In this document: piece by piece, positions 1 through 47,740 of the stretch
Position numbering within the stretch: the first letter of the stretch is position 1
Layout: each line of letters opens with the position of its first letter
Assembly: GCA_000442015.1 (NCBI GenBank)
Contig: KE561067.1
Location: 62,001-109,740, forward strand
Source of the DNA: Rozella allomycis CSF55
Taxonomy: Eukaryota
DNA length: 47,740 bases
Reading direction: 5' to 3'
Made by a program: the position numbers and the translations under genes
The notes under the pieces: model-generated
What the model saw: the letters and a program-made list of their open reading frames with translations, nothing else
Told to the model about the DNA's origin: nothing
The model's database searches: none

Positions 1-361
1 AGATGTAATATATAATAAACCCTTTTAAATGTCAATCAATAGTTAAAAGTTGTAATAACCGCGGTTTCGTTTATTTTCGTAAAAAATGATATATTGCGTC
101 CAACGTGTCATGAAATATGCTCTGAACTCTATATAATTTTGGATCCAGCCTGGGTTTAGGGAGTTCATTGAGTGATGAATCTTCCAGTTCGAGATTGTCA
201 TGTATGATGTTCTTGGGACCACTTTGATAAATGTAGCAGCCAAATAAAATGTAGCCTGCTTCAATTGATCTAAACATTCTGCCAATTGAATACATTTTTA
301 TCATCTTTGTCTATAAATAGCATCGTACGTTATATCCATGCAGGAGAAGTCCCTGTTTCAT

Positions 362-1384
362 ATGTATCGTTGTATATTTCTTTTTTGTGTATTTGTATTT
401 AAATATTGCTCAGCTACTATGAGCTCTGCCGACGCTAATAAACTCTTGGCTTTGACAAATCAACATCGCGCGTCAATAGGCTTAAATGCGCTGCAGCTGG
501 ATAGCAAATTAACCGCTGCTGCAGAAGGACATTCAGTTACTCAAGCTCAAACAAAAACTATGAGCCACAATGGGTTTGACAATCGAGTCGCAACGTGTGG
601 GTTTCCAGGAAAAGTATGGGCTGAAAACGTGGGTATGACAGAAAATAAGCCGATAAATGTCGCTGAAATGCATCAAGGCTGGCTGAATTCACCGAAGCAT
701 CGCGAAAATATTGAAAAGGTGGGCCTCACTCATGTGGGATTTGGTTTGGCTGCCAACGGAAATTTATTGTATTATACACAATTTTTTGGTGGAACTTCAT
801 CAGGGTCGAACTACAGTGGAGCAAAACCACAAAGTCAGCAACCATCAAGTTATCAAGGATCTCCTTCAAATGGTCATCGTGCCCTGTCTGATAATTTCGC
901 AGGCAATAATGGCGGGTCTGCGGCTAATAATTCGCCCGCATTTAATAGTGAACCTACTGGCAATAACATGCCGACTAATAGTGGCGATAACATACCAATG
1001 AAGGGTATCAGACCTAAGCAATCAAAGTCGCGTGGAAGTGGCATTCCTCAAGTCCAAAATCAAAATGTACCGAATAGTTCGGAGGAAAATGTTCCATCTT
1101 TTCAAGGAAATTCAAGTGGAAATCAAGCTATGCCTTCTATGCCTTCTATGGATGCCTTTTTCGGAAACATATTTGGTGGACTTATGAACGGACAACAGCC
1201 AAATTCTCAAACTCAGTATTCCAGTGATCCAAACGCTCACCAAACCCAATATTCAAGCGATCCAAACACCAAACAAACCCAATCAAAAGGAAATGGTTCA
1301 CCGACATCCGGTTCTCAACCATTTAATTTACCAGGACCAAACAACTTACAATCTAATTGCGCCAAGGGTGCACCTTCCAATGGA
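362..1384 (+). CDS. Secreted CAP/SCP (YkwD-like) domain protein with Ser/Asn/Gln/Pro-rich tail; 3' end lost at contig join N1385
   Basis: Hydrophobic signal-like N-terminus from ATG 362 (alternative ATG 338). CAP motifs TNQHRASIGL, HSVTQA..MSHNG, AENVG, WLNSPKHRENI and HVGFG..YYTQFFG. Confidence 0.85.
1208..1282 (+). repeat. 33-bp coding tandem repeat (QTQYSSDPNAH / QTQYSSDPNTK / QTQ)
   Basis: Two full units and one partial unit read directly from the sequence. Confidence 0.85.
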
Positions 1385-1414
1385 NTAAACTTTAACTCTT
1401 TTAGAGAAAATATT

Positions 1415-2889
1415 TTATTTCAGTTTTTTGACTAGCTCGACTAATACCACCTTATTATCCGGGGACTTTAAATCAAGTGATATTTGAATTTACAACTAGG
1501 GAGAGCTCAATAATAATATATATAAACTCGACCACCAAGCACGCTTTACAATCATTGTTGGAATATACTATTATTTTTTCAAAAGCTTCACGATAATTTT
1601 CAAATGCTTCTGCGGACACCTGTTCTTATAAATATCTTAAAAGTTACAATCAAAGGGTACCTGAGCAATAAATTAACCGAAGCAAGTCTCGCTAGTCTAC
1701 CCAAAGAGAGATCAGTGATAGCCAAAGCCGTCATAAATTCGAAAATCAAGCTAGCCTCTTCGAATGTAATTCTTTCAATTTTACTCAAATGAAACAGAAA
1801 TTCCAAATCGATATTGTCGTATCCATTTAAAATCAGCTGCCGTGAAAAGTTTAGAATACAACTTTACTGTATAAAAGGATCTAACAAAACTGAAATGGAA
1901 AGATTGGAATGCGTAACAAGTGTAAGAATCATTCTGATTAACACATTACGCAAGATATCGCTCTTATGATATTCCACTAATGAAAATATTAAATGCTTGT
2001 AGCACTGAACTGCAAACAGAGGCTTGTTATGAAGCAAAGTCTCGCATAAATCAGAAAGATATAGAAAGGAAAGCATTTTATCACCGACCGATTTTTGGCC
2101 TCGAAGCTGCATCAATGAAAACTATGATACATACTCTAAGAATTCTATTAATTAGAATGTTGAATTGTTCTTCTGTTACAGAGAGATGTAGAATCATTTG
2201 ATATGCCAAGAAACTCTTTTCATCGAGGCTAGATTCTTATTCACTTCAGGCCTTATTGTTACTCGAAGAAAATTCAATGATGTTTAAAACATTTTGTTGA
2301 AAAAAATTAACGAGTTCAATATCGTCATTGTTCACTTCAAATAGTATATGTTGTCTTACCTGTGCTAATTCAACAAAGGCGTACTCATCATTTTGTAGAA
2401 TTTTTAAGAAATAGTTCAACATATTTGAGTTATAGGTATCTGATCTATAGATTGCTATTAGTAAAGAGCTCAATGTCTTATATTTGATCCTCTTTTCATA
2501 ATCCGTGATTTGGGGGATATAGATATCCTGGATCCTCATTTATTTCTATCTTCCGATTTACCATGTTTTTATGTATTCATCATTAAAATTCTGTGATTTA
2601 AGTAGTTTTAGGATAACCTGATGGGTCAAATGCAATATTTCATCATTTTTGTTGTCTTGTGTAATGGAGGATAATATCGTTAAGGAATCTATTCTGTCTT
2701 GAATCGTTTCTTTATTAAAAAATGTAAGTAGATCGTCTGACTCGAGAATAAGATTTAGCCATTTTGAAAGTTTATCTATAAATTAGCTGGCGAAAATCTA
2801 CCACAATCATTTGATAAGTCACTAATTTCTTTAACCTTACTCACTTTTAAAGCGGTTCTATTTAAATACTGCTTGCTGGTTTTTGTCAT
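1415..2889 (-). CDS. Uncharacterised alpha-helical protein with 6-8 ultra-short introns, including an apparent GT-CG intron at 1841-1867
   Basis: One continuous frame after removing 26-28 nt introns. Contains the block YKHLIFSLVEYH..SVLLDPFIQQLILNGYDNIDLEFL. Start uncertain (ATG 2889 or 2915). Confidence 0.6.
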
Positions 2890-2996
2890 AATGTTGTGAG
2901 GTAGTTAGTTACCATTTACTATCAAAGCATGAATGAAGAAGAATCTTTTTCTACAAAAAAGTAAAAACTTTATTCTTTATTTTTAAAATGTTGTTC

Positions 2997-3446
2997 TCAC
3001 AAAATCTTACAGGAAATGTAGATTATTGAATAAAGAAGAAGAGTAGGAAGAAATGTTTTTACAACTGACAATTTGTCAATAAAGGTACCAAAGAAAAACA
3101 TCTTCAACGCTATTTTCAAGACATCAATAAATCCTAATTCTTTGCCATTAATTGCATACAAAACATGATGGTGACAGTTGCACGTAATCAAGTTGTGCAT
3201 TCTAGATCCGAAAATCTGGTTGCTAATTTCTATGTTGGAATCCCACTCAGTTTCTTCATTTTTTTCTATGTGATATTGTAGGTAGCGAGTAGGCGCCCCG
3301 AATGCTAAATTCCCTCTCCCGATATGAAAGGGGCCTGCAAAGTCAAATACAGTTCCGGTCGAGTCGGTAATTCCAACATGACCTATAACTGGCAACATGT
3401 AAGTTAATATTGGTATAGGTGTCCATACGATACAAAAAGGCCTCAT
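2997..3446 (-). CDS. TMEM222: TMEM222/RTE1-like (DUF778) membrane protein
   Basis: PFCIVWTPIP..LPVIGHVGI..G..FDFAGP, LAFG.PTRY and HNLITCNCHHHV motifs; intronless. Confidence 0.9.
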   Translation of the reverse strand: MRPFCIVWTPIPILTYMLPVIGHVGITDSTGTVFDFAGPFHIGRGNLAFGAPTRYLQYHIEKNEETEWDSNIEISNQIFGSRMHNLITCNCHHHVLYAINGKELGFIDVLKIALKMFFFGTFIDKLSVVKTFLPTLLLYSIIYISCKIL

Positions 3447-3491
3447 CAAGCTTTTATCTTCTTTTACGTAGTTTTGGACCCTTGCTATAAA

Positions 3492-4559
3492 ATGACTGAA
3501 GATATTATTGCACATATTTCTGAGACAGGACCGAAACTTGTTTGTTTGATTGAAAAAAATAGTGAAATTGAAGAGATAAAAGACTTTTTGGAGAAACATC
3601 CTGAATCTGTTCACTACAGGTTACCAGAGACTTTGGATTCACCTCTGCACATCGCCGTAAGACAAGGTTCACTTGCGGTAGTTAAATCTTTAATAGAATA
3701 TGGGCATATTTGGAATGAAGTGAACAAAGATAAAATCTCTGCCGGTGAATTAGCTGAAAAGGATTCCGATATTTACGAATACTTGTTGAATGAAGGATGT
3801 CGATGCGAAATGATATTAAACTTGCTAGAGCGTAAAAACACGGAATTTGAAAATGAATACGGAGAATCTGATAATTTGACTGTGCAGTACTTGTCTAATG
3901 ATATTACGTATTCTGATGGAAAATTGCTGGACTCGGAAAAGAATGCAGTGATGATGGCTTGGGAAGCGCCTTTAATGAAGCGGCACGCTGAAATTTTGGT
4001 TCCAAGAGAAAATGAGGTTCATGTGCTTAACATTGGATTTGGATTGGGAATCATCGATTCATATATTCAGCAAAGAAATCCCAAATCTCACACGATAATT
4101 GAAGCTCATCCAAAAGTATTGGAGTATATGAAAAACAATGGTTGGTATGAAAAAGAAAACGTTAGAATTCTGGAGGGAACTTGGCAAGATTGTTTGCCTA
4201 AAATAATGAATGAAAATTACGAATTTTGCAATTTATTTGATTCAATATTTTTTGATACTTTTTCAGAGAACTATCAAGCGCTGTACAAATTTCATTCGTT
4301 TTTACCACAGATTCTTAAGGAGGGTGGCACCTACACTTTCTTTAACGGATTGGGTGGCACGAACCAATTTTTCTACAGTGTGTATTCCAGAATAGTTGAT
4401 ATGGACTTGGCTCAACTTGGTTTTAAAGTGGAATTCGAAAATATTTCAATGAATGACCTTGGAGATGACATTTGGCAAGACACTAGGCGCGAGTATTGGT
4501 CATTACCTGTTTATATGCTGCCTATTTGCATTTTAGAATCAATGTGGGAAGAAGAATAA
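3492..4559 (+). CDS. RMT2: Type IV protein arginine N-methyltransferase Rmt2 (ankyrin plus GAMT-like methyltransferase domain)
   Basis: Ankyrin SPLHIA motif; VMMAWEAPLM, VLNIGFGLGIID, HTIIEAHP, FFDTFSENY and FFNGLG motifs. Confidence 0.93.
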   Translation: MTEDIIAHISETGPKLVCLIEKNSEIEEIKDFLEKHPESVHYRLPETLDSPLHIAVRQGSLAVVKSLIEYGHIWNEVNKDKISAGELAEKDSDIYEYLLNEGCRCEMILNLLERKNTEFENEYGESDNLTVQYLSNDITYSDGKLLDSEKNAVMMAWEAPLMKRHAEILVPRENEVHVLNIGFGLGIIDSYIQQRNPKSHTIIEAHPKVLEYMKNNGWYEKENVRILEGTWQDCLPKIMNENYEFCNLFDSIFFDTFSENYQALYKFHSFLPQILKEGGTYTFFNGLGGTNQFFYSVYSRIVDMDLAQLGFKVEFENISMNDLGDDIWQDTRREYWSLPVYMLPICILESMWEEE

Positions 4560-4892
4560 ATGCATTTATAATAAAAGAATTTATCTTATATTTAATATTC
4601 ATTCTATTTTGGTAAGCATTTGAATAGAATATTGCGCCTGCTTGAGTTGACTTTAATGCATTTACTTGAACAATTTCTTCTTCAATGCTATCAACAATCA
4701 AGTTGATGTCAGTTTCATTCTGTGAAACAGGATCATACAGGGATTGGACCAAGTAGTCCATTCGTGATGTGTTCAACAAGTAACACTGTCGGTGAGATAG
4801 CATGTTCTTAAAGTTTGAACTTATCACTTTGATTTTTATAAATTACATTAAAGCCTCGGGTGGTTTGTCCCTTTTGTTGATCGTCATCTAGT

Positions 4893-5496
4893 ATGGGTGG
4901 GTTTCGTTCTAGAACGGTCCATGAAACAAAAATCATGAAAGATGAAGACGTTCTTCAACATATACAAAGTCAAGCAATTCAATATCTGATGCTTTCGTTC
5001 TCCTATCATAGCATTACCGTGTCCTCTACACGCAATGAACTGTTGGTTAATGCTAAGCATCGTAGTGCCAAATTTCTATTGATGGTCCATAGAACTAGTG
5101 TCAATCAATCGTGAATCGGGTGCTTCAGAAATGGAATTCCCCATGTCAATTCTTACTACCTTAGCTCAACGCAAATTCAAATGAGTGATGGTACAACATA
5201 CGAAGAATTAGGGAAATGCTTTGGTCGTTTGATGGGCTATCACTCGGGATTAGATAGAATTGTTTACAGTGAGTAGCTGGCAATAAAGCTATTGTTGGTC
5301 TTGACTTGGAAAGTCTCTTGACATGAGATCATCAACCAGGTATCAACCTGACAACAAAAGACTTCGTTTTGATTAATTCTCACTTAGTAACTATGCTCCT
5401 CCTGCTGCTAATACTTCTGCTCATGTCTTTGTGTGTTATGATCAATTGGTTGGTGTAGACAAGGGGTTTGAAGCAGAGTCTCGATCTATTTTATAA
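4893..5496 (+). pseudogene. Degenerate C-terminal half of a double-jelly-roll major capsid protein (Polinton-like virus/virophage type)
   Basis: Read across 3 stops and 2 frameshifts: SFSYHSITVSSTRNELLVNAKHRSAKFLLMVHR...YEELGKCFGRL...KAIVGLDLE...PGINLT...ANTSAHVFVCYDQLVGVDKG. The motif order resembles PLV MCP C-termini; recognised by eye only. Confidence 0.65.
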
Positions 5497-5501
5497 TACG
5501 T

Positions 5502-5653
5502 ATGATGTACGACTATCAAAAATCTCAATCAAAAGTCATCAAACGCCTTATTGATTTAGATGAAAGTGAAAAACCTCGAGACTACACGTTAGTAAGAGGC
5601 GCCTTAGCTATTTCGGAATTACAAGGAATGCTAGATTTGACAGTTGATGACAG
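5502..5653 (+). CDS. Small capsid-linked ORF, copy 1 (MMYDYQKSQSKVIKRLIDLDE...), truncated at N5654
   Basis: Intronless ORF starting 5 nt after the MCP-like stop; homologous to 5889-6131. Confidence 0.55.
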
Positions 5654-5707
5654 NCGAAGTTTTTGACAAAAAAGTTGTTCAGGAGGTGCAAAGCCGACAT
5701 TATATAT

Positions 5708-6131
5708 CCTACTTCGAAGGACTTGGTTTTTATGAATATGCACTTTGCCTCTCCTGCTGCTAATACCTCAGCTCAGGTGTCTGTTTGTTACGATCAATTG
5801 TTTGAAGTGGACAAGGGATTTGTAGTTAGGTTGATAAAGTAATGAGAAGCTCGAACTCTCAATTATATTTCTCATACTATATTTAGTTATGCTATACGGC
5901 TATCAGAAATCGTAATCACAACTCATTAAACGATTAATTGATTTAGATGAACGTGAAAGTCCTCGAGACAACAATTTAGTAAGAGGCGCATTAGCTATTT
6001 CGGAATTACAAGGAATGCTAGATTTGACAGTTGATGACGGTGACCACAATGATGCGGTATGCACCAAATTTGAAGAAATTATGGTTTGGATTGGTATTTT
6101 GATTGACAAGATAAAGATGTTGCAAAAGTAG
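5708..6131 (+). mobile_element. Second diverged copy of the viral module: MCP C-terminus (5708-5842) plus small ORF copy 2 with an internal TAA (5889-6131)
   Basis: TSKDLVFMNMHFASPAANTSAQVSVCYDQLFEVDKGFVVRLIK* followed by MLYGYQKS*SQLIKRLIDLDERESPRD...KIKMLQK*. Same order as copy 1, with many substitutions. Confidence 0.65.
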
Positions 6132-6392
6132 TTTTAAATCGCTCTTTAAATGCATACACAGCAAGGGAGAAACTAGTCGGCCCCTAAACGATAAATGACT
6201 AGTTCCAATTGTTTGCACAATTTGAGTTTGCGGTGATTCTGGTTGATTCTTGGTTTTGAAGACGGATCGATTCGGATATCGGAATTGCAGGAGGTCTTGG
6301 AGTCTAATGGTTGTTAACTTGTTATTGATTTATCCACGTCACTTGTGTTGACTGATGTTGATTTGCAAGCGAGCACCTAGCGGTAGTGTTGT

Positions 6393-6845
6393 TAACGGCT
6401 CGTAATCTTGCAGCCGCAATTTGACAACTTCATGTGGCCTTTAGAGGCGGCATATTGAATAGCCCCATTTTCGCCAGCATGTCGGAAATGCCAAATGGGC
6501 ATTGTCACAAGCACTTGGATCTACTCGAGAGTCTTGTAGCAAAATTGCAACAACTTCCACGTGACCATTAGAAGAAGCTCTTATAATAGCACCATTGTCG
6601 GAGGCACTTGGAGTTACTCTAGAATCTTTTAGCAATAATTTAACAACTTCCGCAAGACCATTTATGCAGGCTACCCAAAGAGGTTCATTGTTTTTTACAC
6701 TTGGGTCCACTTTTGAATCTCTCGACAAAGGTTTAACACATTCAGTGACACCATTCTGACATGCAAAGTAGAATGAATTGTTAACAGTTGCTGGAGAAAA
6801 ACATTTTTCTTGCAAGACATTAAGAATATCAACCAGCCCCTCATA
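6393..6845 (-). pseudogene. Degenerate DSRVDPS-type ankyrin-repeat gene
   Basis: About 3-4 34-aa repeats with frameshifts at the 3' end and no clean start. Confidence 0.75.
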
Positions 6846-6971
6846 ACTTTTTTATGTTATCCAGAATTTCCATACATTCTTTTACGGTCAATAATTTGTA
6901 GGAACAAACAAGATAGACATACAATCAATAGGAAAAATATATAATTTATTACCCTAAAATCATATAAAACG

Positions 6972-7838
6972 TCACAAAATAACTCTACCATCCACCCTAG
7001 GATCTTCTAGCAAAATGCTGACAACTTCATTTCGGATTTTCTTGAAAGCATTGCGAAGAGCGTAATTGTTACAGGCACTGGGATCTACTCTAGAATCTTT
7101 CAGTAAAGTTTTAACAACTTCCACATGACCATTTTCAGCAGCCCATCGAATAGCAGCATTGTTAGACGAACTTGGATCTACTCTAGAATCTTTTAGCAAA
7201 ATCTTAACAACTTCCACGTGACCATAATCTGCAGCATATCTAATAGCACGATTGTCGCAAGCACTTGGATCTACTCTAGAATCTTCTAGCAATATTTTAA
7301 CAACTTCCACGAGGCCATTTTCGGCTGCACATCGAATACAATCATTTTGACAGGCACTTGGATCCACCCTAGAATCTTTAAGCAAAATATTAACAACCTC
7401 TACATGACCATTAGAGGCAGCACATCGAATACAATCATTATCACAGGCACTTGGATCTACTCTAGAATCTTTCAGCAAAATTTTGACAAATTCCGCGTGG
7501 CCGTATCTGGCAGCATATCGAATGGTACCATTGTCGTAAGCACCTGGATCTACTCTGGAATCTTCAAGCAACATTGTAAAAACTTCAACGTGGCCATATT
7601 CGGCCGCATATGTTAAAGCACCATTGTCGAAAGCACTGGGATCTACCCTTAAATCACTCAGCAAAATCTTAACAACTTCAACATGGTCATCAGACATGGC
7701 GTTTCGAATAGCACCATTGTCGCACGCACTTGGATCTACGCTAGAATCTGCAAGCAAAATTTTAACAACTTCCACATGACCATATTCAGCAGCATATCTA
7801 ATAGCATCATTGTCGCAAGCACTTGGATCTACTCTAGA
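6972..7838 (-). CDS. Ankyrin-repeat protein, about 8 tandem 34-aa (102-bp) units; 5' end lost at N7839
   Basis: Repeating DSRVDPSACDNxAIRYAAxxGHVEVVKILLE; intronless. Confidence 0.92.
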   Translation of the reverse strand, partial: SRVDPSACDNDAIRYAAEYGHVEVVKILLADSSVDPSACDNGAIRNAMSDDHVEVVKILLSDLRVDPSAFDNGALTYAAEYGHVEVFTMLLEDSRVDPGAYDNGTIRYAARYGHAEFVKILLKDSRVDPSACDNDCIRCAASNGHVEVVNILLKDSRVDPSACQNDCIRCAAENGLVEVVKILLEDSRVDPSACDNRAIRYAADYGHVEVVKILLKDSRVDPSSSNNAAIRWAAENGHVEVVKTLLKDSRVDPSACNNYALRNAFKKIRNEVVSILLEDPRVDGRVIL

Positions 7839-7839
7839 N

Positions 7840-7914
7840 ACCAAATTTGAATTAATTATGGCCTGCATTGGTATTTTGATTGACATGATAGAGGTGTTGC
7901 AAAAGGAAATTTGA
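7840..7914 (+). repeat. 3' fragment of small capsid-linked ORF, copy 3
   Basis: TKFELIMACIGILIDMIEVLQKEI* matches TKFEEIMVWIGILIDKIKMLQK* of copy 2. Confidence 0.7.
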
Positions 7915-8019
7915 GGACCGCGGTAGAGTGCCAAGTCCAATTTACCGTGAACGGTAGCCCTTCGTAGCTTAAAGAGATTATAGAGAGTATGAAACAAAGA
8001 CAGTAAATAAAATGCACTT

Positions 8020-9076
8020 TTATGGAGGTGTGAGATTATCAACATTCACTTTGAGTCCTTGAATATAATTGTCCAAGTCGTTGTGAAATGAGATTGTCGA
8101 ACCAAAATTGTTCAACAGCTGATTCATTTCTTTGAAGGCGTTCTCAATTCTCTGCTGCAGTCTCCATTCTTCAAGTGATTCAAGTAAAACCTATTCCTTC
8201 ATTTCTCTGTCCAGTCTGATATTAATCCAAGGGTAATTAAACTCACCGCTCCCATTGTAAAATTGTTCCAGGATATCATTCTTGGTGGAATTTTGTTGGC
8301 TCTCAATGCGTAAGTCTACAATCATTGGTCTTCCCTGCACTTGTCCACAATTTGTCTCAGAATGCGTGAGATCAAATCCAGCTGAAGCAGCGCTTTGCTG
8401 CTTGCAGAGTCCTTTGTCAACCTTGATAGCAAATCCTGTTGACATTCTTTAGTCGCAATGTACATAGTTCTCTTGGTGCCATGATAAGGGATGATAAAGT
8501 GAGGCTCGGGACTCATTCCAATGCAATGAAAAGTTTGTAGATGAAAGGTTCTTTTTCATCTAGTACACGTGTACTTTGAAGGTTGCTCTCTGTTGGGCCA
8601 TGTTGGTGAGTTTTGATGTAGTGGCTATTTGTTTGAGTTCCATCACTTACATCACAGACAATCCAGCCTGGACTCCATTTCTCTTGACTCTTGGGATAAA
8701 ACTTGATGTCCAATGAACCCTACTCATTTCCACACTTCACATGGCGAACGAGAAAGGGTATCTTGAATCACTTCAGTATTTGCGTCCAAATACAGCAAAT
8801 ACAGTGCGATTTTAAGGAGGAGAGTTTTGTAGATTTCAAAGCGTTCTTTGGTTTGAATGACAAATCCAGACTCTCTCAGCCATTTAGACAGAGCCAATCC
8901 AGCATCGGCCATCTCGATTCGGATTACACCTCTCATTCTGGGGATGCTGTTTCCTATTTCAACAAACTTGTTCTATTTCCAGAGGTTGTTTTTTTGCAAG
9001 GGTCTTAGTATAGGGTTTCCGATAGAAATCGGAGATTTTGCAATGCGTTTTATTAAAGTATTTTGTTGGAGCATGA
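8020..9076 (-). pseudogene. Disrupted atypical (PI3K/PI4K-like fold) kinase-like gene
   Basis: Joined frames give YIKTHQHGPT...DEKEPFIYKL..IGMSPEPHFIIPYHG..TMYIAT...LDLISRIL...NCGQV.GRPMIVD, with several stops and frameshifts; intronless. Confidence 0.55.
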
Positions 9077-9283
9077 CGCTCTAGAAGACTTGGAACTAAA
9101 AGTCTAAAACAAATCCCAGAATACCCGGGAATGGATTGATAAAAGTCATGAGGTGAGCCTTGCGGGTTTCGCAGTTGAAAAATTGAAATCGGTCAGTAGC
9201 TGGCAAATGCGGCGTGTTACCTATATAAAGGTCCGTAAATCAAGAAGGGATAAAATTTGAAGAAATATGGTTTATTTACAAGA

Positions 9284-10147
9284 TCATTGCAATTGAGTTG
9301 TCTTTGTAACAGCTTTTGGTCCCAATGTTCTATTTTTTGTCATTTTGAGTTTCAATTCATCGATTATGTTGGTTACTAAAATAGACTGTATTGTGTTTGA
9401 TAATGCGAATATCACGTTAACATAAATGAAGAGACCATCAATGTTCGGCAGTACAGTTGTCATCCATTCACAAGCGGTGATAGCAGTGGTACAAAAAATA
9501 TTATGAAAAGACATTGACAACCATTTTTTAGAATCATTCATAGATACTTTATCGCATCTTCGTTTTAATATATACATAGAAATCGCTTTACGAAGAAATA
9601 CAAGAAGCACTATTAATTCTACCGCTGTCTTTAATGCTAATTGATACGGCGCGATAGAGAAATCAGCGACGAATAGGCAGAGTGTCCCACTCATTGACAC
9701 AGACTTTATTGTGGTCAGCTGATACGTAGAGAGTGCAGCTCGAAGAATTAGCAAGCCATACACAGCAATCGAAAGTCGATTTGGTCGGGACGTAAATACT
9801 TGAGATCGGAATAATAAAACACACTCCATTGCTAAAATGAACAGATTATAAACTATGAAGCCAATTATAGTCAATATTTGACAATCCACCATTGGATCAG
9901 TAAAGGATAATAGTATGGTCACGTTACGAGCGAAACATAATATTAATTGCGCAAAAATTGCCAATGGCGCGCGTTTAAAAATGAGTCCTTCTCTATGTAA
10001 TTTAGATGAAATCATGCTCAACTGCCACCCTAGACACATTCCAACAAGTGTACATGATAAATTTAAGCCATATTCGTTGGTTGTCATTAAATCCGAATAA
10101 TCGGAGAATAATTTTTTGGCGAATAATATATATTTACTCACTGGCAT
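9284..10147 (-). CDS. Multi-pass (about 7 TM) membrane protein, GPCR-like topology
   Basis: 287-aa intronless ORF with about 7 hydrophobic segments and Cys residues in predicted extracellular loops. Confidence 0.65.
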   Translation of the reverse strand: MPVSKYILFAKKLFSDYSDLMTTNEYGLNLSCTLVGMCLGWQLSMISSKLHREGLIFKRAPLAIFAQLILCFARNVTILLSFTDPMVDCQILTIIGFIVYNLFILAMECVLLFRSQVFTSRPNRLSIAVYGLLILRAALSTYQLTTIKSVSMSGTLCLFVADFSIAPYQLALKTAVELIVLLVFLRKAISMYILKRRCDKVSMNDSKKWLSMSFHNIFCTTAITACEWMTTVLPNIDGLFIYVNVIFALSNTIQSILVTNIIDELKLKMTKNRTLGPKAVTKTTQLQ

Positions 10148-10168
10148 TTTCAGGCAGAAAATTTCTGA

Positions 10169-11102
10169 ATGACGAGGTTAACCAACTTTTTCAAGCGAAA
10201 GAGTAAACTTGAAACCTCTCAAGAAAACAGCTCGAAAATTGAGAAAAAAAGAAAGAAAATAGAAGATGAACAAGATACAAACAGCTTCAAAGACTTAGAA
10301 GATAAGTATTTGCATGAAAGTTGGTCTTGTATGCTGAAGAGTGAAATAGAGAAACCTTATTTCAAAAGAGTAAAGATACACCGAAAAATAAAACAGTTGA
10401 AGCATTTTCTTGAAGAAGAGCTAAAAAGAGGCAAAACAATTTTCCCGCCCAAACACCTCATTTATAGTTGGTCAAACTATTGTTCTTTTGACCAGGTAAA
10501 ATCTGATCCTTTGTTAAAAAAAGATCAAGATAGTTATTATAGGACAGGATCCTTATCATAATCATGATCAAGCAATGGGCTTGTGCTTCTCAGTACCAAT
10601 GGGAACCATCTTACCGCCAAGTTTGAAAAATATATTCAAAGAACTAAAATCTGAATACTCTGATTTTGTAATACCTAATCATGGATGTCTTTATGGATGG
10701 GCAAAGCAGGGCGTCTTGCTACTGAATGCTACGTTGACAGTAGAAGCACATAAGGCCTATTCGCACGCTAAAAAAGGTTGGGAAGTAAACTTTATATTAT
10801 ATAAACACAAAGGAATTTACAGATAAGATTATTACATGTATTTCCAATAACAGACAAAATGTTGTATTTATGCTTTGGGGCGGGCATGCTCAACAAAAAG
10901 AAAAACTAATTAAATCTGTAAGATGTCAATTATATATAAATAGGATTGTCATTGTATTTTAAAAAGCGCGCACCCTTCTCCATTAAGTGCTAGTCGAGGA
11001 TTCCTCGGAAATAATCATTTCATTAAGGCTAACGAATATTTAAATCAAAAAGGCATAAAAGAAATCGATTGGTCCTTTTTACCAAATCGTGAAAATTTAT
11101 GA
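10169..11102 (+). CDS. UNG1: Uracil-DNA glycosylase, family 1 (4 introns of 26-28 nt)
   Basis: Spliced product has [37 protein letters not shown] and HPSPLS. Confidence 0.96.
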
Positions 11103-12009
11103 ATCTTTAAATTCAGGGTCGCGTTTCTCAATGAACGCAGACATCCCTTCTTTTTGATCATTCAAAGCAAATGTGCTTTGAAATAAACGTCTTTCAAATC
11201 GGAGTCCTTGTTCAAGGTTTAATTCGTATGCTGATATTTAAATTTGATTGTCACGTTACCTGAATTTACAGATTCTTTTGCCATCTGAACTACAGGCTTT
11301 GAAAATGAAGCAATTGTGTTTGCAAGTTTTATGGATTCATCCAACAATTTATCCGCCGGGAAAACCTTACTAACCAACCCTGTTGTTTTATTGCCATTTG
11401 AATTTACCGCAACGCTCAGCCTCTTGAGCTGTTATAAACTTTCCTGTTAGAATCATTTCCATCGCTTTAGACTTTCCAATGGCTCTGATTAATCTTTGAG
11501 TTCCGCCAGCTTATTAATGAACTAAAAATTGTAGTACCCCCTGGAATAGTCCCTAGCTTGATTTCAGGTTGACCGAATTTAGCATGCTCCCCTGCGTAGA
11601 TTATATCACACATCATAGCTAATTCACATCCACCACCAAGCTTATCACTTGCCACAAATCAATTTACTGCAAATCCATTAACAGCGGCAATGATAGGTTT
11701 TCGAATTTTCGTCACGTTGGTCCAATGCGACAGAAAATTACCAGTATAGTTTGATACAAACGTCTTGTCTTGCATTTCTTTGATATCAGCACCGGCAGCA
11801 AATGCTTTTTCATTCCCTGTGATGACTATTGCGCCAACACCTGTATCTGTGTCGCTTTCTGCCAATGCTTTATTCAATTCATGGAATACTTTGTCATTTA
11901 AAGCATTGAGAGATTTAGGCCTGTTAATTTCAATAACCGAAACGTTTTTTGACAAGTAAGATTTTATAAAATGGAATTCATTTGTTGAATAAAAACGAGA
12001 AAATCGCAT
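11097..12009 (-). CDS. ECHS1: Mitochondrial enoyl-CoA hydratase (4 introns of 27-29 nt)
   Basis: [50 protein letters not shown] and [13 protein letters not shown] motifs; Arg/Ser/Phe-rich presequence. Confidence 0.96.
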
Positions 12010-12079
12010 GTCTTATTGGTGGCGCAAGCACATTTATTAATGGTTAAAGTTTTGATAAACTTTCTTCCTTCAGATTTGA

Positions 12080-12732
12080 TTATTTAAAATTAATACTTTC
12101 AATTATCAAGGAATAGAATTCTAAAACTTTTTGCACTGTGGTTTACCTTTTTGCCAATTATTTTCAATGCAGTTCGCACAGAGTAGACTAACACCAGATT
12201 TTCCTACCATTTCATATACTTGATGGCCACTTATCGCAGGAAAATCACTTTTGTTATTTAAGAATCTAGAATATACTTTCTTTGTTCTTACATTATATGT
12301 TTCTTGCGATGCTTAGCTAAAAAACCATCCAACTGTTGGTAATGGAATCTGGATTCTTGCCACTCTTGACTGTCGAAAGAATTGCTCACCATAAAGACTA
12401 CTACATCAACCTTTTCAGTTATATTTCAAGGTACTCAATGTTACTTCATTGTAGTAATGAATCCATAACTTGTTCTTGGGGGTACTAGATCCCCCAACTT
12501 CGAACAACAGTAAACCTTGTGTACCGTTTTCATCATTAATTGATATTTTCTCCATTGAAATCCCGAAAGTTGGAAGAAAGGTTGTATTTTTCCATTTTGA
12601 AGATTTTAGTCGATTTATCGCGCAAGTTTTCCCCGCTTTCGTTAAACCCACAAATAGGCACTTTATTTCCTTTGGTTTCAGAGGGAAAACTTTAACAGTG
12701 TGGCTGAATCTTGGACAACAAGCGTTTGGCAT
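12080..12732 (-). CDS. Arf-like small GTPase with ARL15-like features (3 introns)
   Basis: GLTKAGKT (G1), PTFG (G2), EVGG (G3), WIHYY and NKSD (G4); N-terminal Cys-Cys. Confidence 0.8.
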
Positions 12733-12744
12733 TAACCACTAGAA

Positions 12745-13335
12745 ATGTCAACAAAAGAACATAGTAACCCAAAAAGAATTAGAGATGCTCAAAGTTTATC
12801 ACCAAAAAGTCCAGCAAATCCAAAAAAAGAAAAACCAAATTTCAACACTTCGGGTAAACTTAATGCGGATATGAACACATTTAACGGTGTGGTGTTAAAA
12901 TATTCGGAGCCTCCAGAGGGCAGAAAACCAGGAACGAAGTGGCGAATGTATGTTTTTAAGGGAAAAGAGCAGATTGATATGTTTGAACTGAAACAATCGG
13001 CGTATTTATTAGGCAGAGAAAGGCTAGTAAGGGAATTATTATCGATCAAACAGGTAGCTGATATTCCGATCGATCATCCATCCTGCTCAAAGCAACATGC
13101 AGCTATTCAATTTCGTCAGGTGGCTTCAAAAAACGGGAAGGTTGTTATTGTCAAGTATGCTATTCTCGCTATAAATTATAGGCCGTACGTTATCGATCTT
13201 GAAAGTTCTAATGGGACGTTTTTAAATGATGCAAAAATTGACCCTTCTAAATATTATGAAATTAAGTCAAAAGATATGATCAAATTTGGGTTCAGCACCA
13301 GAGAATATGTATTTATTAACGAGTTATTAGATTGA
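12745..13335 (+). CDS. SNIP1: SNIP1/Pml1 FHA-domain splicing factor (RES complex); two in-frame 27-nt introns (13027-13053, 13155-13181)
   Basis: KPNFNTSGKL, LKYSEPPEGRKP, YLLGRERLVADIPIDHPSCSKQHA, PYVIDLESSNGT and FGFSTREYV. Confidence 0.95.
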   Translation: MSTKEHSNPKRIRDAQSLSPKSPANPKKEKPNFNTSGKLNADMNTFNGVVLKYSEPPEGRKPGTKWRMYVFKGKEQIDMFELKQSAYLLGRERLVRELLSIKQVADIPIDHPSCSKQHAAIQFRQVASKNGKVVIVKYAILAINYRPYVIDLESSNGTFLNDAKIDPSKYYEIKSKDMIKFGFSTREYVFINELLD

Positions 13336-14087
13336 TTAATATTCTTTTGTAATTATTTTTGTTTCCTCTGCAATAAATATTTTTGATGCCATGCCTATAA
13401 AAAGTCCGGTTTCAATAACGCCCGGGATTTTTGATATTTCTTGATTCAGTTTCACGACATCAATATTATCTTCATTAATGTGTAAATCTATTATAATGTT
13501 CCCGTTGTCTGTTATTATTGGACCTGCCTTGTGGACAGCTTGCCTAACTATGGCCGAGCACTTAGGTAATAATTTTATTAACTTATTGCTGACAACTGAC
13601 TGCGCTTTGGTATGCACTTCTATTGGCAATCCCTTTTTCCACTTTTTTGATTTCATTAATATGTTACTCTTTCAAAAATGCGATTGCTCAACTTTGAGGA
13701 GTCTGCAACTATAATCAACTCTTCGCTAGAATATGCTATTATTTTTTCCATAAGTAAGGCACCTCTTTAAAAAAATATATCATTGATTTACCCTCCCCCT
13801 TTTATCAAGATATTGTTATTCAAAACAATTTCATCCGCCCCATCAAAAGTTATATCAATGTTGGGATATTGGACTAGATCGCCAACTTTTAAATTGTTAG
13901 ACACTAGCAAATCTCGTGCCTGGAAAGATGTTGGTATAAAAATTAGGCCTTTATTGTCTAATCGTGCAAACTCATTTACAACATGGATGACAGTACTTCC
14001 TGACCCTATTCCAATAATGCTATGCTTCTCTCTATCAAAGCATAATTTTACTGCCGCCTCTGCAGCATTTCTTTTCTCGACATCCAT
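13336..14087 (-). CDS. RKI1: Ribose-5-phosphate isomerase A (2 introns)
   Basis: IGIGSGST, PTSFQ, DGADE, IKGGGGALLMEK, KAGPIITDNGN and IPGVIETGLF. Confidence 0.96.
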
Positions 14088-14132
14088 TAATAGAATTTCG
14101 TAAAAGTACAAAAACTTGAACACAAAGCGTAG

Positions 14133-15128
14133 ATGAAAGATCGAAGTTCTGAATTTTTCGCTGCAATAGAATCACAAAAACAGAGAATATCACCTAATAT
14201 TTCAGAGCCGCTTAATCGAAATAGGCATCAGGCGTCGGCTTTTGCACAAATGGCTGGGCAAATAGGGAAAGAAATAGCTTTTGTTTCAACTAAATTAGAG
14301 AAGTTTGCTATTCGTAAGCAATTTATTAAATTAACGAATAGTTGTGAGGAATAAAAGTTCATTCGAAGATAGATCCGCAGAAATCCAAGAATTAACTTCC
14401 ACTGTGAAACAAGACATTGCAAGATTAAATCAACAAATTGCAGCTCTTCAAAGTTATCAGAAGGGACAAGGGAAAGCACCAAACGATCAATACGAACAGC
14501 ATCATTCATCTATGGTGGTCTCATTGCAATCCAAATTAGCATCAACATCTTCCACATTTACTGATATTCTAGAGCAACGAACAATAGTACTGATGCATAT
14601 ATTTGTTGACATAGTCAATGAAAGGGCAAAGGGAAAGACGGTCACAGTTTACCTCACCCAACGACATGTTTTCTCAGCGTAAAGCTCAATTCGCCTTTTA
14701 ATTAAGCGTTAAGCCGAAGGTCTCAAAGCGAAGATTTAGTGATTGACATGGGTGAGGCGGCGTCATTTCAACAGACTCAACTTGTTCAGCAGGTACCGAT
14801 TCTATGCTTCTCAAAAAGGCACGTTCGAATCAATATTTAGAAGCACGGTCGGAAGCTNATATAGAATCAACTATTGCAGAGCTGGGAGGAATATTTCAGC
14901 AGCTGTCAAGGATGGTCATGGAACAAGGCGATACAGTGCAAAGGTAACATTAATTTGTAACCGAAGATAAGAATCGACGCGGACATTGAAAATATGCAAT
15001 TCAATGTTCAACAGGGTGAACAACAATTATTGAGATATTTACAAAATATTTCATCCAACAGATGGCTAATGTTTCGAATTTTTGCAATCATAATTCTATT
15101 CTTTGTTTTATTTGTATCATTTTCATAA
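14133..15128 (+). CDS. SED5: Syntaxin-5/Sed5 Qa-SNARE (5 introns; N at 14858)
   Basis: N-terminal KDRSSEF motif, FEDRSAEIQELT..KQD, SNARE IESTIAELGGIFQQL..MV.EQG..VQRID, SSNRWL and a C-terminal TM helix. Confidence 0.95.
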
Positions 15129-15135
15129 ATATGTT

Positions 15136-15867
15136 TTAAACCAAAGCTTTACTGTAATATCTAGCTCTAAACCTTTCTCGTCCGACGTGTAATAATTTCG
15201 CGAATAAAAACACAAAAGTAGCCAATATAATCATCAAAAAGTAGTTCAATGCTGCTTCTGGAATTGTCGGGTTTAAGATTTTGTACACATACCATTTCGA
15301 ATTAGATCTTGACCGAAAGGTTTCACTAGCTATTAAGAACCACCCAAAATAAAGCAACAAAATCGCGTAATGAAAAATAATATGAGTCAGCTTAAACACA
15401 TGTCTATTAAAAAGAAAATCAATAAATATGAAAGCAAGACCAACCCCGTGAACGCTAATGTCAACCCACAATTCAGCACTATTCATACCGCTTGGCTTAG
15501 CTATAAACCCCCAATAAACAATAACCACCATAATAGCTTGGCTGAGCAAAGTTTCGTACCAGATATTCATTAGAAGCGCAAAGTGCGACAAATCATATAA
15601 AGTACTCTTGTTGTATCTGTAGGCAAGGGTATAGCCAACAGAGATTATGAAATAAAATGTTAATCCGACGAAAGAAGCATGCGTCAAATAAAAAAACCAC
15701 CGGCCTTCATTCCAGTGAAATATTAGACTACAAACTAAAGCCGAGCCACAGTATAACACAAAAAATATGCGAAAAAGCAACAACTGCTTGTCTGATATTA
15801 TCTGACTTTTCGATATATTGGATTGTGTCAATGGTTTAAGTTGAAATATCGTTCTAATTTTTTGCAT
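15136..15867 (-). CDS. FAR-17a/AIG1/rolling-stone-like multipass membrane protein, paralog 1
   Basis: FFYLTH..F, VYWG, VHG and WYVY.ILN motifs; intronless. Confidence 0.8.
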   Translation of the reverse strand: MQKIRTIFQLKPLTQSNISKSQIISDKQLLLFRIFFVLYCGSALVCSLIFHWNEGRWFFYLTHASFVGLTFYFIISVGYTLAYRYNKSTLYDLSHFALLMNIWYETLLSQAIMVVIVYWGFIAKPSGMNSAELWVDISVHGVGLAFIFIDFLFNRHVFKLTHIIFHYAILLLYFGWFLIASETFRSRSNSKWYVYKILNPTIPEAALNYFLMIILATFVFLFAKLLHVGRERFRARYYSKALV

Positions 15868-15934
15868 GTGGCACAGCAAAGAAATGAGCCACGTATGAAT
15901 CGGCCTTCTAAATGAAATATGCTTAAATAATTAT

Positions 15935-16736
15935 TTATTTCCTGTATTTGTCTCTTATTCTATGTAAAAAATATGAGAACACATATAAAAGTAAAAAACC
16001 ACAGAAAAGTTTGAGATACCACACGTGAGCGTTTGGAGCTTCCAAGTTCAAAAATCCGTAAACCCAGAACCTGTCTCCGTGATGATTTGTGAGAAACAAA
16101 CTAAGAATCCATGCTAGACACACATATAAAAATATAATCAAAATGAAAAATATGATGTGAGCAAAGAAGAAAGTGAAATTGTTGATATATGCGTCTATGA
16201 AAATCAAGGCAGTATCTAGGCCATGTACACTAATATTTAGCCACATTTCGACTCCGTCTCCGTTTTCACTTGATCTAAGGAACAGCCAATGCGTGATTGG
16301 CACCACAAGATGAAGAACGAATAAACTTTCATACCAAATGTTAACCAACAACGATTTTAATGTCACAATATCATAATCAACATTTTTCAACTTGACAGTG
16401 TAAAACAAAGTGGTCTAATATGTCAATATAAGTGGGTTTCTTACCAAAAAGTACATTGTTAAACTGGCATGGCTTATGTTCGTTAGAAAAACAAACCAAT
16501 AACCATCGTTAAAACTAAATACTAGAGTTGATATTAAAACAACTGAGGAATATAACGCCAGTATTGACTTTATCATTATAACAATTTTTGGGTTTATCTT
16601 CCTCATACACCGCAATCGATTTGTAGACAAAGGACTCAAACTCAATCTAAAATTAAGTGGGGTATTTTGCAGTATACGTTTTAGCAATTTGCAAGTTTTT
16701 ATCAGGATTGTGTACAGCGTTTAAATCCATTCCCAT
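15935..16736 (-). CDS. FAR-17a/AIG1/rolling-stone-like membrane protein, paralog 2 (2 introns)
   Basis: WFVFLTN, SVHG and FWVYGFLN motifs; introns of 31 and 30 nt. Confidence 0.8.
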
Positions 16737-17059
16737 TTACTTTTTTGTGGCTGAGTCTGTGAAAGAGTTTTTGGCCGTGGTATATTGAGAGGCTTTAGAA
16801 ATATCATATTCTTTTTTTAAAGAGTTAGCTTCAAAATTATATATTTGTTATTAAATTGTTGTTTAAGCGTAGTAATGATAATTATTATATATTCATGAAA
16901 TAGAAATATATTTGTCCGCTAGAAAAGAATTTAAGATGATTAACTTGACCATGATGAAAGCAAAAAGGGTAAATTGATTTTGATTACTATTTAATGACTC
17001 AAGTGGCTCCTCTCAAACTTTAGGCCTTAAATCTTAATTAAGTTAGATATATATTGGGT

Positions 17060-17884
17060 TTATTTTCTATACTTATCTCTTATTCTATGTAGAAAATATG
17101 AAACAATATATAAAAGCAAAATGCCAGAGAAAAGGCTTAGATACCACACATATGCATTTGGAGCATCCAAGTTCAAAAATCCGTATACCCAGAACTTTGA
17201 GCCATAAACATCTTGAAGTCCCAAACTGAGAATCCATGCTAGGCACAAATATAGAAATACGATGAAAACAAACAATAAAATGTGAGCAAAGAAAAAAGTG
17301 AATTTGTTGAAATATGCATCTATGAAAATCAAAGCGGTATCTATCCCATGTACACTGACATTTAACCACACGTGCATATTATCACTACGTTCACTTGACC
17401 TGAGGAAAAGCCAGTACGTTATTGGCACCACAAGATGAAGGGCAAATACAGTTTCGTACCAAATGTTTATAAGCGTCGATTTTAGTGTCACCATATCAGA
17501 GTTAATACTGCCGTATTTGATTATATAATAGGTAGTAGTCTAAATTGGTAATGTTATCATGCTCCATACCCAGAAGTACATTGTTAAACTAGCATAGCTA
17601 ATGTTGGTTAGATAAACAAACCAATATCCATTGTTAAATTTAATTACTAACGAAGTTATTAAGACAATTATAGAATATAAGGATAAGGCGGATTTTAACA
17701 TTATAGCGTTGCGAGGATTTAACTTCCACATAGAGCGTAATCTATTTGTAGATAAAGGCAGCAATCCAAAAGCATGCATCAGTCTAGTTTTAACCGCCGG
17801 GTTCGGCGTACTTTCATGCGTGTTAGCAATTGGCTGATCCGTATTGTGTATGACGTTAAGCTCTATTTCGTTTTGATTTCGCAT
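17060..17884 (-). CDS. FAR-17a/AIG1/rolling-stone-like membrane protein, paralog 3 (recent tandem duplicate of paralog 2)
   Basis: High similarity to paralog 2, with a shared 30-nt intron position. Confidence 0.8.
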
Positions 17885-17951
17885 TTGTTTATTTACATTT
17901 TAGTATTACCTAAGTAAATAAACTAAAAATCTTTTACTCTGTGGCTTTGTA

Positions 17952-19901
17952 ATGCTTCCCAAGACGAATGATCCAACGTCCTGGAAAAAATATTTTGAAT
18001 CACGATCGGATTATAATGCGTTAAGGATGTTACAGTTATTTTCCACAGCCGTTCAACTCATCCCACAATCCCGTTATAAAGAAGACGAAAATTACCTTAC
18101 TCTTCTGCTCAATTATGCGATTTTATTGGCGTATGTAAAGAATATAATAGTTTCAAATAGGAAAACAGAGATTATTCTGATGTTTTTGACCAGCTGAAAT
18201 CTATCAACCATAAAGCTTACGATGAAAACGAATTCGTGTTGAGAACCAGATTAAAATTACTTCAAATGACTGGTATAATTTTAAATTACTGATTTTAAGA
18301 CGAAACTTATAAAGCTGAGGACATTTTAAGAGAATCTCATTTGAATTCTAATTTGATATCTGATTTGCGTGAAAAAATAGAAGCTGGTGAGAGTGTAAAT
18401 CTTGGGTTTAATGTATAAATTATTGAATGTTTAAAAAAGTTGATCTACAATCCCTTCAGAGAGCAGGATGCTGGTGATGATGTGGACACAAGTGACGAAA
18501 AGGAGAACGAATATGAGGAAAACAAATATATTAATTCTAAGCCAGAGTCTACAGGAAAAGTTCGCAAGTCTGGACTTTGTAATTTTGATTTTGATTGTTG
18601 ATTAGCGGGCAAAGCAATGAAACTGAAAGACATTTTAGCAATGGCGGAACAAGATGATGAAAATGAATGTGCAAACGTTTCCACTTTGACTGCAGAACAA
18701 ACCTTTGGTCTTTCTGAATGTACCGTCAATTCTTCAATTTTGAAGAGCCCTGATAAAACTAAGCCTCTATGTGAGATTGAATTGGCGGGAAATCTAAGCC
18801 CGCCTTCAAGATTAAATGAAAAAACCGAAATTATAGAGGTTATTGAAAAAACTGAACATGATTATCAAAAATTTAAAGAAAACATACCTAAAACTCCTGA
18901 TGTTGAATTCAATACAGTTGAGAAAGATTTAAATCAGTTAATGAAAGAAATAAAGCCAAAATTGATTTCCTTTGGGGAATCTCAATATTTTCGGCTCCGG
19001 ATGATTGGTCGAGGTGGCTCGAGTAAAGTTTATCAGGCGTTGTCGCCTACTGGAGAGTTGGTGGCACTTAAAAAGGTATCTCTTGATAATTCTGATCCTG
19101 AAATAATAAATGGCTATTTTTCAGAAATTAAACTTTTAAATGCACTTCAGAATTCAGATTGGGTGGTTAACTTGAAGGAACATTTTTCAGACTCTAAAAA
19201 TTTGTTTATTGTAATAAATACATTTTACGTTTTTAGGTTCTAGAGTTGGGCGAAGTCGATTTACATCATTACCTAAAGCAAGTCAAGGGAAAACCTGCCG
19301 TCATTTATAATCCCATGGTAAAAAGTATTTTCAGCCAAGTAAGCAACTCTTTTGTCTAATTTATGATAATTACGGCAGTTAAATCTCTTCATGACTTTGA
19401 TTACATCCATTGTGACTTAAAGCCAGCAAACTTTATCTTAATTGGCGGGTTTTGGAAACTCATAGATTTCGGAATCAGCAAAAGAGTAGAAAAAAACCAT
19501 ACTAGCGTCATCAGAGAAAGTCAAGTAGGTACTGTCAGGTAAAAATTCTACTTTGCAATTAAAGCTACATGTCACCTGAAATGATCATTGACTCACAAAA
19601 TAGAAATAATGGTGTCTCAAAGGTATTTTTTCTTTTTGATTTTAATGAGATTGGAAAGCCAGCTGACATTTGGTCTATCGGATGCATTTTGTACCAGTTT
19701 GTTTATGGACAACCCCCATTCTCGCACATACCCTCTTTAGTGCAACGGATAAAGGCCATTATAGATGATTCTTTTCAAATTAAATTTAATGAGAAACCTG
19801 AAATGTCAGTTTTGATAGATATCACTAAAAAGATCCTCGTCAGGCATACCAAGTCTAGACCTACAATCGAAGATTTAATAAATTATTCGTCAAATTTTTA
19901 A
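17952..19901 (+). CDS. MPS1: Mps1/TTK spindle checkpoint kinase (8 introns; GT-TG intron at 19339-19365)
   Basis: TPR-like N-terminus; IGRGGSSKVY, ALKKV.L, ELGEVDL, IHCDLKPANF, KLIDFGI, RESQVGT..YMSPE and DIWSIGCILYQFVYGQPPF. Confidence 0.93.
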
Positions 19902-19960
19902 AGCGTGACAAATTAAATATCTTTATTTTTTTAAATTAGCGATATTTTAGTGATTGTTAA

Positions 19961-20974
19961 TCAATGGCACGAGGTTTGTTTGTCGGCTTCTGCCACCTTG
20001 TAACGTCCAAACACAAAGAATCCAGTCACGGCGCCAACGATTATTGCCGTACATAAAAATCCATTATATGTCATAAATACCATCATTAAGAAGAAAGCAT
20101 AAAACGTATGGACACCATGCAGTAGGGATCTTATCGCCTGTTGCTTCCATGACCACGGACAAGAGTCGCATGAATTGTTTCTCTAAAACCAAAGAAATAT
20201 ATGATACTTGATGTTATTATCATACATGCGCCTCAGTAACCCAAACGCCTCAAATAGCACCGCTAAAAGAAGAATTGCAATGGTAGAGACGGCAAGTGAA
20301 GTATCAGAATGTACTGTCCACCACTCAAAGAAAACATTGTCAATTCTTGAATCCCAGTTCCAATACATCTAAATGGAGTGGAATCCAGGACTTTACTTTC
20401 ATCATGTGTTCCATGGGCATGTTTTGACTGTTATCTTCCATGCCATGATCCATTACGGCTTTCTTTCCNTTGTTTGTCGGCTTCTGCCACCTTGTAACGT
20501 CCAAACACAAAGAATCCAGTCACGGCGCCAACGATTATTGCCGTACATAAAAATCCATTATATGTCATAAATACCATCATTAAGAAGAAAGCATAAAACG
20601 TATGGACACCATGCAGTAGGGATCTTATCGCCTGTTGCTTCCATGACCACGGACAAGAGTCGCATGAATTGTTTCTCTACAACCAAAGAAATATATGATA
20701 CTTGATGTTATTATCATACATGCGCCTCAGTAACCCAAACGCCTCAAATAGCACCGCTAAAAGAAGAATTGCAATGGTAGAGACGGCAAGTGAAGTATCA
20801 GAATGTACTGTCCACCACTCAAAGAAAACATTGTCAATTCTTGAATCCCAGTTCCAATACATCTAAATGGAGTGGAATCCAGGACTTTACTTTCATCATG
20901 TGTTCCATGGGCATGTTTTGACTGTTATCTTCCATGCCATGATCCATTACGGCTTTCTTTCCTCCACAACACAT
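19961..20974 (-). CDS. Ctr copper transporter; one gene represented twice across contig join N20469
   Basis: Met/His-rich N-terminus, MYWNW, MMVFMTYNG (MxxxM), GAVTG and C-terminal SCH. The left copy lacks the start and the right copy lacks the stop. Confidence 0.9.
19976..20962. other. Assembly overlap of about 494 nt duplicated around N20469
   Basis: Near-identical copies abut the N; one substitution seen, in an intron. Confidence 0.85.
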
Positions 20975-21072
20975 TTTCCTCTTTTGGAGGGGCGCAGTAA
21001 ATAATAACGATTCTAGATTGAAAAAGATAATAAGTAGAATGCCAAAAATCTATTTTATTTATCAAAAATTCT

Positions 21073-21714
21073 TTATGTAGTTCCGTGAACCTTTTTTAAA
21101 TGTACATTCAGAGCACTTTTTTGTGTAAATCTTCTGTCACACTGCGTACAAGGGTATGGCCTTTCACCTACTTTGAATGGAACGCCAAATTTACCTGTAT
21201 GAGTTCTCAAATGAGCAACTAAATATGGTCTCTTTGCGAATCTTTGTTCACAACCTGGATGTGTGCATTTAAACCGGCGTTCGTTAGCATGTGTTCTTAA
21301 ATGAGCTAACAATTGCGATTTCCTAACACCTCTAAAGTCACACCCTTGATAATAGCATTTCAATGAATTGATGTTTTCATTAGTGAATAGGCTATATTGA
21401 TATCGTGATTGATCAATATCTGATTGATTGTTATGTGAGATATCTCTAGTTATCTCATTTAATCTTTCCATTATTTTGGATAAGGAAAAAGATATTTCAC
21501 CCAGCCAAATCCTATTTTCATTGTCTATTGTTGTTATCGTTTCTACTAGCGAAGACGTTAGAGAACTATACATTGTATTTATAGACTCCATAAATATAGG
21601 TGTTAGTGTGGACGAAGAATGGTCGATTTCACGTAGTAGCCTTCTGATAAACAAACGTGTTTGAGATTTATATTCTTGGATATTTGCAGAGTGATTATAG
21701 AGAGTGCTGTTCAT
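21073..21714 (-). CDS. C2H2 zinc-finger protein with 3 fingers (27-nt in-frame intron at 21168-21194)
   Basis: CxxxxC..HxxxH fingers; the HTGERPY linker is restored by splicing. Confidence 0.9.
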   Translation of the reverse strand: MNSTLYNHSANIQEYKSQTRLFIRRLLREIDHSSSTLTPIFMESINTMYSSLTSSLVETITTIDNENRIWLGEISFSLSKIMERLNEITRDISHNNQSDIDQSRYQYSLFTNENINSLKCYYQGCDFRGVRKSQLLAHLRTHANERRFKCTHPGCEQRFAKRPYLVAHLRTHTGKFGVPFKVGERPYPCTQCDRRFTQKSALNVHLKKVHGTT

Positions 21715-21987
21715 GGTCTCGAACGTGTATCCAAGTGTATAAAATGACCAGGGTTTATGTGTTCTAGACCATTAGTAGATCTTGAGAACTGGATAACCTG
21801 TGCGCCTATAAACTTACATAGACATAATCATATAATTTTTTAATAAGCGTGGCTACTTAAAATATATAAAACTATGGTCGTAGCGGCACATTATAAGCCA
21901 TAGATGGTGACTGTTTATTAATTCATTAAAAAACATAACTTAGCCTAATAAATTCATTTTATTGATTAGCAAAAATATTATTTATTG

Positions 21988-22972
21988 TTAATTTTGTTTG
22001 GTATGCATTTGTTGAGGCTGGGGAATCGCTGAATTTATCAATCTGAAAAGACTCTGAAGTAAAATAAGAGATTCATTAGCCAATGCGATTATTTGATGGG
22101 AATGCTTAACAAAACGCTTGGAATTATTTGATTCATCATATGATTCTGAAGTTATTGCACTCTTTTCGCGGTTAGAATAATTATGTTACCCATCGCCCAG
22201 GTAATGAGAGAACAAAAGAACGAATCATTGAATTAACAGTTTGGGGTAAAAAGGAAGAACAAGATGAAAGCATTTCTAATACTTTCGATAAAGTTTGCAC
22301 AATTTCTTGTTTCATTCTATTCGTAATCTGATGTACTCCGGCAAAAAATTCCTTGTTCGCTTGAATGAAAGCATCAGTCCACTCATCGAATGTAGTTTTT
22401 ATACTTATTTGGGCATCTGAAAATGCTGACCTAAGTGCGACAATGTTGTTATTGATTGTATCCTGTGATTCCTATATTTTATACAAATATTTTGTTTACC
22501 TGCAAGTAATCAAGGACACGGAATAGTTCCACGGACTGCTTTTCAAACTCTATTAATTATTTCAGTTCATTTACTTTATCCAGTTGTTTACAAGCAAATG
22601 AATCGAGATTGGAAGTTCCTATGGTTTTTAAAACTGGTTGACAAACATATTTCATGCCGGATTCTACTCTTTCAGCACCATACTATGACTGAGTAGATCT
22701 TTTCTAATTACCTTGACAAAGGCACTATTGTTTTTAGACTGATTGTAAAATTGGCTAATGGAATGCACTAATGGATAAGTAGCGACTCTTGATAGAAAAG
22801 ATTCGTTTTCTTTTCGATTATGAGGTCCAAGTTGCCCTGGGGATGCAGGCCTTGTTGAGTTTGAGGATGTAGATAAACGAAATTCAACAGAGGAGCAAGG
22901 CGATAATTCTGAAGTTGAATCACAAGCTAGAGCTAGCAAATCAATTCCATTCATTTCGGAAAAGGCGTCCAT
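21988..22972 (-). CDS. OPI1: Opi1-family transcriptional repressor (4 introns)
   Basis: FLSRVATYPLV..YNQSK.NS.FVKYGAE.VES, FACKQLDK, LDYLQ, KQEIVQTL.KV, IRSFVLSLPGRW and ALANESL motifs. Start could be 22954, 22972 or 23014. Confidence 0.85.
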
Positions 22973-22983
22973 TAAACAATTGA

Positions 22984-22989
22984 CACGTG
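22984..22989. promoter_or_regulatory. CACGTG E-box just upstream of the OPI1 start codons
   Basis: Lies between the bHLH stop (23027) and OPI1 ATG 22972. Confidence 0.35.
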
Positions 22990-23026
22990 GCTGAGGTGAT
23001 ACAATCACAAGCATTGCATTGTATAT

Positions 23027-23620
23027 CTATGAAATAGAATTTATTGAATTCAATTCTGATAAAATACTTTCTAGGCATTTGGATCGTTCAATAAGCCACT
23101 TTACATAAACAACAGCTTTTAGTGAGGAAGACAGAAAAATTACTTTGAAATAATACTTTTGGTTTTGTTCGAGCGCCATGAAATCCTTCAAATGAGATCA
23201 GAGCAGATAATTGTTCATACGCCTCCTTGATATTCTTTCTTCGTCGTTTCTCGCTTTCTATATGACTTGCTCTTTTTGGAAATTTGTTGCGAGCCTTTTT
23301 ATTCACGGTAAATTGATGAGGATGACTAATATTGGGATTTGTTTGCACTCTTATTAACAATATCAATAGCTACCTTGTTCCAGTGAAACGAATGAAACTT
23401 TTTCTGGAATAGTACCGCGTGGAGACCTTTCAAACTCCTTTCCTGTGACTAATTTTAATTCTAGATTTTCTGCATCATGCTGATCTTGAGCGTTAATTGA
23501 GTAGTCAAGGTGAAGATAATCATTGCTTACAAAAAGATCATCGCATGATCTCATATCAATAATATTTTGCATAAACTCTGATAAAAAACATTGCTCTTGA
23601 GGTGAAAACAACTGCGACAT
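23027..23620 (-). CDS. Ino2/Ino4-like bHLH transcription factor (2 introns)
   Basis: RASHIESEKRRRKNIKEAYEQLSALI...KPKVLFQTVVYVKWL; N-terminal LFSPQEQCFLSEFM helix. Confidence 0.8.
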
Positions 23621-23635
23621 GGATGGCTGAAATTA

Positions 23636-23706
23636 CACGTGAAATTGAAATTTCCAGTCCAATGTTGTCATATTCAATCTGATATAGATTTATTGAAATT
23701 CACGTG
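23636..23706. promoter_or_regulatory. Two inverted UASINO/ICRE-like E-boxes upstream of the bHLH gene (CACGTGAAAT at 23636-23645 on +; CACGTGAATT at 23697-23706 on -)
   Basis: One and two mismatches respectively to the yeast UASINO consensus CATGTGAAAT. Confidence 0.5.
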
Positions 23707-23945
23707 GTAAGCACAATTAGGTTTTGGGAATGTGCTTGTTAATGCCTATTCCTTTGCTGAGCCAATATTTTAGCAAAAAATACCAACGAATATTTGCTAA
23801 ATTACTGAATCGATGACTTCATTTTTACCATTTAGATTTAGTATTTGTTTAATGTTTAAAATAAAATATTGCCCTTGTTGCACCGCGGAATTAATAAAAT
23901 CAATGTTTTTAATTGAATTTGTAAATTTCGATTGGTTGATTATCC

Positions 23946-25156
23946 ATGAGGTTCAAGTCTGCAGTGATTGGAGCAGGGCCTACCGGCATTTGCGCAGTAG
24001 GACATTTGTTAGATTTAAGGCTGTACCCGATTCTTTGGATTGATCCTTGTTTCAATTCGGGTCGGCTATCAAGCTATGAAAATGTAAAATGCAATTTCTG
24101 TGTGAATAGGTTCCAAGCAATACTAAAGTAAAACTATTCATAGAGTTTGCCTTAAATTGCAACACTTTCAAAGAGATAGCAAGTCAAAATGATGATGTTC
24201 TAAAGGCTCTGTTGGCAATGGATCAGGATTCTGGCTGTAATTTAAGTCTCGCAGTGGGCATGACAAATAAATTAACCCAAGGAATGCAAAATTTTCATTC
24301 AAAAAAGGTTACTATGATAAAAGGTACCAAACAATAACCACTGACAAAGGAAATGTCAGATCGATGAATTTTAGTGACATAGTAAGTTAATTTATACTTT
24401 TATTAAAAGTGGTGCATTGAACTCGAAGGATCTGGGGAAAAACACTATTCAGACTCAACTATTCTTGCAACTGGTTCTCAACCACGAGAATCACGCCAAT
24501 TCCCATCAGAAACTCAACATGAAATAATTCCTATTCATTTAGACGTTGCTCTTGATCCTGGAAGGCTAAGTCAGATAATAACCAAGGATGACAATGTGGC
24601 TGTTGTTGGGTCAAGCCATTCCGCCATTTTGGTCTTAAAAAACTTATCACAGAATACATCCTGCAAAAGCATTTTAAATTTTTATAGGGAAGAATTAAAA
24701 TTTGCAGAGTACAAAGATGGTTGGATCCTTTATGACAACACAGGCTTGAAGGGTCAGGCTGCAACGTGGGCCAGGAACGAATTGTCCAAGGTACAAAAAA
24801 TTAAAAGAATAAAACTTCCAAAAGAGAAGAACAAAGAAGAAGAAGTTTATTTGGCACATTTAAGAGGCTGCACAAAAATCATCTACGCAATTGGTTTCGA
24901 AAGGAATCCTTTGCCAATAATTTCAGTTAATGATAGAGTTTGTCGAGAAATAAGTTATAATTCTAAAAACGGGCAGATGAGCGATGAAAATGGACCATTG
25001 GATAACTGTTTTGGTTTCGGCATTGCATTTCCTGAGAAAACAATAGACCCTATGGGAAATGTGGAATACGCAGTTGGTTTATATAAATTTACTCGGTACA
25101 TGAAAAATATTTTCCCAGTCATATTTAAACCGCTTTTAGATAAATTGAATAAATAA
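23946..25156 (+). CDS. FAD-dependent pyridine nucleotide-disulfide oxidoreductase-like protein (3 introns)
   Basis: VIGAGPTG, VPSNTKV, ILATGS.P, VVGSSHSA, WILYDNTGLKG, YAIGF and FGFGIAFPE. Confidence 0.9.
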
Positions 25157-25201
25157 ACACTAAAAATATTCTTTTCACTTTACTCAGCCACTTTGTTTTT
25201 T

Positions 25202-26411
25202 ATGACCCAAGCGCATTCAGTTCTAGTCGGAATATCTTTAGGCACTTATTCTTGCTCTGTGAGTCATTTCAAGGATGGCCACCCTGAAATCATCCCAAAT
25301 GAAGATGGCGATCGTTTTATTCCTTCCGTTATTACATTTACAGAAGATACTATAGTAAATTAATATTCCATTTTTAAAATAGCTTGTAGGGACCCAAGCA
25401 AAAATCCAAGCGTTTAAAAATCCAAGAACTACGATATGTGATTTTATTGGAGTTCCATTCGTCGACTTTGAAAAAAACAAATCCTTTGACAAGGAGAGTG
25501 AAAAGTTCGAATTAGGAGAAAATTTTTACTCTTTTAAAGAGCTTTTGAGAATATATTTATCGACCTTGAAAGTTTCAGCTGAAACTTACCTCGGAAACAC
25601 AATTACCGGGGTTGTCTTGTCTATTCCGTTTTCTTTGTCTAAAGAAGAGCGACTGGTTTATTTAGATGCTGCAAAAGAAGCTTCACTTAATGTCATTCAG
25701 CTACTTGATGACTCATCTAGTTCAATGTACCACGTCATAAACAAATATGCTCCAGAAAAGAATGAAGTGAAGGCGTTAGTTGTGGATATTGGTTATTCTA
25801 GCTTGAAATTAAGCACTTTTCACTCAAAAGATGGTTTACTTGTAACTCCATCTCAAATCCAACACACGGATTTTGGGTCGTCAAGTTTGACAAGGGTATT
25901 ATATAACCATTTTTCAACTGAATTTAAAAGGAAAACCGGGATTGACATTAATGATTACAAGAAGTCTGTGATAAAAATGAAGAATGCAATAGAGAAAACT
26001 AAAATGTCTTTGTCAAATGCTGATGTTTCCAATTGCTTTGTTGAATCATTGGCGGAGGGTGTTGACTTTTCGTCAACTATCAATAGAAATAAATTCGAAT
26101 TCATGTCAGAGTCGTTTTTTAACGGCTTCAAAACTGCTATCGTGCAATCCCTGAACTCTTTTCCTGTAGATATGGTAATATTGACTGGAGCTTCTGCAAG
26201 AATTCCAAAAATTCAATTAATAGCCAAGAATATTTGTGCTAGTGCTACTGTTATTGTTTCACCTGAACCAGAAGCGGACAGCGTGAATGGCGCAGCCACT
26301 CAAGCTCAATTGTTCAAAAATCTCTTTGATTTTCAATTTAAAGAAGATGACGTACTCGGATTAAATGAAGAAGAATGCATTTTGGAAAATGGGTTATATA
26401 AAATCAAATAA
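25202..26411 (+). CDS. SSZ1: Atypical Hsp70 (Ssz1/HSPA14-like), nucleotide-binding domain only (1 intron)
   Basis: VGISLG, PNEDGDRFIPS, VGTQAK, VVDIG, FVESLAEGVDFSSTINR and GASARIPKIQ; ends shortly after the NBD. Confidence 0.8.
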
Positions 26412-26446
26412 ACGTGTCATTAGTAATTTTCACATTTAGTTTTTCA

Positions 26447-27899
26447 ATGTGGATAATCTTTTTTATCCTTATCATGGTTATCCTGCTTGGAAGACTCTTC
26501 AGGACTAAGAAGGTCGTCTTTTTCCATCCCTTTTGTATGTCGTTTGGTGGTGGTGAACGTGTTTTGTATACGTGGATGAAGTTTTTGAAAAATGATAAAG
26601 AAATAATGATTTTAACCGGAGAGAAATCAATAGATATAATGAAAATCAGGGTAAGTTTTTACCTTGTTGAAAATAGGAACGATTTGATATTGATTTGTTN
26701 AATAGGAACGTTTTGATATTGATTTGTTAAACTACCCGATAAAAGTTGTTTCATTGCACACAAGAAGATTATTGGATCCCCTCTTGTAATAATTTATGAT
26801 GATAGTCACAGATTTCCTATAGCAACTTTATTTTTCCAAATTTTAGGTTCTTTAATCATAGGTTTGGATTGTTGCGCCAAATTACTTTTCAAAAGTCCTG
26901 AAGTTCTAGTAGATACAACGGGGTGCGCTTTCATCTACCCAATAATTAAATTGTTCCTTGGTTGTAAAATTGTATCCTACGTACATTACCCTTTCATAAG
27001 GTAAAAATTGGTTGGTAAAATGAGAGTTCCGATATGCTTCAAATGGTTTCAAAAAGGGAATCAAATTATAACAACAAAAATTATATCACTAATAACAGTG
27101 CATTGACACAAGTTAAACTATATTACTACAAAATTCTATCTTTTGTATATTGTCTATGTGGTTCATTTGCTGATGAAATCCTCGTGAACTCAACGTGGAC
27201 ACACAATCATATCATCGAATTATGGCAAAACCCCGAAAAGACTCACATTGTTTACCCCCCATGCGGCATTGAAAAACTAATAAACATTGATATAGTAAAG
27301 CCAAGAAATCCTATAATACTATCTATCGGGCAATTTAGGTATTATTTTGATAAAATTTAAATAAGAAAGGAAAAGAACCATCAGTTGCAAATAGAGGCCT
27401 TTGCAAAATCTAATGCCAGGTCTACGCATAGGTTGATATTAGTCGGCGGTTGCAGGAATGAAGAAGATTATAGTCGCGTCTGTGAGTTAAAATCATTAGC
27501 GAACATTTTAAATGTATCAGAGAGAGTAGAATTTAAAGTGAACGTGAGCTTTGATGAACTGTACAATCTCCTTACCCTTGCAGACATTGGAATTCATACA
27601 ATGCAAGATGAGCATTTTGGAATATGCGTTGTTGAATACATGGTATACTTTGCATAAATACAATTTAGGCTGCGGGTCTTATTCCCATCGCTCATAACTC
27701 AGGTGGCCCCAAATTGGACATTGTCGATGAAAAATGTGGATTTTTAGCTAAAAATGCTGAAGAATATTCGAATTCTATTAATGCCATCCTTTCAATGTCA
27801 ATTAGGAAAAAGCAAATGTACCGAGAAAACGCACGATTGAAGATTGAGCAAACTTTTTCAGAAAGTCAATTCGCCAATAATATAGAATGCTTATTTTAA
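26447..27899 (+). CDS. ALG11: Alpha-1,2-mannosyltransferase Alg11 (5 introns; N26700 overlap)
   Basis: FFHPFC..GGGERVL, YVHYP.ISSDML, NSTWT.NHI, VYPPC, EHFGICVVEYMAAG and HNSGGPKLDIV. Confidence 0.95.
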
Positions 27900-27971
27900 T
27901 AGTAAATATACTTGTTTATGGCAATTTTTGTTATTTTTTCTTTTAATACGCTTGGTGTGGCTAGGTTTAAA

Positions 27972-29304
<1,333 letters not shown>

Positions 29305-29505
29305 AAATAAAAAAACTTTTCTGCATTTTAGCAATAACAATGAATGCCAACCATGCATTATCAGGCTTCAGCTAATGTTCACTAGAACCGACGTATCCTA
29401 CGAAGCGAAAACTTCAAAATAGACCAAAATGCATATTATTTTGCTAGAGAATTTATTGCCTTCTCTGTAAATGACTGATAAATGCATTGCCTTGTCTATC
29501 GAATA

Positions 29506-30563
29506 CTAGTTTGTGTATGGTTCAAGTGTTTTCATCGCTGTAGAATATGCAAAGAATGTAACCGCGTTAGTTGGAAATGCTCTCACTATCGTTGCATTTA
29601 GTCCTCTAAAGAAAAAGTTTATGCCATGATTCTTATAATGATCCTTAAAAACAGCCCATGTATTTCTATAACGAAAAGGTTGATCGAAATGTTCCGACTG
29701 CATGACTGTCTTTACTACGTCAAACGGATAAGTTGTTATCCAACTGCAAATACCCGCCATTCCACCTGCAAACATTAAAAGCATTGGATTTAACTGAGAT
29801 GAGTCTCCGTCTTTCGAAAGTTTTCTGCAAATGTACTCGTAAGATGAAAAATAGGCACCGTAACTTGGCGTTTCACGTAAAATAGTAGCCGATATTCCTC
29901 TAAAACATCCTCGAAACCCTTTAACGCGATAGATTCTAGACAAACAATTAAATGTCCCTTTATATGCATTTCTGTCTCCTTTTTTGACTTGATTCTGAAG
30001 CTGAATTTTGGCTAATTCTGTTGGCCCAGAAATGATGCTGTTCAAAAATCCTGATCCAGCACCGGCAACAAAAATTTGCTCTAAAGAAGGTTTCCTTTCA
30101 TTTCACTATAAAGTTATTACTCTTTGGGATCATTTAATTGGTAATTTAGGATAGATCCATAGACTCCAAAAAGGAATGAGTTGACAAGAGTCACACCAAT
30201 CATTGGCGCTGATATTCCTTTTAAAAGACCTAGAGCCAAAAAATGAAAATAAATCGTTTTACTGATTCTTCTTTGACAATCGTTTTAAAACAATGAATGG
30301 TTCCTTTATACTTTGGGTTTACAACATCTTGACTCTGTAAACGGACCTATTAGATAAGATAAAAAGTATTTAAGTATTTACTTTGACGGTATCAAAAGGT
30401 TGACCTGCTAATACACCTCCAAGACCTTTCATTAGGATATTGCATTGTTACCGGCGAATGTTCCAGAAATAAAGTTAGCTATGCTTGGATGAATGAATCC
30501 TTGTACATTGTAATCATCAGTTGGATTAATTTGCCCCGTATCTAAATTTGATGAATCTGCCAT
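29506..30563 (-). CDS. Mitochondrial carrier, SLC25A29/45 / Ymc-like (4 introns; GT-TG intron at 30237-30262)
   Basis: Three Px[DE]xxK repeats (PFDTVKVRLQ, PTELAKIQLQ, PFDVVKT); RETPSYG and RAFPTN. Confidence 0.92.
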
Positions 30564-30826
30564 TCTCCAATTAGCATTCACTTTAGGTTTTATGGGCCTT
30601 GACCAGGCTTGACAAAAATAGAACGCATGTTTTATGAGATGAACTTCAGTTCAAAAATTAAAGGCATTATCGTGCAGTGACATATATATATATATAGCGG
30701 AATTTGATGCACGAAATGGGGGCTTTAGGAATTCAACTTGAAGTTCAATTATCTAGACCATGCAAGTTCAAAGGGGATTCAACATTAAGCGTATAATAAT
30801 TGTTAAAGAAGAAATTTAAACTAAAT

Positions 30827-33800
30827 TTATTTTTGAATTGGCTGCAGATTATTTAATATCAGAGTGGCTAATGCAGAACCAATTACAAAGTTGCCTTCAT
30901 TTGTTATGTCCTTTAAAGTTGAAATTAAGGTAGAATCACACGGAAAATTTGGATTTTGCCATTGTTCAGCCATTTTTAGTAAAAGTTTTAGTAAATTGAT
31001 TCTAATATTTGGATGATTCTTAAGTTTGTTAATTTTCCCGATGAAAGACTCAATAACGGAAGGAATTGTCAATGAGAAACATATGTCTCTTGAGTCTGTT
31101 ATTAATTTAAACAAAGAGTTGGTTATTGATTCTAAACTCAACGTCGCATAATTGCACAAATCTATTAGAAAAGTTAGGTTTTCATTCAACAGCAACGTTT
31201 TCTCCACATAATCCCTATCTTCATTGAACCAAGAGCAAATGGCTTCTAAAGAATTTGGAGCCCAATATTCATCTTCAAGCATTCCAATTAGAAACAAAAG
31301 CAAATCATTTTCCTTTAAAAGTGGTCGACATTGGCTAGTTCGGGCCATTTCACAAAGAATTGGAATTGTTAGCGATTTTCTACTTCCACCTCCAACAAAA
31401 GTTAGTTTCATTAATTCAGGAATTACATTATTGGATGTAAATCTAAAAATTCTGCTAGAGTTTAACCTGAAGAGCTTTAGGCCAATCAACAAGGCTTGAT
31501 TTTTTATTTCCTCTTATAAAAAACAATAATTCTGTACACTTATAAACGCATAATTTGGCTCCTTTAAACAATCCGCCAGAATCTCAATGTAGTCCAAATG
31601 TTCCAGTAAAGGATGTGAAATTTCCAAATCACATATGTTCCTAAGTACTTTAATCCAGAGAAGAATGTGTTGGTTGCTTAGTTCATAGAATAGTAATTGA
31701 AAATCTATTTATTACGAAACCATATATCATACTAAATAATACAGCATTCGTGCAGAACTTTTCTTTAGTACCATGATCTGCATTTGACAAAAGCAATAAT
31801 ATTGATAAAGCATCCTTGCATATTCCTTGTGATATTTCATCATCCTTAATGCTAAAATCATTTATTATTTCAATAAATCGAAGAATGTGCTGTTCACAGG
31901 ACAATATCCTACAAATGTCATTTTTAGAGAAATGGTGTTTGAAAAGGTTGCCAATGCAGAAAATGCATCGTGCGATAACGCCACGATCGGATGAATTCAA
32001 AACATCTAACATGACTTTTACCCCATCACAGGCAACAAATGTTGCAACTATTTCTTTAAATGAACAAATAATTTCAAGTGAAATGGAAAATGTTTCTAAA
32101 CATTCGTAAAATGGGAATCTTAAAANACATTCGTAAAATGGGAACCTTAAAAGAATAGGAATTCCTCCTAATTTTGAAAACTTGTCGATGTATTCAAAAT
32201 CCTTTCTAACAATCAAAAATTAAAATAATATTATTATATTACTTGATTAAATAAGTTCAAAACGTGTTCTGATCTATAATGTTCCAGGGCCTGGATAAAG
32301 TCAAAATAACCTTTAGATTTGATAAACGGTAAACGGGCTATTGGATACTTTCTAATCCCAGAAACCTAAATAATAATAAGCCAAATATAATACCAAATTT
32401 TCACAGTGCAACTTTATTTGACTTTGTTCATATCGTCCACATTGTAAAAGGGAATCCCAAGACATCTCCAGCCATTTTATTTCTTCTCTTTCTTCAATTG
32501 GCACTACTATGAAATCTTTAGACTCAAGCCTAATTAATTCCAACTCTGCCAGGTCATCAATTGAATCTGCAATCGATACTTTCATTTTGCTTATTTTTAA
32601 ATCCGCGTCATCATTTAGCTTAAATGCCAAATTATAATCTTCATTTTCATCCTCAATAGTAGAAGAAAAATTTATTTTATTAGGCGGACTGGAATTTTCA
32701 TTCTTAGACCCTTGCACAAATTTCAGTAACGTGGAAGCGTCCACGTCATCCCAATCGTCATCATCTCCTTTTATATCGCCTATCATACTAACGTTTTCAT
32801 CGATTAGTGACGATTGGACTATTTGTTTGGATACGTACTCCCCCTTTCGAACCACAGAACCCTCAGCAAATTCGCTATCATCGATAGAATTCACAAATTC
32901 ATCCAAGTGGCCCATGGCTGATTCAAAGTTTTCTTCATCATTAAGCATATGCTATATTTTTCGATTAAGATTATAGAATACCTTTTCATGGCCTTTTGTA
33001 ATCCATGGGTGACGTAGAAGCTTTGAGGCACTCACCCGCAAATTGACATCCTTTTGGAAAGTAAGCATCAGAAAATCTTTAAGAGCCTAAGTTTTAATCA
33101 ATTGGCATTTTGCTACATTAGATATTCCGTCTGGAAGCGGTGGATGCTCATCATTAACGATGCGATACAATGCTGCCATTGGAGACAGATGAAAGTATGG
33201 AGGTTGGCCTTGAATTAATTCAATAGTAGTGCAACCAACACTCCATATATCCGACCCAGTGTTAACACCTGATAATTCAATGACTTCAGGTGCCACTTAA
33301 TTTGATAGTATTTAGCTTTATTACTCCAATAAGGCGAGCCTATTATCATCGAGTCGTCTTGAGTGTCACTAAATCCCACGCTGACACCAAAATCTGCTAG
33401 TTTCACCCGACCATCTTTTGTCGTCAATATATTGGCTCCTTTTATATCTCTATGAATAACTCCTTGGTCGTGGAGAAAACAAAGCCCTTTAAGAACTTGC
33501 GATATATAAAAGCTAACCAATGATTCAGGAATTTTTCCAAACTTTTTACAAATTGTTACCAATGAACCATTTTCGCATAGCCTAACAATCAAAAAATGGC
33601 TCTTTACTCTAACATTATATTCAAGTATCCGTCTTCTTCTGAAGACCCGATATATTCCACAATGTTGTCATGTTTGAGCCGTTTTAACAACTCTATTTCA
33701 GCCTGTTCTAAAGCGTTAATGTTATTACTCTGATAGCTTCCAACTCTGATTTCTTCATGCTTTCGCATTTAACTTGTTTAATCGCTATACAGTTTCCCGT

Positions 33801-33937
33801 GTTAATATTAATGCATCGGTAGACAGTGGCAAATGCTCCCTTTCCCAAACAATCCCCAACTTGCTATCTTTTGGAGCATAATAAATAATTCTTACATATG
33901 ATTTACATATTATTGAACCGGCAGATGTTTTCTGCAT
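30827..33937 (-). CDS. CDC15: Cdc15/Cdc7/SepH mitotic exit and septation kinase with ARM-like C-terminus (10 introns; GT-TG intron at 32214-32242; N32126)
   Basis: [62 protein letters not shown] and FQKDVNLR; C-terminal GGIP block. Confidence 0.9.
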
Positions 33938-34111
33938 TAATAACAATGACTAATTGGTGGCGTAGTCATTAACATTAATTCTGAACTTACCTCGATCAAT
34001 AAGAAGCATAAGTGCATAGCAAGTTAAGAAATAAAATCTAGAATCTTGTTTTTTGCAAAAATGTTCATTCAAAAGGAAATATTCCAAACCTAAATTTTTT
34101 CGTGGCTTAGA

Positions 34112-35651
34112 ATGAATATTTACACGTCCGCTCTTCTTAGAGAAGCGTCCCCACCACCGCGTAAAAGGTTGGGGGATCATCAAAATACACCAATTCCAAA
34201 AAAAGTTCCGTTAGCGGTGGTTTCAGAAAAACCTACCAATGATGAAAGTCTCAATAATCTTATAGAGCAATACCAATATCACACAAAAAAACTTGATGAA
34301 ATTCTGACAAAAATCAGTCTCATTTTAGGCGGACACTCAGGACAGTCTATTCCACATCTTTCTGAATTCGATCAATCTTTCCTTGAAAACTTTGCAAGTC
34401 CTAACGATGATAACGGCCAAAATTTTATTCCAGAAATTTTAAGCTCGCCAAGGAAGGAAGACATTGATAATTTACATGACGATAAAACAGAAATTAACCA
34501 TGTTAGCCATATTTCAAACATTAACATCCACACGAAACAAAAAGTATTTTCTCGAAAACCAAGAGGGATTTACTGTAACCAAAATGGACCATTAATTGCA
34601 GCTTCAAGTCTGGATGGGACTGTTCAAGTTCATGATTACGAGAGTCAAAAGTAAAGACAAAATTAGCATTTCATAGATTGAACTCAACTTTTATCCCTTT
34701 TCCGGGCCATTGGGTAGAAATAATGACGTGGATACCCGCCTCAAATAAGGCTGTTCTGATATCTTCAACAAAAGATACAACTACTCCTTCCAATGTGTGT
34801 TTTGTCCCAGATATGGTAAAAAATATTCTTGAAAATACTCAGAGTTCATCAAATCCATCCACCATACCATTATCTGGGTCTTTAGAGCCAAAAGGGATTA
34901 TGGATATCGAAATTGACCCGAATATTTTTGCAGATAACTTTTCATTTTTTACTTGCTCGAAAGATAAATTAATTGTATATTTTTCTATATTTTTTTATCA
35001 AGATTCAATGGAAGGTCAACGAGGACCTAAAAACTGAAACGAAGGTCGTTCATAACATACATACGACCTTTATAAATAGTCTTAGACTTAAAGACCGAGA
35101 TTTAATTTCTGGAGGGTCCGATTTCAGATTCGTGATTTGGAATTTGGACCGATCAGAAAAATCGTTAGAGTTAAAAATGCCAGGGAGAGTCAATCATGTC
35201 ATGGTTAATTCCAATCAGTCAAATCTTTCACTTTCTTGGTAGAAATTTCACTTAATGCTTACTTAGTTTATCTTTGAAAAACAACCAATTTCGATTATTT
35301 GATCATAGACAACATAAGATTGTAAACGAATTTGGTTGGGAGGAAGTAAAGAGACTTTGTACATAATATAGAGTGATAATTTATCAAAGTATATTTATCC
35401 TTCTTGGCACCAAAATGGTCACATTGTGGCTTGCGGTACAAGCACACTTGAAAGGCCATGTGTGAACATTTGGGATATCAGATTTCTAAAAGATGGTAAA
35501 CCATCGCAACACATAATGTGTCATAGTAATGAAATACATTTAGTCCCAAAAAGGTAAACGAATTAACCAAACATTGTGGCTTCCGAACGGAAAGTCCCTT
35601 GCTACGATTTCGTCAGATTGCTCTATGAGCTTTATTGACTATACCATTTGA
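34112..35651 (+). CDS. WD40-repeat protein (6 introns)
   Basis: SSLDGTVQ, SGGSD.RFVIWN, FRLFDHR, PSWH.NG..VACG, IWDIR and TISSD. Confidence 0.8.
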
Positions 35652-35677
35652 AGAATGGAATAAATATTTTTTTATTT

Positions 35678-36202
35678 TTAAACAAGTGCATCTGCATCTT
35701 TGCTTAATAGCCTATAATTGATAGTTTTGGATTTGGTATACACCATGTAGCAGATAGCTAAACCAGATGCACCTAATAGTGCAAGGGGAAGGCTCAAGCC
35801 CCACCAATCTTCTTCGTTGTTTTCAATGCTTTGACTTTCATCCTCTGATACGGCTTCAATGAATAATAAGTTCTCATCTTTATTTTTTCCAGGGACGTCA
35901 ACAAATATTGGAACTTTTTGATCTGTTTCAGGAATTTCTGTCGTATTCTCCTCATATTTATCAACTTCATTCCCTTTCTGATCAACAATTACGTGCTTAT
36001 CAACATGTTCGATTACTTCTACATTTCCTTGATCATCGCTTATGATGTTGTCAGTTTTGGTCACCATATCCACATAAGATTGGCCAGATATTTGAATGGG
36101 TTTGTTTTCAGTTGTGGTAACTTTTGTAAGAATATTTGGATGAAGCCGACAAAAATTAGTGCTGAAAAACAATACAATCAAAAGGAAACCAGATAGATAC
36201 AT
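35678..36202 (-). CDS. Type I single-pass membrane protein with acidic ectodomain
   Basis: Signal peptide, acidic middle region, one TM helix and a short tail containing YRLL. Confidence 0.7.
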   Translation of the reverse strand: MYLSGFLLIVLFFSTNFCRLHPNILTKVTTTENKPIQISGQSYVDMVTKTDNIISDDQGNVEVIEHVDKHVIVDQKGNEVDKYEENTTEIPETDQKVPIFVDVPGKNKDENLLFIEAVSEDESQSIENNEEDWWGLSLPLALLGASGLAICYMVYTKSKTINYRLLSKDADALV

Positions 36203-36351
36203 ATGTTACAAAGGAGGTGTCTTCTACTATTTATTACACACAATGTCCAATTAGAAGGGCGCGTAGCTAAAAATAGGATTTCCCTACTATAATTAATCCA
36301 TTTGTTTTTATATGTGTTAACTCATTCTAATGATTAATGGATTTTTTATTG

Positions 36352-37975
36352 TTAAATTAAGATAGTGTCAAATAGCTGAAACCTTCGCGTATTTTGAATG
36401 GAATAATAATGAATGCAACCCTTTAGCCTCTTTAATGGATTATTGCTAGGATTATGAATTACGCCATTGTCATCAATAATCAAGCCCAGTTTATTGACAG
36501 CTTTATTTTTCAAGACATTGTATGAAGCAGAGTTCTTTAACAAATTTACTGGAGTTAAACCTGTAAAAAATGATTCCTTAAATTATTAATTTATGGGATT
36601 TACCGCTTGATCGCCGTATATAATTACAGGTAGAAATCTTCTGTCAGAATATAGAATGAGGCAAAACTTAAACTTATATTTAACTTTGTCCTCATGAGAA
36701 ATTTCACCGCACTTTGCACACTTCAAGTGGTCATCAGGTCCCTTAATGGTACCAAAGCTAGATAAATTTTAATGCATTGAATACCACTGTTGACAGAAGG
36801 GACAAACAGGTACAACCCAATCAACCAGTCGTTCCGGAAACGCACCTGCGATGGCCCCTTCAAAATGAAAAATTCCGAATACATTATTTAAAGTCTCTAT
36901 GCTCTTGGTTGAGAGAATTTGGGAATCCTGGCAATTACAGTCTATCTTTGTGCAAAGGTTTGAGGTTTTAAATGGCATTTTCACCTCTCGAGATAGTGCT
37001 GGTAGTGGATTTTGAAGCGAGCGCCTATACGATAAATTTAACCAACTTACGTGAGGATATTTTTAGCCAACGGGTGATCTGAGTCAAGAATTTTAAATAT
37101 TTCTTCAAATGGTTTACATACACTGCCTCTTAAAGAAAATATATATTTTGGTTCATCTTCTCTATTTTTCTTTACGAACAAATGCGAAATTTGGTAGACT
37201 TTGCCAAATTGAAGGGCGCTACATTGTTCAACGTGCCTATCCCAGGCAATTAATAAACTAGTGGGTGTACTGTTATTTTGAAAACTGCGATGGGTGAAAA
37301 TACGAAAGTCTTACCAAAAGTCTGGGTTTTCTGTATAATCTGTTACTTCAAGGATCAGCATGTTCTCCCGGGGTAAATCCTTTATTTTTAAGACTCTGAC
37401 CACTAAAGACACGCTTGTCATATTTTGATTGGCGTTTTTAATCTCAATAAAATCAAAAGTCTTTGGTTCAATGCAGGAAGGTAGTTCTGAATCTGTTTTT
37501 GCAAGTACAATAGCTTGCTCGATGTTAAATTGATCGCTGGCAGCAGGCGTCGATAGATCTCGAATAGGCAATGCATTATGAAAAATATTTTCTATCTCAT
37601 CGTAAACAAAACACCCAAAATCCCCCAAAGACATTCCTTTCAAGTTAGAATTCGTACTTATAACCTAATTTGTTACTTTATCTATCATATCCCATACTTT
37701 AAACTTTGTCAATACAACAACTTTTGCATTTATTTCTTCGCTAGGAGGAAAGTATGCCAAAGAACTCTTAAAGATACGTGCGTCAAAAAAGATGTTTGGT
37801 TTCTTCAAGTCTGTCAAAGTTATTGTCATCATGAAATCTATTATCACACAACGCTTGTGTTACCAGCTCCTTTACATTTTGTGGGACTTAGAATACATTG
37901 CACCCTCCCAATAATATTAATCACCTGCTTTACGAGAGTTTCGTTAATTTCTGAAGGCGAAAGTAGAATAGTCAT
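36352..37975 (-). CDS. POT1: Protection of telomeres 1 (OB1, OB2 and C-terminal OB with C4 zinc ribbon; 6 introns)
   Basis: INIIGRV...[30 protein letters not shown]...CAKC, AESFF.GL.P and CIHYY...FQLFDT. Confidence 0.85.
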
Positions 37976-37998
37976 TTAGAAAAAATCGGAAAGGCATC

Positions 37999-38897
37999 AT
38001 GATTATTTTAAATTGTTTAATGCAAGCTAGTAATGCCATGAAGAAAAAGTCAGCTTTATGGCCCGTGTTACTATGTATTGCTTTGATGAATGTTCCACTA
38101 GTCATTTGGTACATCTACATATCATTGAAGGAGCATTTTGTTTATTTGGGGCTAGTGTGTTATTTTCATACTTATGCGATAATATCAATGACTAGAGTAT
38201 TTCTGACCAATCCAGGCTATTATCCAAAGTTGGATATTGATTATTTCGAACATGTTTATAATCCAAATCCCACATATCCAGTCTCTTCTACTGATGTGTT
38301 TCCAAGCCAGATAGAACTCGAGCTAAAGGGAGTTCGGGTCATTCAGAAGTTTTGCAATACGTGTAAATTTTACAGACCTTTAAGATGTACTCATTGTTCA
38401 ATTTGCGATAGATGTGTTGGTAAAAAAAGTAGAGGTGCCTAAATAAATTAGATAGGTTTGACCATCATTGCCCATGGCTAGGGAATTGCATTGGCAGAAG
38501 AAATTATAGATTCTTCTTATCGTTTTTATGCTCATGCACAATGCTGTTAGTTGTAGTTTTTGTTAGCTCGGTAACGTTGCTAGTTAGGAACTTGAGCCTT
38601 GGGGAATCTGTTTCGTATGATCCATCAAGCATTGCAGGTATATTTCTAATTTCATACAGCTTTATTATTTTTTGGTCAGTGGGTGGCCTATTTGGCTTCC
38701 ATTGTTTCCTCGCGTCTAGAGATATGACAACAAATGAACAAGTACAAACTTTATAATCGAATGAAAAGATAAAATGGTCTATAGATAAAAGATTTAATGC
38801 AAATCAGCATCCTCCTAATTCATATGGAGGTCACCTGTTTTCAAATTGTTTTCATGTTATTTTCTCTGCACCCTGGAATAAAAAGTATGCATCGTAA
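37999..38897 (+). CDS. DHHC palmitoyltransferase, Erf2-like (2 introns)
   Basis: [48 protein letters not shown] and TTNE. Start may be 38020 or 38038. Confidence 0.92.
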
Positions 38898-38996
38898 AAA
38901 TTGTTTAATAAAATCAGCATTAAAATTAATATAAGTCTTAGCTCCTTTATTTGAATATATCTAGGTTATTTCATACTTAATTGTTTTATCAACGGT

Positions 38997-39545
38997 CTAT
39001 ATCACATGTATGACATGGCCCTGAGAAATCAAGTGTTCAACATCAGTCCTCCTAACAAAATGTTGCGAATCTTTTTCAAGAGTAATAACTCCGCTGGTTG
39101 TTAGCAAATTTCCACAATCTTTCAAAACTCTTATCTGAATAAACAAGTCTTTCGGGGGTACTAATGAAGCTCTTATGTCTAAAAATTTATACTTGGATAT
39201 CATTTTAGCCATTAAGTTTGAATAGCTTTGCAAAAAGTTGGATTCATGAGTGTTCGATTGCTGCATAACCTGATTTACTGCTCGACTACCACCTTGCCAG
39301 AACAAGCTTTGAAGCATTTGCAATCTATGTTCGTGATATAAGATCAGAGATTGTTTTCCTCTTTCAATTAAAGATTTGTAAATGTCAATATGTTTTGAAA
39401 ATGAGTCTGTATTGGCAATATCTTGTGCGGACGAATAATGTGCGCTTATTTCTTGAAGTTGTTGACGTACTGCTAGTTCATTATATGGGGAGTATATCGC
39501 ACCCTTATTTCTTTTTATTTCTTTAACTAATGATGAAGCTTGCAT
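38997..39545 (-). CDS. PSF1: GINS complex subunit Psf1
   Basis: PYNE..VR, YHEHRL, ESNFLQSY, PPKDLFIQIRVLKDCG and SQHFVRRTDVEHLISQG. An upstream in-frame ATG at 39596 is also possible. Confidence 0.93.
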   Translation of the reverse strand: MQASSLVKEIKRNKGAIYSPYNELAVRQQLQEISAHYSSAQDIANTDSFSKHIDIYKSLIERGKQSLILYHEHRLQMLQSLFWQGGSRAVNQVMQQSNTHESNFLQSYSNLMAKMISKYKFLDIRASLVPPKDLFIQIRVLKDCGNLLTTSGVITLEKDSQHFVRRTDVEHLISQGHVIHVI

Positions 39546-39594
39546 TTTTCCGTTCAAGAAAATTCGCAAATTAGGGTGTTTGTTTATATTTGCC

Positions 39595-42500
39595 ATGAAT
39601 GACTTTTACCAGGAAAAAATAATAGAGGGTGAATTTAAATGGACAAAATTTCACACTATATACAAAAGATTAGCATGTTGCAAAAGTGTTTTACTTTCCG
39701 TCTACGATGAACAAGGGAATGAAATAAAGAAAATCAGTAAAGAAAAGGATATTAAATATGTGGAATGGCACCCCCAACGCAAATTGATGGCATATGCCAG
39801 CGGTGATGATGTATATGTTTGGAATGAAACTGAAGATCGAGAAAATGTCAAAAAAGTACAGGGTAATAATATCGTTTGTTGGAATGCAATCGGAAATAAT
39901 ATTTTGATTGGAAAAGAGGTTAAATCATTTAATATAAATTAACGTTTAGGATGGAAGCGTTGTTTGTTTTAATGTAGAGGTTAGTGGAAAGATGGGCAAA
40001 GAGAGGTTGTTGTATGAAAACAAAGGGAAAAAGAGAAGAATAAATAAATTATATTCTGCGGAAGGGGATATAATTGTAATAATTTACGATGGAGATATTG
40101 TGATAATTAGCAAGGAAGACATTGTTGAGAGTGATGTACAGGGGAAGATAAAGGAATCTTTCCTAAAAGAAAATAAGTTGGTAGTTGTTTGCGAAGATTT
40201 GTTTGTTAATAAATATGATTTAGAAAGTTTTGAAAAGATTTCAATAAAATTGAGTAACAAGGGAAGAGTTGAATGTGTAACATGGATTTGTGGCAAAGAA
40301 GGAGTAAAAATGATAACGAGTGATGAAAAAAATGCGATAAAAATTTGGGATATTGAAGGATTGGGATGTGAAGAGATTGAATTAAAAGAAGAGTTTAAAT
40401 CCAATAGAATCACATGTCTAAATAGTTTTCACTCGGATATTCTGGTAGGGACTGATTCTGGCCATATATTTAAAATTAAAGTCGGCAATCAAAAGAACGA
40501 TGAAATTATCGACAAGGATTTGAATAAAGACAATAAATGCCAACCAACTGAAAAATTTCATGAACTACAATTGACTGAATTTTCTGGCGGAGGTTTCATT
40601 GAGCAAATTTTCTTTCTAAAAGAAATGATTGGAATAAAGTTGAAGAACTTTGTCAAGATATTAAGTTTGAAAAAACGATTAATTAGAAAAGAAAACGAAC
40701 AGGCTTTAATACAAAGTGATTTAAATAAAATAATTCTACTTGATAATGAGCGAAAATTTGAGATAAAAGAAGACTTTGAAATTAAGGAATTTTCAGGTTC
40801 TAAAAATAGATTTGCGGTTTCAAATCTCGAAGACATAAAAATTTACGAAGATTTTAAACAAAAAATTAGTTTAAAAGAGAACCATCAAAGAATTTATATG
40901 ATTAATGAGGCAAGTGACACAGATAATGAAAAATCAGACGGGAAAGGTAAAATTAACAAGTCTTCAATTATAGGAAAGAAAAATCCACAATCCTTCTTGG
41001 CAATCGTTGATTTTAATTCTTTAAAGATATTTGATTGGAAAAAGGGAGAAACAATATCTGCATTGGCTTTTGAAGAAATTATTTTAGAATCTATATGTTT
41101 TAACGACAAAATAATCTTAATAAATTCAAATAGAGAATTGATTTTAATTAAATTCGATAAAATTGTGGAGACAATGAAATTGGATTTCAATCATGAAATT
41201 TATCAAATTGAAATGAACGAAAATTTCGTTGGCATCTCTTCCAGTAAAAGCATTACTTTTATTTATAAAGAAAACCAATTATTTTTATTAAATTTAAACA
41301 CTTTTAAATATTCCAGCTTCTCAATAAACTCTGATTATTTTGTATTCGATTCGAAATTCCCCAATTTGATGCTTATCCAGTCCACAAATATAGTACAAAT
41401 CTTAAACTTTTATAAATTAAAGGTTTCTTTTGGATTTATTACAAATATACTGGAATTAGAGATATTTTCAACCAGATATATTTATGAAATTTCGCGATCT
41501 ACTAATGAAATTTCTGAGTCTGAAAATGCTCCCGCGAACGCTACAAAAACTTTTCAAATAATGTTTTCTAATTTTAATTATTTTAGTATATTAGTTTTAG
41601 AAAACAATGATTTTTGTTTGAAGAGGATAGATTTCAATTTTGACTTTTCACTGGATTTTCTATATGGCATTTTAATCAACGGCAAATTCTTCAAAGTTGA
41701 AGATGAAAAAATTCTTAAGATTATGGCAAAGTTCTATTTAAATAATTTTGAAAAGAATTATGAAATACTGAAAGAGTGTTTGATTAAGTTAAAGAAACCA
41801 ATTTTCATTCTTACTGGAGACCTTTCAAGGGACAAAATGATCATAAAATCTATTCTTGGTATTCCCAACGAATCCGAAAGTAATATTATCGAGGATAAAG
41901 GCAATATCCCTGTTATAAACGAAAAATGCCATTTTAACATCGAAAAACTACCCAATGACAAGAATACAATGCCTAAAAACAATAAAATAGATATCGAAAC
42001 TAATTTTGCGACACCATATTTTCAAGGTGACGACGAATTGGATCGTGAAATTTGCAATCTGAAAAATTCCATGGAAAACATTCAATTACTTAAAAATTCA
42101 TTTTCAAATAAATCCTGTTTACTTCTTAATTATCCAGAAGCTTACAGAATCGTAGGCAGGTTGGAATTTGATGGAAAAATTAACAATAATGACTTTCCTT
42201 CCCTTTCATGCTTTGAAACCTCAAATTCGTTCAACTTGTTCAAAGGGCAATTGTTGGAATCTGTAGGCTTAATATCGGAAGCTGATATGTACTACAAAAA
42301 GTCTAATAATTACTTTTATTCAAATAAACTATCAAATTCTGTATTCAATATCGATCAAATCGATGACAAAATGACCCTTTTTCATGTCGCTAAATCTTTG
42401 CAGACCTCAAATGTAAATTCCTAATTATATCTTCAAGAGGTTAATCAATCTATAAAGGCTCTTACCAAAGCTGGCTGCTTTAGATATGCGTCTCTCCTAG

Positions 42501-43861
42501 CAAAAGAAAATCATTTAGATATTGATTTATTGAATTTAGCTTTGATGGCCCCTCTTTACATTCTTCTTGATGCTGCTCAGTAACTCCTGCTTGATCTTGT
42601 AAAAAGATATTTTGAGAGCGTTAAAGATTATGAAAAAGCTTTTCTCTTATACAAGAAGGCCAATTATAATGAAAATGCACTGATTGTAGCCTTCATTGGC
42701 CAAAATCCTCATTTGATTGATCAGATCATCGCTTGCTCAATTCAATTGAGCATAAAAGAGGAATTAATAAATGACATTTCCATGTATCTTTCAAAACTAG
42801 GTATTATATTATGTATACTTATTTCTAGGTAATACAATCGCAAAAAGTTCAAAGGCAAAACTGAAAGTATAGTAGATTTGTTAACCAAGACCGGAAATCA
42901 CTCCCAAGTACCTCAATCGCGTTCATTTATTTCAAGGCAATTAAGATTTGTAAAGAATTTGGTATTAAAATGCCAAATCAATTGGCATCCATAGCATTTA
43001 AATCTCAGGACTCTCTGATTGACCTTGCCAATCTTTGTATAGAACAAGAAAATTACGAAGCTGCCTGTAAAGCTTTTCTTCAAGTATTAATGAATTAATT
43101 AATTTTCCTAGGCTAACGATTATGTCAATGCTGCAAAGTCATTAATAAAAACGGGAAACTTGGATAAAATAATTAAATTTGCAAGTAACGAGCTATATTT
43201 TCATGTAAAGATGTCGCCGGCGCTAAAGATAAACAAGTTTACATGTTGACCGCCAATTATCTTCAAACCCTGGATTGGCGGTCCAATGAATCTTTGCCAA
43301 GGGCTATTATTTCCATACTAACAAAAGCAAAATCATTTACTTCCCTAAACAACTTTTATTTTCAGTTTGCTTCTTTTGAAATCCATGATTATCAAAATTA
43401 CGAAAGAGTAACGATGTGATTTTTCCTGCGTTTAAGGCTTTGAACATATACAATGAAATGATAAAAATCAATCGCATGGGAACAAATACTAAAATAAACA
43501 TGAATGACATAATTAGAAAAATTGATTTGATTTCAAAGTACTTGGAAATGAAAAAGGCGCCAAGCTTGAGCCATTGCATTAGCATGGCAAATAAATTGCT
43601 CGATATACCCGACATAAATGTAAAACCTTAATTTTAGTCTCAAAGGATCATGTCAAAATTCTTGATATTCACTCTGGTTTGGTTTACAAAGCTTGTGAAT
43701 TCATGGAATGGTCAAAAGCTAAGGATTTGTTAACGAATATATCTAACATCCATTCGAACTTGATTGATTGTGTTGATTTTGATACTATTTCTGAAATTTG
43801 CACGCACAACAATATTCCACTAGAAACATTCATACAAAGTTACGAAAATGATTTAGAATAA
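39595..43861 (+). CDS. IFT140: Intraflagellar transport protein IFT140 (divergent WD40 N-half, TPR C-half; about 11 introns)
   Basis: EWHP..LMA; spliced C-terminus AKENHLD..L.NLAL, AAKSLIKTGNLDKIIKFANV, ANYLQTLDWR and EIHDYQNYERAL. Confidence 0.88.
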
Positions 43862-43890
43862 AAAATCGATTATTCTTTAAGCAAATGTAT

Positions 43891-44796
43891 TTATTGAGCA
43901 TATCTAAAATGATCATCGTCTATTGTACTATAGAGCTGTCCTTCATTAACAAGCCAATCAACAGAAGCCCTTCGATAAATATGTAAATTTGATTTTACCG
44001 CACATCGTCCAGCCCATAACTAGTGACTCTAGCAACTTCATTTACATTCACACCTTCTGGTGCAGTGGATCTTTTAAACACACTCAATATACGTTGAATA
44101 TGTGGTGGCATGCTAGAATCAAATGATTCAGTATGAACTGAATATTCCGGAACAGACTCATTCACTCCCAGTTGAGAGCTTGTTGGAGCCTGTACTTTAA
44201 CTGTTTGCAAATGAGCATATGCCGCGTTAATCAAATGGTGTGTCAGTTCATCGAATGTTTCAATTCTCAAAAGGACAAAAGCCGCGACGTATCGATTAGA
44301 TTGAAATGTCTTTAGACTTCCATATACTCGGAACCATTCATTTTCCCTATTAACAAAGAAATTGAGAGTTACCGGGCGTCAACATTTGGAAAATTCGCAC
44401 TCAGTAACTTTACTATTACCTGTCCAGTTCCGTCATCCATAGTTAAAGTTGTATTAGCAGCAGCTCTTTTAATTTCTTTCACGCATCCAATAAATGTAAC
44501 CTTTCAGACCAAGCCAAATTGGTTACCTGATTTAAATCATATGTTTCGAATTTGAAAGGAGAATTGTTATCATTTGGAATGGCTTGCACTGCCTCAGAAA
44601 TCATTTTTAAAGTGACAGGCCTTATTGTAGTTCCAAATGATGATTTCTAACGTGTGCAAAATTGGATTACAAAGTACCTTGATAGCAGGACTTGCTTGGC
44701 TATTGTTATCTTGGTATGTACTAGTGATAAATCCACCTGCGTCATCTAAAATTCATAAAAAACAACTTAAATACTTGAAAAACGGGATGCCATCAT
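43891..44796 (-). CDS. RFA2: Replication protein A 32-kDa subunit (5 introns)
   Basis: IRPVTLK, QVTFIGCV, DDGTG, RVYGSLKTF, ELTHHL and EGQLYSTIDDDHF. Confidence 0.95.
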
Positions 44797-44814
44797 TGTA
44801 CCCTGGTTGACAAA

Positions 44815-45764
44815 ATGTTGGAGAAGAATAGTATATACGTGGCAGCTGGTCCTGTATCATGTTTAACGAATGCACACGCTTTAGAGTATTCTTCATTTAA
44901 AAAATATGACCCAATTTTGCAGAGAACACTGTGGGTAAATTCAAATGCAGAATTTTCTTTCAAATCCGTTGATAAAGTCGAAACAAGCTGGTAAAGTTTA
45001 AAAACTAAATGACAAAGGGAAGAGAGGAAGGAATTAATTCAGGTAGATTCAGATAGAAACAGTCCGTGGCTAAAATTTCAAACAAGTACATTACATGCGG
45101 TATCAAATAACAATGTGAATATATACAATGATATTACATCTAGTAATATCGAAGTAATTGGTTTCTATTTTATTTTTAGTGTAAAATTGTCGACCCGTTG
45201 TTTAAAATGTCTGAAAAACTCGATTGTTTAGATGCCATTCAGGTGCTGCAAGACGTAAACCAACAGGAGCTTTCAAATGTAATGATGGAAAATATGGAAC
45301 AATGTTTTTCCAGGAAAAAAATCAATTCCATGCTTTTAAATAATTTTTATTACAATTATGAAAACAAGCCGTTCGAGCCTTACCTTATTTCATCCATAGT
45401 TAATATATTTGAGCATTCAAATTCATTGATCCCACTTTCATTTTCCAGTGGAAAGTCGCAATTTAAAATTCCATTCCTTAATCAGACGATAAAATTCATT
45501 TGGGAACAGTCCATTTTATCCTGCGACGTTCCAATTCGAGTAATTCAGCAATTGGAGAATTGTCAATTTTTGGACACTTCCTCGTTGACTTTTGATGACA
45601 AAATTAAGGTCCACGACAAAATGATAATTGATTGCGTTAGTAAAGAATTCATGGCGTCTCTTGAAACCTTTTTGGAGGCGAATAAGAGCCAATACACTCG
45701 AGATGATTATTCAGAAACTTACGAATACCTTATCCATTTTATCGATAAACTGAATCTAACTTAA
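44815..45764 (+). CDS. Reduced Misato/Dml1-like (tubulin-related) protein (2 introns)
   Basis: Spliced ORF from ATG 44815. IYVAAGPVSCLTNAH, PWLKF...LHA.S, SEKLDCLDAIQVLQD and DDYSETYEYL resemble Misato blocks. Confidence 0.55.
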
Positions 45765-45781
45765 AATAAATCTTTATTCAG

Positions 45782-46600
45782 CTATGGGCTTGAAGGGTTT
45801 TCAGGGCTGTGAAGGAGATAGTCTTTGATTGTCAAGACAGCAAACTTTTCTTCGCATGCCTCTAACCAGCTTTTTTTAACTATTGGGACTCCCAATCTTA
45901 TCGCTTGATCATGTTTCTGCCCGACAGGTTCATTAGCTATTAAATGTGTATTCGCCAGCGATAAACTTTCAGTAACATTAGCCCCTATCCTTTTAATCAA
46001 AATTTTCAGAGCTTTTAAGGAATCTTCTTCATAATCGTCCTCTGATATACAAAGATTTAAACATTTAAAATCATCAGAACTCAAGGTCTTTACTGTCATA
46101 ATGTCCGATTTTATTCTTCCAGCAGTTGTTCTCGCATAAAAATTGAACGAATATTCAATTTCTGGAGCTCTATATGAACCAACTTGACGTCCTTACAGGT
46201 TTGTAATCTTCCACATATTTCTTGTAATCAGCACAGATGTCGTGCATTTACTCTTATCCTTTAATATGTCTATACCACGCACCTTGCAGTTCCAAGACTT
46301 CATCTCAGATAGCCTTAATATGACAAAAGTGTCTCCGACAAATTCCACGCTCCCTTGGGGTTTTTCCGGTGCGTTGCCGTATTTTAATAAGAGGCTATCT
46401 AAAAATTGTAGAAATTTTGCATTTTCAACTCGTTCCTCAGTTTCTACACGCTCAATTGTAACCTGAATTATATTTCCAGCGTTTATTTGTGATGGTAGCA
46501 ATATCGTAGGAATTTCGATGACATGGTGATCATCTGTTAGAAGGATGGCCATTCCAGCAACCAATTTCCCAACAGTGAATTTGACTGGATTGCTACTCAT
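45782..46600 (-). CDS. CHS5: Exomer subunit Chs5 (Chs5_N, FN3, BRCT; 1 intron)
   Basis: FTVGKLVAGMAILLTDDHHVIEIPTILLP, RTTAG..KS and BRCT motif THLI...GVPIVKKSWL.ACE. Confidence 0.92.
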
Positions 46601-46836
46601 TTCTGGAATTTCATTTAGTGCATTCACCAAGAGGTAATAACATTGTGCTAAATATAGGAATTAGTGTAAATTTATTATTTTATATTATTACAATTAATTC
46701 ACGTTATTATGCTANCGGAATTTCATTTAGTGCATTCACCAAGAGCAAATAACATTGTGCTAAATATAGGAATTAATGTAAATTTATTATTTTATATTAT
46801 TACAATTAATTCACGTTATTATGCTAACGTAGCGTT

Positions 46837-47370
46837 ATGAAAATCGCTTATGCACCCTTGCATTTGACTATCATGAATGTACTTAGGCGTACCATGTTTA
46901 AGATGTACGGAACAAAACCTGACATTATACAATTAACGCACAATGCATTCCCCACACAGAATGATTCCCATGAAATTAGTTTCCCTATCGGGAGTATTCT
47001 AAATACTTTAAGTAGAGAACCCGTAAAGCTTCCAAAGTTTCTATTAACAAATAAAGAATTTAAGTATATATGGTCACGGTCAGTGACAGATAATGATGCC
47101 TCCAAGTCTCAAATGTTCACAGTGTTGAGCGAACAAATGAATTCACAAGATTTAATGAAAACGTTAAAAGAGAAAGAACGTCATATTAAGCCACGAGATA
47201 TGCGTTTTAAAAGACAAATAAAAACGGATATAATAAAATTTAGAGAAATGGTTGCGAAAACTAGTCGGGAGGTGACAGCAGCAATGCAGTACAACTATGG
47301 TGTTGATTTGGAAGAGATTAAGAGAAGAAAAACCATGATTATGCAAGAAAAAGAAAACGACAATAAATAA
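46837..47370 (+). CDS. Probable mitochondrial ribosomal protein bS21m (Mrp21-like)
   Basis: Basic presequence-like N-terminus; LKEKERHIKPRDMR...KFREMV resembles the bS21 core. Start uncertain. Confidence 0.5.
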   Translation: MKIAYAPLHLTIMNVLRRTMFKMYGTKPDIIQLTHNAFPTQNDSHEISFPIGSILNTLSREPVKLPKFLLTNKEFKYIWSRSVTDNDASKSQMFTVLSEQMNSQDLMKTLKEKERHIKPRDMRFKRQIKTDIIKFREMVAKTSREVTAAMQYNYGVDLEEIKRRKTMIMQEKENDNK

Positions 47371-47564
47371 AAGTAGGATGTTTGAATTGGTTTATTTTCC
47401 AAATCCTGATGTCAACTACTATTAATTTGATGTACTCAATTCTCTCTTGTAAGGAGGTTTAATAAATAGTACGTATAGCCCAACTACAAATGATTAAAGG
47501 AATGAACAATTTTCCCCTTTTGATTTTGAACAAAATATGTTTTATATTATGTATCAATATTGCA

Positions 47565-47636
47565 GGGTGTGTAGCTCAGTGGCAGAGCTTTCGACTGCAG
47601 ATCGAATGGTCGCTGGTTCAATTCCGGCCGCACCCT
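47565..47636 (+). tRNA. tRNA-Cys (GCA), intronless
   Basis: Acceptor stem GGGTGTG/CGCACCC; D-arm GCTCAGTGGCAGAGC; anticodon arm TTCGA-CT-GCA-GA-TCGAA (47597-47599); GGTTCAATTCC T-arm; U discriminator; TTTT terminator. Confidence 0.97.
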
Positions 47637-47740
47637 TTTAGCATTTCATTGCTTCAAACCTTTTTCAATTGGCTATTTAATCAAGAAATTATTGTTAAAA
47701 TTAAAATTTTTCTCTTTAGGAATGTGCCCAGTGCCCACAT

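Follow-up and report, generated by a model that had tools for sequence, protein, structure and literature searches.

Candidate GT–TG introns of modal length in conserved genes of Rozella allomycis point to unusually tolerant splicing

An AG dinucleotide at the 3′ splice site is near-universal among eukaryotes. Does the parasitic fungus Rozella allomycis depart from it in some of its very short introns? The question was raised by an initial annotation of a 47,740-nucleotide window of R. allomycis DNA (the whole stretch analysed here), which proposed that four introns end in TG or CG. All four stretches are present and read as described: each begins with GTA, is 26–29 nt long and ends in TG (three) or CG (one). 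Comparison with homologues supports three GT...TG introns of modal length as the best reading, in genes for an MPS1/TTK-like kinase, a mitochondrial carrier and a CDC15/MAP3K-epsilon-like kinase, and TG junctions in these three conserved genes point to splicing that may be unusually tolerant.

The window holds about 90 introns and uses the standard genetic code. Because that code yields long open reading frames, we rejected stop-codon reassignment as a way of reading through the 27-nt cases. Our curated intron set (n = 90) is the output of our own gene finder with manual edits, by which ten calls were removed and eight added. Its introns are 26–29 nt long in 80 of 90 cases and end in AG in 86 of 90; the acceptor triplets are TAG (38), AAG (34), GAG (8), CAG (6), TTG (2), ATG (1) and ACG (1), which bears out the earlier remark that AAG and GAG acceptors are common. 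The donor is GTA in 71 of 71 introns of 26–29 nt, with A at +4 in 53, and neither a branch motif nor a pyrimidine tract stands out in these 71, again as proposed. The four candidates have this modal length (27, 26, 29 and 27 nt), keep the terminal G and carry donors (GTAAGC, GTAAAA, GTAATA and GTAAAG) that match the extended donor of the genome (GTA, mostly GTAA). Their ends (TG, TG, TG and CG) set them apart from the AG-ended U2-type introns of this genome. Although they share non-GT–AG ends with U12-type or AT–AC introns, their GTAA-type donors are those of the other introns, and inspection by eye against the U12 reference motifs revealed neither an extended U12 donor nor a U12 branch site. 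Three to four of 90 introns corresponds to 3.3–4.4% (95% interval about 1–11%), in keeping with the suggested rate of a few percent.

The carrier, of carnitine/acylcarnitine type, presents the clearest frame argument. Its gene model (29506–30563, minus strand) has four introns (26, 35, 26 and 26 nt), one of which, identified from the sequence and a carrier profile, is the 26-nt stretch GTAAAA...TTTTTG at 30237–30262 (minus strand). The next AG, 7 nt downstream, would give a 33-nt intron that leads into a stop codon, and none of 1041 variants provided a stop-free in-frame GT–AG option within 25 nt. Against a profile of 66 homologues, the TG junction scores 403.6 bits, compared with 362.5 and 357.5 for the public models EPZ33349.1 and RKP20915.1, both of which delete a conserved stretch and translate GTAAAA...TTTTTG as protein. 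Judging from these public models, one silent change in the exon and one change in the intron would account for the two residues, within the intron, at which RKP20915.1 differs. Homology resolves the carrier borders only to about ±7 nt, and a GA...AG intron at 30230–30255, in which the donor instead of the acceptor would be non-canonical, removes an equal 26 nt and, at 401.8 bits, falls just 1.8 short of GT...TG. We consider this option exceedingly unlikely: it drops a perfect GTAAAA donor that lies exactly 26 nt before the TG, GTA being the opening of 71 of 71 introns of 26–29 nt, it substitutes a conserved glycine of the carrier motif, and MPS1 has no comparable donor-side option (TT...AG only). 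Among carrier relatives from metagenomes, 80 loci were kept (28–55% identity). Most of the 13 examined are unsplit; the only clear case of a shared intron (locus L003, 34 nt) is GT–AG and uninformative for Rozella.

In the MPS1-like gene (17952–19901, plus strand; gene finder and spliced model), the candidate is the 27-nt stretch GTAAGC...TTATG at 19339–19365 (plus strand), which is supported by the sequence, a kinase profile, an alignment to TTK and Pfam. It contains an in-frame TAA. The next AG, 13 nt downstream, would create a 40-nt intron that is out of frame, whereas a 54-nt GT–AG alternative is in frame. Among 829 variants scored with the kinase profile, the TG junction reaches 128.7 bits and the top GT–AG option 114.4. 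Starting at its second residue, the exon downstream of the TG intron aligns to TTK, and the Pfam Pkinase match covers positions 3–75 in exon 1 and 107–160 in exon 3; a search of the PDB with the 34-residue exon 2 gave no matches at E values of up to 10. The precision of the border is limited, in that many 27-nt windows give similar profile scores.

The CDC15-like gene (30827–33937, minus strand; gene model) encodes a kinase domain and a C-terminal helical region. Its start at 33937 is provisional, because it comes from the first gene-finder pass only and the N-terminal translation is unlike P0111, a partial protein whose start lies further in. The candidate, found from the sequence and a profile, is the 29-nt stretch GTAATA...TTTTTG at 32214–32242 (minus strand). 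Downstream AGs give introns of 37 or 41 nt, and the second of these, ending at 32202, is the canonical in-frame alternative. With a profile of 42 homologues, the TG junction scores 66.8–67.4 bits and the 41-nt AG junction 51.7–52.6; across the TG junction, the profile consensus 'nqiiedd' pairs without gaps with NQIVRKD, and the public model loses four residues at conserved positions relative to this reading. A word-based search for longer proteins with the CDC15 exon returned only the Rozella model P0111, and Pfam gave nothing usable for the exons that flank the CDC15 junction or the junction of the fourth candidate.

That candidate, with the CG end, is the 27-nt stretch GTAAAG...TCACG at 1841–1867 (minus strand), in a gene (1473–2889, minus strand; gene finder) that encodes a helical protein not assigned to a family. 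The stretch was called by the gene finder and is consistent with frame continuity: it contains an in-frame TAA, and the next AG, 4 nt downstream, would give a 31-nt intron and a stop codon. An in-frame 54-nt alternative (GTTTTG...CAG) exists. With the start penalty at −12, the call was made under penalties of both −4 and −5.5 nats; with the start penalty at −18, it was dropped. A word-based search with an exon of this gene gave 16 candidates, none at E values of up to 0.1, and there was no Pfam match. Because homologues were not found, frame continuity is what argues for this candidate.

These comparisons refine two claims of the initial annotation. The statement that the frame is restored only with a non-AG acceptor holds for the carrier and fails for MPS1 and the 1841 gene, which have in-frame 54-nt GT–AG options, and for CDC15, which has one of 41 nt. 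The conserved frame is restored, according to homologue profiles, in MPS1, the carrier and CDC15, where only excision of exactly 27, 26 and 29 nt, respectively, yields a protein that aligns gap-free with its relatives; the 1841 gene, without a homologue or Pfam family, has only an open frame. Could the canonical introns, then, be the real ones (41 nt in CDC15, 54 nt in MPS1 and the 1841 gene, and 44 nt in the public carrier model), with proteins that simply carry deletions? They are all stop-free and in frame, they are used in the public carrier and CDC15 models, and they call for no new biology. We nevertheless judge this improbable. The TG junctions gain 14.3 bits in MPS1, 14.8–15.3 in CDC15 and 41–46 in the carrier (the last against the public models), so that the canonical options lose 14–15 bits in the two kinases and 41 bits in the carrier. 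Moreover, the 54-nt option in MPS1 cuts into a helix that aligns residue by residue to TTK, and the public carrier model sacrifices conserved protein for translated intron. Lengths of 41–54 nt would also be outliers: of the 86 AG introns, just one is longer than 35 nt, and that one is doubtful.

Canonical introns in the same genes served as controls, and six of seven behaved as expected, the modelled GT–AG intron being the best GT–AG option and lying 0–1.2 bits from the best variant. The exception was the fourth MPS1 intron, for which a 51-nt GT–AG option scored 139.0 bits compared with 128.7 for the modelled intron; we put this down to an MPS1-specific insert that is penalized by the CDC15-type profile. 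For the TG introns themselves, homology sets the number of nucleotides removed and not the exact borders. The expectation that gene predictors would miss such junctions was borne out, in that none of the three public models, two for the carrier and one for CDC15, uses them; under the TG reading, the public gene models are wrong at both loci compared.

Could the bases themselves be wrong, with a true AG at these sites or a nearby indel that fakes a frame problem? The window contains nine single Ns, some with duplicated flanks of 27–29 nt, and differs from contigs of runs X1 and X2 at about 0.3–0.5% of bases. None of the four introns lies at an N, however, and an X1 contig that spans 18145–19918 has five differences, all of which lie outside the MPS1 intron; the MPS1 TG therefore stands in independent reads. 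X1 contigs also read through the introns of the carrier and CDC15 free of gaps and indels, with nine and four base differences, respectively, somewhere along their length. At the level of contigs, a comparison that spans the three TG introns, the MPS1 intron is unchanged and the other two are free of indels. In addition, the TTG that ends the carrier intron is translated in both public proteins, which come from two separately annotated assemblies. Taken together, these observations make error a very unlikely explanation. The RNA-labelled run X9 matched the window only in pieces of 21–36 nt with low likeness, which are uninformative about splicing.

A further possibility is that the sites are lesions: normal AG acceptors would have mutated recently from A to T (or C) in the cultured strain, leaving the genes broken, leaky or mis-spliced by a normal spliceosome. 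Each site is one base away from AG, and one R. allomycis strain is represented. Against this stand three to four cases of the same kind within 48 kb, in conserved genes (two of them cell-cycle kinases) without other exon lesions, and end triplets and flanks that match those a spliceosome can use. The candidates have 4, 3, 5 and 4 Ts at positions −8 to −3, compared with a mean of 2.2 (a post hoc comparison, n = 4), and A is the last base of the upstream exon in all four candidates, as against 26 of the 86 AG introns (P = 0.011, one-sided Fisher test, also post hoc). We therefore regard lesions as unlikely.

How, then, would such sites be chosen? In the initial annotation, distance and the terminal G were taken as the main determinants of the 3′ site. 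As worded, this view is not supported. AG is still the main signal, given that the acceptor of 85 of 86 AG introns is the first AG that ends at least 26 nt from the 5′ end, and that five AG introns bypass a TG or CG at position 26–29 for an AG 2–5 nt further on. Between position 26 and the AG in use, G was not seen to be depleted (12 of 98 sites versus 11.0 expected). A TG or CG seems to serve as a fallback where an AG is not close by. The CG candidate is at odds with such a rule: its next AG is 4 nt downstream, yet elsewhere AGs at a distance of 5 nt are used.

The reading we prefer, and think probable on sequence grounds, is that the candidates are ordinary major-spliceosome mini-introns with U (or C) as their last-but-one base that are still removed at that U/C–G. 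In known spliceosome structures, the terminal G pairs with the first G of the intron and A(−2) makes a contact; here, the G pairing would be kept and the A(−2) contact lost. The 3′ site would be sought from about 26 nt past the 5′ splice site, an AG within a few bases would be taken first, and ligation would otherwise occur at a BG site (UUG, AUG and perhaps ACG), aided by a U-rich stretch upstream and by an A that ends the upstream exon. The tolerance might arise from a very short distance between the branch and the 3′ site or from changes in Prp18, Slu7, Prp22 or another second-step factor.

Yeast that lacks Prp18 offers the closest precedent. In Saccharomyces cerevisiae without Prp18, the most efficient BG 3′ sites are AUG, ACG, UGG and UUG, and BG use is promoted by exonic adenosines and by poly(U) ahead of the site (bioRxiv 10.1101/2023.01.12.523824). 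The Rozella ends (ATG, TTG, TTG and ACG) fall within these four triplets, keeping the terminal G and replacing A(−2), and the Rozella cases likewise have U-rich upstream stretches and an exonic A (n = 4, compared post hoc). By contrast with the prp18-delta events, which are minor, alternative and mutant-dependent, the Rozella sites would be the sole productive junctions of wild-type genes. Whether the wild-type R. allomycis spliceosome routinely uses UUG or AUG (perhaps ACG) in a few percent of its 26–29-nt introns, as a constitutive counterpart of yeast prp18 fidelity loss, possibly through second-step factors or a short branch-to-3′-site distance and possibly shared with other Rozellomycota, we rate as an even bet.

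Other systems are more distant. The tiny introns of ciliates such as Stentor, a different lineage, form a similarly narrow length class and are known as GT–AG introns. Microsporidia, the sister group, share miniature introns and reduced genomes with Rozella, and their short introns are described, in the portion of the source drawn on here, for low splicing levels and not for non-AG ends (PMC6349667). Unlike microsporidia, Rozella is intron-rich, with 2.5 introns per kb (PMC8476143). In the literature searched on Rozella splicing, short introns, Prp18, Slu7 and U2AF, and fungal GT–TG introns, we found no report of non-AG sites in Rozella and none that links Rozella with Prp18, Slu7 or Prp22. 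If RNA confirms the TG junctions, R. allomycis would be a wild-type eukaryote that breaks a near-universal rule at the percent level, and would offer a natural system for second-step proofreading of the 3′ site beside the yeast work on Prp18 and Prp22. At 3–4% of introns genome-wide, a sizeable share of the Rozella proteins that enter phylogenomic studies of early fungi and microsporidia would be affected.

During curation, an IFT-like gene at about 42801–42935 gave no matches in a PDB search. The gene-finder call at 6955–6988, with a TA end, was rejected as fusing two genes, and that at 37288–37314, with a CG end, was rejected since a 30-nt CAG intron keeps the same frame. A 41-nt intron called in a syntaxin-like gene was also rejected, being in reality two 28-nt GT–AG introns.

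The standard code fits the window (ORFs of up to 824 aa), and G+C is 33–38% across most of it. Introns were called with our own dynamic-programming gene finder, which combines codon log-odds, donor and acceptor matrices and a length prior. The union of calls across four settings (93 introns) was curated by dropping 10 artefacts or superseded models and introducing 8 introns found by eye: two in a DHHC gene, four further ones, and two of 28 nt that replace a false 41-nt call in a syntaxin-like gene. The curated set of 90 is self-built gene-finder output plus hand edits rather than RNA-checked annotation. Its lengths are 26 nt (30 introns), 27 nt (21), 28 nt (22), 29 nt (7), 30–35 nt (9) and 44 nt (1), and its 3′ ends are AG (86), TG (3) and CG (1). 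None of the 90 is shorter than 26 nt, which reads as a hard lower limit, and AGs ending at position 25 or earlier are bypassed many times. The first AG with its G at least 26 nt from the 5′ end is the site used in 85 of the 86 AG introns, the sole exception being a doubtful 44-nt model; because of this rule, AG remains the main 3′ signal. All 71 introns of 26–29 nt examined begin with GTA, and among them neither a branch motif nor a pyrimidine tract stands out, the same picture as in the initial annotation.

The 44-nt prediction (42829–42872, +), the one long call, lies directly 3′ of a perfect 28-nt unit (42801–42828; GTATTA...TCTAG) and opens with a perfect 26-nt unit of its own (GTAATA...CAAAG). 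Once 28 + 26 = 54 nt and, further on, a 29-nt GT-AG intron (42907–42935) are removed, 42801–42935 (+) reads as the more protein-like GKTESIVDLLTKTGNHSQ/AIKICKEFG; the 54 nt from 42801 onward could be two abutting introns or a single 54-nt intron.

All four stretches proposed initially as introns with non-AG ends are present in the sequence. They are the MPS1 intron (19339–19365, +; GTAAGCAACTCTTTTGTCTAATTTATG, 27 nt, with a TAA interrupting a frame that is open on either side), the mitochondrial carrier intron (30237–30262, −; GTAAAACGATTTATTTTCATTTTTTG, 26 nt, between differing frames), the CDC15-like intron (32214–32242, −; GTAATATAATAATATTATTTTAATTTTTG, 29 nt) and, ending in CG, the 1841-gene candidate (1841–1867, −; GTAAAGTTGTATTCTAAACTTTTCACG, 27 nt, likewise holding a TAA in frame). 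Using the next downstream AG would give introns of 40 (MPS1), 33 (carrier), 37 (CDC15) and 31 nt (1841 gene), and in none of the four does the upstream frame continue open through that AG, as read by eye from frame displays. The proposal that only a non-AG acceptor restores the frame holds strictly for the carrier alone, which has no in-frame GT-AG alternative within 25 nt; in the other three such alternatives exist: 54 nt in MPS1 (19325–19378), 41 nt in CDC15 (32202–32242) and 54 nt in the 1841 gene.

For each junction, all possible deletions near the site that keep the frame without a stop were listed (donor within about 25–45 nt; lengths 0 and 12–74 nt), and the variant proteins were scored against a profile of non-Rozella relatives only. 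For the carrier (profile from 66 of 108 fetched non-Rozella proteins, those of 250–347 aa), the GT...TG intron scored 403.6 bits, the top of 948 variants being 405.6, and the resulting ...EESALGLLKG... aligns without gaps to ...EEKVTGLYKG... of the relatives. The carrier's 198-aa exon shares 99% identity with a protein assigned by NCBI to Rozella allomycis, in a cluster containing RKP20915.1 and EPZ33349.1 (R. allomycis CSF55); where these two differ, the window translation agrees with EPZ33349.1. Both public models, which score 362.5 (EPZ33349.1) and 357.5 bits (RKP20915.1), have a 44-nt intron running through conserved coding sequence; in EPZ33349.1 this GT-AG intron removes the conserved segment YKGTIHCFKTIVKEE, and the TG intron is translated as ISKTIYFHFL.

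The CDC15-like gene was approached with P0111, a partial public Rozella model, as the query of a full HMMER search that returned 149 relatives. Against a profile of 42 junction-spanning relatives, the 29-nt TG intron scored 66.8 bits versus 51.7 for the 41-nt AG intron; the consensus 'vLkvvnqiieddeeiqenlclvGgipv' lies gap-free on the TG model, and the 41-nt model aligns to it only with 4 residues deleted. Among 622 variants, GT...TG reached 67.4, the top variant 69.1 and the best GT-AG 52.6 bits. P0111 further omits stretches that our reading of the window contains. By this homology test, the public models are wrong at 29506–30563 (−) and 30827–33937 (−).

For MPS1, scored on kinase domains from 126 of the 149 CDC15-type relatives, GT...TG gave 128.7 bits, compared with 132.1 for the top of 829 variants and 114.4 for the best GT-AG option (54 nt). 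The Pfam Pkinase match covers positions 3–75 in exon 1 and 107–160 in exon 3, leaving 76–106 to the 34-aa exon 2. Between the anchored parts (TTK chain numbering), TTK has 4 residues fewer than the TG model and 5 more than the 54-nt model; length alone is therefore not decisive, and residue match decides. In the exon after the TG junction, alignment with human TTK begins at the second residue (ITAVKSLH on LEAVHTIH, E = 2.6e-14). For six canonical introns in these three genes, no GT-AG option outscored the modelled one, which lay within 0–1.2 bits of the best variant. A seventh control, the fourth MPS1 intron, failed (139.0 bits for a 51-nt GT-AG option versus 128.7 as modelled), which we attribute to an MPS1-type insert, which TTK also has, being penalised by a CDC15-type profile. 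Given in-frame alternatives on one side and these scores on the other, it is unlikely that the canonical GT-AG alternatives are the real introns. Homology sets the number of bases removed, not the borders, and moving the window by as much as about 7 nt changes the score by no more than 2–3 bits; the TG borders are placed by the perfect GTAA donors exactly 26–29 nt upstream, and a carrier intron whose donor, not acceptor, is non-canonical is scarcely credible.

The CG intron is a candidate only. The gene finder kept it at a non-AG penalty of 5.5 nats with a start penalty of −12 and lost it at −18. Neither flanking exon matched a Pfam family, and the upstream exon gave 16 candidates among longer proteins, none at E up to 0.1.

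How are such acceptors chosen? The initial suggestion, distance plus a terminal G, is not enough, because five AG introns (12411–12444, 28373–28400, 28854–28884, 39919–39949 and 43970–43998) bypass a TG or CG at position 26–29 for an AG 2–5 nt further on. Non-AG ends may instead be a fallback when no AG is close: the next AG lies 7, 8 and 13 nt beyond the three TG introns. For the CG candidate it is just 4 nt off, a poor match to this idea, and we trust that case less. Positions −8 to −3 hold 4, 3, 5 and 4 Ts in the four introns against a mean of 2.2, and the upstream exon ends in A in 4/4 versus 26/86 (one-sided Fisher p = 0.011; p = 0.032 for the TG cases alone); these comparisons, T counts included, are post hoc. 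According to a preprint, yeast prp18-delta uses non-AG 3′ sites, most efficiently AUG, ACG, UGG and UUG, with poly(U) and exonic adenosines as aids (bioRxiv 10.1101/2023.01.12.523824). All four Rozella ends (ATG, TTG, TTG and ACG) belong to that set. Because of this overlap, the T-rich run-up and the exon-final A, we consider these sites, the CG one as a candidate, to be, probably, spliceosome-compatible non-AG 3′ sites serving as productive junctions; that they are recent lesions seems improbable beside these features.

Genomic bases were compared with four runs over 14000–33999, of which the RNA-labelled run X9 gave only 21–36-nt pieces. A contig of DNA run X1 spans 18145–19918 with 5 differences, all elsewhere than the MPS1 intron, which is therefore identical in X1. 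Gap-free X1 contigs at 29431–31393 (9 differences) and 32191–33999 (4 differences) rule out indel errors in X1 at the carrier and CDC15 introns, a result that concerns indels and not base identity. Both public carrier proteins translate ...FHFLALG... (TTT TTG GCT), so the TTG is present in two annotated assemblies. Relative to EPZ33349.1, RKP20915.1 has two replacements inside the supposed intron, S to R and T to K. They may reflect TCA to TCC, a silent change in the true frame, together with C to A at position 7 of the intron, in which case the GT would stay intact; AGT to AGA or AGG would equally account for the R. Sequence error at the four sites is highly unlikely.

Over 14000–33999, roughly 0.3–0.5% of bases in contigs of X1 and a second DNA run, X2, disagree with the window, often at positions shared by the two runs (for example, 14875, 14902, 14917 and 15761). 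Genuine variation between alleles or isolates, or window assembly errors, are suggested by this pattern. One X2 contig joins 20186 to 20681, omitting 494 nt that include an N at 20469, either as a deletion variant or as an assembly difference. Nine single Ns occur in the window, including 26700, 28996 and 32126. The last has a nearly identical direct repeat of about 25 nt on its two sides, CSCFTCKN is repeated either side of the X translated at 28996, and in DNA contigs from other runs 29 nt are missing at 26683 and 27 nt at 28984. These sites resemble scaffold joins whose overlaps were left unresolved, and they add false residues to gene models.

Published work gives fungal median intron lengths of 29–197 bp, the species at 29 being unnamed there (PMC8042348), and an intron density in R. 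allomycis of 2.5 per kb (PMC8476143). Non-AG intron ends in Rozella were not found in the literature searched; the 2013 genome paper, supplements and further journals may mention them.

Elsewhere in the window, 15136–17884 (−) holds a series of paralogous multi-pass membrane protein ORFs (15136–15930, 15935–16414 and 17060–17539, all −, the last two very alike), to which the ORF at 17540–17884 may belong. A gene at 6972–8045 (−), with a TGA end near 6975, encodes about ten tandem 33-residue repeats (SRVDPSACDN...GHVEVVKILL each), ankyrin-like by eye, and a similar repeat gene lies downstream. The sole Rfam or ARAGORN match in the window is a tRNA-Cys (GCA) at 47564–47637 (+).

Follow-up and report, generated by a model that had tools for sequence, protein, structure and literature searches.

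The kinase gene at this locus raises the question of whether an intron of only 27 nt can be removed at a 3' end that reads TG instead of AG. An initial annotation, made from the letters alone, had placed such an intron inside an Mps1 kinase domain. The DNA analyzed here (the window, 47,740 nucleotides of contig KE561067.1) is a low-GC (approximately 35%) eukaryotic stretch of Rozella allomycis. The NCBI proteins EPZ33342.1 and EPZ33349.1 of this organism match the translations of two genes in the window letter for letter, the disputed junctions aside. The window also contains an exon of a queuine tRNA-ribosyltransferase, which shows 99% identity to a Rozella allomycis CSF55 protein at NCBI.

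The Mps1/TTK-like kinase gene and its 27-nt element

The kinase gene was modeled as follows (all positions are counted from the first letter of the window).

18027..19901, forward strand: Mps1/TTK-like kinase gene with nine exons, eight introns of 26-27 nt and 553 codons
18027-18134, 18161-18272, 18300-18412, 18440-18578 and 18606-19210, forward strand: exons 1 to 5
19237-19338, 19366-19538, 19565-19622 and 19650-19901 (TAA stop included), forward strand: exons 6 to 9

Removal of the eight tiny introns leaves an open frame, which spans 553 codons if counted from 18027 and 392 codons if counted from 18617; no further disabling change was found in the 553-codon frame. For the four exons upstream of 18606, which lack a Pfam match, frame continuity was the only basis for inclusion. 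The Pfam family Pkinase was found on four exons of the gene, the 22 top-ranked PDB sequences are all human TTK (best E value 4e-56) and the database relatives of the gene bear the names TTK or Mps1-like. The HxDLKPxN motif, the DFG motif and the helix alphaE pattern of the human TTK/Mps1 kinase domain (PDB 4d2s and 3hmn) are shared by the Rozella protein that is predicted after removal of the 27 nt. HCDLKPANF, DFG and an ungapped helix alphaE occur together in this 27-nt model only, and the annotated model with a 54-nt intron fails to combine them. In contrast to human TTK/Mps1, the N-terminal part of the Rozella protein is without a Pfam match, and this part is absent from both public Rozella proteins. 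A word-based protein search returned one Rozella Mps1 cluster only, so that no spare copy of the gene was seen.

The other seven introns of the model are GT-AG introns of 26-27 nt. The candidate intron under study and the sites that surround it are listed here.

19339..19365, forward strand: putative GT...TG intron, 27 nt, phase 0, between the Gln CAA and Ile ATA codons of helix alphaE
19339..19344, forward strand: 5' splice site GTAAGC, with a GTA start as in 31 of 32 accepted GT-AG introns of the window
19356..19360, forward strand: CTAAT, a branch-point-like motif with its second A (19359) 6 nt away from the terminal G
19357..19359, forward strand: TAA that is in frame upon retention, the sole stop inside the element
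19364..19365, forward strand: terminal TG in place of AG
19377..19378, forward strand: first downstream AG, which ends 13 nt past the TG and would form a 40-nt intron with the site at 19339

Bases 19339-19365 read gtaagcaactcttttgtctaatttatg (in short form GTAAGC...CTAATTTATG) and are flanked by ...AGCCAA on the 5' side and by ATAATTACG... on the 3' side. These borders are unique because a shift by one base in either direction alters the mRNA. U12-type introns have an extended 5' consensus of the RTATCCTT type, which is absent here, as the site at 19339 reads GTAAGC. The terminal AG of U2-type introns is lacking, since the element ends in TG, and the base at position -3 of the TG site is an A and no pyrimidine. 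CTRAY is the fungal branch consensus; an NTRAY motif of any kind was found in 31 of 44 candidate introns, at scattered distances. Splicing from 19339 to the AG at 19378 shifts the frame and leads to a stop 14 codons on.

All sequence-level statements of the initial annotation are thereby borne out, including the coordinates of the element, the CTAAT close to the TG, the TAA that is encountered upon retention and the frameshift caused by the nearest AG (cggcAG). Its intron reading had nevertheless overlooked both an in-frame 54-nt GT-AG alternative (19325-19378) and the fact that the TG and the downstream AG form a TG-AG tandem.

Splice models, intron position and the base at 19364

The Pfam Pkinase match covers profile positions 3-75 in the exon that ends at 19210 and restarts at profile position 107 at 19366, and the gap between positions 75 and 107 is filled by the 34-codon exon 19237-19338. 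Only removal of exactly 27 nt (19339-19365) keeps helix alphaE colinear in the predicted protein. Three models were scored with an HMM built from 13 Mps1 homologues. The model lacking the 27-nt intron reached 369.3 bits and aligned without a gap, which agrees with the colinearity that had been proposed for helix alphaE from the outset. Retention of the intron yielded 356.1 bits and a nine-residue insertion, and the annotated 54-nt intron yielded 346.1 bits and a nine-residue deletion. The enumeration of all in-frame GT...NN solutions at the junction revealed one canonical option of moderate length.

19325..19378, forward strand: alternative 54-nt GT-AG intron, in frame, which reduces ten residues of helix alphaE to one

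This intron is used in both public proteins, P0125 (RKP18209.1) and P0136 (EPZ33342.1), which read ...NPMVK-I-KSLHDF... at the junction.

The position of the intron in other Mps1 genes was followed in a scan of metagenome contigs, which contained 80 Mps1 loci. A close relative of Rozella was not present among these 80 loci (best segment identity at most 52%). Of the 80 loci, 15 have a match that is interrupted close to the junction, and six of these were inspected. In three (L069, L040 and L033) a phase-0 GT...AG intron lies exactly at the boundary at which the homologous Gln codon meets the codon after it, in two (L078 and L057) a GT...AG intron lies one codon earlier, and in the sixth (L030) the match breaks elsewhere. 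As these GT-AG introns share the boundary and the phase, the 27-nt element would occupy an old intron position. Most simply, the TG in Mps1 would then be a derived A-to-T change.

The initial annotation had asked whether base 19364 might really be an A. Two DNA runs from two studies, which lie approximately 1% apart, provided contigs that cover the region; the Mps1 intron is not covered by contigs of two other DNA runs (X6 and X7). The X1 contig (depth 213.8) covers 18400-19918 and differs from the window in four letters, and the X2 contig (depth 282.2) covers 18400-19931 and differs in 15 letters. No difference between these contigs and the window was present between 19252 and 19458, and the T at 19364 is therefore no assembly error. 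A sequencing or assembly error in the window, or a minor allele, with a true intron that ends in AG, would be an explanation with some precedent in the window itself, which contains nine single N's and departs from X1 and X2 alike at three positions in 1.5 kb. Rare variants can also drop out of contigs, so that a minor A allele could exist. Considering that contigs of such depth (214 and 282) agree with the window across 19252-19458, this explanation is hardly credible.

The comparison of the two haplotypes allowed us to analyze the selection that acts on the gene. The window and the X2 haplotype differ at 13 coding and two intronic positions. Eight of the coding differences are synonymous and five are non-synonymous, which corresponds to a dN/dS of 0.16 in this small sample of 13 differences; the binomial P value is 0.0016 at a neutral expectation of 0.207 and 0.018 at 0.30. 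Three synonymous differences and one conservative difference lie downstream of the Mps1 intron. Both haplotypes bear the TG, which indicates, within the limits of a small sample of 13 differences, that purifying selection has acted while the TG was present.

Introns of the window and a second GT...TG candidate

Pfam was run on 422 open segments and the junctions between them were then enumerated to give the set of accepted introns. Of the 34 accepted GT-AG introns, 28 separate segments that belong to the same Pfam family or to the same annotated protein. The others are the four upstream introns of Mps1, which were accepted for frame continuity, and two introns of a mitochondrial carrier gene, which are consistent with the annotated protein. 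The 34 introns measure 26 nt (11 introns), 27 nt (11), 28 nt (4), 29 nt (3), 31 nt (2) and 32, 34 and 35 nt (one each). The modal lengths of 26 and 27 nt (22 of 34) are the lengths of the two TG introns that are proposed here for the carrier and for Mps1, respectively; the canonical alternatives would measure 40 or 54 nt in Mps1 and 33 or 44 nt in the carrier. Apart from these two, every accepted intron (n=34) has a terminal AG, so that TG accounts for two of 36. The base at position -3 was an A in 13, a T in 11, a G in five and a C in three of 32 accepted introns. Three accepted introns pass over an AG that lies two bases upstream of the used one (..agAG). An IFT140-like junction (42829) has GT-AG solutions of 44 or 47 nt only, and introns longer than 35 nt may therefore occur.

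Whole-window counts of GTA...AG pairs peak at 26-28 nt (15, 10 and 11 pairs, with a background of approximately 1.6 per length). A corresponding peak of GTA...TG pairs was not detected in the whole window (3, 0 and 2 pairs), and the absence of a GT...TG excess at 26-28 nt implies that this class is rare at best. Codon-bias scans for 'needed' non-AG introns proved too noisy and scored both TG cases poorly; only the length peak and a number of candidates were gained from them.

The second case is found in a carnitine/acylcarnitine carrier-like gene.

30237..30262, reverse strand: putative GT...TG intron of the mitochondrial carrier gene, 26 nt, phase 0, gtaaaacgatttattttcattttttg
30268..30311, reverse strand: alternative 44-nt GT-AG intron implied by P0287 (EPZ33349.1), which removes conserved residues and treats the TG intron as coding

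The exon 30263-30346 matches Mito_carr profile positions 31-58 with one residue over, and the exon 30120-30236 matches positions 61-92 starting from its second residue. The predicted product of the 26-nt cut is thus exactly colinear with Mito_carr (profile position 58 to 61). The base at position -3 of the carrier TG site is a T. The nearest AG, located 7 nt past the TG, would form a 33-nt intron and leads to a stop after two codons. In the enumeration of this junction no in-frame GT-AG intron shorter than 41 nt was obtained, and those of 41 nt or more delete conserved residues. A profile of 72 homologues assigned 381.0 bits to the TG model, 347.1 bits to P0287 and 343.6 bits to P0137 (RKP20915.1); the annotated carrier models have 16 conserved residues swapped for ten intron-derived ones. 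These ten intron-derived residues differ between P0287 and P0137 at two of ten positions, compared to one of 292 elsewhere (Fisher P 0.003), and the higher divergence of a stretch that is read as coding is how an intron would behave. P0137 comes from another assembly and contains a Leu at a place where an AG would create a stop codon; that assembly should therefore also have the TG, or at least a non-AG end, independently of the assembly of the window. One of the two differences falls on the codon that spans the 5' border of the carrier intron, where P0137 has an Arg for a Ser; the codons AGA or AGG would destroy the GT while CGT would keep it.

A further candidate is ambiguous.

32214..32242, reverse strand: third GT...TG candidate, 29 nt, with an in-frame 41-nt GT-AG alternative and without a Pfam match

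In the whole-window pair scan, nine of 11 TG-only candidates were dropped because they lay antisense to a gene with a Pfam match, scored low or ended at a likely start codon.

Alternative readings and the choice of the 3' splice site

Depending on which splice sites are assumed, the kinase locus can be read in several ways. Removal of the annotated 54-nt GT-AG intron, which would yield a protein without nine residues of helix alphaE, obeys the GT-AG rule, keeps the frame and is the solution adopted in both NCBI proteins. The 54-nt intron starts with GTATTT, a 5' site similar to the one at 19623 in the same gene, and the IFT140-like junction demonstrates that another site in the window needs 44 or 47 nt. 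Even so, the 54-nt intron is longer than every accepted intron (n=34, 26-35 nt), and its product falls 23 bits short of the 27-nt model, with a deletion of nine residues in the helix that precedes the catalytic loop. The residues that would be discarded on both sides of the element fit the family (Q-I-I-x-A-V compared to Q-[IM]-L-x-A-V), the intron that L069, L040 and L033 have in common coincides in position with the 27-nt element, and the analogous annotated workaround in the carrier costs 34 bits. The use of the 54-nt intron is therefore considered unlikely. Retention of the element, with its TAA decoded as an amino acid in a ciliate-like code or read through so that helix alphaE gains nine residues, would be compatible with a length divisible by three and with the TAA as the single stop. 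This is a very improbable reading for a fungal organism (the TGT exon shares 99% identity with a Rozella allomycis protein) and for a gene whose other 552 codons are without TAA or TAG and which stops at a TAA where the kinase homology ends. The retained form also scores 13 bits below the 27-nt model, and no read-through is possible in the carrier, where the element measures 26 nt.

A further reading, also unlikely, is that the TG disables the gene. Splicing to the AG at 19378 (40 nt) or retention would then lead to a premature stop, in a young pseudogene or a heavily down-regulated gene. According to the available text of Szafranski et al. 2007 (PMC2374985), human AG-to-TG mutations switch on nearby AGs and not splicing at the TG, and in Mps1 the 40-nt product ends after 14 codons while retention runs into the TAA. 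On the other hand, the dN/dS of 0.16 over 13 differences was obtained from two haplotypes that both carry the TG, and constraint is seen downstream of the intron too. The 553 codons are without another defect, and the single Rozella Mps1 cluster in the word-based protein search offers no spare copy. Furthermore, the same change at the same intron length is present in another conserved gene within these 48 kb. The same TG change in two genes is unlikely under random inactivation but expected if TG is tolerated.

It is thus probable that 19339-19365 is an old U2-type intron of Mps1/TTK whose AG has mutated to TG and which is still cut exactly at the TG in at least part of the transcripts, to yield the sole mRNA for a complete kinase. 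Both DNA and comparative evidence give good support to the interpretation of the element as a putative TG intron, and from these two sources we infer, with fair though not high confidence, that Mps1 transcripts are spliced at the TG. The cut in the RNA itself, its efficiency and the mechanism outlined below are likewise what we infer. Short introns of about 30 nt are mentioned for Rozella in the available text of PMC6349667. The Mps1 element shares with the ordinary tiny GT-AG introns of Rozella allomycis a length of 26-27 nt, the GTA start, the AT-richness and a stop or frameshift on retention, and differs from them in that it ends in TG rather than AG.

The tiny introns of Rozella (26-35 nt, mostly 26-29 nt) would leave no room for a polypyrimidine tract, and their -3 position appears to be nearly unconstrained. 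Based on these two features it is proposed that distance is the main determinant of the acceptor: the 3' site would be selected at the second catalytic step chiefly according to how far it lies from the 5' site and the branch point. At the modal distance (27 nt, and 6 nt after the adenosine of the CTAAT), a UG would keep the terminal G and may thus be usable. The AG that lies 13 nt on makes the site a TG-AG tandem, and its use would give a frameshifted, prematurely terminated product; such out-of-frame AG variants could drain expression. A stronger form of this proposal, in which 3' site choice in 26-29-nt introns is ruler-like, UG serves as a sole and constitutive acceptor and several per cent of introns end in TG (two of 36 here, possibly hundreds genome-wide), can be put forward only tentatively.

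TG acceptors are already known as a kind, and what would be new here is a TG as the only productive site. In the available text of Szafranski et al. 2007 (PMC2374985), TG 3' sites of human U2-dependent introns are described only in TG-AG tandems with the AG within 28 nt, and the genome-wide screen reports them always as alternative sites and in no case as the only 3' site. The available text further states that human AG-to-TG disease mutations activate neighboring AGs and not the TG. The Rozella cases share with these human tandems, as described there, a normal 5' GT, the terminal TG and a purine as the first exon base, and their AGs lie within the human limit of 28 nt (13 nt on in Mps1 and 7 nt on in the carrier). 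In contrast to the described human tandems, in which the TG stands beside a productive AG, the TG in Rozella would be the sole productive site, with an AG variant that shifts the frame. The Rozella introns also differ from them in their length of 26-27 nt, in having no pyrimidine tract and in the base at position -3, which is an A in Mps1 and a T in the carrier. In Drosophila melanogaster, TG is given as the commonest single-base acceptor variant in the available text of the FlyBase account of 'rule-benders' (PMC4528330), with 23 annotated cases, 19 of which have RNA-seq support; a similar alternative splice is listed for 22 of the 23. Ganoderma lingzhi has 22 GT-TG introns among about 92,000 (0.024%), according to the available text of PMC11590231. 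Introns of both species, as presented in these texts, use the same dinucleotide pair as the Rozella candidates, but the Rozella share of two of 36 accepted introns in one window would be far above the 0.024% of Ganoderma and the 23 annotated introns of the fly. A report of non-AG splicing in Rozella was not found in the open literature searched.

If RNA confirms the cut, the Mps1 intron would be a natural intron with TG as its only productive 3' site, of which none is described in the available text of the human genome-wide screen (PMC2374985), and it would sit in an essential-type mitotic kinase. The rate of TG ends would be approximately a hundred times that of Ganoderma. Ultra-short introns without a pyrimidine tract and with a loose -3 position would then offer a simple system for the analysis of site choice in the second step of splicing. 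There are also consequences for the public data. In both public Rozella protein sets the Mps1 models are without the nine alphaE residues and the N-terminus, and the carrier model is damaged. If 3' site choice is indeed ruler-like, the affected proteins would be damaged systematically in both of these GT-AG-based gene sets. Because Rozella serves as a key outgroup when fungi and Microsporidia are compared, models that work around such introns can distort alignments and presence/absence calls.

Tiny introns and the choice of the 3' splice site

Apart from the 27-nt GT...TG intron of the Mps1/TTK-like kinase gene, two further elements of this kind were located in the window, and the 3' splice sites of the accepted GT-AG introns were analyzed for their sequence context.

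30237-30262, minus strand: second tiny GT...TG intron (26 nt), within a mitochondrial carrier gene
32214-32242, minus strand: third candidate, an intron-like GT...TG element (29 nt, A+T 93%)
20181-20207, minus strand: accepted intron (example)
27001-27026, plus strand: accepted intron (example)
42413-42439, plus strand: accepted intron (example)
42829-42875: junction in an IFT140-like gene, with GT-AG solutions of 44 or 47 nt only

Both public carrier proteins (EPZ33349.1 and RKP20915.1) contain 10 intron-derived residues in place of 16 conserved ones. For the third candidate, a 41-nt GT-AG alternative is also in frame, and a Pfam search with the surrounding gene gave no match. Hardly any preference was detected for the base at position -3 of the accepted 3' sites (G in 5 of 32), and three accepted introns with ..agAG ends use the second AG, which suggests that the 3' site is picked by distance. 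The IFT140-like junction is the longest intron candidate of the window and may harbor an unseen micro-exon.

Upstream exons of the Mps1 gene

18027-18616: four upstream Mps1 exons, separated by GT-AG introns of 26-27 nt

With these exons added, the Mps1 frame reaches 553 codons. Both public Mps1 proteins start within 18617-19210 and are devoid of the part encoded by 18027-18616, for which a Pfam search returned no match. In addition, six residues encoded by 18803-18820 are absent from one of them, RKP18209.1. Since GT is lacking at the start of this stretch, and the contigs of the DNA sequencing runs X1 and X2 run through it without a gap, the absence is an indel of another assembly or an annotation choice.

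Duplications and disagreement with read contigs

19976-20469 and 20470-20963: near-identical tandem copies (approximately 494 nt each), meeting at a single N
15934-16564 and 17059-17689, minus strand: two tandem paralogues for a membrane protein similar to rolling-stone (Rost)
6483-7904: ankyrin-repeat gene with nine copies of a 93-nt period inside

The tandem copy doubles a Ctr copper-transporter gene and may be an assembly artefact; beside it, near 19918-19931, the X1 and X2 contigs part from the window sequence. Within the Mps1 gene, the window letter at 18889, 19066 and 19181 differs from the contigs of both runs, and at 19066 two further runs (X6 and X7) also disagree with it. The assembly behind the window may carry errors in its consensus at these sites, or it may represent a third haplotype. 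The Rost-like paralogues are spaced by 1125 nt and share 73-80% DNA identity. The ankyrin-gene repeats encode 31 residues each with 65-79% identity.

Follow-up and report, generated by a model that had tools for sequence, protein, structure and literature searches.

In Paramecium, the nucleomorph of Bigelowiella natans and the dicyemids (PMC2483917), as in the myxobolids (PMC13644364), the splice signals have shrunk to a 5′ GT(A) and a 3′ AG. Introns of these lineages show no apparent branch-site consensus, occur at high density and have a very narrow length distribution with an abrupt lower edge. In myxobolids and Dicyema, A residues shift away from the AG as introns lengthen, which has been read as the trace of a branch point (PMC13644364). 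Rozella, a fungal-lineage parasite (Rozellomycota), is absent from the exceptions listed in the introduction of that paper. It has been reported to carry about 2.5 introns per kb (PMC8476143), and its S23 introns are roughly 30 nt long and lack microsporidian motifs (PMC6349667). Across the fungi covered by PMC8042348, no median falls below 29 nt, a value given without the species. The literature we searched contains no description of an intron-length wall or of acceptor choice in Rozella; Table S7 of PMC8042348, the supplements of PMC13644364 and the Rozella genome paper lie outside that search.

Here we describe the introns of a single 47.7-kb window of Rozella allomycis CSF55, that is, the whole stretch of DNA analyzed, from which all counts below are taken. 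They resemble those of the ultra-short-intron lineages: the median is below 30 nt, lengths are narrowly distributed, and signals are confined to GT(A) and AG, with no branch consensus.

Intron identification

Introns were sought with two length-agnostic scans. One collected GTA..AG candidates that bridge open reading frames (ORFs), with decoy dinucleotides as the control; the other chained genes by dynamic programming with splice-site weight matrices, at three intron penalties. ORF-based scans are blind to UTR introns and to stop-free introns of a length divisible by 3 (24 nt, for example). A bare GT..AG bridging scan was discarded for excess noise, as were a first weight-matrix chaining run, whose penalty was too weak (348 introns called), and a "read-through" filter that flagged true introns. 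The curated set, drawn from our own ORF-based gene models with manual removals, holds 84 introns; the 76 of at most 32 nt are called short below. The two copies of a Ctr gene were counted as one locus.

All 84 introns begin with GT and end with AG, as is built into the scan, and 75 of the 76 short ones begin with GTA, which was not demanded. Their removal restored kinase, DHHC, UDG and RPA2 motifs, and the public protein P0002 mapped to the window with gaps of 27, 26, 30, 30, 28 and 41 nt. A single RNA run, X9, matched the window only in chance pieces of 18–34 nt, and Rfam returned one tRNA and nothing else. Stop-codon reassignment according to the ciliate code lengthened the ORFs of the window little. 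A Blastocystis-like reading was also rejected: TGTTTGTT, which we take to be the Blastocystis motif, is not enriched in the window (7 matches versus 5.0 expected).

A lower length bound at 26 nt

The preliminary description of this DNA held that no intron is shorter than 26 nt, and in the window this is borne out (0 of 84 curated introns). Of the 84, 24 are exactly 26 nt long and 76 lie between 26 and 32 nt; the set has a median of 28 nt. Candidates in the ORF-bridging scan jumped from 2 at 25 nt to 18 at 26 nt, followed by 21 at 27 nt and 11 at 28 nt; the decoy dinucleotides gave 0–11 and showed no length peak. At the middle penalty, gene chaining called 83 introns: 18, 13 and 15 at 26–28 nt, none at 23–25 nt and 4 shorter. 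Of the 62 introns called whichever of the three penalties was used, 14, 12 and 10 measured 26, 27 and 28 nt and 3 fell under 26 nt. A sharp lower length bound at 26 nt in the window is thus supported.

Every sub-26-nt candidate examined in the window had a better reading. Four were replaced by true introns nearby: 10533–10542 by 28 nt at 10496–10523, 22664/22667–22683 by 29 nt at 22683–22711, 44647–44670 by 31 nt at 44647–44677, and 38429–38451 by a 32-nt intron that keeps the Cx4DHHC motif. An in-frame alternative of 33 nt is present for 37665–37676; 389–413 lies in a 5′ UTR, upstream of an ATG at 418; and 6954–6975 is probably a gene end. The remainder (44466–44482, 25195–25211, 12012–12031, 8720–8735 and 1862–1885) have non-GTA donors and lie in weak or intergenic stretches.

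We regard the introns as genuine U2-type GT-AG introns collapsed to a narrow 26–31-nt class, in which GTA opens the intron, T dominates the middle and a patch rich in A precedes the final AG.

Introns ending in AGAG

Seven GT..AGAG stretches had been put forward in which only the distal of the two AGs restores the protein. All seven start with GTA, end with AGAG and measure 26 or 27 nt, at the coordinates and on the strands listed here with the codons left open past the junction by the distal AG, by the proximal AG and without splicing, in that order.

20181..20207, minus strand: intron of a Ctr copper-transporter gene (CTR_a), 27 nt; TAG at 25 unused, GAG at 27 used; 73, 17 and 8 codons
20675..20701, minus strand: intron of the second Ctr copy (CTR_b), which differs from the first by a single T>G at intron position 22; 81, 17 and 8 codons
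22548..22574, minus strand: intron of an Opi1-like gene, 27 nt; TAG at 25 unused; 22, 17 and 5 codons
23348..23373, minus strand: intron of a bHLH (INO2-like) gene, 26 nt; AAG at 24 unused, GAG at 26 used; 86, 15 and 3 codons
27001..27026, plus strand: ALG11 intron, 26 nt; GAG at 24 unused, GAG at 26 used; 111, 27 and 1 codons
31511..31537, minus strand: intron of a Cdc15-like kinase gene (CDC15), 27 nt; AAG at 25 unused; 227, 2 and 7 codons
42413..42439, plus strand: IFT140 intron, 27 nt; AAG at 25 unused; 47, 5 and 3 codons
20187..20962, no strand: tandem duplication of 494 bp around a single N at 20469, which yields both CTR copies

The distal AG alone keeps the frame open, for 22–227 codons, compared with 2–27 for the proximal AG. 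Gene names are backed by Pfam matches for Ctr, HLH/INO2-bHLH, ALG11_N and Pkinase; the Opi1 match is below the curated cut-off, and that to TPR_IF140-IFT172 is weak. At the ALG11 junction, the match to the Pfam ALG11_N profile passes directly from position 142 to position 143. The bHLH intron has no in-frame alternative acceptor within 90 nt, while further in-frame acceptors downstream would extend the OPI1 intron to 36 or 39 nt and that of IFT140 to 45 nt. At the CDC15 intron, a GT 2 nt upstream (GTGT) combined with the proximal AG also gives 27 nt in frame, with S versus K as the outcome; P0002 maps here with exactly the 27-nt gap proposed earlier. The public IFT140 model, P0001, reads into 42413..42439 and ends inside that intron, and annotation programs that impose a default lower limit on intron length go wrong on the Rozella genome in this manner.

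The CTR duplication is most likely an unmerged assembly join, a reading based on its likeness to joins at 26683 and 28984. The joins of this kind, with 29 and 27 nt, are both missing from the X1 DNA contigs; those of X7 likewise lack the 29-nt join.

Acceptors passed over

As a rule, AGs before position 26 are ignored in the window: 62 such AGs lie unused in 43 of the 84 curated introns. The six AGAG introns (the CTR copies taken as one) are therefore not special, and AGAG endings occur about as often as independent frequencies at positions −4 and −3 predict (6 seen versus 4.7 expected). Nor is the premise that YAG beats GAG as an acceptor supported among the 76 short introns, where position −3 is T in 34, A in 30, G in 8 and C in 4; G is at background frequency and C is the rarest base.

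In 77 of the 84 introns the acceptor is the first AG from position 26 onward, a count that could reach 80 if three in-frame ambiguities resolve to the shorter form. Four longer introns leave an AG at 26 or further on unused, and the frame allows no doubt about the skipping:

33864..33895, minus strand: first intron of the kinase gene, 32 nt; AAG at 28 skipped, TAG at 32 used; confirmed by the kinase glycine-loop motif
14679..14713, plus strand: intron of a gene without a name, 35 nt; AAG at 28 skipped for AAG at 35; placed by reading frame only
32202..32242, minus strand: intron of the kinase gene, 41 nt; TAG at 37 skipped for AAG at 41; the 41-nt gap of P0002
42829..42872, plus strand: IFT140 intron, 44 nt, or 47 nt through a TAGTAG tandem acceptor at 42870–42875; AAG at 26 and AAG at 39 skipped

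The first of these had been cited as a sign that 26 nt is a floor and not a fixed length. That such AGs are passed over indicates that closeness to the branch point matters and that the floor does not act alone. In all four introns, an A or a run of As stands immediately before the skipped AG.

An enriched A at position 23

Position tables of the short introns show, beyond the GTAA 5′ end, an A at position 23 from the 5′ splice site, an A at −4 and the AG, with nothing else far from background. The A at position 23, a statistical enrichment within an A/T-rich context, is present in 52 of the 76 short introns (P=5.5e-9) and missing in 24. By length class, its frequency is 83% (26 nt), 59% (27 nt), 56% (28 nt) and 71% (29–32 nt). 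Short introns above 26 nt have A at position 23 in 32 of 52 cases and A at −4 in 25 of 52. At 28 nt or more, the counts are 22 of 35 (P=9e-4) and 16 of 35 (P=0.14), and A at −4 drops to 29% in the 29–32-nt class. The enrichment agrees with a candidate branch point positioned from the 5′ end of the intron (26 = 23 + 3).

In all six AGAG introns, the A of the proximal AG stands at position 23 or 24. The CTR intron at 20181..20207 has no A between positions 11 and 23, leaving the proximal-AG A (position 24) as the only candidate branch A near its 3′ end. The intron at 14679–14713 skips the AAG at 28 despite having both A22 and A23, and it breaks a rule of "first AG at least 3 nt past A23" unless A26 or A27 serves as the branch A.

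Discussion

The explanation we favor, at a probability of roughly 55%, sets the branch A roughly 23 nt into the intron, by a 5′ anchor, and the acceptor at least 3 nt beyond it. That distance may mark the lower size limit of a lariat that the Rozella spliceosome is able to close, and the acceptor would be the first AG with its G 3 nt or more past the branch A. An AG ending at 24 would contain the branch A and one ending at 25 would abut it; neither would dock, and the next AG, at 26 or 27, would be used. The AGAG ending would then be an ordinary A-N-A-G 3′ end with N = G. In longer introns the branch A would sit further downstream, and an AG directly after it would be skipped likewise. Branch-point closeness can account for both sets of skipped AGs, and the 26-nt floor may be read as anchor plus minimal spacing (23 + 3).

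The steric ruler originally proposed, acting from the 5′ splice site, survives in part: the sharp 26-nt bound and the 5′-anchored A agree with it, but distance from that site is not the whole rule. As a pure length floor, below which an AG is unreachable and above which sites are chosen by strength, it seems unlikely to us. It would explain the sharp step from 25 to 26 nt, with 0 of 84 introns on the short side, and the prevailing use of the first AG at or beyond 26 (77, or up to 80, of 84). However, four introns skip such AGs (28 for 32, 28 for 35, 37 for 41, and 26 and 39 for 44), and site strength cannot explain these choices, since TAG is taken over AAG once and AAG over TAG once, and the preference at −3 is slight. 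One may instead dispense with the anchor and let local 3′ sequence choose the branch, so that 26 is the sum of two minimal spacings. Skipped AGs lie 2–7 nt upstream of the used one in introns from 26 to 44 nt, and the skipping of AGs near a branch point is established in yeast and mammals, where, at the second step of splicing, an AG too near the branch adenosine is skipped and the following AG is used. Branch-point proximity alone is nonetheless quite unlikely, given that the A enrichment tracks the 5′ end in introns of at least 28 nt (22 of 35 at position 23 versus 16 of 35 at −4).

Two further accounts would make the floor apparent. If both AGs were used and the frameshifted proximal products removed by nonsense-mediated decay, only productive messages would display a bound; the early stops reached from every proximal AG (2–27 codons) suit this idea. 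Usable AGs at 24–25 nt should nevertheless be used productively somewhere, yet we count 0 of 84 against 24 at exactly 26 nt, and AGAG is not depleted (6 versus 4.7), giving no sign of selection against a competing site. We therefore judge this account very unlikely. Hardly credible is an origin of the "introns" in frameshift errors or gene-model products. Duplicated joins at assembly N positions do occur, and gene-chaining errors needed correction (33760–33790 and 26710–26745, among others), but the GTA start of 75 of 76 short introns, decoys without a peak, Pfam continuity at ALG11 and a TGT match that begins at the first residue after the 28373–28400 intron speak against it. Moreover, P0002 maps with the same gaps, and DNA contigs from both X1 and X2 cover the region.

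How short an intron can be is a direct measure of spliceosome geometry, and each lineage that has independently shrunk its introns to a wall supplies a further measurement of the spliceosome limit. Microsporidia have almost no introns, and Rozella, their sister, is rich in them; a 26-nt wall with a 5′-anchored A would show the ancestral state prior to most microsporidian intron loss.

Compared with yeast and mammals, where the minimal spacing from branch to AG is usually quoted as roughly 10 nt, Rozella appears to pass over AGs in the same way but at a far shorter inferred spacing, about 3 nt, and in our model distance from the 5′ site, with no motif involved, would fix its branch point. In NAGNAG tandem acceptors, too, two adjacent AGs share one 3′ splice site, and one true case, the TAGTAG at 42870–42875, is present in the window. 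The six AGAG sites differ: their AGs are 2 nt apart, so the choice between them shifts the frame and, by frame, only one is productive.

In the microsporidian Encephalitozoon cuniculi, of the sister lineage, introns of about 23–50 nt carry a branch site near the 3′ AG, as we propose for Rozella, but they are very few and have strong 5′ and CTAAYTT branch motifs (PMC2483917), whereas Rozella motifs are weak. A branch-point-to-AG distance of 3–5 nt is suggested for some Candida species (PMC2483917). A 3-nt spacing is at the extreme of anything suggested so far, which weighs against our explanation, and, if true, would be the tightest proposed for any organism.

The Rozella wall is a new example of the known ultra-short-intron type. 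Its mode lies at the floor itself (26 nt), where reported myxobolid medians are 22–27 nt (PMC13644364), and the weakly conserved A patch of myxobolids and Dicyema follows the same pattern as the position-23 A. We speculate, tentatively, that the Rozella spliceosome counts about 23 nt from the 5′ site to a branch A without a motif and takes an AG 3 nt on. A ruler of this sort seems to have evolved separately in myxozoans and dicyemids; if so, spliceosomes may share one physical lower limit.

A floor at 26 nt

Intron lengths were surveyed with three kinds of scan, none carrying a length prior. Codon-score gene-chaining by dynamic programming, with introns of 8-70 nt permitted, gave 10, 8, 7, 3, 3 and 2 introns at 26, 27, 28, 29, 30 and 31 nt and none at 18-25 nt. 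When GTA..AG candidates had to link a pair of ORFs, each 30 codons or longer, 1 appeared at 24 nt and 2 at 25, followed by 18, 21 and 11 at 26, 27 and 28 nt; decoys (five signal pairs) yielded 0-11 per length without a peak. Gene-chaining was also scored with end weight matrices under three intron penalties. Of the 83 introns called at the middle penalty (-19), 18, 13, 15, 6, 3 and 3 were 26, 27, 28, 29, 30 and 31 nt long, the 23-25 nt bins were empty and four introns were shorter still. The 62 introns common to all three penalties included 14, 12, 10, 4, 3 and 2 at 26-31 nt and three below 26 nt. From this last scan we set aside a 12-nt candidate with an in-frame alternative of 33 nt, a 17-nt candidate joining two separate genes and a 22-nt candidate that is probably the end of a gene.

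A curated list was built from 90 candidates, namely the introns between 26 and 45 nt that the scan called under its weakest penalty, together with some added by hand. Eleven were dropped: a false kinase "intron" (33760-33790), an artefact (26710-26745) produced by the assembly join at 26700, seven whose surroundings were doubtful or intergenic, and the second copies of two duplicated CTR introns. Five motif-verified introns were added (33864-33895, 33703-33728, 44647-44677, 44746-44774 and 44501-44526). The resulting 84 introns number 24, 17, 18, 7, 4, 4 and 2 at 26-32 nt, with eight at 34-45 nt. Their median length is 28 nt, and the commonest length is the floor itself (26 nt). As the preliminary description had claimed, none is shorter than 26 nt (0/84), in a set drawn from one window and from ORF-based gene models, which are blind to UTR introns and to stop-free introns whose length is divisible by 3. 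Two introns vary in length between data sets: 28854-28884 is 2 nt shorter in DNA contigs of sequencing run X1 (difference at 28869), and 35239-35266 has one extra G in runs X1 and X2 (difference at 35258). Both variants stay within 28-31 nt and never cross 26 nt. The observation that prompted this survey holds up, with clear statistics for this window.

Distal acceptors in the AGAG introns

Inspection of the sequence bore out the placement and orientation of seven sites proposed to end in AGAG: all start with GTA, end with AGAG on the assigned strand and are 26 or 27 nt long. In a frame test, the open frame leading into each intron was continued past each candidate acceptor in turn, and open codons were counted.

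Open codons after the distal (second) AG, and codons to closure after the proximal (first) AG
CTR_a, 20181-20207: distal 73, proximal 17
CTR_b, 20675-20701: distal 81, proximal 17
OPI1, 22548-22574: distal 22, proximal 17
bHLH, 23348-23373: distal 86, proximal 15
ALG11, 27001-27026: distal 111, proximal 27
CDC15, 31511-31537: distal 227, proximal 2
IFT140, 42413-42439: distal 47, proximal 5

Without splicing, the frame closed after 1-8 codons at all seven sites. That only the distal AG restores the protein thus holds, with 22-227 open codons against 2-27 for the proximal AG.

A lone N at 20469 is enclosed in a 494-bp tandem duplication that holds both CTR sites, and similar structures surround other Ns:

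N at 5654: inside a 387-nt tandem duplication
N at 26700: inside a 29-nt duplication
N at 28996: inside a 27-nt duplication
N at 32126: inside a 27-nt duplication
N at 46715: inside a 112-nt duplication

X1 contigs lack 29 nt at 26683 and 27 nt at 28984, and contigs of run X7 also lack the 29 nt. These N-containing duplications have the look of assembly joins left unmerged, and the CTR pair accordingly represents one locus, as originally counted. Such joins can generate spurious frame breaks or spurious 27-nt "introns".

Pfam searches of the flanking ORFs back the gene names, with Ctr matches in both ORFs that border the CTR intron, HLH and INO2-bHLH (bHLH), ALG11_N (ALG11), Pkinase (CDC15) and a weak TPR_IF140-IFT172 match (IFT140); the Opi1 match at the OPI1 flanks scored 27.0 bits, below the 29.7 Pfam cut-off. 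ALG11_N profile position 142 ends the upstream ORF and position 143 begins the downstream one, which supports the 26-nt ALG11 intron with its distal GAG at residue level.

Other in-frame forms are few at some sites: none within 90 nt for bHLH, a single one of 78 nt for CTR and a single one of 56 nt for ALG11. OPI1 has further in-frame acceptors downstream (36 or 39 nt), and IFT140 has one at 45 nt. At CDC15, a GT 2 nt upstream combined with the proximal AG makes an in-frame intron of equal length. Bearing on this upstream GT, among the 76 curated introns of 32 nt or less (the short introns) 75 open with GTA and none with GTG. P0002, the public model of the Cdc15-like kinase, leaves a gap on the window at exactly the proposed CDC15 boundaries, and its boundaries are those of the curated list; P0002, like the IFT140 model P0001, is a prediction. 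An 824-aa ORF and a kinase exon of 228 aa matched one protein apiece at 100% identity; both proteins are from Rozella allomycis CSF55, which agrees with a gene content of fungal Opi1 and an INO2-type bHLH alongside the flagellar protein IFT140. The one RNA run compared with the window gave chance matches only.

At the IFT140 locus (39787-42421 and 42413-43860), P0001 (815 aa) treats the start of the 27-nt intron as coding and terminates at the stop within that intron, and the downstream exons with IF140 TPR matches are missing from the model.

AGAG ends as a by-product

The base at -3 in the 76 short introns is T in 34, A in 30, G in 8 and C in 4. Since 10.9% of the bases in intron interiors are G, GAG is neither preferred nor shunned, and CAG is the rarest acceptor; the expectation that a YAG is normally preferred over GAG finds no support here. 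GAG also serves without a preceding AG, in introns 2535-2561 and 28373-28400, and the first residue past the latter begins a Pfam TGT match. With A at -4 in 45/76, independent -4 and -3 frequencies predict 4.7 AGAG ends, and 6 were observed. Unused AGs before position 26 (counted from the 5' splice site) total 62 across 43 of the 84 introns, 11 of which have one at positions 20-25. The six AGAG cases are not special; an A-N-A-G 3' end yields them as a matter of course.

A conserved adenosine and the limits of a proposed 5' ruler

Aligned on their 5' ends, 52 of the 76 short introns have A at position 23, the background being the 35.5% A content of intron interiors (binomial P=5.5e-9); position 24 ranks second among interior positions, with A in 38/76. 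For introns of 26, 27, 28 and 29-32 nt, A occurs at 23 in 83%, 59%, 56% and 71%, and at -4 in 83%, 53%, 61% and 29%. Among the 52 introns longer than 26 nt, A is at 23 in 32 (P=1.2e-4) and at -4 in 25 (P=0.04). The stronger signal at 23 in longer introns indicates that the conserved A tracks the 5' end. Each of the six AGAG introns has the A of its proximal AG at position 23 or 24, and no other A lies between positions 11 and 25 of the CTR intron.

Base frequencies suggest that the position-23 A may be the branch adenosine. If so, an AG ending at 24 would include the branch A, one ending at 25 would adjoin it, and the earliest possible acceptor would end at 26.

Four introns pass over an AG at or beyond position 26 with the frame unambiguous:

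33864-33895: AAG at 28 passed, TAG at 32 used; a 12-residue kinase motif restored
32202-32242: TAG at 37 passed, AAG at 41 used; P0002 gap of 41 nt
42829-42872: AAG at 26 and 39 passed, TAG at 44 or 47 used; IFT140 TPR match fixes the downstream frame
14679-14713: AAG at 28 passed, AAG at 35 used; frame only

The first of these is the CDC15 skip noted in the preliminary description, and it stands. In all four, an A or a stretch of A immediately precedes the skipped AG, and the acceptor actually used is 4-7 nt downstream; strength at -3 does not explain the skips, because preferences run both ways. Overall, the first AG at or beyond 26 is used in 77/84 curated introns, or at most 80/84 if three in-frame ambiguities resolve to the shorter form. 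A 5' floor by itself is insufficient to explain acceptor choice. The proposal of a steric ruler acting from the 5' splice site is partly right: it gains support from the 5'-anchored A at 23, but the four introns that skip an AG at or beyond 26 show that a 5' floor is not the whole rule.

A true TAGTAG (NAGNAG) tandem acceptor (42870-42875) ends the 44/47-nt IFT140 intron, both forms being in frame.

Other features of the window

21990-23640, minus strand: INO2-type bHLH gene followed immediately, in the same orientation, by an Opi1-like gene, the Opi1 match below the Pfam cut-off
23699-23829, upstream of the bHLH gene: 129 nt skipped by X1 and X7 contigs, a difference from the window at the DNA level
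22677-22739, 27754-27882 and 29326-29363: X1 second contigs at about 1/3 to 1/2 depth with clustered substitutions
43897-44800, minus strand: RPA2-like gene, weak RPA_C and OB-fold matches, five introns of 26-31 nt
47565-47636: one tRNA gene (Rfam, 66.5 bits)

In yeast, Opi1 is the repressor of the Ino2/Ino4 bHLH activator. The X1 second contigs may represent another haplotype or a closely related paralogue. Plus-strand gene models that the scan placed over 43897-44800 were rejected as spurious.

Relation to known short introns

In the literature searched, neither a wall at 26 nt nor the choice of acceptors has been described for Rozella. Two passing remarks concern it: Rozella S23 introns are about 30 nt and without microsporidian motifs (PMC6349667), and a set of fungi including Rozella has median intron lengths of 29 to 197 bp (PMC8042348). 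According to PMC2483917, intron-dense, short-intron lineages have GT(A) as their sole 5' signal and no branch signature, in contrast to intron-poor species such as E. cuniculi with strong motifs; a branch-to-AG distance of 3-5 nt is suggested there for two Candida species. At 2.5 introns per kb (PMC8476143), Rozella falls with the short-intron, intron-dense lineages. In myxobolids and Dicyema, A residues behave as they do here and have been suggested as the branch point (PMC13644364); the Rozella A patch likewise tracks the 5' end. The phenomenon belongs to the known class of ultra-short introns, of which Rozella is a new, fungal-lineage member.

What the first reader, a model, noticed from the sequence alone, without database searches (positions are those of the whole stretch)
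30237..30262. GT-TG intron in the mitochondrial carrier
On the minus strand the junction is TCA|gtaaaacgatttattttcattttttg|GCT CTA GGT CTT TTA AAA GGA (26 nt). This gives KEESALGLLKG, matching the carrier signature E-S/G-x-x-G-L-Y-K-G. A canonical TAG 7 nt downstream gives GTC TTT TAA, and retention gives a TAG stop. So a TG appears to beat a nearby TAG that follows a good pyrimidine tract.
Basis: partly seen in the sequence, partly recalled or inferred. Interest (0 to 1): 0.8.

Follow-up and report, generated by a model that had tools for sequence, protein, structure and literature searches.

The report
Conserved Rozella intron ending in TG
A 26-base intron in a mitochondrial carrier gene of the fungal parasite Rozella allomycis sits exactly where relatives have a normal intron but ends in TG instead of AG, so it is either a rare rule-breaking splice site or a broken gene copy, and both public gene models at this spot look wrong.

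Summary
The window is Rozella allomycis. On the minus strand, 30262-30237 is a 26-nt GTAAAA...TTTTTG segment inside a five-exon mitochondrial carrier gene. Only its exact removal gives a 314-aa protein that aligns without gaps to homologs, scores 414.5 bits against 372.3 for the deposited model, and keeps 45 of 45 conserved columns. Eight environmental loci (six lineages) have a phase-0 intron at the same codon boundary, all GT-AG. The closest, L027, reads ...KEES|GT...TTTAG|GCTTTAGGTC.... So this is an old intron whose acceptor A is a T. Its length, 5' site and 3' context are typical of about 40 local introns, while the TAG alternative is not. Both deposited models (EPZ33349.1, RKP20915.1) avoid it with a 44-nt GT-AG intron that deletes 15 conserved codons. 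Use of the TG in RNA could not be tested: no RNA run holds the locus. R. allomycis is reported triploid, so a sheltered null allele is a serious rival. GT-TG introns are already known in human and Ganoderma. Verdict: a real, modestly interesting, unverified non-canonical acceptor.

The parts
30452..30563 (-). Carrier exon 1 (ATG at 30563; 112 nt, ends in phase 1)
   Evidence: Coordinates. The translation matches both deposited proteins.
30426..30451 (-). Intron 1, 26 nt, GTAACA...GAAAG (GT-AG)
   Evidence: L027 has an intron at the same position.
30382..30425 (-). Exon 2 (44 nt; LGGVLAGQPFDTVK)
30347..30381 (-). Intron 2, 35 nt, GTAAAT...CTAATAG (GT-AG)
   Evidence: L027 has an intron at the same position, after TVK.
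30263..30346 (-). Exon 3 (84 nt; VRLQSQDVVNPKYKGTIHCFKTIVKEES)
   Evidence: Weak Pfam Mito_carr match on its own (17.8 bits, E 0.0028, below the cutoff). 37 of 48 nt are identical to the L027 exon.
30237..30262 (-). The finding: intron 3, 26 nt, GTAAAACGATTTATTTTCATTTTTTG (GT...TG). The terminal TG is 30238-30237.
   Evidence: It is orthologous to GT-AG introns in 8 loci. Its 5' site ranks 19 of 40 and its 3' context 18 of 40, and its length is in the modal class.
30230..30232 (-). TAG 7 nt downstream: the nearest AG, which would be the canonical acceptor of a 33-nt intron (30262-30230). It consists of Leu-Gly codon bases (CTA GGT).
   Evidence: Using it gives ...KEESVF*. L027 has the same TAG inside its exon (TTA GGT). 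Its 3' context ranks 1 of 40.
30121..30236 (-). Exon 4 (116 nt; ALGLLKGISAPMIGV...NDPKE)
   Evidence: 41 of 60 nt are identical to the L027 exon with no indel.
30095..30120 (-). Intron 4, 26 nt, GTAATA...GAAAG (GT-AG)
29506..30094 (-). Exon 5 (589 nt including the TAG stop at 29508-29506); carrier repeats 2 and 3
   Evidence: Pfam PF00153, E 1.6e-46. 100% identical to RKP20915.1 over 97% of the query.
30268..30311 (-). 44-nt GT-AG intron used by the deposited models. It removes the YKGTIHCFKTIVKEE codons and leaves the 26-nt segment translated as ISKTIYFHFL.
   Evidence: Splicing with these coordinates reproduces EPZ33349.1 (P0121) exactly, 308 aa. It scores 42 bits lower and loses a conserved Glu.

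Best explanation
The 26-nt segment 30262-30237 (minus strand) is an old phase-0 U2-type spliceosomal intron of a carnitine/basic-amino-acid-type mitochondrial carrier gene of Rozella allomycis. Position -2 of its acceptor has changed from A to T. I infer that the spliceosome still cuts at this TG at least part of the time and so makes the only mRNA that encodes an intact carrier. The proposed reason is that everything else about the site is normal for this genome's ultrashort introns: a GTAAAA 5' site, a 26-nt length, a T-rich tail, T at -3 and G at +1. An AG lies 7 nt downstream, as in the known TG-AG tandem acceptors, while that TAG itself sits in a poor context at an unusual length. Shown: the exon-intron structure, the conserved intron position, the ancestral AG state in relatives, and the intactness of the coding sequence. 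Inferred: that the TG is actually used in RNA, and how efficiently.
For: Organism and gene: 100% identity to R. allomycis proteins RKP20915.1 and EPZ33349.1; Pfam Mito_carr E 1.6e-46. Only removal of exactly these 26 nt gives an open 945-nt CDS. That protein scores 414.5 bits against a profile of 54 full-length homologs, versus 372.3 for the deposited model, and keeps 45 of 45 columns conserved in at least 85% of them. A phase-0 intron lies at the same boundary in L003, L005, L013, L018, L019, L022, L027 and L032 (six lineages, since L013/L018/L019 are one), all GT...AG. L027 also shares Rozella's introns 1 and 2, and its flanking exons align colinearly (37/48 and 41/60 nt). Against 40 local GT-AG introns, the 5' site ranks 19 of 40 and the AG-masked 3' context 18 of 40, and 26 nt is in the modal length class (11 at 26 nt, 13 at 27 nt). 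The 33-nt TAG alternative has a 3' context rank of 1 of 40, and only 1 of 40 introns is 33 nt. The second assembly's protein also reads FHFL (T6 then G). It differs from the first at 3 of 302 residues, and 2 of those fall in the 9 codons overlapping the 26 nt (Fisher p 0.0023), as expected if the segment is non-coding. Precedent: verified human TG acceptors lie within 28 nt of an AG, with a pyrimidine at -3 and a purine at +1. 22 GT-TG introns are listed in a curated Ganoderma annotation, with a printed ratio of 0.024%.
Against: There is no transcript evidence. The one RNA run listed holds next to none of the locus, and laying it gave only 18-34-nt stray matches. In human genes TG was never the sole acceptor, and AG>TG disease mutations activated neighbouring AGs, not the TG. 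Here the neighbouring AG gives a premature stop. All 24 other introns that I read in Pfam-matched genes of this window end in AG, so nothing suggests a generally relaxed AG rule. No good yTrAy branch motif lies in the segment; the best is TTCAT with its A at -8 (my reading), although 27 of 40 local introns also lack a yTrAy match. R. allomycis is reported triploid and heterozygous, which shelters recessive null alleles. One of the three single-base routes from Ser to Arg in the second assembly would destroy the GT donor (inference).
Confidence: 0.5

Rival explanations
1. Sheltered null allele. The A-to-T change killed the acceptor on this haplotype of a triploid, probably asexual genome. Transcripts of this allele use the TAG 7 nt downstream (frameshift, stop after two codons) or retain the intron. 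The function is supplied by another haplotype with AG, or the carrier is dispensable.
For: Ahrendt et al. 2018 report R. allomycis as triploid, with heterozygous SNPs shared between single cells and the isolate (passages read). The two deposited proteins differ at 3 of 302 residues, so more than one haplotype is sampled in this gene. Three of the 9 N's in the window are flanked by 26-28-nt duplicates with one mismatch, which look like SNP bubbles. Human AG>TG acceptor mutations shift splicing to nearby AGs. The 24 other introns read in Pfam-matched genes of the window all end in AG.
Against: Both assemblies carry the TG although they differ at nearby sites. The rest of the gene has no lesion and keeps 45 of 45 conserved columns, so any inactivation would be very recent. 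Of the six possible single-base changes to AG, the one seen is the one with documented residual or alternative use.
Confidence: 0.33
2. Base-call or assembly error: the true genome has AG here.
For: The assembly has visible artefacts around N's. I could not examine any reads.
Against: Two separately produced assemblies give proteins that read F-H-F-L across the site, which requires TTT CAT TTT TTG or TTA and not ...TTAG. A substitution error repeated in both is unlikely.
Confidence: 0.06
3. The deposited model is right. A 44-nt GT-AG intron (30311-30268) is removed and the 26-nt segment is translated (…NPK-ISKTIYFHFL-ALG…).
For: It keeps an open frame with canonical ends and reproduces EPZ33349.1 exactly. 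Introns of 43-47 nt do occur among the ORF-joining candidates in the window.
Against: That 'intron' encodes YKGTIHCFKTIVKEE in frame, with 37 of 48 nt identical to the L027 exon. The model scores 42 bits lower and loses a conserved Glu. It shows a 6-column gap and non-homologous residues against 9 of 9 homologs.
Confidence: 0.03
4. No splicing: a -1 ribosomal frameshift in the T-run reads through the segment and adds nine residues (VKRFIFIFL).
For: Frame 2 is open through the segment and frame 0 runs to the TAG, so a -1 shift at TTTTTT would join them.
Against: T TTT TGG is not an X XXY YYZ slippery site (my reading; the motif is recalled). No significant structure is predicted here (z 0.02). 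The segment starts with GTAAAA, has the modal intron length, and replaces an intron present in relatives. The insertion would split the conserved E-x-x-x-G-L-x-K-G block.
Confidence: 0.02

Closest known systems
TG-AG tandem 3' splice sites of human U2-type introns (Szafranski et al. 2007, Genome Biol 8:R154; abstract and the section on sequence characteristics read)
   Same: A GT...TG intron with an ordinary U2-like 5' site, an AG close by (7 nt here; the limit was 28 nt in human), a pyrimidine at -3 and a purine at +1.
   Different: In human the TG is an alternative to a productive AG and is never the sole site. Here the TG would be the only productive site, and the tandem AG gives a premature stop. 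The intron is 26 nt, and use of the TG is not shown by RNA.
GT-TG introns catalogued in curated annotations: 22 in Ganoderma lingzhi, printed ratio 0.024% (table passage read), and GNAS and TSPYL2 in human (passages read)
   Same: The same terminal dinucleotides, at a similarly low frequency (1 beside 24 GT-AG introns read in this window).
   Different: Those are supported by transcripts. This one rests on homology and a conserved intron position only.
AG>TG acceptor mutations in human disease genes (as summarised in Szafranski 2007)
   Same: The same base change at -2 of an ancestral AG acceptor, as shown by the AG in six related lineages.
   Different: Those mutations abolish the site. Whether this one does is the open question.
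SLC25 carnitine/acylcarnitine and basic-amino-acid-type mitochondrial carriers (names given by sources; Pfam PF00153)
   Same: Carrier repeats with PFDTVKVRLQ, PTELAKIQLQ and PFDVVKTVMQ. 43-55% identity to fungal and rozellid-like homologs over exon 5.
   Different: The substrate is not tested. The subfamily assignment rests only on names given by the sources.

Membership tests
U2-type spliceosomal intron | 5' end GT with the local consensus (GTA[AT]..) | tested here: met
   GTAAAACG; PWM score 6.8, rank 19 of 40 local introns.
U2-type spliceosomal intron | 3' end AG | tested here: not met
   It ends in TG (30238-30237, minus strand). Shifting the cut by one base gives TA...GG.
U2-type spliceosomal intron | Length and composition typical of the genome's introns | tested here: met
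   26 nt, against 11 at 26 nt and 13 at 27 nt among 40 introns. AT fraction 0.81 against a mean of 0.72. AG-masked 3' context rank 18 of 40.
U2-type spliceosomal intron | Branch-point motif (yTrAy) a few bases upstream of the 3' end | tested here: inconclusive
   No yTrAy match; the best is TTCAT with its A at -8 (my reading). 27 of 40 local introns also lack a yTrAy match, so the motif is weak in this genome.
U2-type spliceosomal intron | Removal restores the conserved reading frame; intron position shared with orthologs | tested here: met
   8 loci in 6 lineages have a phase-0 GT-AG intron at the same boundary.
U2-type spliceosomal intron | Excision seen in RNA | not testable with these tools
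   No RNA holder was listed. Laying run X1 gave no cover of the gene.
TG-AG tandem acceptor (Szafranski 2007) | AG within 28 nt of the TG; pyrimidine at -3; purine at +1 | tested here: met
   The AG is 7 nt downstream, with T at -3 and G at +1.
TG-AG tandem acceptor (Szafranski 2007) | Both TG and AG junctions present in transcripts (alternative use) | not testable with these tools
U12-type intron | 5' [AG]TATCCTT and a TCCTTAAC branch site (motifs recalled, not from a call) | tested here: not met
   The 5' end is GTAAAACG, and no TCCTTAAC-like string lies in the 26 nt.
Mitochondrial carrier family (PF00153) | Tripartite repeat matching the Pfam profile above the gathering score | tested here: met
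   Exon 5: 156.4 bits with 2 stretches, cutoff 22.3. Exon 3 alone: 17.8 bits, below the cutoff. The full spliced model aligns over positions 15-301 of a 321-position profile of homologs.

The most novel reading that the evidence does not exclude
In Rozella's 26-28-nt intron regime the 3' cut is placed mainly by distance from the 5' site and branch point, not by the AG. AGs at intron positions 24 or 25 are skipped in five local introns. On this reading a TG at the canonical 26-nt distance serves as the sole productive, essentially constitutive acceptor and outcompetes a real AG 7 nt further on. The human survey never saw that.
Probability: 0.25. Interest if true: 0.55.

Novelty: new member of a known kind. 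Interest (0 to 1): 0.33.

Why it matters
If the TG is used, this is a natural case of a non-AG acceptor acting as the only productive site of a conserved intron, in an organism whose introns are close to the physical minimum. It would be a compact substrate for asking how the second catalytic step chooses the 3' site. Whatever the RNA shows, the finding has practical value. Both public gene models for this carrier (EPZ33349.1 and RKP20915.1) appear wrong at this junction: they delete 15 conserved codons and translate an intron, because predictors insist on GT-AG. If the site is dead, it is instead an example of a sheltered null allele in a triploid parasite.

Tried and rejected
RNA evidence: no RNA holder was listed for 29400-30700. 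Laying the one same-species-label metatranscriptome run X1 on 21000-40999 gave 8 pieces of 18-34 nt from 5 contigs, no joints, and none in the gene. This is no evidence either way.

Whole genome: none is held.

ORF-only search for other non-AG introns: with flanks of at least 28 codons, 433 of 883 joinable ORF pairs lacked a GT..AG solution, which is far too noisy. With flanks of at least 50 codons, 21 of 60 lacked a 22-40-nt GTA..AG solution. By my reading these are antisense ORFs or introns longer than 40 nt. One TG-ending candidate (17914-17941, +) has no Pfam support on either flank and lies opposite a minus-strand gene, so I dropped it.

RNA structure hiding the TAG: none found (z 0.02, 93 of 200 shuffles fold as well).

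U12-type intron: rejected on the 5' motif.

TAG acceptor with a shifted donor (TA..AG, giving KEESGLLKG): rejected because it is non-canonical as well and two residues short against the homologs.

James et al. 2013 (the genome paper) is not held, so the sequencing chemistry and any RNA support for EPZ33349.1 remain unknown to me.

In the set of 40 introns behind the PWM, I dropped 4 of the 43 candidates because their length fell outside 24-36 nt. I dropped 1 more (29805-29836) because it lies inside Pfam-covered carrier exon 5. I then added carrier introns 1 and 2. A few of the remaining 38 may still be false.

Full report
What is there. The window is nuclear DNA of Rozella allomycis. Exon 5 of the gene in question is 100% identical to NCBI protein RKP20915.1, and the same cluster holds EPZ33349.1 of strain CSF55. 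On the minus strand a mitochondrial carrier gene (Pfam PF00153, E 1.6e-46 for exon 5) runs from the ATG at 30563 to the TAG stop at 29508-29506. By my reading it has five exons: 30563-30452, 30425-30382, 30346-30263, 30236-30121 and 30094-29506. The four introns are 26, 35, 26 and 26 nt. The third, 30262-30237, is the finding: GTAAAACGATTTATTTTCATTTTTTG. Removing it gives ...KTIVKEES|ALGLLKG.... Using the TAG 7 nt downstream gives ...KEESVF*. Retaining it gives ...VKRFIFIFWL*. Shifting the cut by one base gives the same mRNA with TA...GG ends, so no canonical pair is available. No ORF of 70 codons or more lies on the plus strand over the site.

Is the junction real? Three independent lines say yes.

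(1) Protein homology. The spliced 314-aa product aligns without a gap to 9 of 9 homologs through the junction (YKGTIHCFKTIVKEESALGLLKG against, for example, YNGTVNCFLTIIREEKVTGLYKG). Against a profile built from 54 full-length homologs it scores 414.5 bits and keeps 45 of 45 columns conserved in at least 85% of them.

(2) Intron position. I fetched 80 related metagenome loci, of which 79 gave a tblastn hit. Five show a clean break at residues 80-83 (L003, L005, L019, L027, L032). 35 have one alignment running across the site; these are transcripts, intron-poor organisms or paralogs, and my crude rule wrongly placed L013 and L018 among them. 39 are not informative. Read by eye, L013 and L018 carry the L019 intron with a longer GT repeat, and L022 also has the intron. 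So 8 loci, from six lineages, have a phase-0 intron at exactly this codon boundary, and all are GT...AG.

(3) The closest of these, L027, is almost a template. It reads ...ACAATTGTGAAAGAAGAATCT|GTAAAT...TTATTTATTTAG|GCTTTAGGTCTTTTTAAAGGA. Its exons match Rozella at 37 of 48 and 41 of 60 nt without indels, and it shares Rozella's introns 1 and 2. Rozella's ...TTTCATTTTTTG|GCTCTAGGTC differs at the acceptor by T for A at -2. The downstream TAG is simply the Leu-Gly codons, and L027 has it inside its exon too.

How the segment compares with local introns. ORF-joining GTA...AG candidates in the window peak sharply at 26-28 nt (26: 10, 27: 13, 28: 5, of 43). Many split Pfam domains at consecutive profile positions, in ALG11, TGT, DHHC, ECH, RPIA and a protein kinase. 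In genes with Pfam matches I read 24 GT-AG introns of 23-35 nt besides the TG one, so the TG is the lone exception seen. Position matrices from 40 introns place the segment's 5' site at rank 19 of 40 and its AG-masked 3' context at rank 18 of 40. The 33-nt TAG version has the second-worst 3' context (rank 1 of 40) and a length seen once in 40. In five introns an AG at position 24 or 25 must be skipped for one at 26 or 27, which hints at a minimum length near 26 nt. No significant RNA structure is predicted around the site (z 0.02).

The public models. EPZ33349.1 is reproduced exactly by a 44-nt GT-AG intron at 30311-30268. RKP20915.1 has the same architecture. That model removes 15 codons that are clearly homologous coding sequence and translates the 26-nt segment as ISKTIYFHFL. 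It scores 42 bits lower and loses a conserved Glu. I take it to be a predictor's way of keeping a frame with canonical sites.

Sequence reliability and alleles. Both deposited proteins read F-H-F-L over the site, which fixes the DNA as six T's followed by G (or A) in two separate assemblies. The two proteins differ at 3 of 302 residues: D3N, S66R and T68K. Two of the three fall in the 9 codons that overlap the 26 nt (Fisher p 0.0023), as expected if the segment is non-coding. By inference, T68K is C>A at intron +7. S66R is either a synonymous A>C at the last exon base, which leaves the donor intact, or T>A/G at intron +2, which destroys it. I could not see the DNA. Ahrendt et al. 2018 (passages read) report R. 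allomycis as triploid with heterozygous SNPs, so these differences are probably allelic. Traces of heterozygosity are visible in the window: three single N's are flanked by 26-28-nt duplicates with one mismatch, and a fourth N sits at the joint of a 494-nt tandem duplication.

What it most likely is. The structure is settled: an old intron whose AG is now TG. Its fate in RNA is not, because no RNA run holds the locus.

For functional use of the TG:
- The gene is otherwise intact.
- Both assemblies share the TG.
- The site keeps every other intron feature.
- It fits the architecture of the known TG acceptors: an AG within 28 nt, a pyrimidine at -3 and a purine at +1 (Szafranski 2007).
- GT-TG introns are listed at a printed ratio of 0.024% in a curated fungal annotation and are known in human GNAS and TSPYL2.

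Against:
- In human genes TG was never the sole site, and AG>TG mutations activated nearby AGs. Here that means a premature stop.
- A triploid, probably asexual genome shelters such null alleles.

I put productive TG splicing at 0.5, a null allele at 0.33, a sequence error at 0.06, the deposited model at 0.03 and frameshifting at 0.02.

Novelty and interest. GT-TG introns are a known rare class, so this is a new member, not yet verified. The interesting twist, if RNA bears it out, is that the TG would be the only productive acceptor of a 26-nt intron and would win over a real AG 7 nt away. That points to distance-based 3' site choice in ultrashort introns. The sure yield is an annotation correction for two deposited proteins.

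Noticed in passing
window 26700, 28996, 32126 (single N's): Each N is flanked by a 26-28-nt tandem duplicate with one mismatch (27/28, 25/26 and 25/26 identical). They look like the two alleles of a heterozygous SNP laid side by side by the assembler. Those at 26700 and 28996 lie inside the ALG11 and TGT genes and would add spurious residues to gene models.
   Followed up: partly
window 19976-20275 and 20470-20769, N at 20469: A tandem direct repeat of at least 300 nt with 494-nt spacing begins right after an N. It duplicates a Ctr copper-transporter exon and its 27-nt intron, and the two intron copies differ by one base. It is either a real tandem duplication or two haplotypes assembled in series.
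   Followed up: partly
window 27001-27026, 23348-23373(-), 31511-31537(-), 20181-20207(-), 20675-20701(-): These introns end in ...AGAG. The AG at intron position 24 or 25 has to be skipped for the one at 26 or 27 to keep the frame. This suggests a lower length limit near 26 nt for splicing in this genome.
   Followed up: partly
window 17914-17941 (+): A second GTA...CTG segment of 28 nt would join two plus-strand ORFs of 52 and 86 codons. Neither ORF has a Pfam match, and a minus-strand Rost-like gene lies opposite. It is probably chance.
   Followed up: partly
window 15139-17899 (-): Tandem paralogs of a 'rolling stone' (PF21534)-like membrane protein, each with a 30-nt intron at the same relative place (16415-16444 and 17540-17569).
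   Followed up: no
L013, L018, L019 (intron at about 1598-1659 in L019): The orthologous intron in this environmental lineage holds a (GT)n microsatellite whose length differs between samples, giving 62 versus 68 nt.
   Followed up: no

Follow-up and report, generated by a model that had tools for sequence, protein, structure and literature searches.

Recursive splicing is usually discussed as a means of handling very long introns. For short ones, intron definition is an established concept. Zero-nucleotide-exon ratchet points are described in Drosophila Ubx and in about 200 fly introns (bioRxiv 10.1101/006163). In Schizosaccharomyces pombe, two zero-length exons are reported from spliceosome profiling; the example given is a 336-nt intron in a non-coding snoRNA host transcript (bioRxiv 10.1101/226894). 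Stwintrons (spliceosomal twin introns) are reported from Pezizomycotina and Lipomyces and undergo consecutive U2-type splicing (PMC9024468, PMC8469720, PMC7138796). The first-pass annotation of the locus described here had given long animal introns and ascomycete stwintrons as background; this background is incomplete, since zero-length exons are reported from fission yeast too.

We have identified, in a coding gene of Rozella allomycis, an early-diverging, flagellated and parasitic fungus, an intervening sequence of 54 nt that divides exactly into two minimal GT-AG introns. All positions are those of the window, the whole 47.7-kb stretch of DNA that was analysed (47,740 nt). As in the fly ratchet points described in the cited report, a 3′ splice site is followed immediately by a 5′ splice site (AG/GTA, the slash marking the junction) inside the removed stretch, and departure of the upstream part would bring the exon to the next 5′ site. 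Flies subdivide very long introns in this manner, whereas in Rozella the whole measures 54 nt and its parts 26-28 nt, and the use of the inner sites is predicted. With the S. pombe cases, as they are summarised, the locus shares the fungal setting and an inner 3′ site adjoining a 5′ site; the case detailed there is in a non-coding transcript and is backed by spliceosome-bound RNA, whereas the Rozella gene is coding, its segments are minimal and the use of its inner sites is predicted from sequence. The likeness to stwintrons, in the accounts cited, is that of a complex intervening sequence in a fungus, with consecutive removal predicted for Rozella. Stwintrons have an external intron whose donor, branch point or acceptor is split by the internal one, which makes the order of removal obligatory, whereas the Rozella units merely abut and could leave in either order. 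A stwintron reading was rejected, as both units have complete GT...AG ends and neither lies within a signal of the other.

Each unit carries the features of the ordinary mini-introns of Rozella, namely a G/GTA(A/T) donor, an (A/T)(A/T)AG acceptor and a modal length, and the difference from these is that two of them stand without an exon between. Either segment alone is competent for the organism, by its sites (33rd-63rd percentile) and by its length. By its length the stretch does not fit a single canonical Rozella intron, 54 nt lying outside the 24-36 nt of 95 of the 101 predicted introns and above the 41 nt of the longest credible single intron in the window. Among the publications searched, judged by titles and abstract openings, no report was found of abutting minimal introns in a tiny-intron organism. 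We infer that the case is a variant of the known zero-length-exon recursive splicing, here between minimal introns, for which removal in two steps is predicted.

R. allomycis introns are reported to be short, about 30 nt (PMC6349667), and the lowest fungal intron median is given as 29 bp, the species being listed in a supplementary table (PMC8042348). The window has a GC content of about 35% and uses the standard genetic code. In the frame 39908-43015 (1036 codons), all TAA and TAG codons before the site at 42801-42854 fall within GT-AG mini-introns, and the last stop codon of that frame, at 42992, comes after the next intron has shifted the frame. This confinement of the stops to short GT-AG stretches shows that the code is standard and that the short stretches are introns; a ciliate code (TAA/TAG = Q) was dropped, since the stops sit in GT-AG mini-introns.

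The intron catalogue was made ab initio for this one window with a Viterbi gene-finder, using codon log-odds from long ORFs and splice matrices from a first pass, with the site models trained on the same window; the final run allowed tandem introns. Altogether, 101 introns were predicted, of which 95 measure 24-36 nt (both units of the tandem counted). Retention of 96 of the 101 would lead to a frameshift or a stop, and these are required; the other five are in frame without a stop and doubtful. With tandem introns permitted, the gene-finder picked one only at the IFT140 site in the whole window. For the 92 model introns used below, the two units and one intron that lies beside an N were left out of the 95 short ones; the 92 have 24-36 nt and a median of 27 nt. 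Credible single introns in the window range from 24 to 41 nt, again with a median of 27 nt, so that 54 nt is a clear outlier in length and 28 and 26 nt are modal.

Six predictions are longer than 36 nt and were each looked at individually. The 41-nt intron listed in Table 1 has neither a shorter in-frame alternative nor an inner AGGT; it looks like a real intron and is the longest credible single one in the window. The earlier statement that the 54-nt stretch is the sole intervening sequence above 36 nt was nearly right, this intron being a probable exception; three other loci may also hold longer introns. Three further long predictions were rejected: a 55-nt intron at 26651-26705, which contains an N inside a 29-nt duplication and is probably a 26-nt intron; a 105-nt intron at 19318-19422, an artefact that would delete the catalytic loop of a kinase; and a second 41-nt intron, at 30271-30311, which would delete a conserved mitochondrial-carrier motif. 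As a separate observation, the segment 6840-6983 (minus strand) separates two blocks of an ankyrin-like repeat protein. It can be read as a single intron of 144 nt, or else as exons of 48 nt and 3 nt set among three weak mini-introns of 30, 27 and 36 nt; alternatively, it may be the boundary between tandem paralogues.

Table 1 Features of the IFT140 locus and longer intron predictions in the window
Feature	Position	Strand	Remarks
Coding region assigned to IFT140	39595..43861	+	ATG to TAA, 1329 aa after splicing
Required intron	39919-39949	+	31 nt
Required intron	42413-42439	+	27 nt
Required intron	42580-42606	+	27 nt
Upstream exon	42607..42800	+	Ends ...TCA AAA CTA G, phase 1
Unit 1	42801..42828	+	28-nt GT-AG mini-intron, GTATTA...TTCTAG
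Junction AG/GTAAT	42827..42833	+	Acceptor of unit 1 directly followed by donor of unit 2
Unit 2	42829..42854	+	26-nt GT-AG mini-intron, GTAATA...TCAAAG
Downstream exon	42855..42907	+	53 nt, encodes (G)KTESIVDLLTKTGNHSQ; gapless against P0004 (fish IFT140) and P0003
Next ordinary intron, required	42908..42936	+	29 nt, phase 0
Required intron	43084-43111	+	28 nt
Required intron	43185-43210	+	26 nt
Required intron	43408-43436	+	29 nt
Required intron	43620-43645	+	26 nt
GT-AG intron that looks real	32202-32242	−	41 nt; protein-kinase/armadillo-like gene
145-nt prediction	5839-5983		Weak model with duplicated peptide
227-nt prediction	2836-3062		Probably joins two separate genes

By sequence similarity, the gene is IFT140, a flagellar gene that encodes a subunit of intraflagellar transport complex A. 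On exon 1, the Pfam profile of the first IFT140 beta-propeller (PF23383) scores 28.9 bits (cut-off 27, E 6e-7), and the TPR domain shared by IFT140 and IFT172 (PF24762) is found just upstream of the site with 33.7 bits (cut-off 26.8). The C-terminal exons match the IFT140 chains in PDB from human (8fgw_E, E 6e-11), Chlamydomonas (8bda_G, E 5e-11) and Tetrahymena (8hme_D, E 6e-9), and the spliced model aligns in blastp with the fish IFT140 P0004 over 427 columns (E 4e-47). The rest of the gene is intact as well and follows IFT140 colinearly up to the C-terminus. The second IFT140 propeller was recognised by neither Pfam nor the PDB sequence search. For the divergent N-terminal 950 aa, the homologue search yielded nothing but the truncated model of Rozella itself and a WD40 protein that is unrelated, and the PDB search returned no IFT140.

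At the site, the exon ending in CTAG is followed by GTATTATATTATGTATACTTATTTCTAG (28 nt), GTAATACAATCGCAAAAAGTTCAAAG (26 nt) and GCAAAACT, in this order, with a zero-length exon (ratchet point) between units 1 and 2; the exon after unit 2 opens with GC AAA ACT. With both units out, the translation reads MYLSKLGKTESIVDLLTKTGNHSQ. When unit 1 is taken out and unit 2 kept, a stop is met 15 codons further on, and when unit 2 is taken out and unit 1 kept, a TGA follows after 12 codons; if both are kept, an in-frame TAA is supplied by the inner GTAA. Much of the first-pass annotation is borne out here: it had placed a 28-nt GT-AG unit directly before a 26-nt one at 42801-42854, and both sequence and coordinates match; it had noted an exact split at AG/GTA into two units of modal length, and the mode in the window is indeed 26-28 nt; and it had stated that removal of one unit or of none leads to a stop, as all three incomplete products do. 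Since each of the three ends prematurely, errors would give no full-length aberrant protein. Such a pattern would be expected where mis-spliced forms have to do no harm.

Between the flanking exons, one to three GT-AG introns can be combined in 369 ways that leave no stop. Seven in-frame parses were compared, as spliced proteins, with two full-length IFT140 homologues, P0004 (fish) and P0003. The parse that removes the 54 nt and the 29-nt intron came top of the seven with both, reaching 175 bits with P0004 (the six others 159-167) and 164 bits with P0003 (the six others 153-157). It has no gaps at the site against either homologue, ...SMYLSKLGKTESIVDLLTKTGNHSQAIKICKEF... being aligned residue for residue, and it matches the spacing of PF24762 exactly, with 25 residues for profile positions 348-372 (between 347 and 373). 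The best score, the gapless alignment and the exact Pfam spacing together confirm, at the level of protein comparison, that all 54 nt must be removed; the colinearity with IFT140 that the first-pass annotation had claimed for this product is thus upheld.

It is very improbable that the gene is spliced otherwise, for instance with unit 1 coding and a 47-nt intron at 42829-42875, or by another in-frame combination. There is no shortage of stop-free combinations, and the gene-finder itself chose the 47-nt version before tandem introns were allowed, but the six alternatives score 7-14 bits (P0003) or 8-16 bits (P0004) lower and need gaps, where the version with the 54-nt and 29-nt removals is gapless against both homologues and keeps the exact PF24762 spacing. 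The 47-nt parse, moreover, introduces a hydrophobic insert that has no counterpart in the homologues.

All four splice sites of the two units are of ordinary quality. Ranked by leave-one-out scoring among the sites of the 92 model introns, the outer donor of unit 1 (3.63) stands at the 33rd percentile of real donors and its inner acceptor (3.87) at the 63rd percentile of real acceptors, while the inner donor of unit 2 (4.50) and its outer acceptor (3.11) are at the 49th and 41st percentiles, respectively. Scores as high as those of the inner sites are reached by 4% of the other GT and 8% of the other AG dinucleotides in the window. Inside the 92 ordinary introns (2305 positions), AGGT does not occur at all. 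In a simulation, 200000 introns of 54 nt were generated, which kept the real ends and had their interiors drawn from a first-order model. Of these, 1402 (0.7%) had a central AG/GT with both parts of at least 24 nt, and in 449 (0.22%) both inner sites also reached at least the 10th percentile of real ones, which puts the probability of a central AG/GT in a 54-nt intron at about 0.002-0.007. Four such sites so arranged exist in only three places in the window, both strands considered; besides the IFT140 site, these are a real intron followed by coding sequence and a place antisense to a gene. The rarity in the simulation and the window-wide count show that the two-unit anatomy is real and not a product of chance. 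No branch-point motif could be defined for Rozella introns.

From the quality and spacing of these sites, the 54 nt are probably two complete mini-introns joined head to tail at AG/GTA and removed successively via the zero-length exon; the use of the inner sites and the order of the two steps are predictions from the splice-site patterns. Intron definition would operate over the span of about 27 nt that is customary in this organism. Pairing of the outer 5′ site at 42801 with the nearest competent 3′ site, 28 nt off at 42828, would release unit 1; the exon end CTAG would then meet the intact 5′ site of unit 2 (G/GTAATA) in the same context as before, and the 3′ site at 42854 would then serve for the removal of unit 2. 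It would be equally possible for unit 2 to leave first, with the same mRNA as the outcome. As each unit is the immediate flank of the other, two spliceosomes could not sit side by side, and the reactions would have to be successive.

The same mRNA would also result if the 54 nt were a single, ordinary but long intron removed in one step via 42801 and 42854, with the central AG/GTA idle, either a relic or a coincidence. This we regard as rather unlikely: the outer sites are of normal quality and intron lengths are not strictly capped at 36 nt, the 41-nt intron being probable, yet a central AG/GT of real quality is seen in only about 0.2-0.7% of the simulated 54-nt introns and AGGT in none of the 92 ordinary ones, and 54 nt is far beyond the 24-36 nt that hold 95 of 101 introns. 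Moreover, inner sites that are competent and lie at the preferred spacing would be expected to be good competitors of the outer pairing.

The DNA itself is genuine. Comparison runs X1, X2, X6 and X7 consist of DNA contigs without joints and are, for that reason, silent on splicing. Contigs of X1, X2 and X6, from three studies, cross the 54 nt without an indel and differ from the window within it by two substitutions only, 42805 T>C and 42814 T>G, both in unit 1. These spare the splice sites, and the variant donor of unit 1 scores 4.31 as compared with 3.63 in the window. A third difference, 42790 T>C in X1, is a synonymous one in the upstream exon. The AG/GT junction is unchanged in X1, X2 and X6, which adds little weight for conservation as these are about 99% identical overall. 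Two metagenome loci considered as relatives were rejected, each being a 19-residue match at 51% GC, and no related species was found in the metagenome contigs searched. That the 54 nt are an assembly artefact, or part of a decaying gene and not a functional intervening sequence, is highly unlikely. The window does contain scaffold-join duplications of 27-29 nt at N positions, but neither an N nor a repeat occurs at the site, the three assemblies of three studies share the 54 nt bar the two substitutions, and decay is at odds with the remainder of the gene, which is intact and stays colinear with IFT140 as far as the C-terminus.

The N positions merit a remark of their own. Those at 1385, 5654, 7839, 14858, 20469, 26700, 28996, 32126 and 46715 each lie in or beside a two-copy tandem duplication with units of 27-29 nt, 112 nt or 494 nt, which look like uncollapsed contig overlaps at scaffold joins; the X1 and X2 contigs omit 27 nt at 28970/28984. 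Such duplications give rise to false repeated peptides in gene models and to the false 55-nt intron at 26651-26705.

As to the origin of the units, no similarity was found between unit 1 and unit 2. A tandem duplication of the upstream exon end as the source of unit 1 is not supported, since 901 of 5000 shuffles and 16% of window segments equal its local alignment score of 16. Unit 1 shares its first 10 bases, and 19 of 28 positions in all (score 13), with the 28-nt intron at 32366-32393 on the minus strand. The resemblance is not significant, as 0.12% of intron pairs reach this score and 92 comparisons would be expected to give about 0.1 matches of this kind.

The first-pass annotation had gone further and proposed that longer introns are tolerated only as concatenated minimal units. 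As a rule this finds no support: the window offers one such case only, and the 41-nt intron without an inner AGGT looks real. A rule of this kind, by which the Rozella spliceosome would have an upper limit of about 40 nt and longer inserts would survive only as chains of minimal introns spliced via zero-length exons, is in our view doubtful. Against it stand also a 54-nt GT-AG candidate in the kinase gene described below, which is in frame and lacks a central AGGT, and the segment 6840-6983, which may be a 144-nt intron. If true, it would imply a genome-wide class, of about 1 in 100 introns judging from the window, and would be the first case in which recursive splicing acts in short-range intron definition and not in the removal of very long introns. 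A spliceosome tuned to a fixed short span would then handle a longer insert only piecewise, which is the opposite of the usual constraint. Narrow intron length distributions are found in Rozella, Paramecium, Stentor and nucleomorphs, and the reason for them would, on the same condition, become directly testable.

The public gene models of Rozella IFT140 deserve mention. The model P0001 (R. allomycis CSF55, 815 aa) is 100% identical to the long IFT140 exon, lacks a portion of the first propeller and stops at the 27-nt intron 42413-42439, which it leaves unspliced. In a large protein collection, no protein of at least 113 aa contains the exon 42608-42799. This absence and the end of P0001 at 42413 suggest that public models do not include the C-terminal TPR third of Rozella IFT140. 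As these are apparently truncated at the unspliced 27-nt intron, gene finders for the Rozella lineage need mini-intron and tandem-intron states. Within the long IFT140 exon there are also two in-frame, stop-free GT-AG stretches on the plus strand, 40947-40973 (27 nt) and 41393-41422 (30 nt), which the gene-finder removes and the public model keeps; homologues are highly divergent there.

Elsewhere in the window, two genes contain apparent mini-introns with non-canonical ends. The Mps1/TTK-like kinase gene (17952-19901, plus strand) has an in-frame TAA at 19357-19359, in the helix before the HCDLKPAN catalytic loop, which no 3n GT-AG intron of normal size removes. Taking out a 27-nt GT...TG stretch (19339-19365) yields SIFSQIITAV, colinear with SYWKNMLEAV of human TTK. 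The canonical options are a 40-nt stretch, which leads to the wrong frame, and the 54-nt stretch 19325-19378, which preserves the frame, lacks a central AGGT and results in a poorer protein. The candidate explanations are a 3′ splice site other than AG, an error in the sequence and a nonsense allele. In the mitochondrial-carrier gene (29506-30563, minus strand), a protein colinear with what we take to be the carrier signature consensus, also used for 30271-30311, needs 32 nt to be removed at 30230-30262 (GT...TA or TA...AG). A canonical 33-nt GT-AG intron at this position meets a stop, and the compared strains are identical there; 30230-30262 is apparently a second non-canonical mini-intron.
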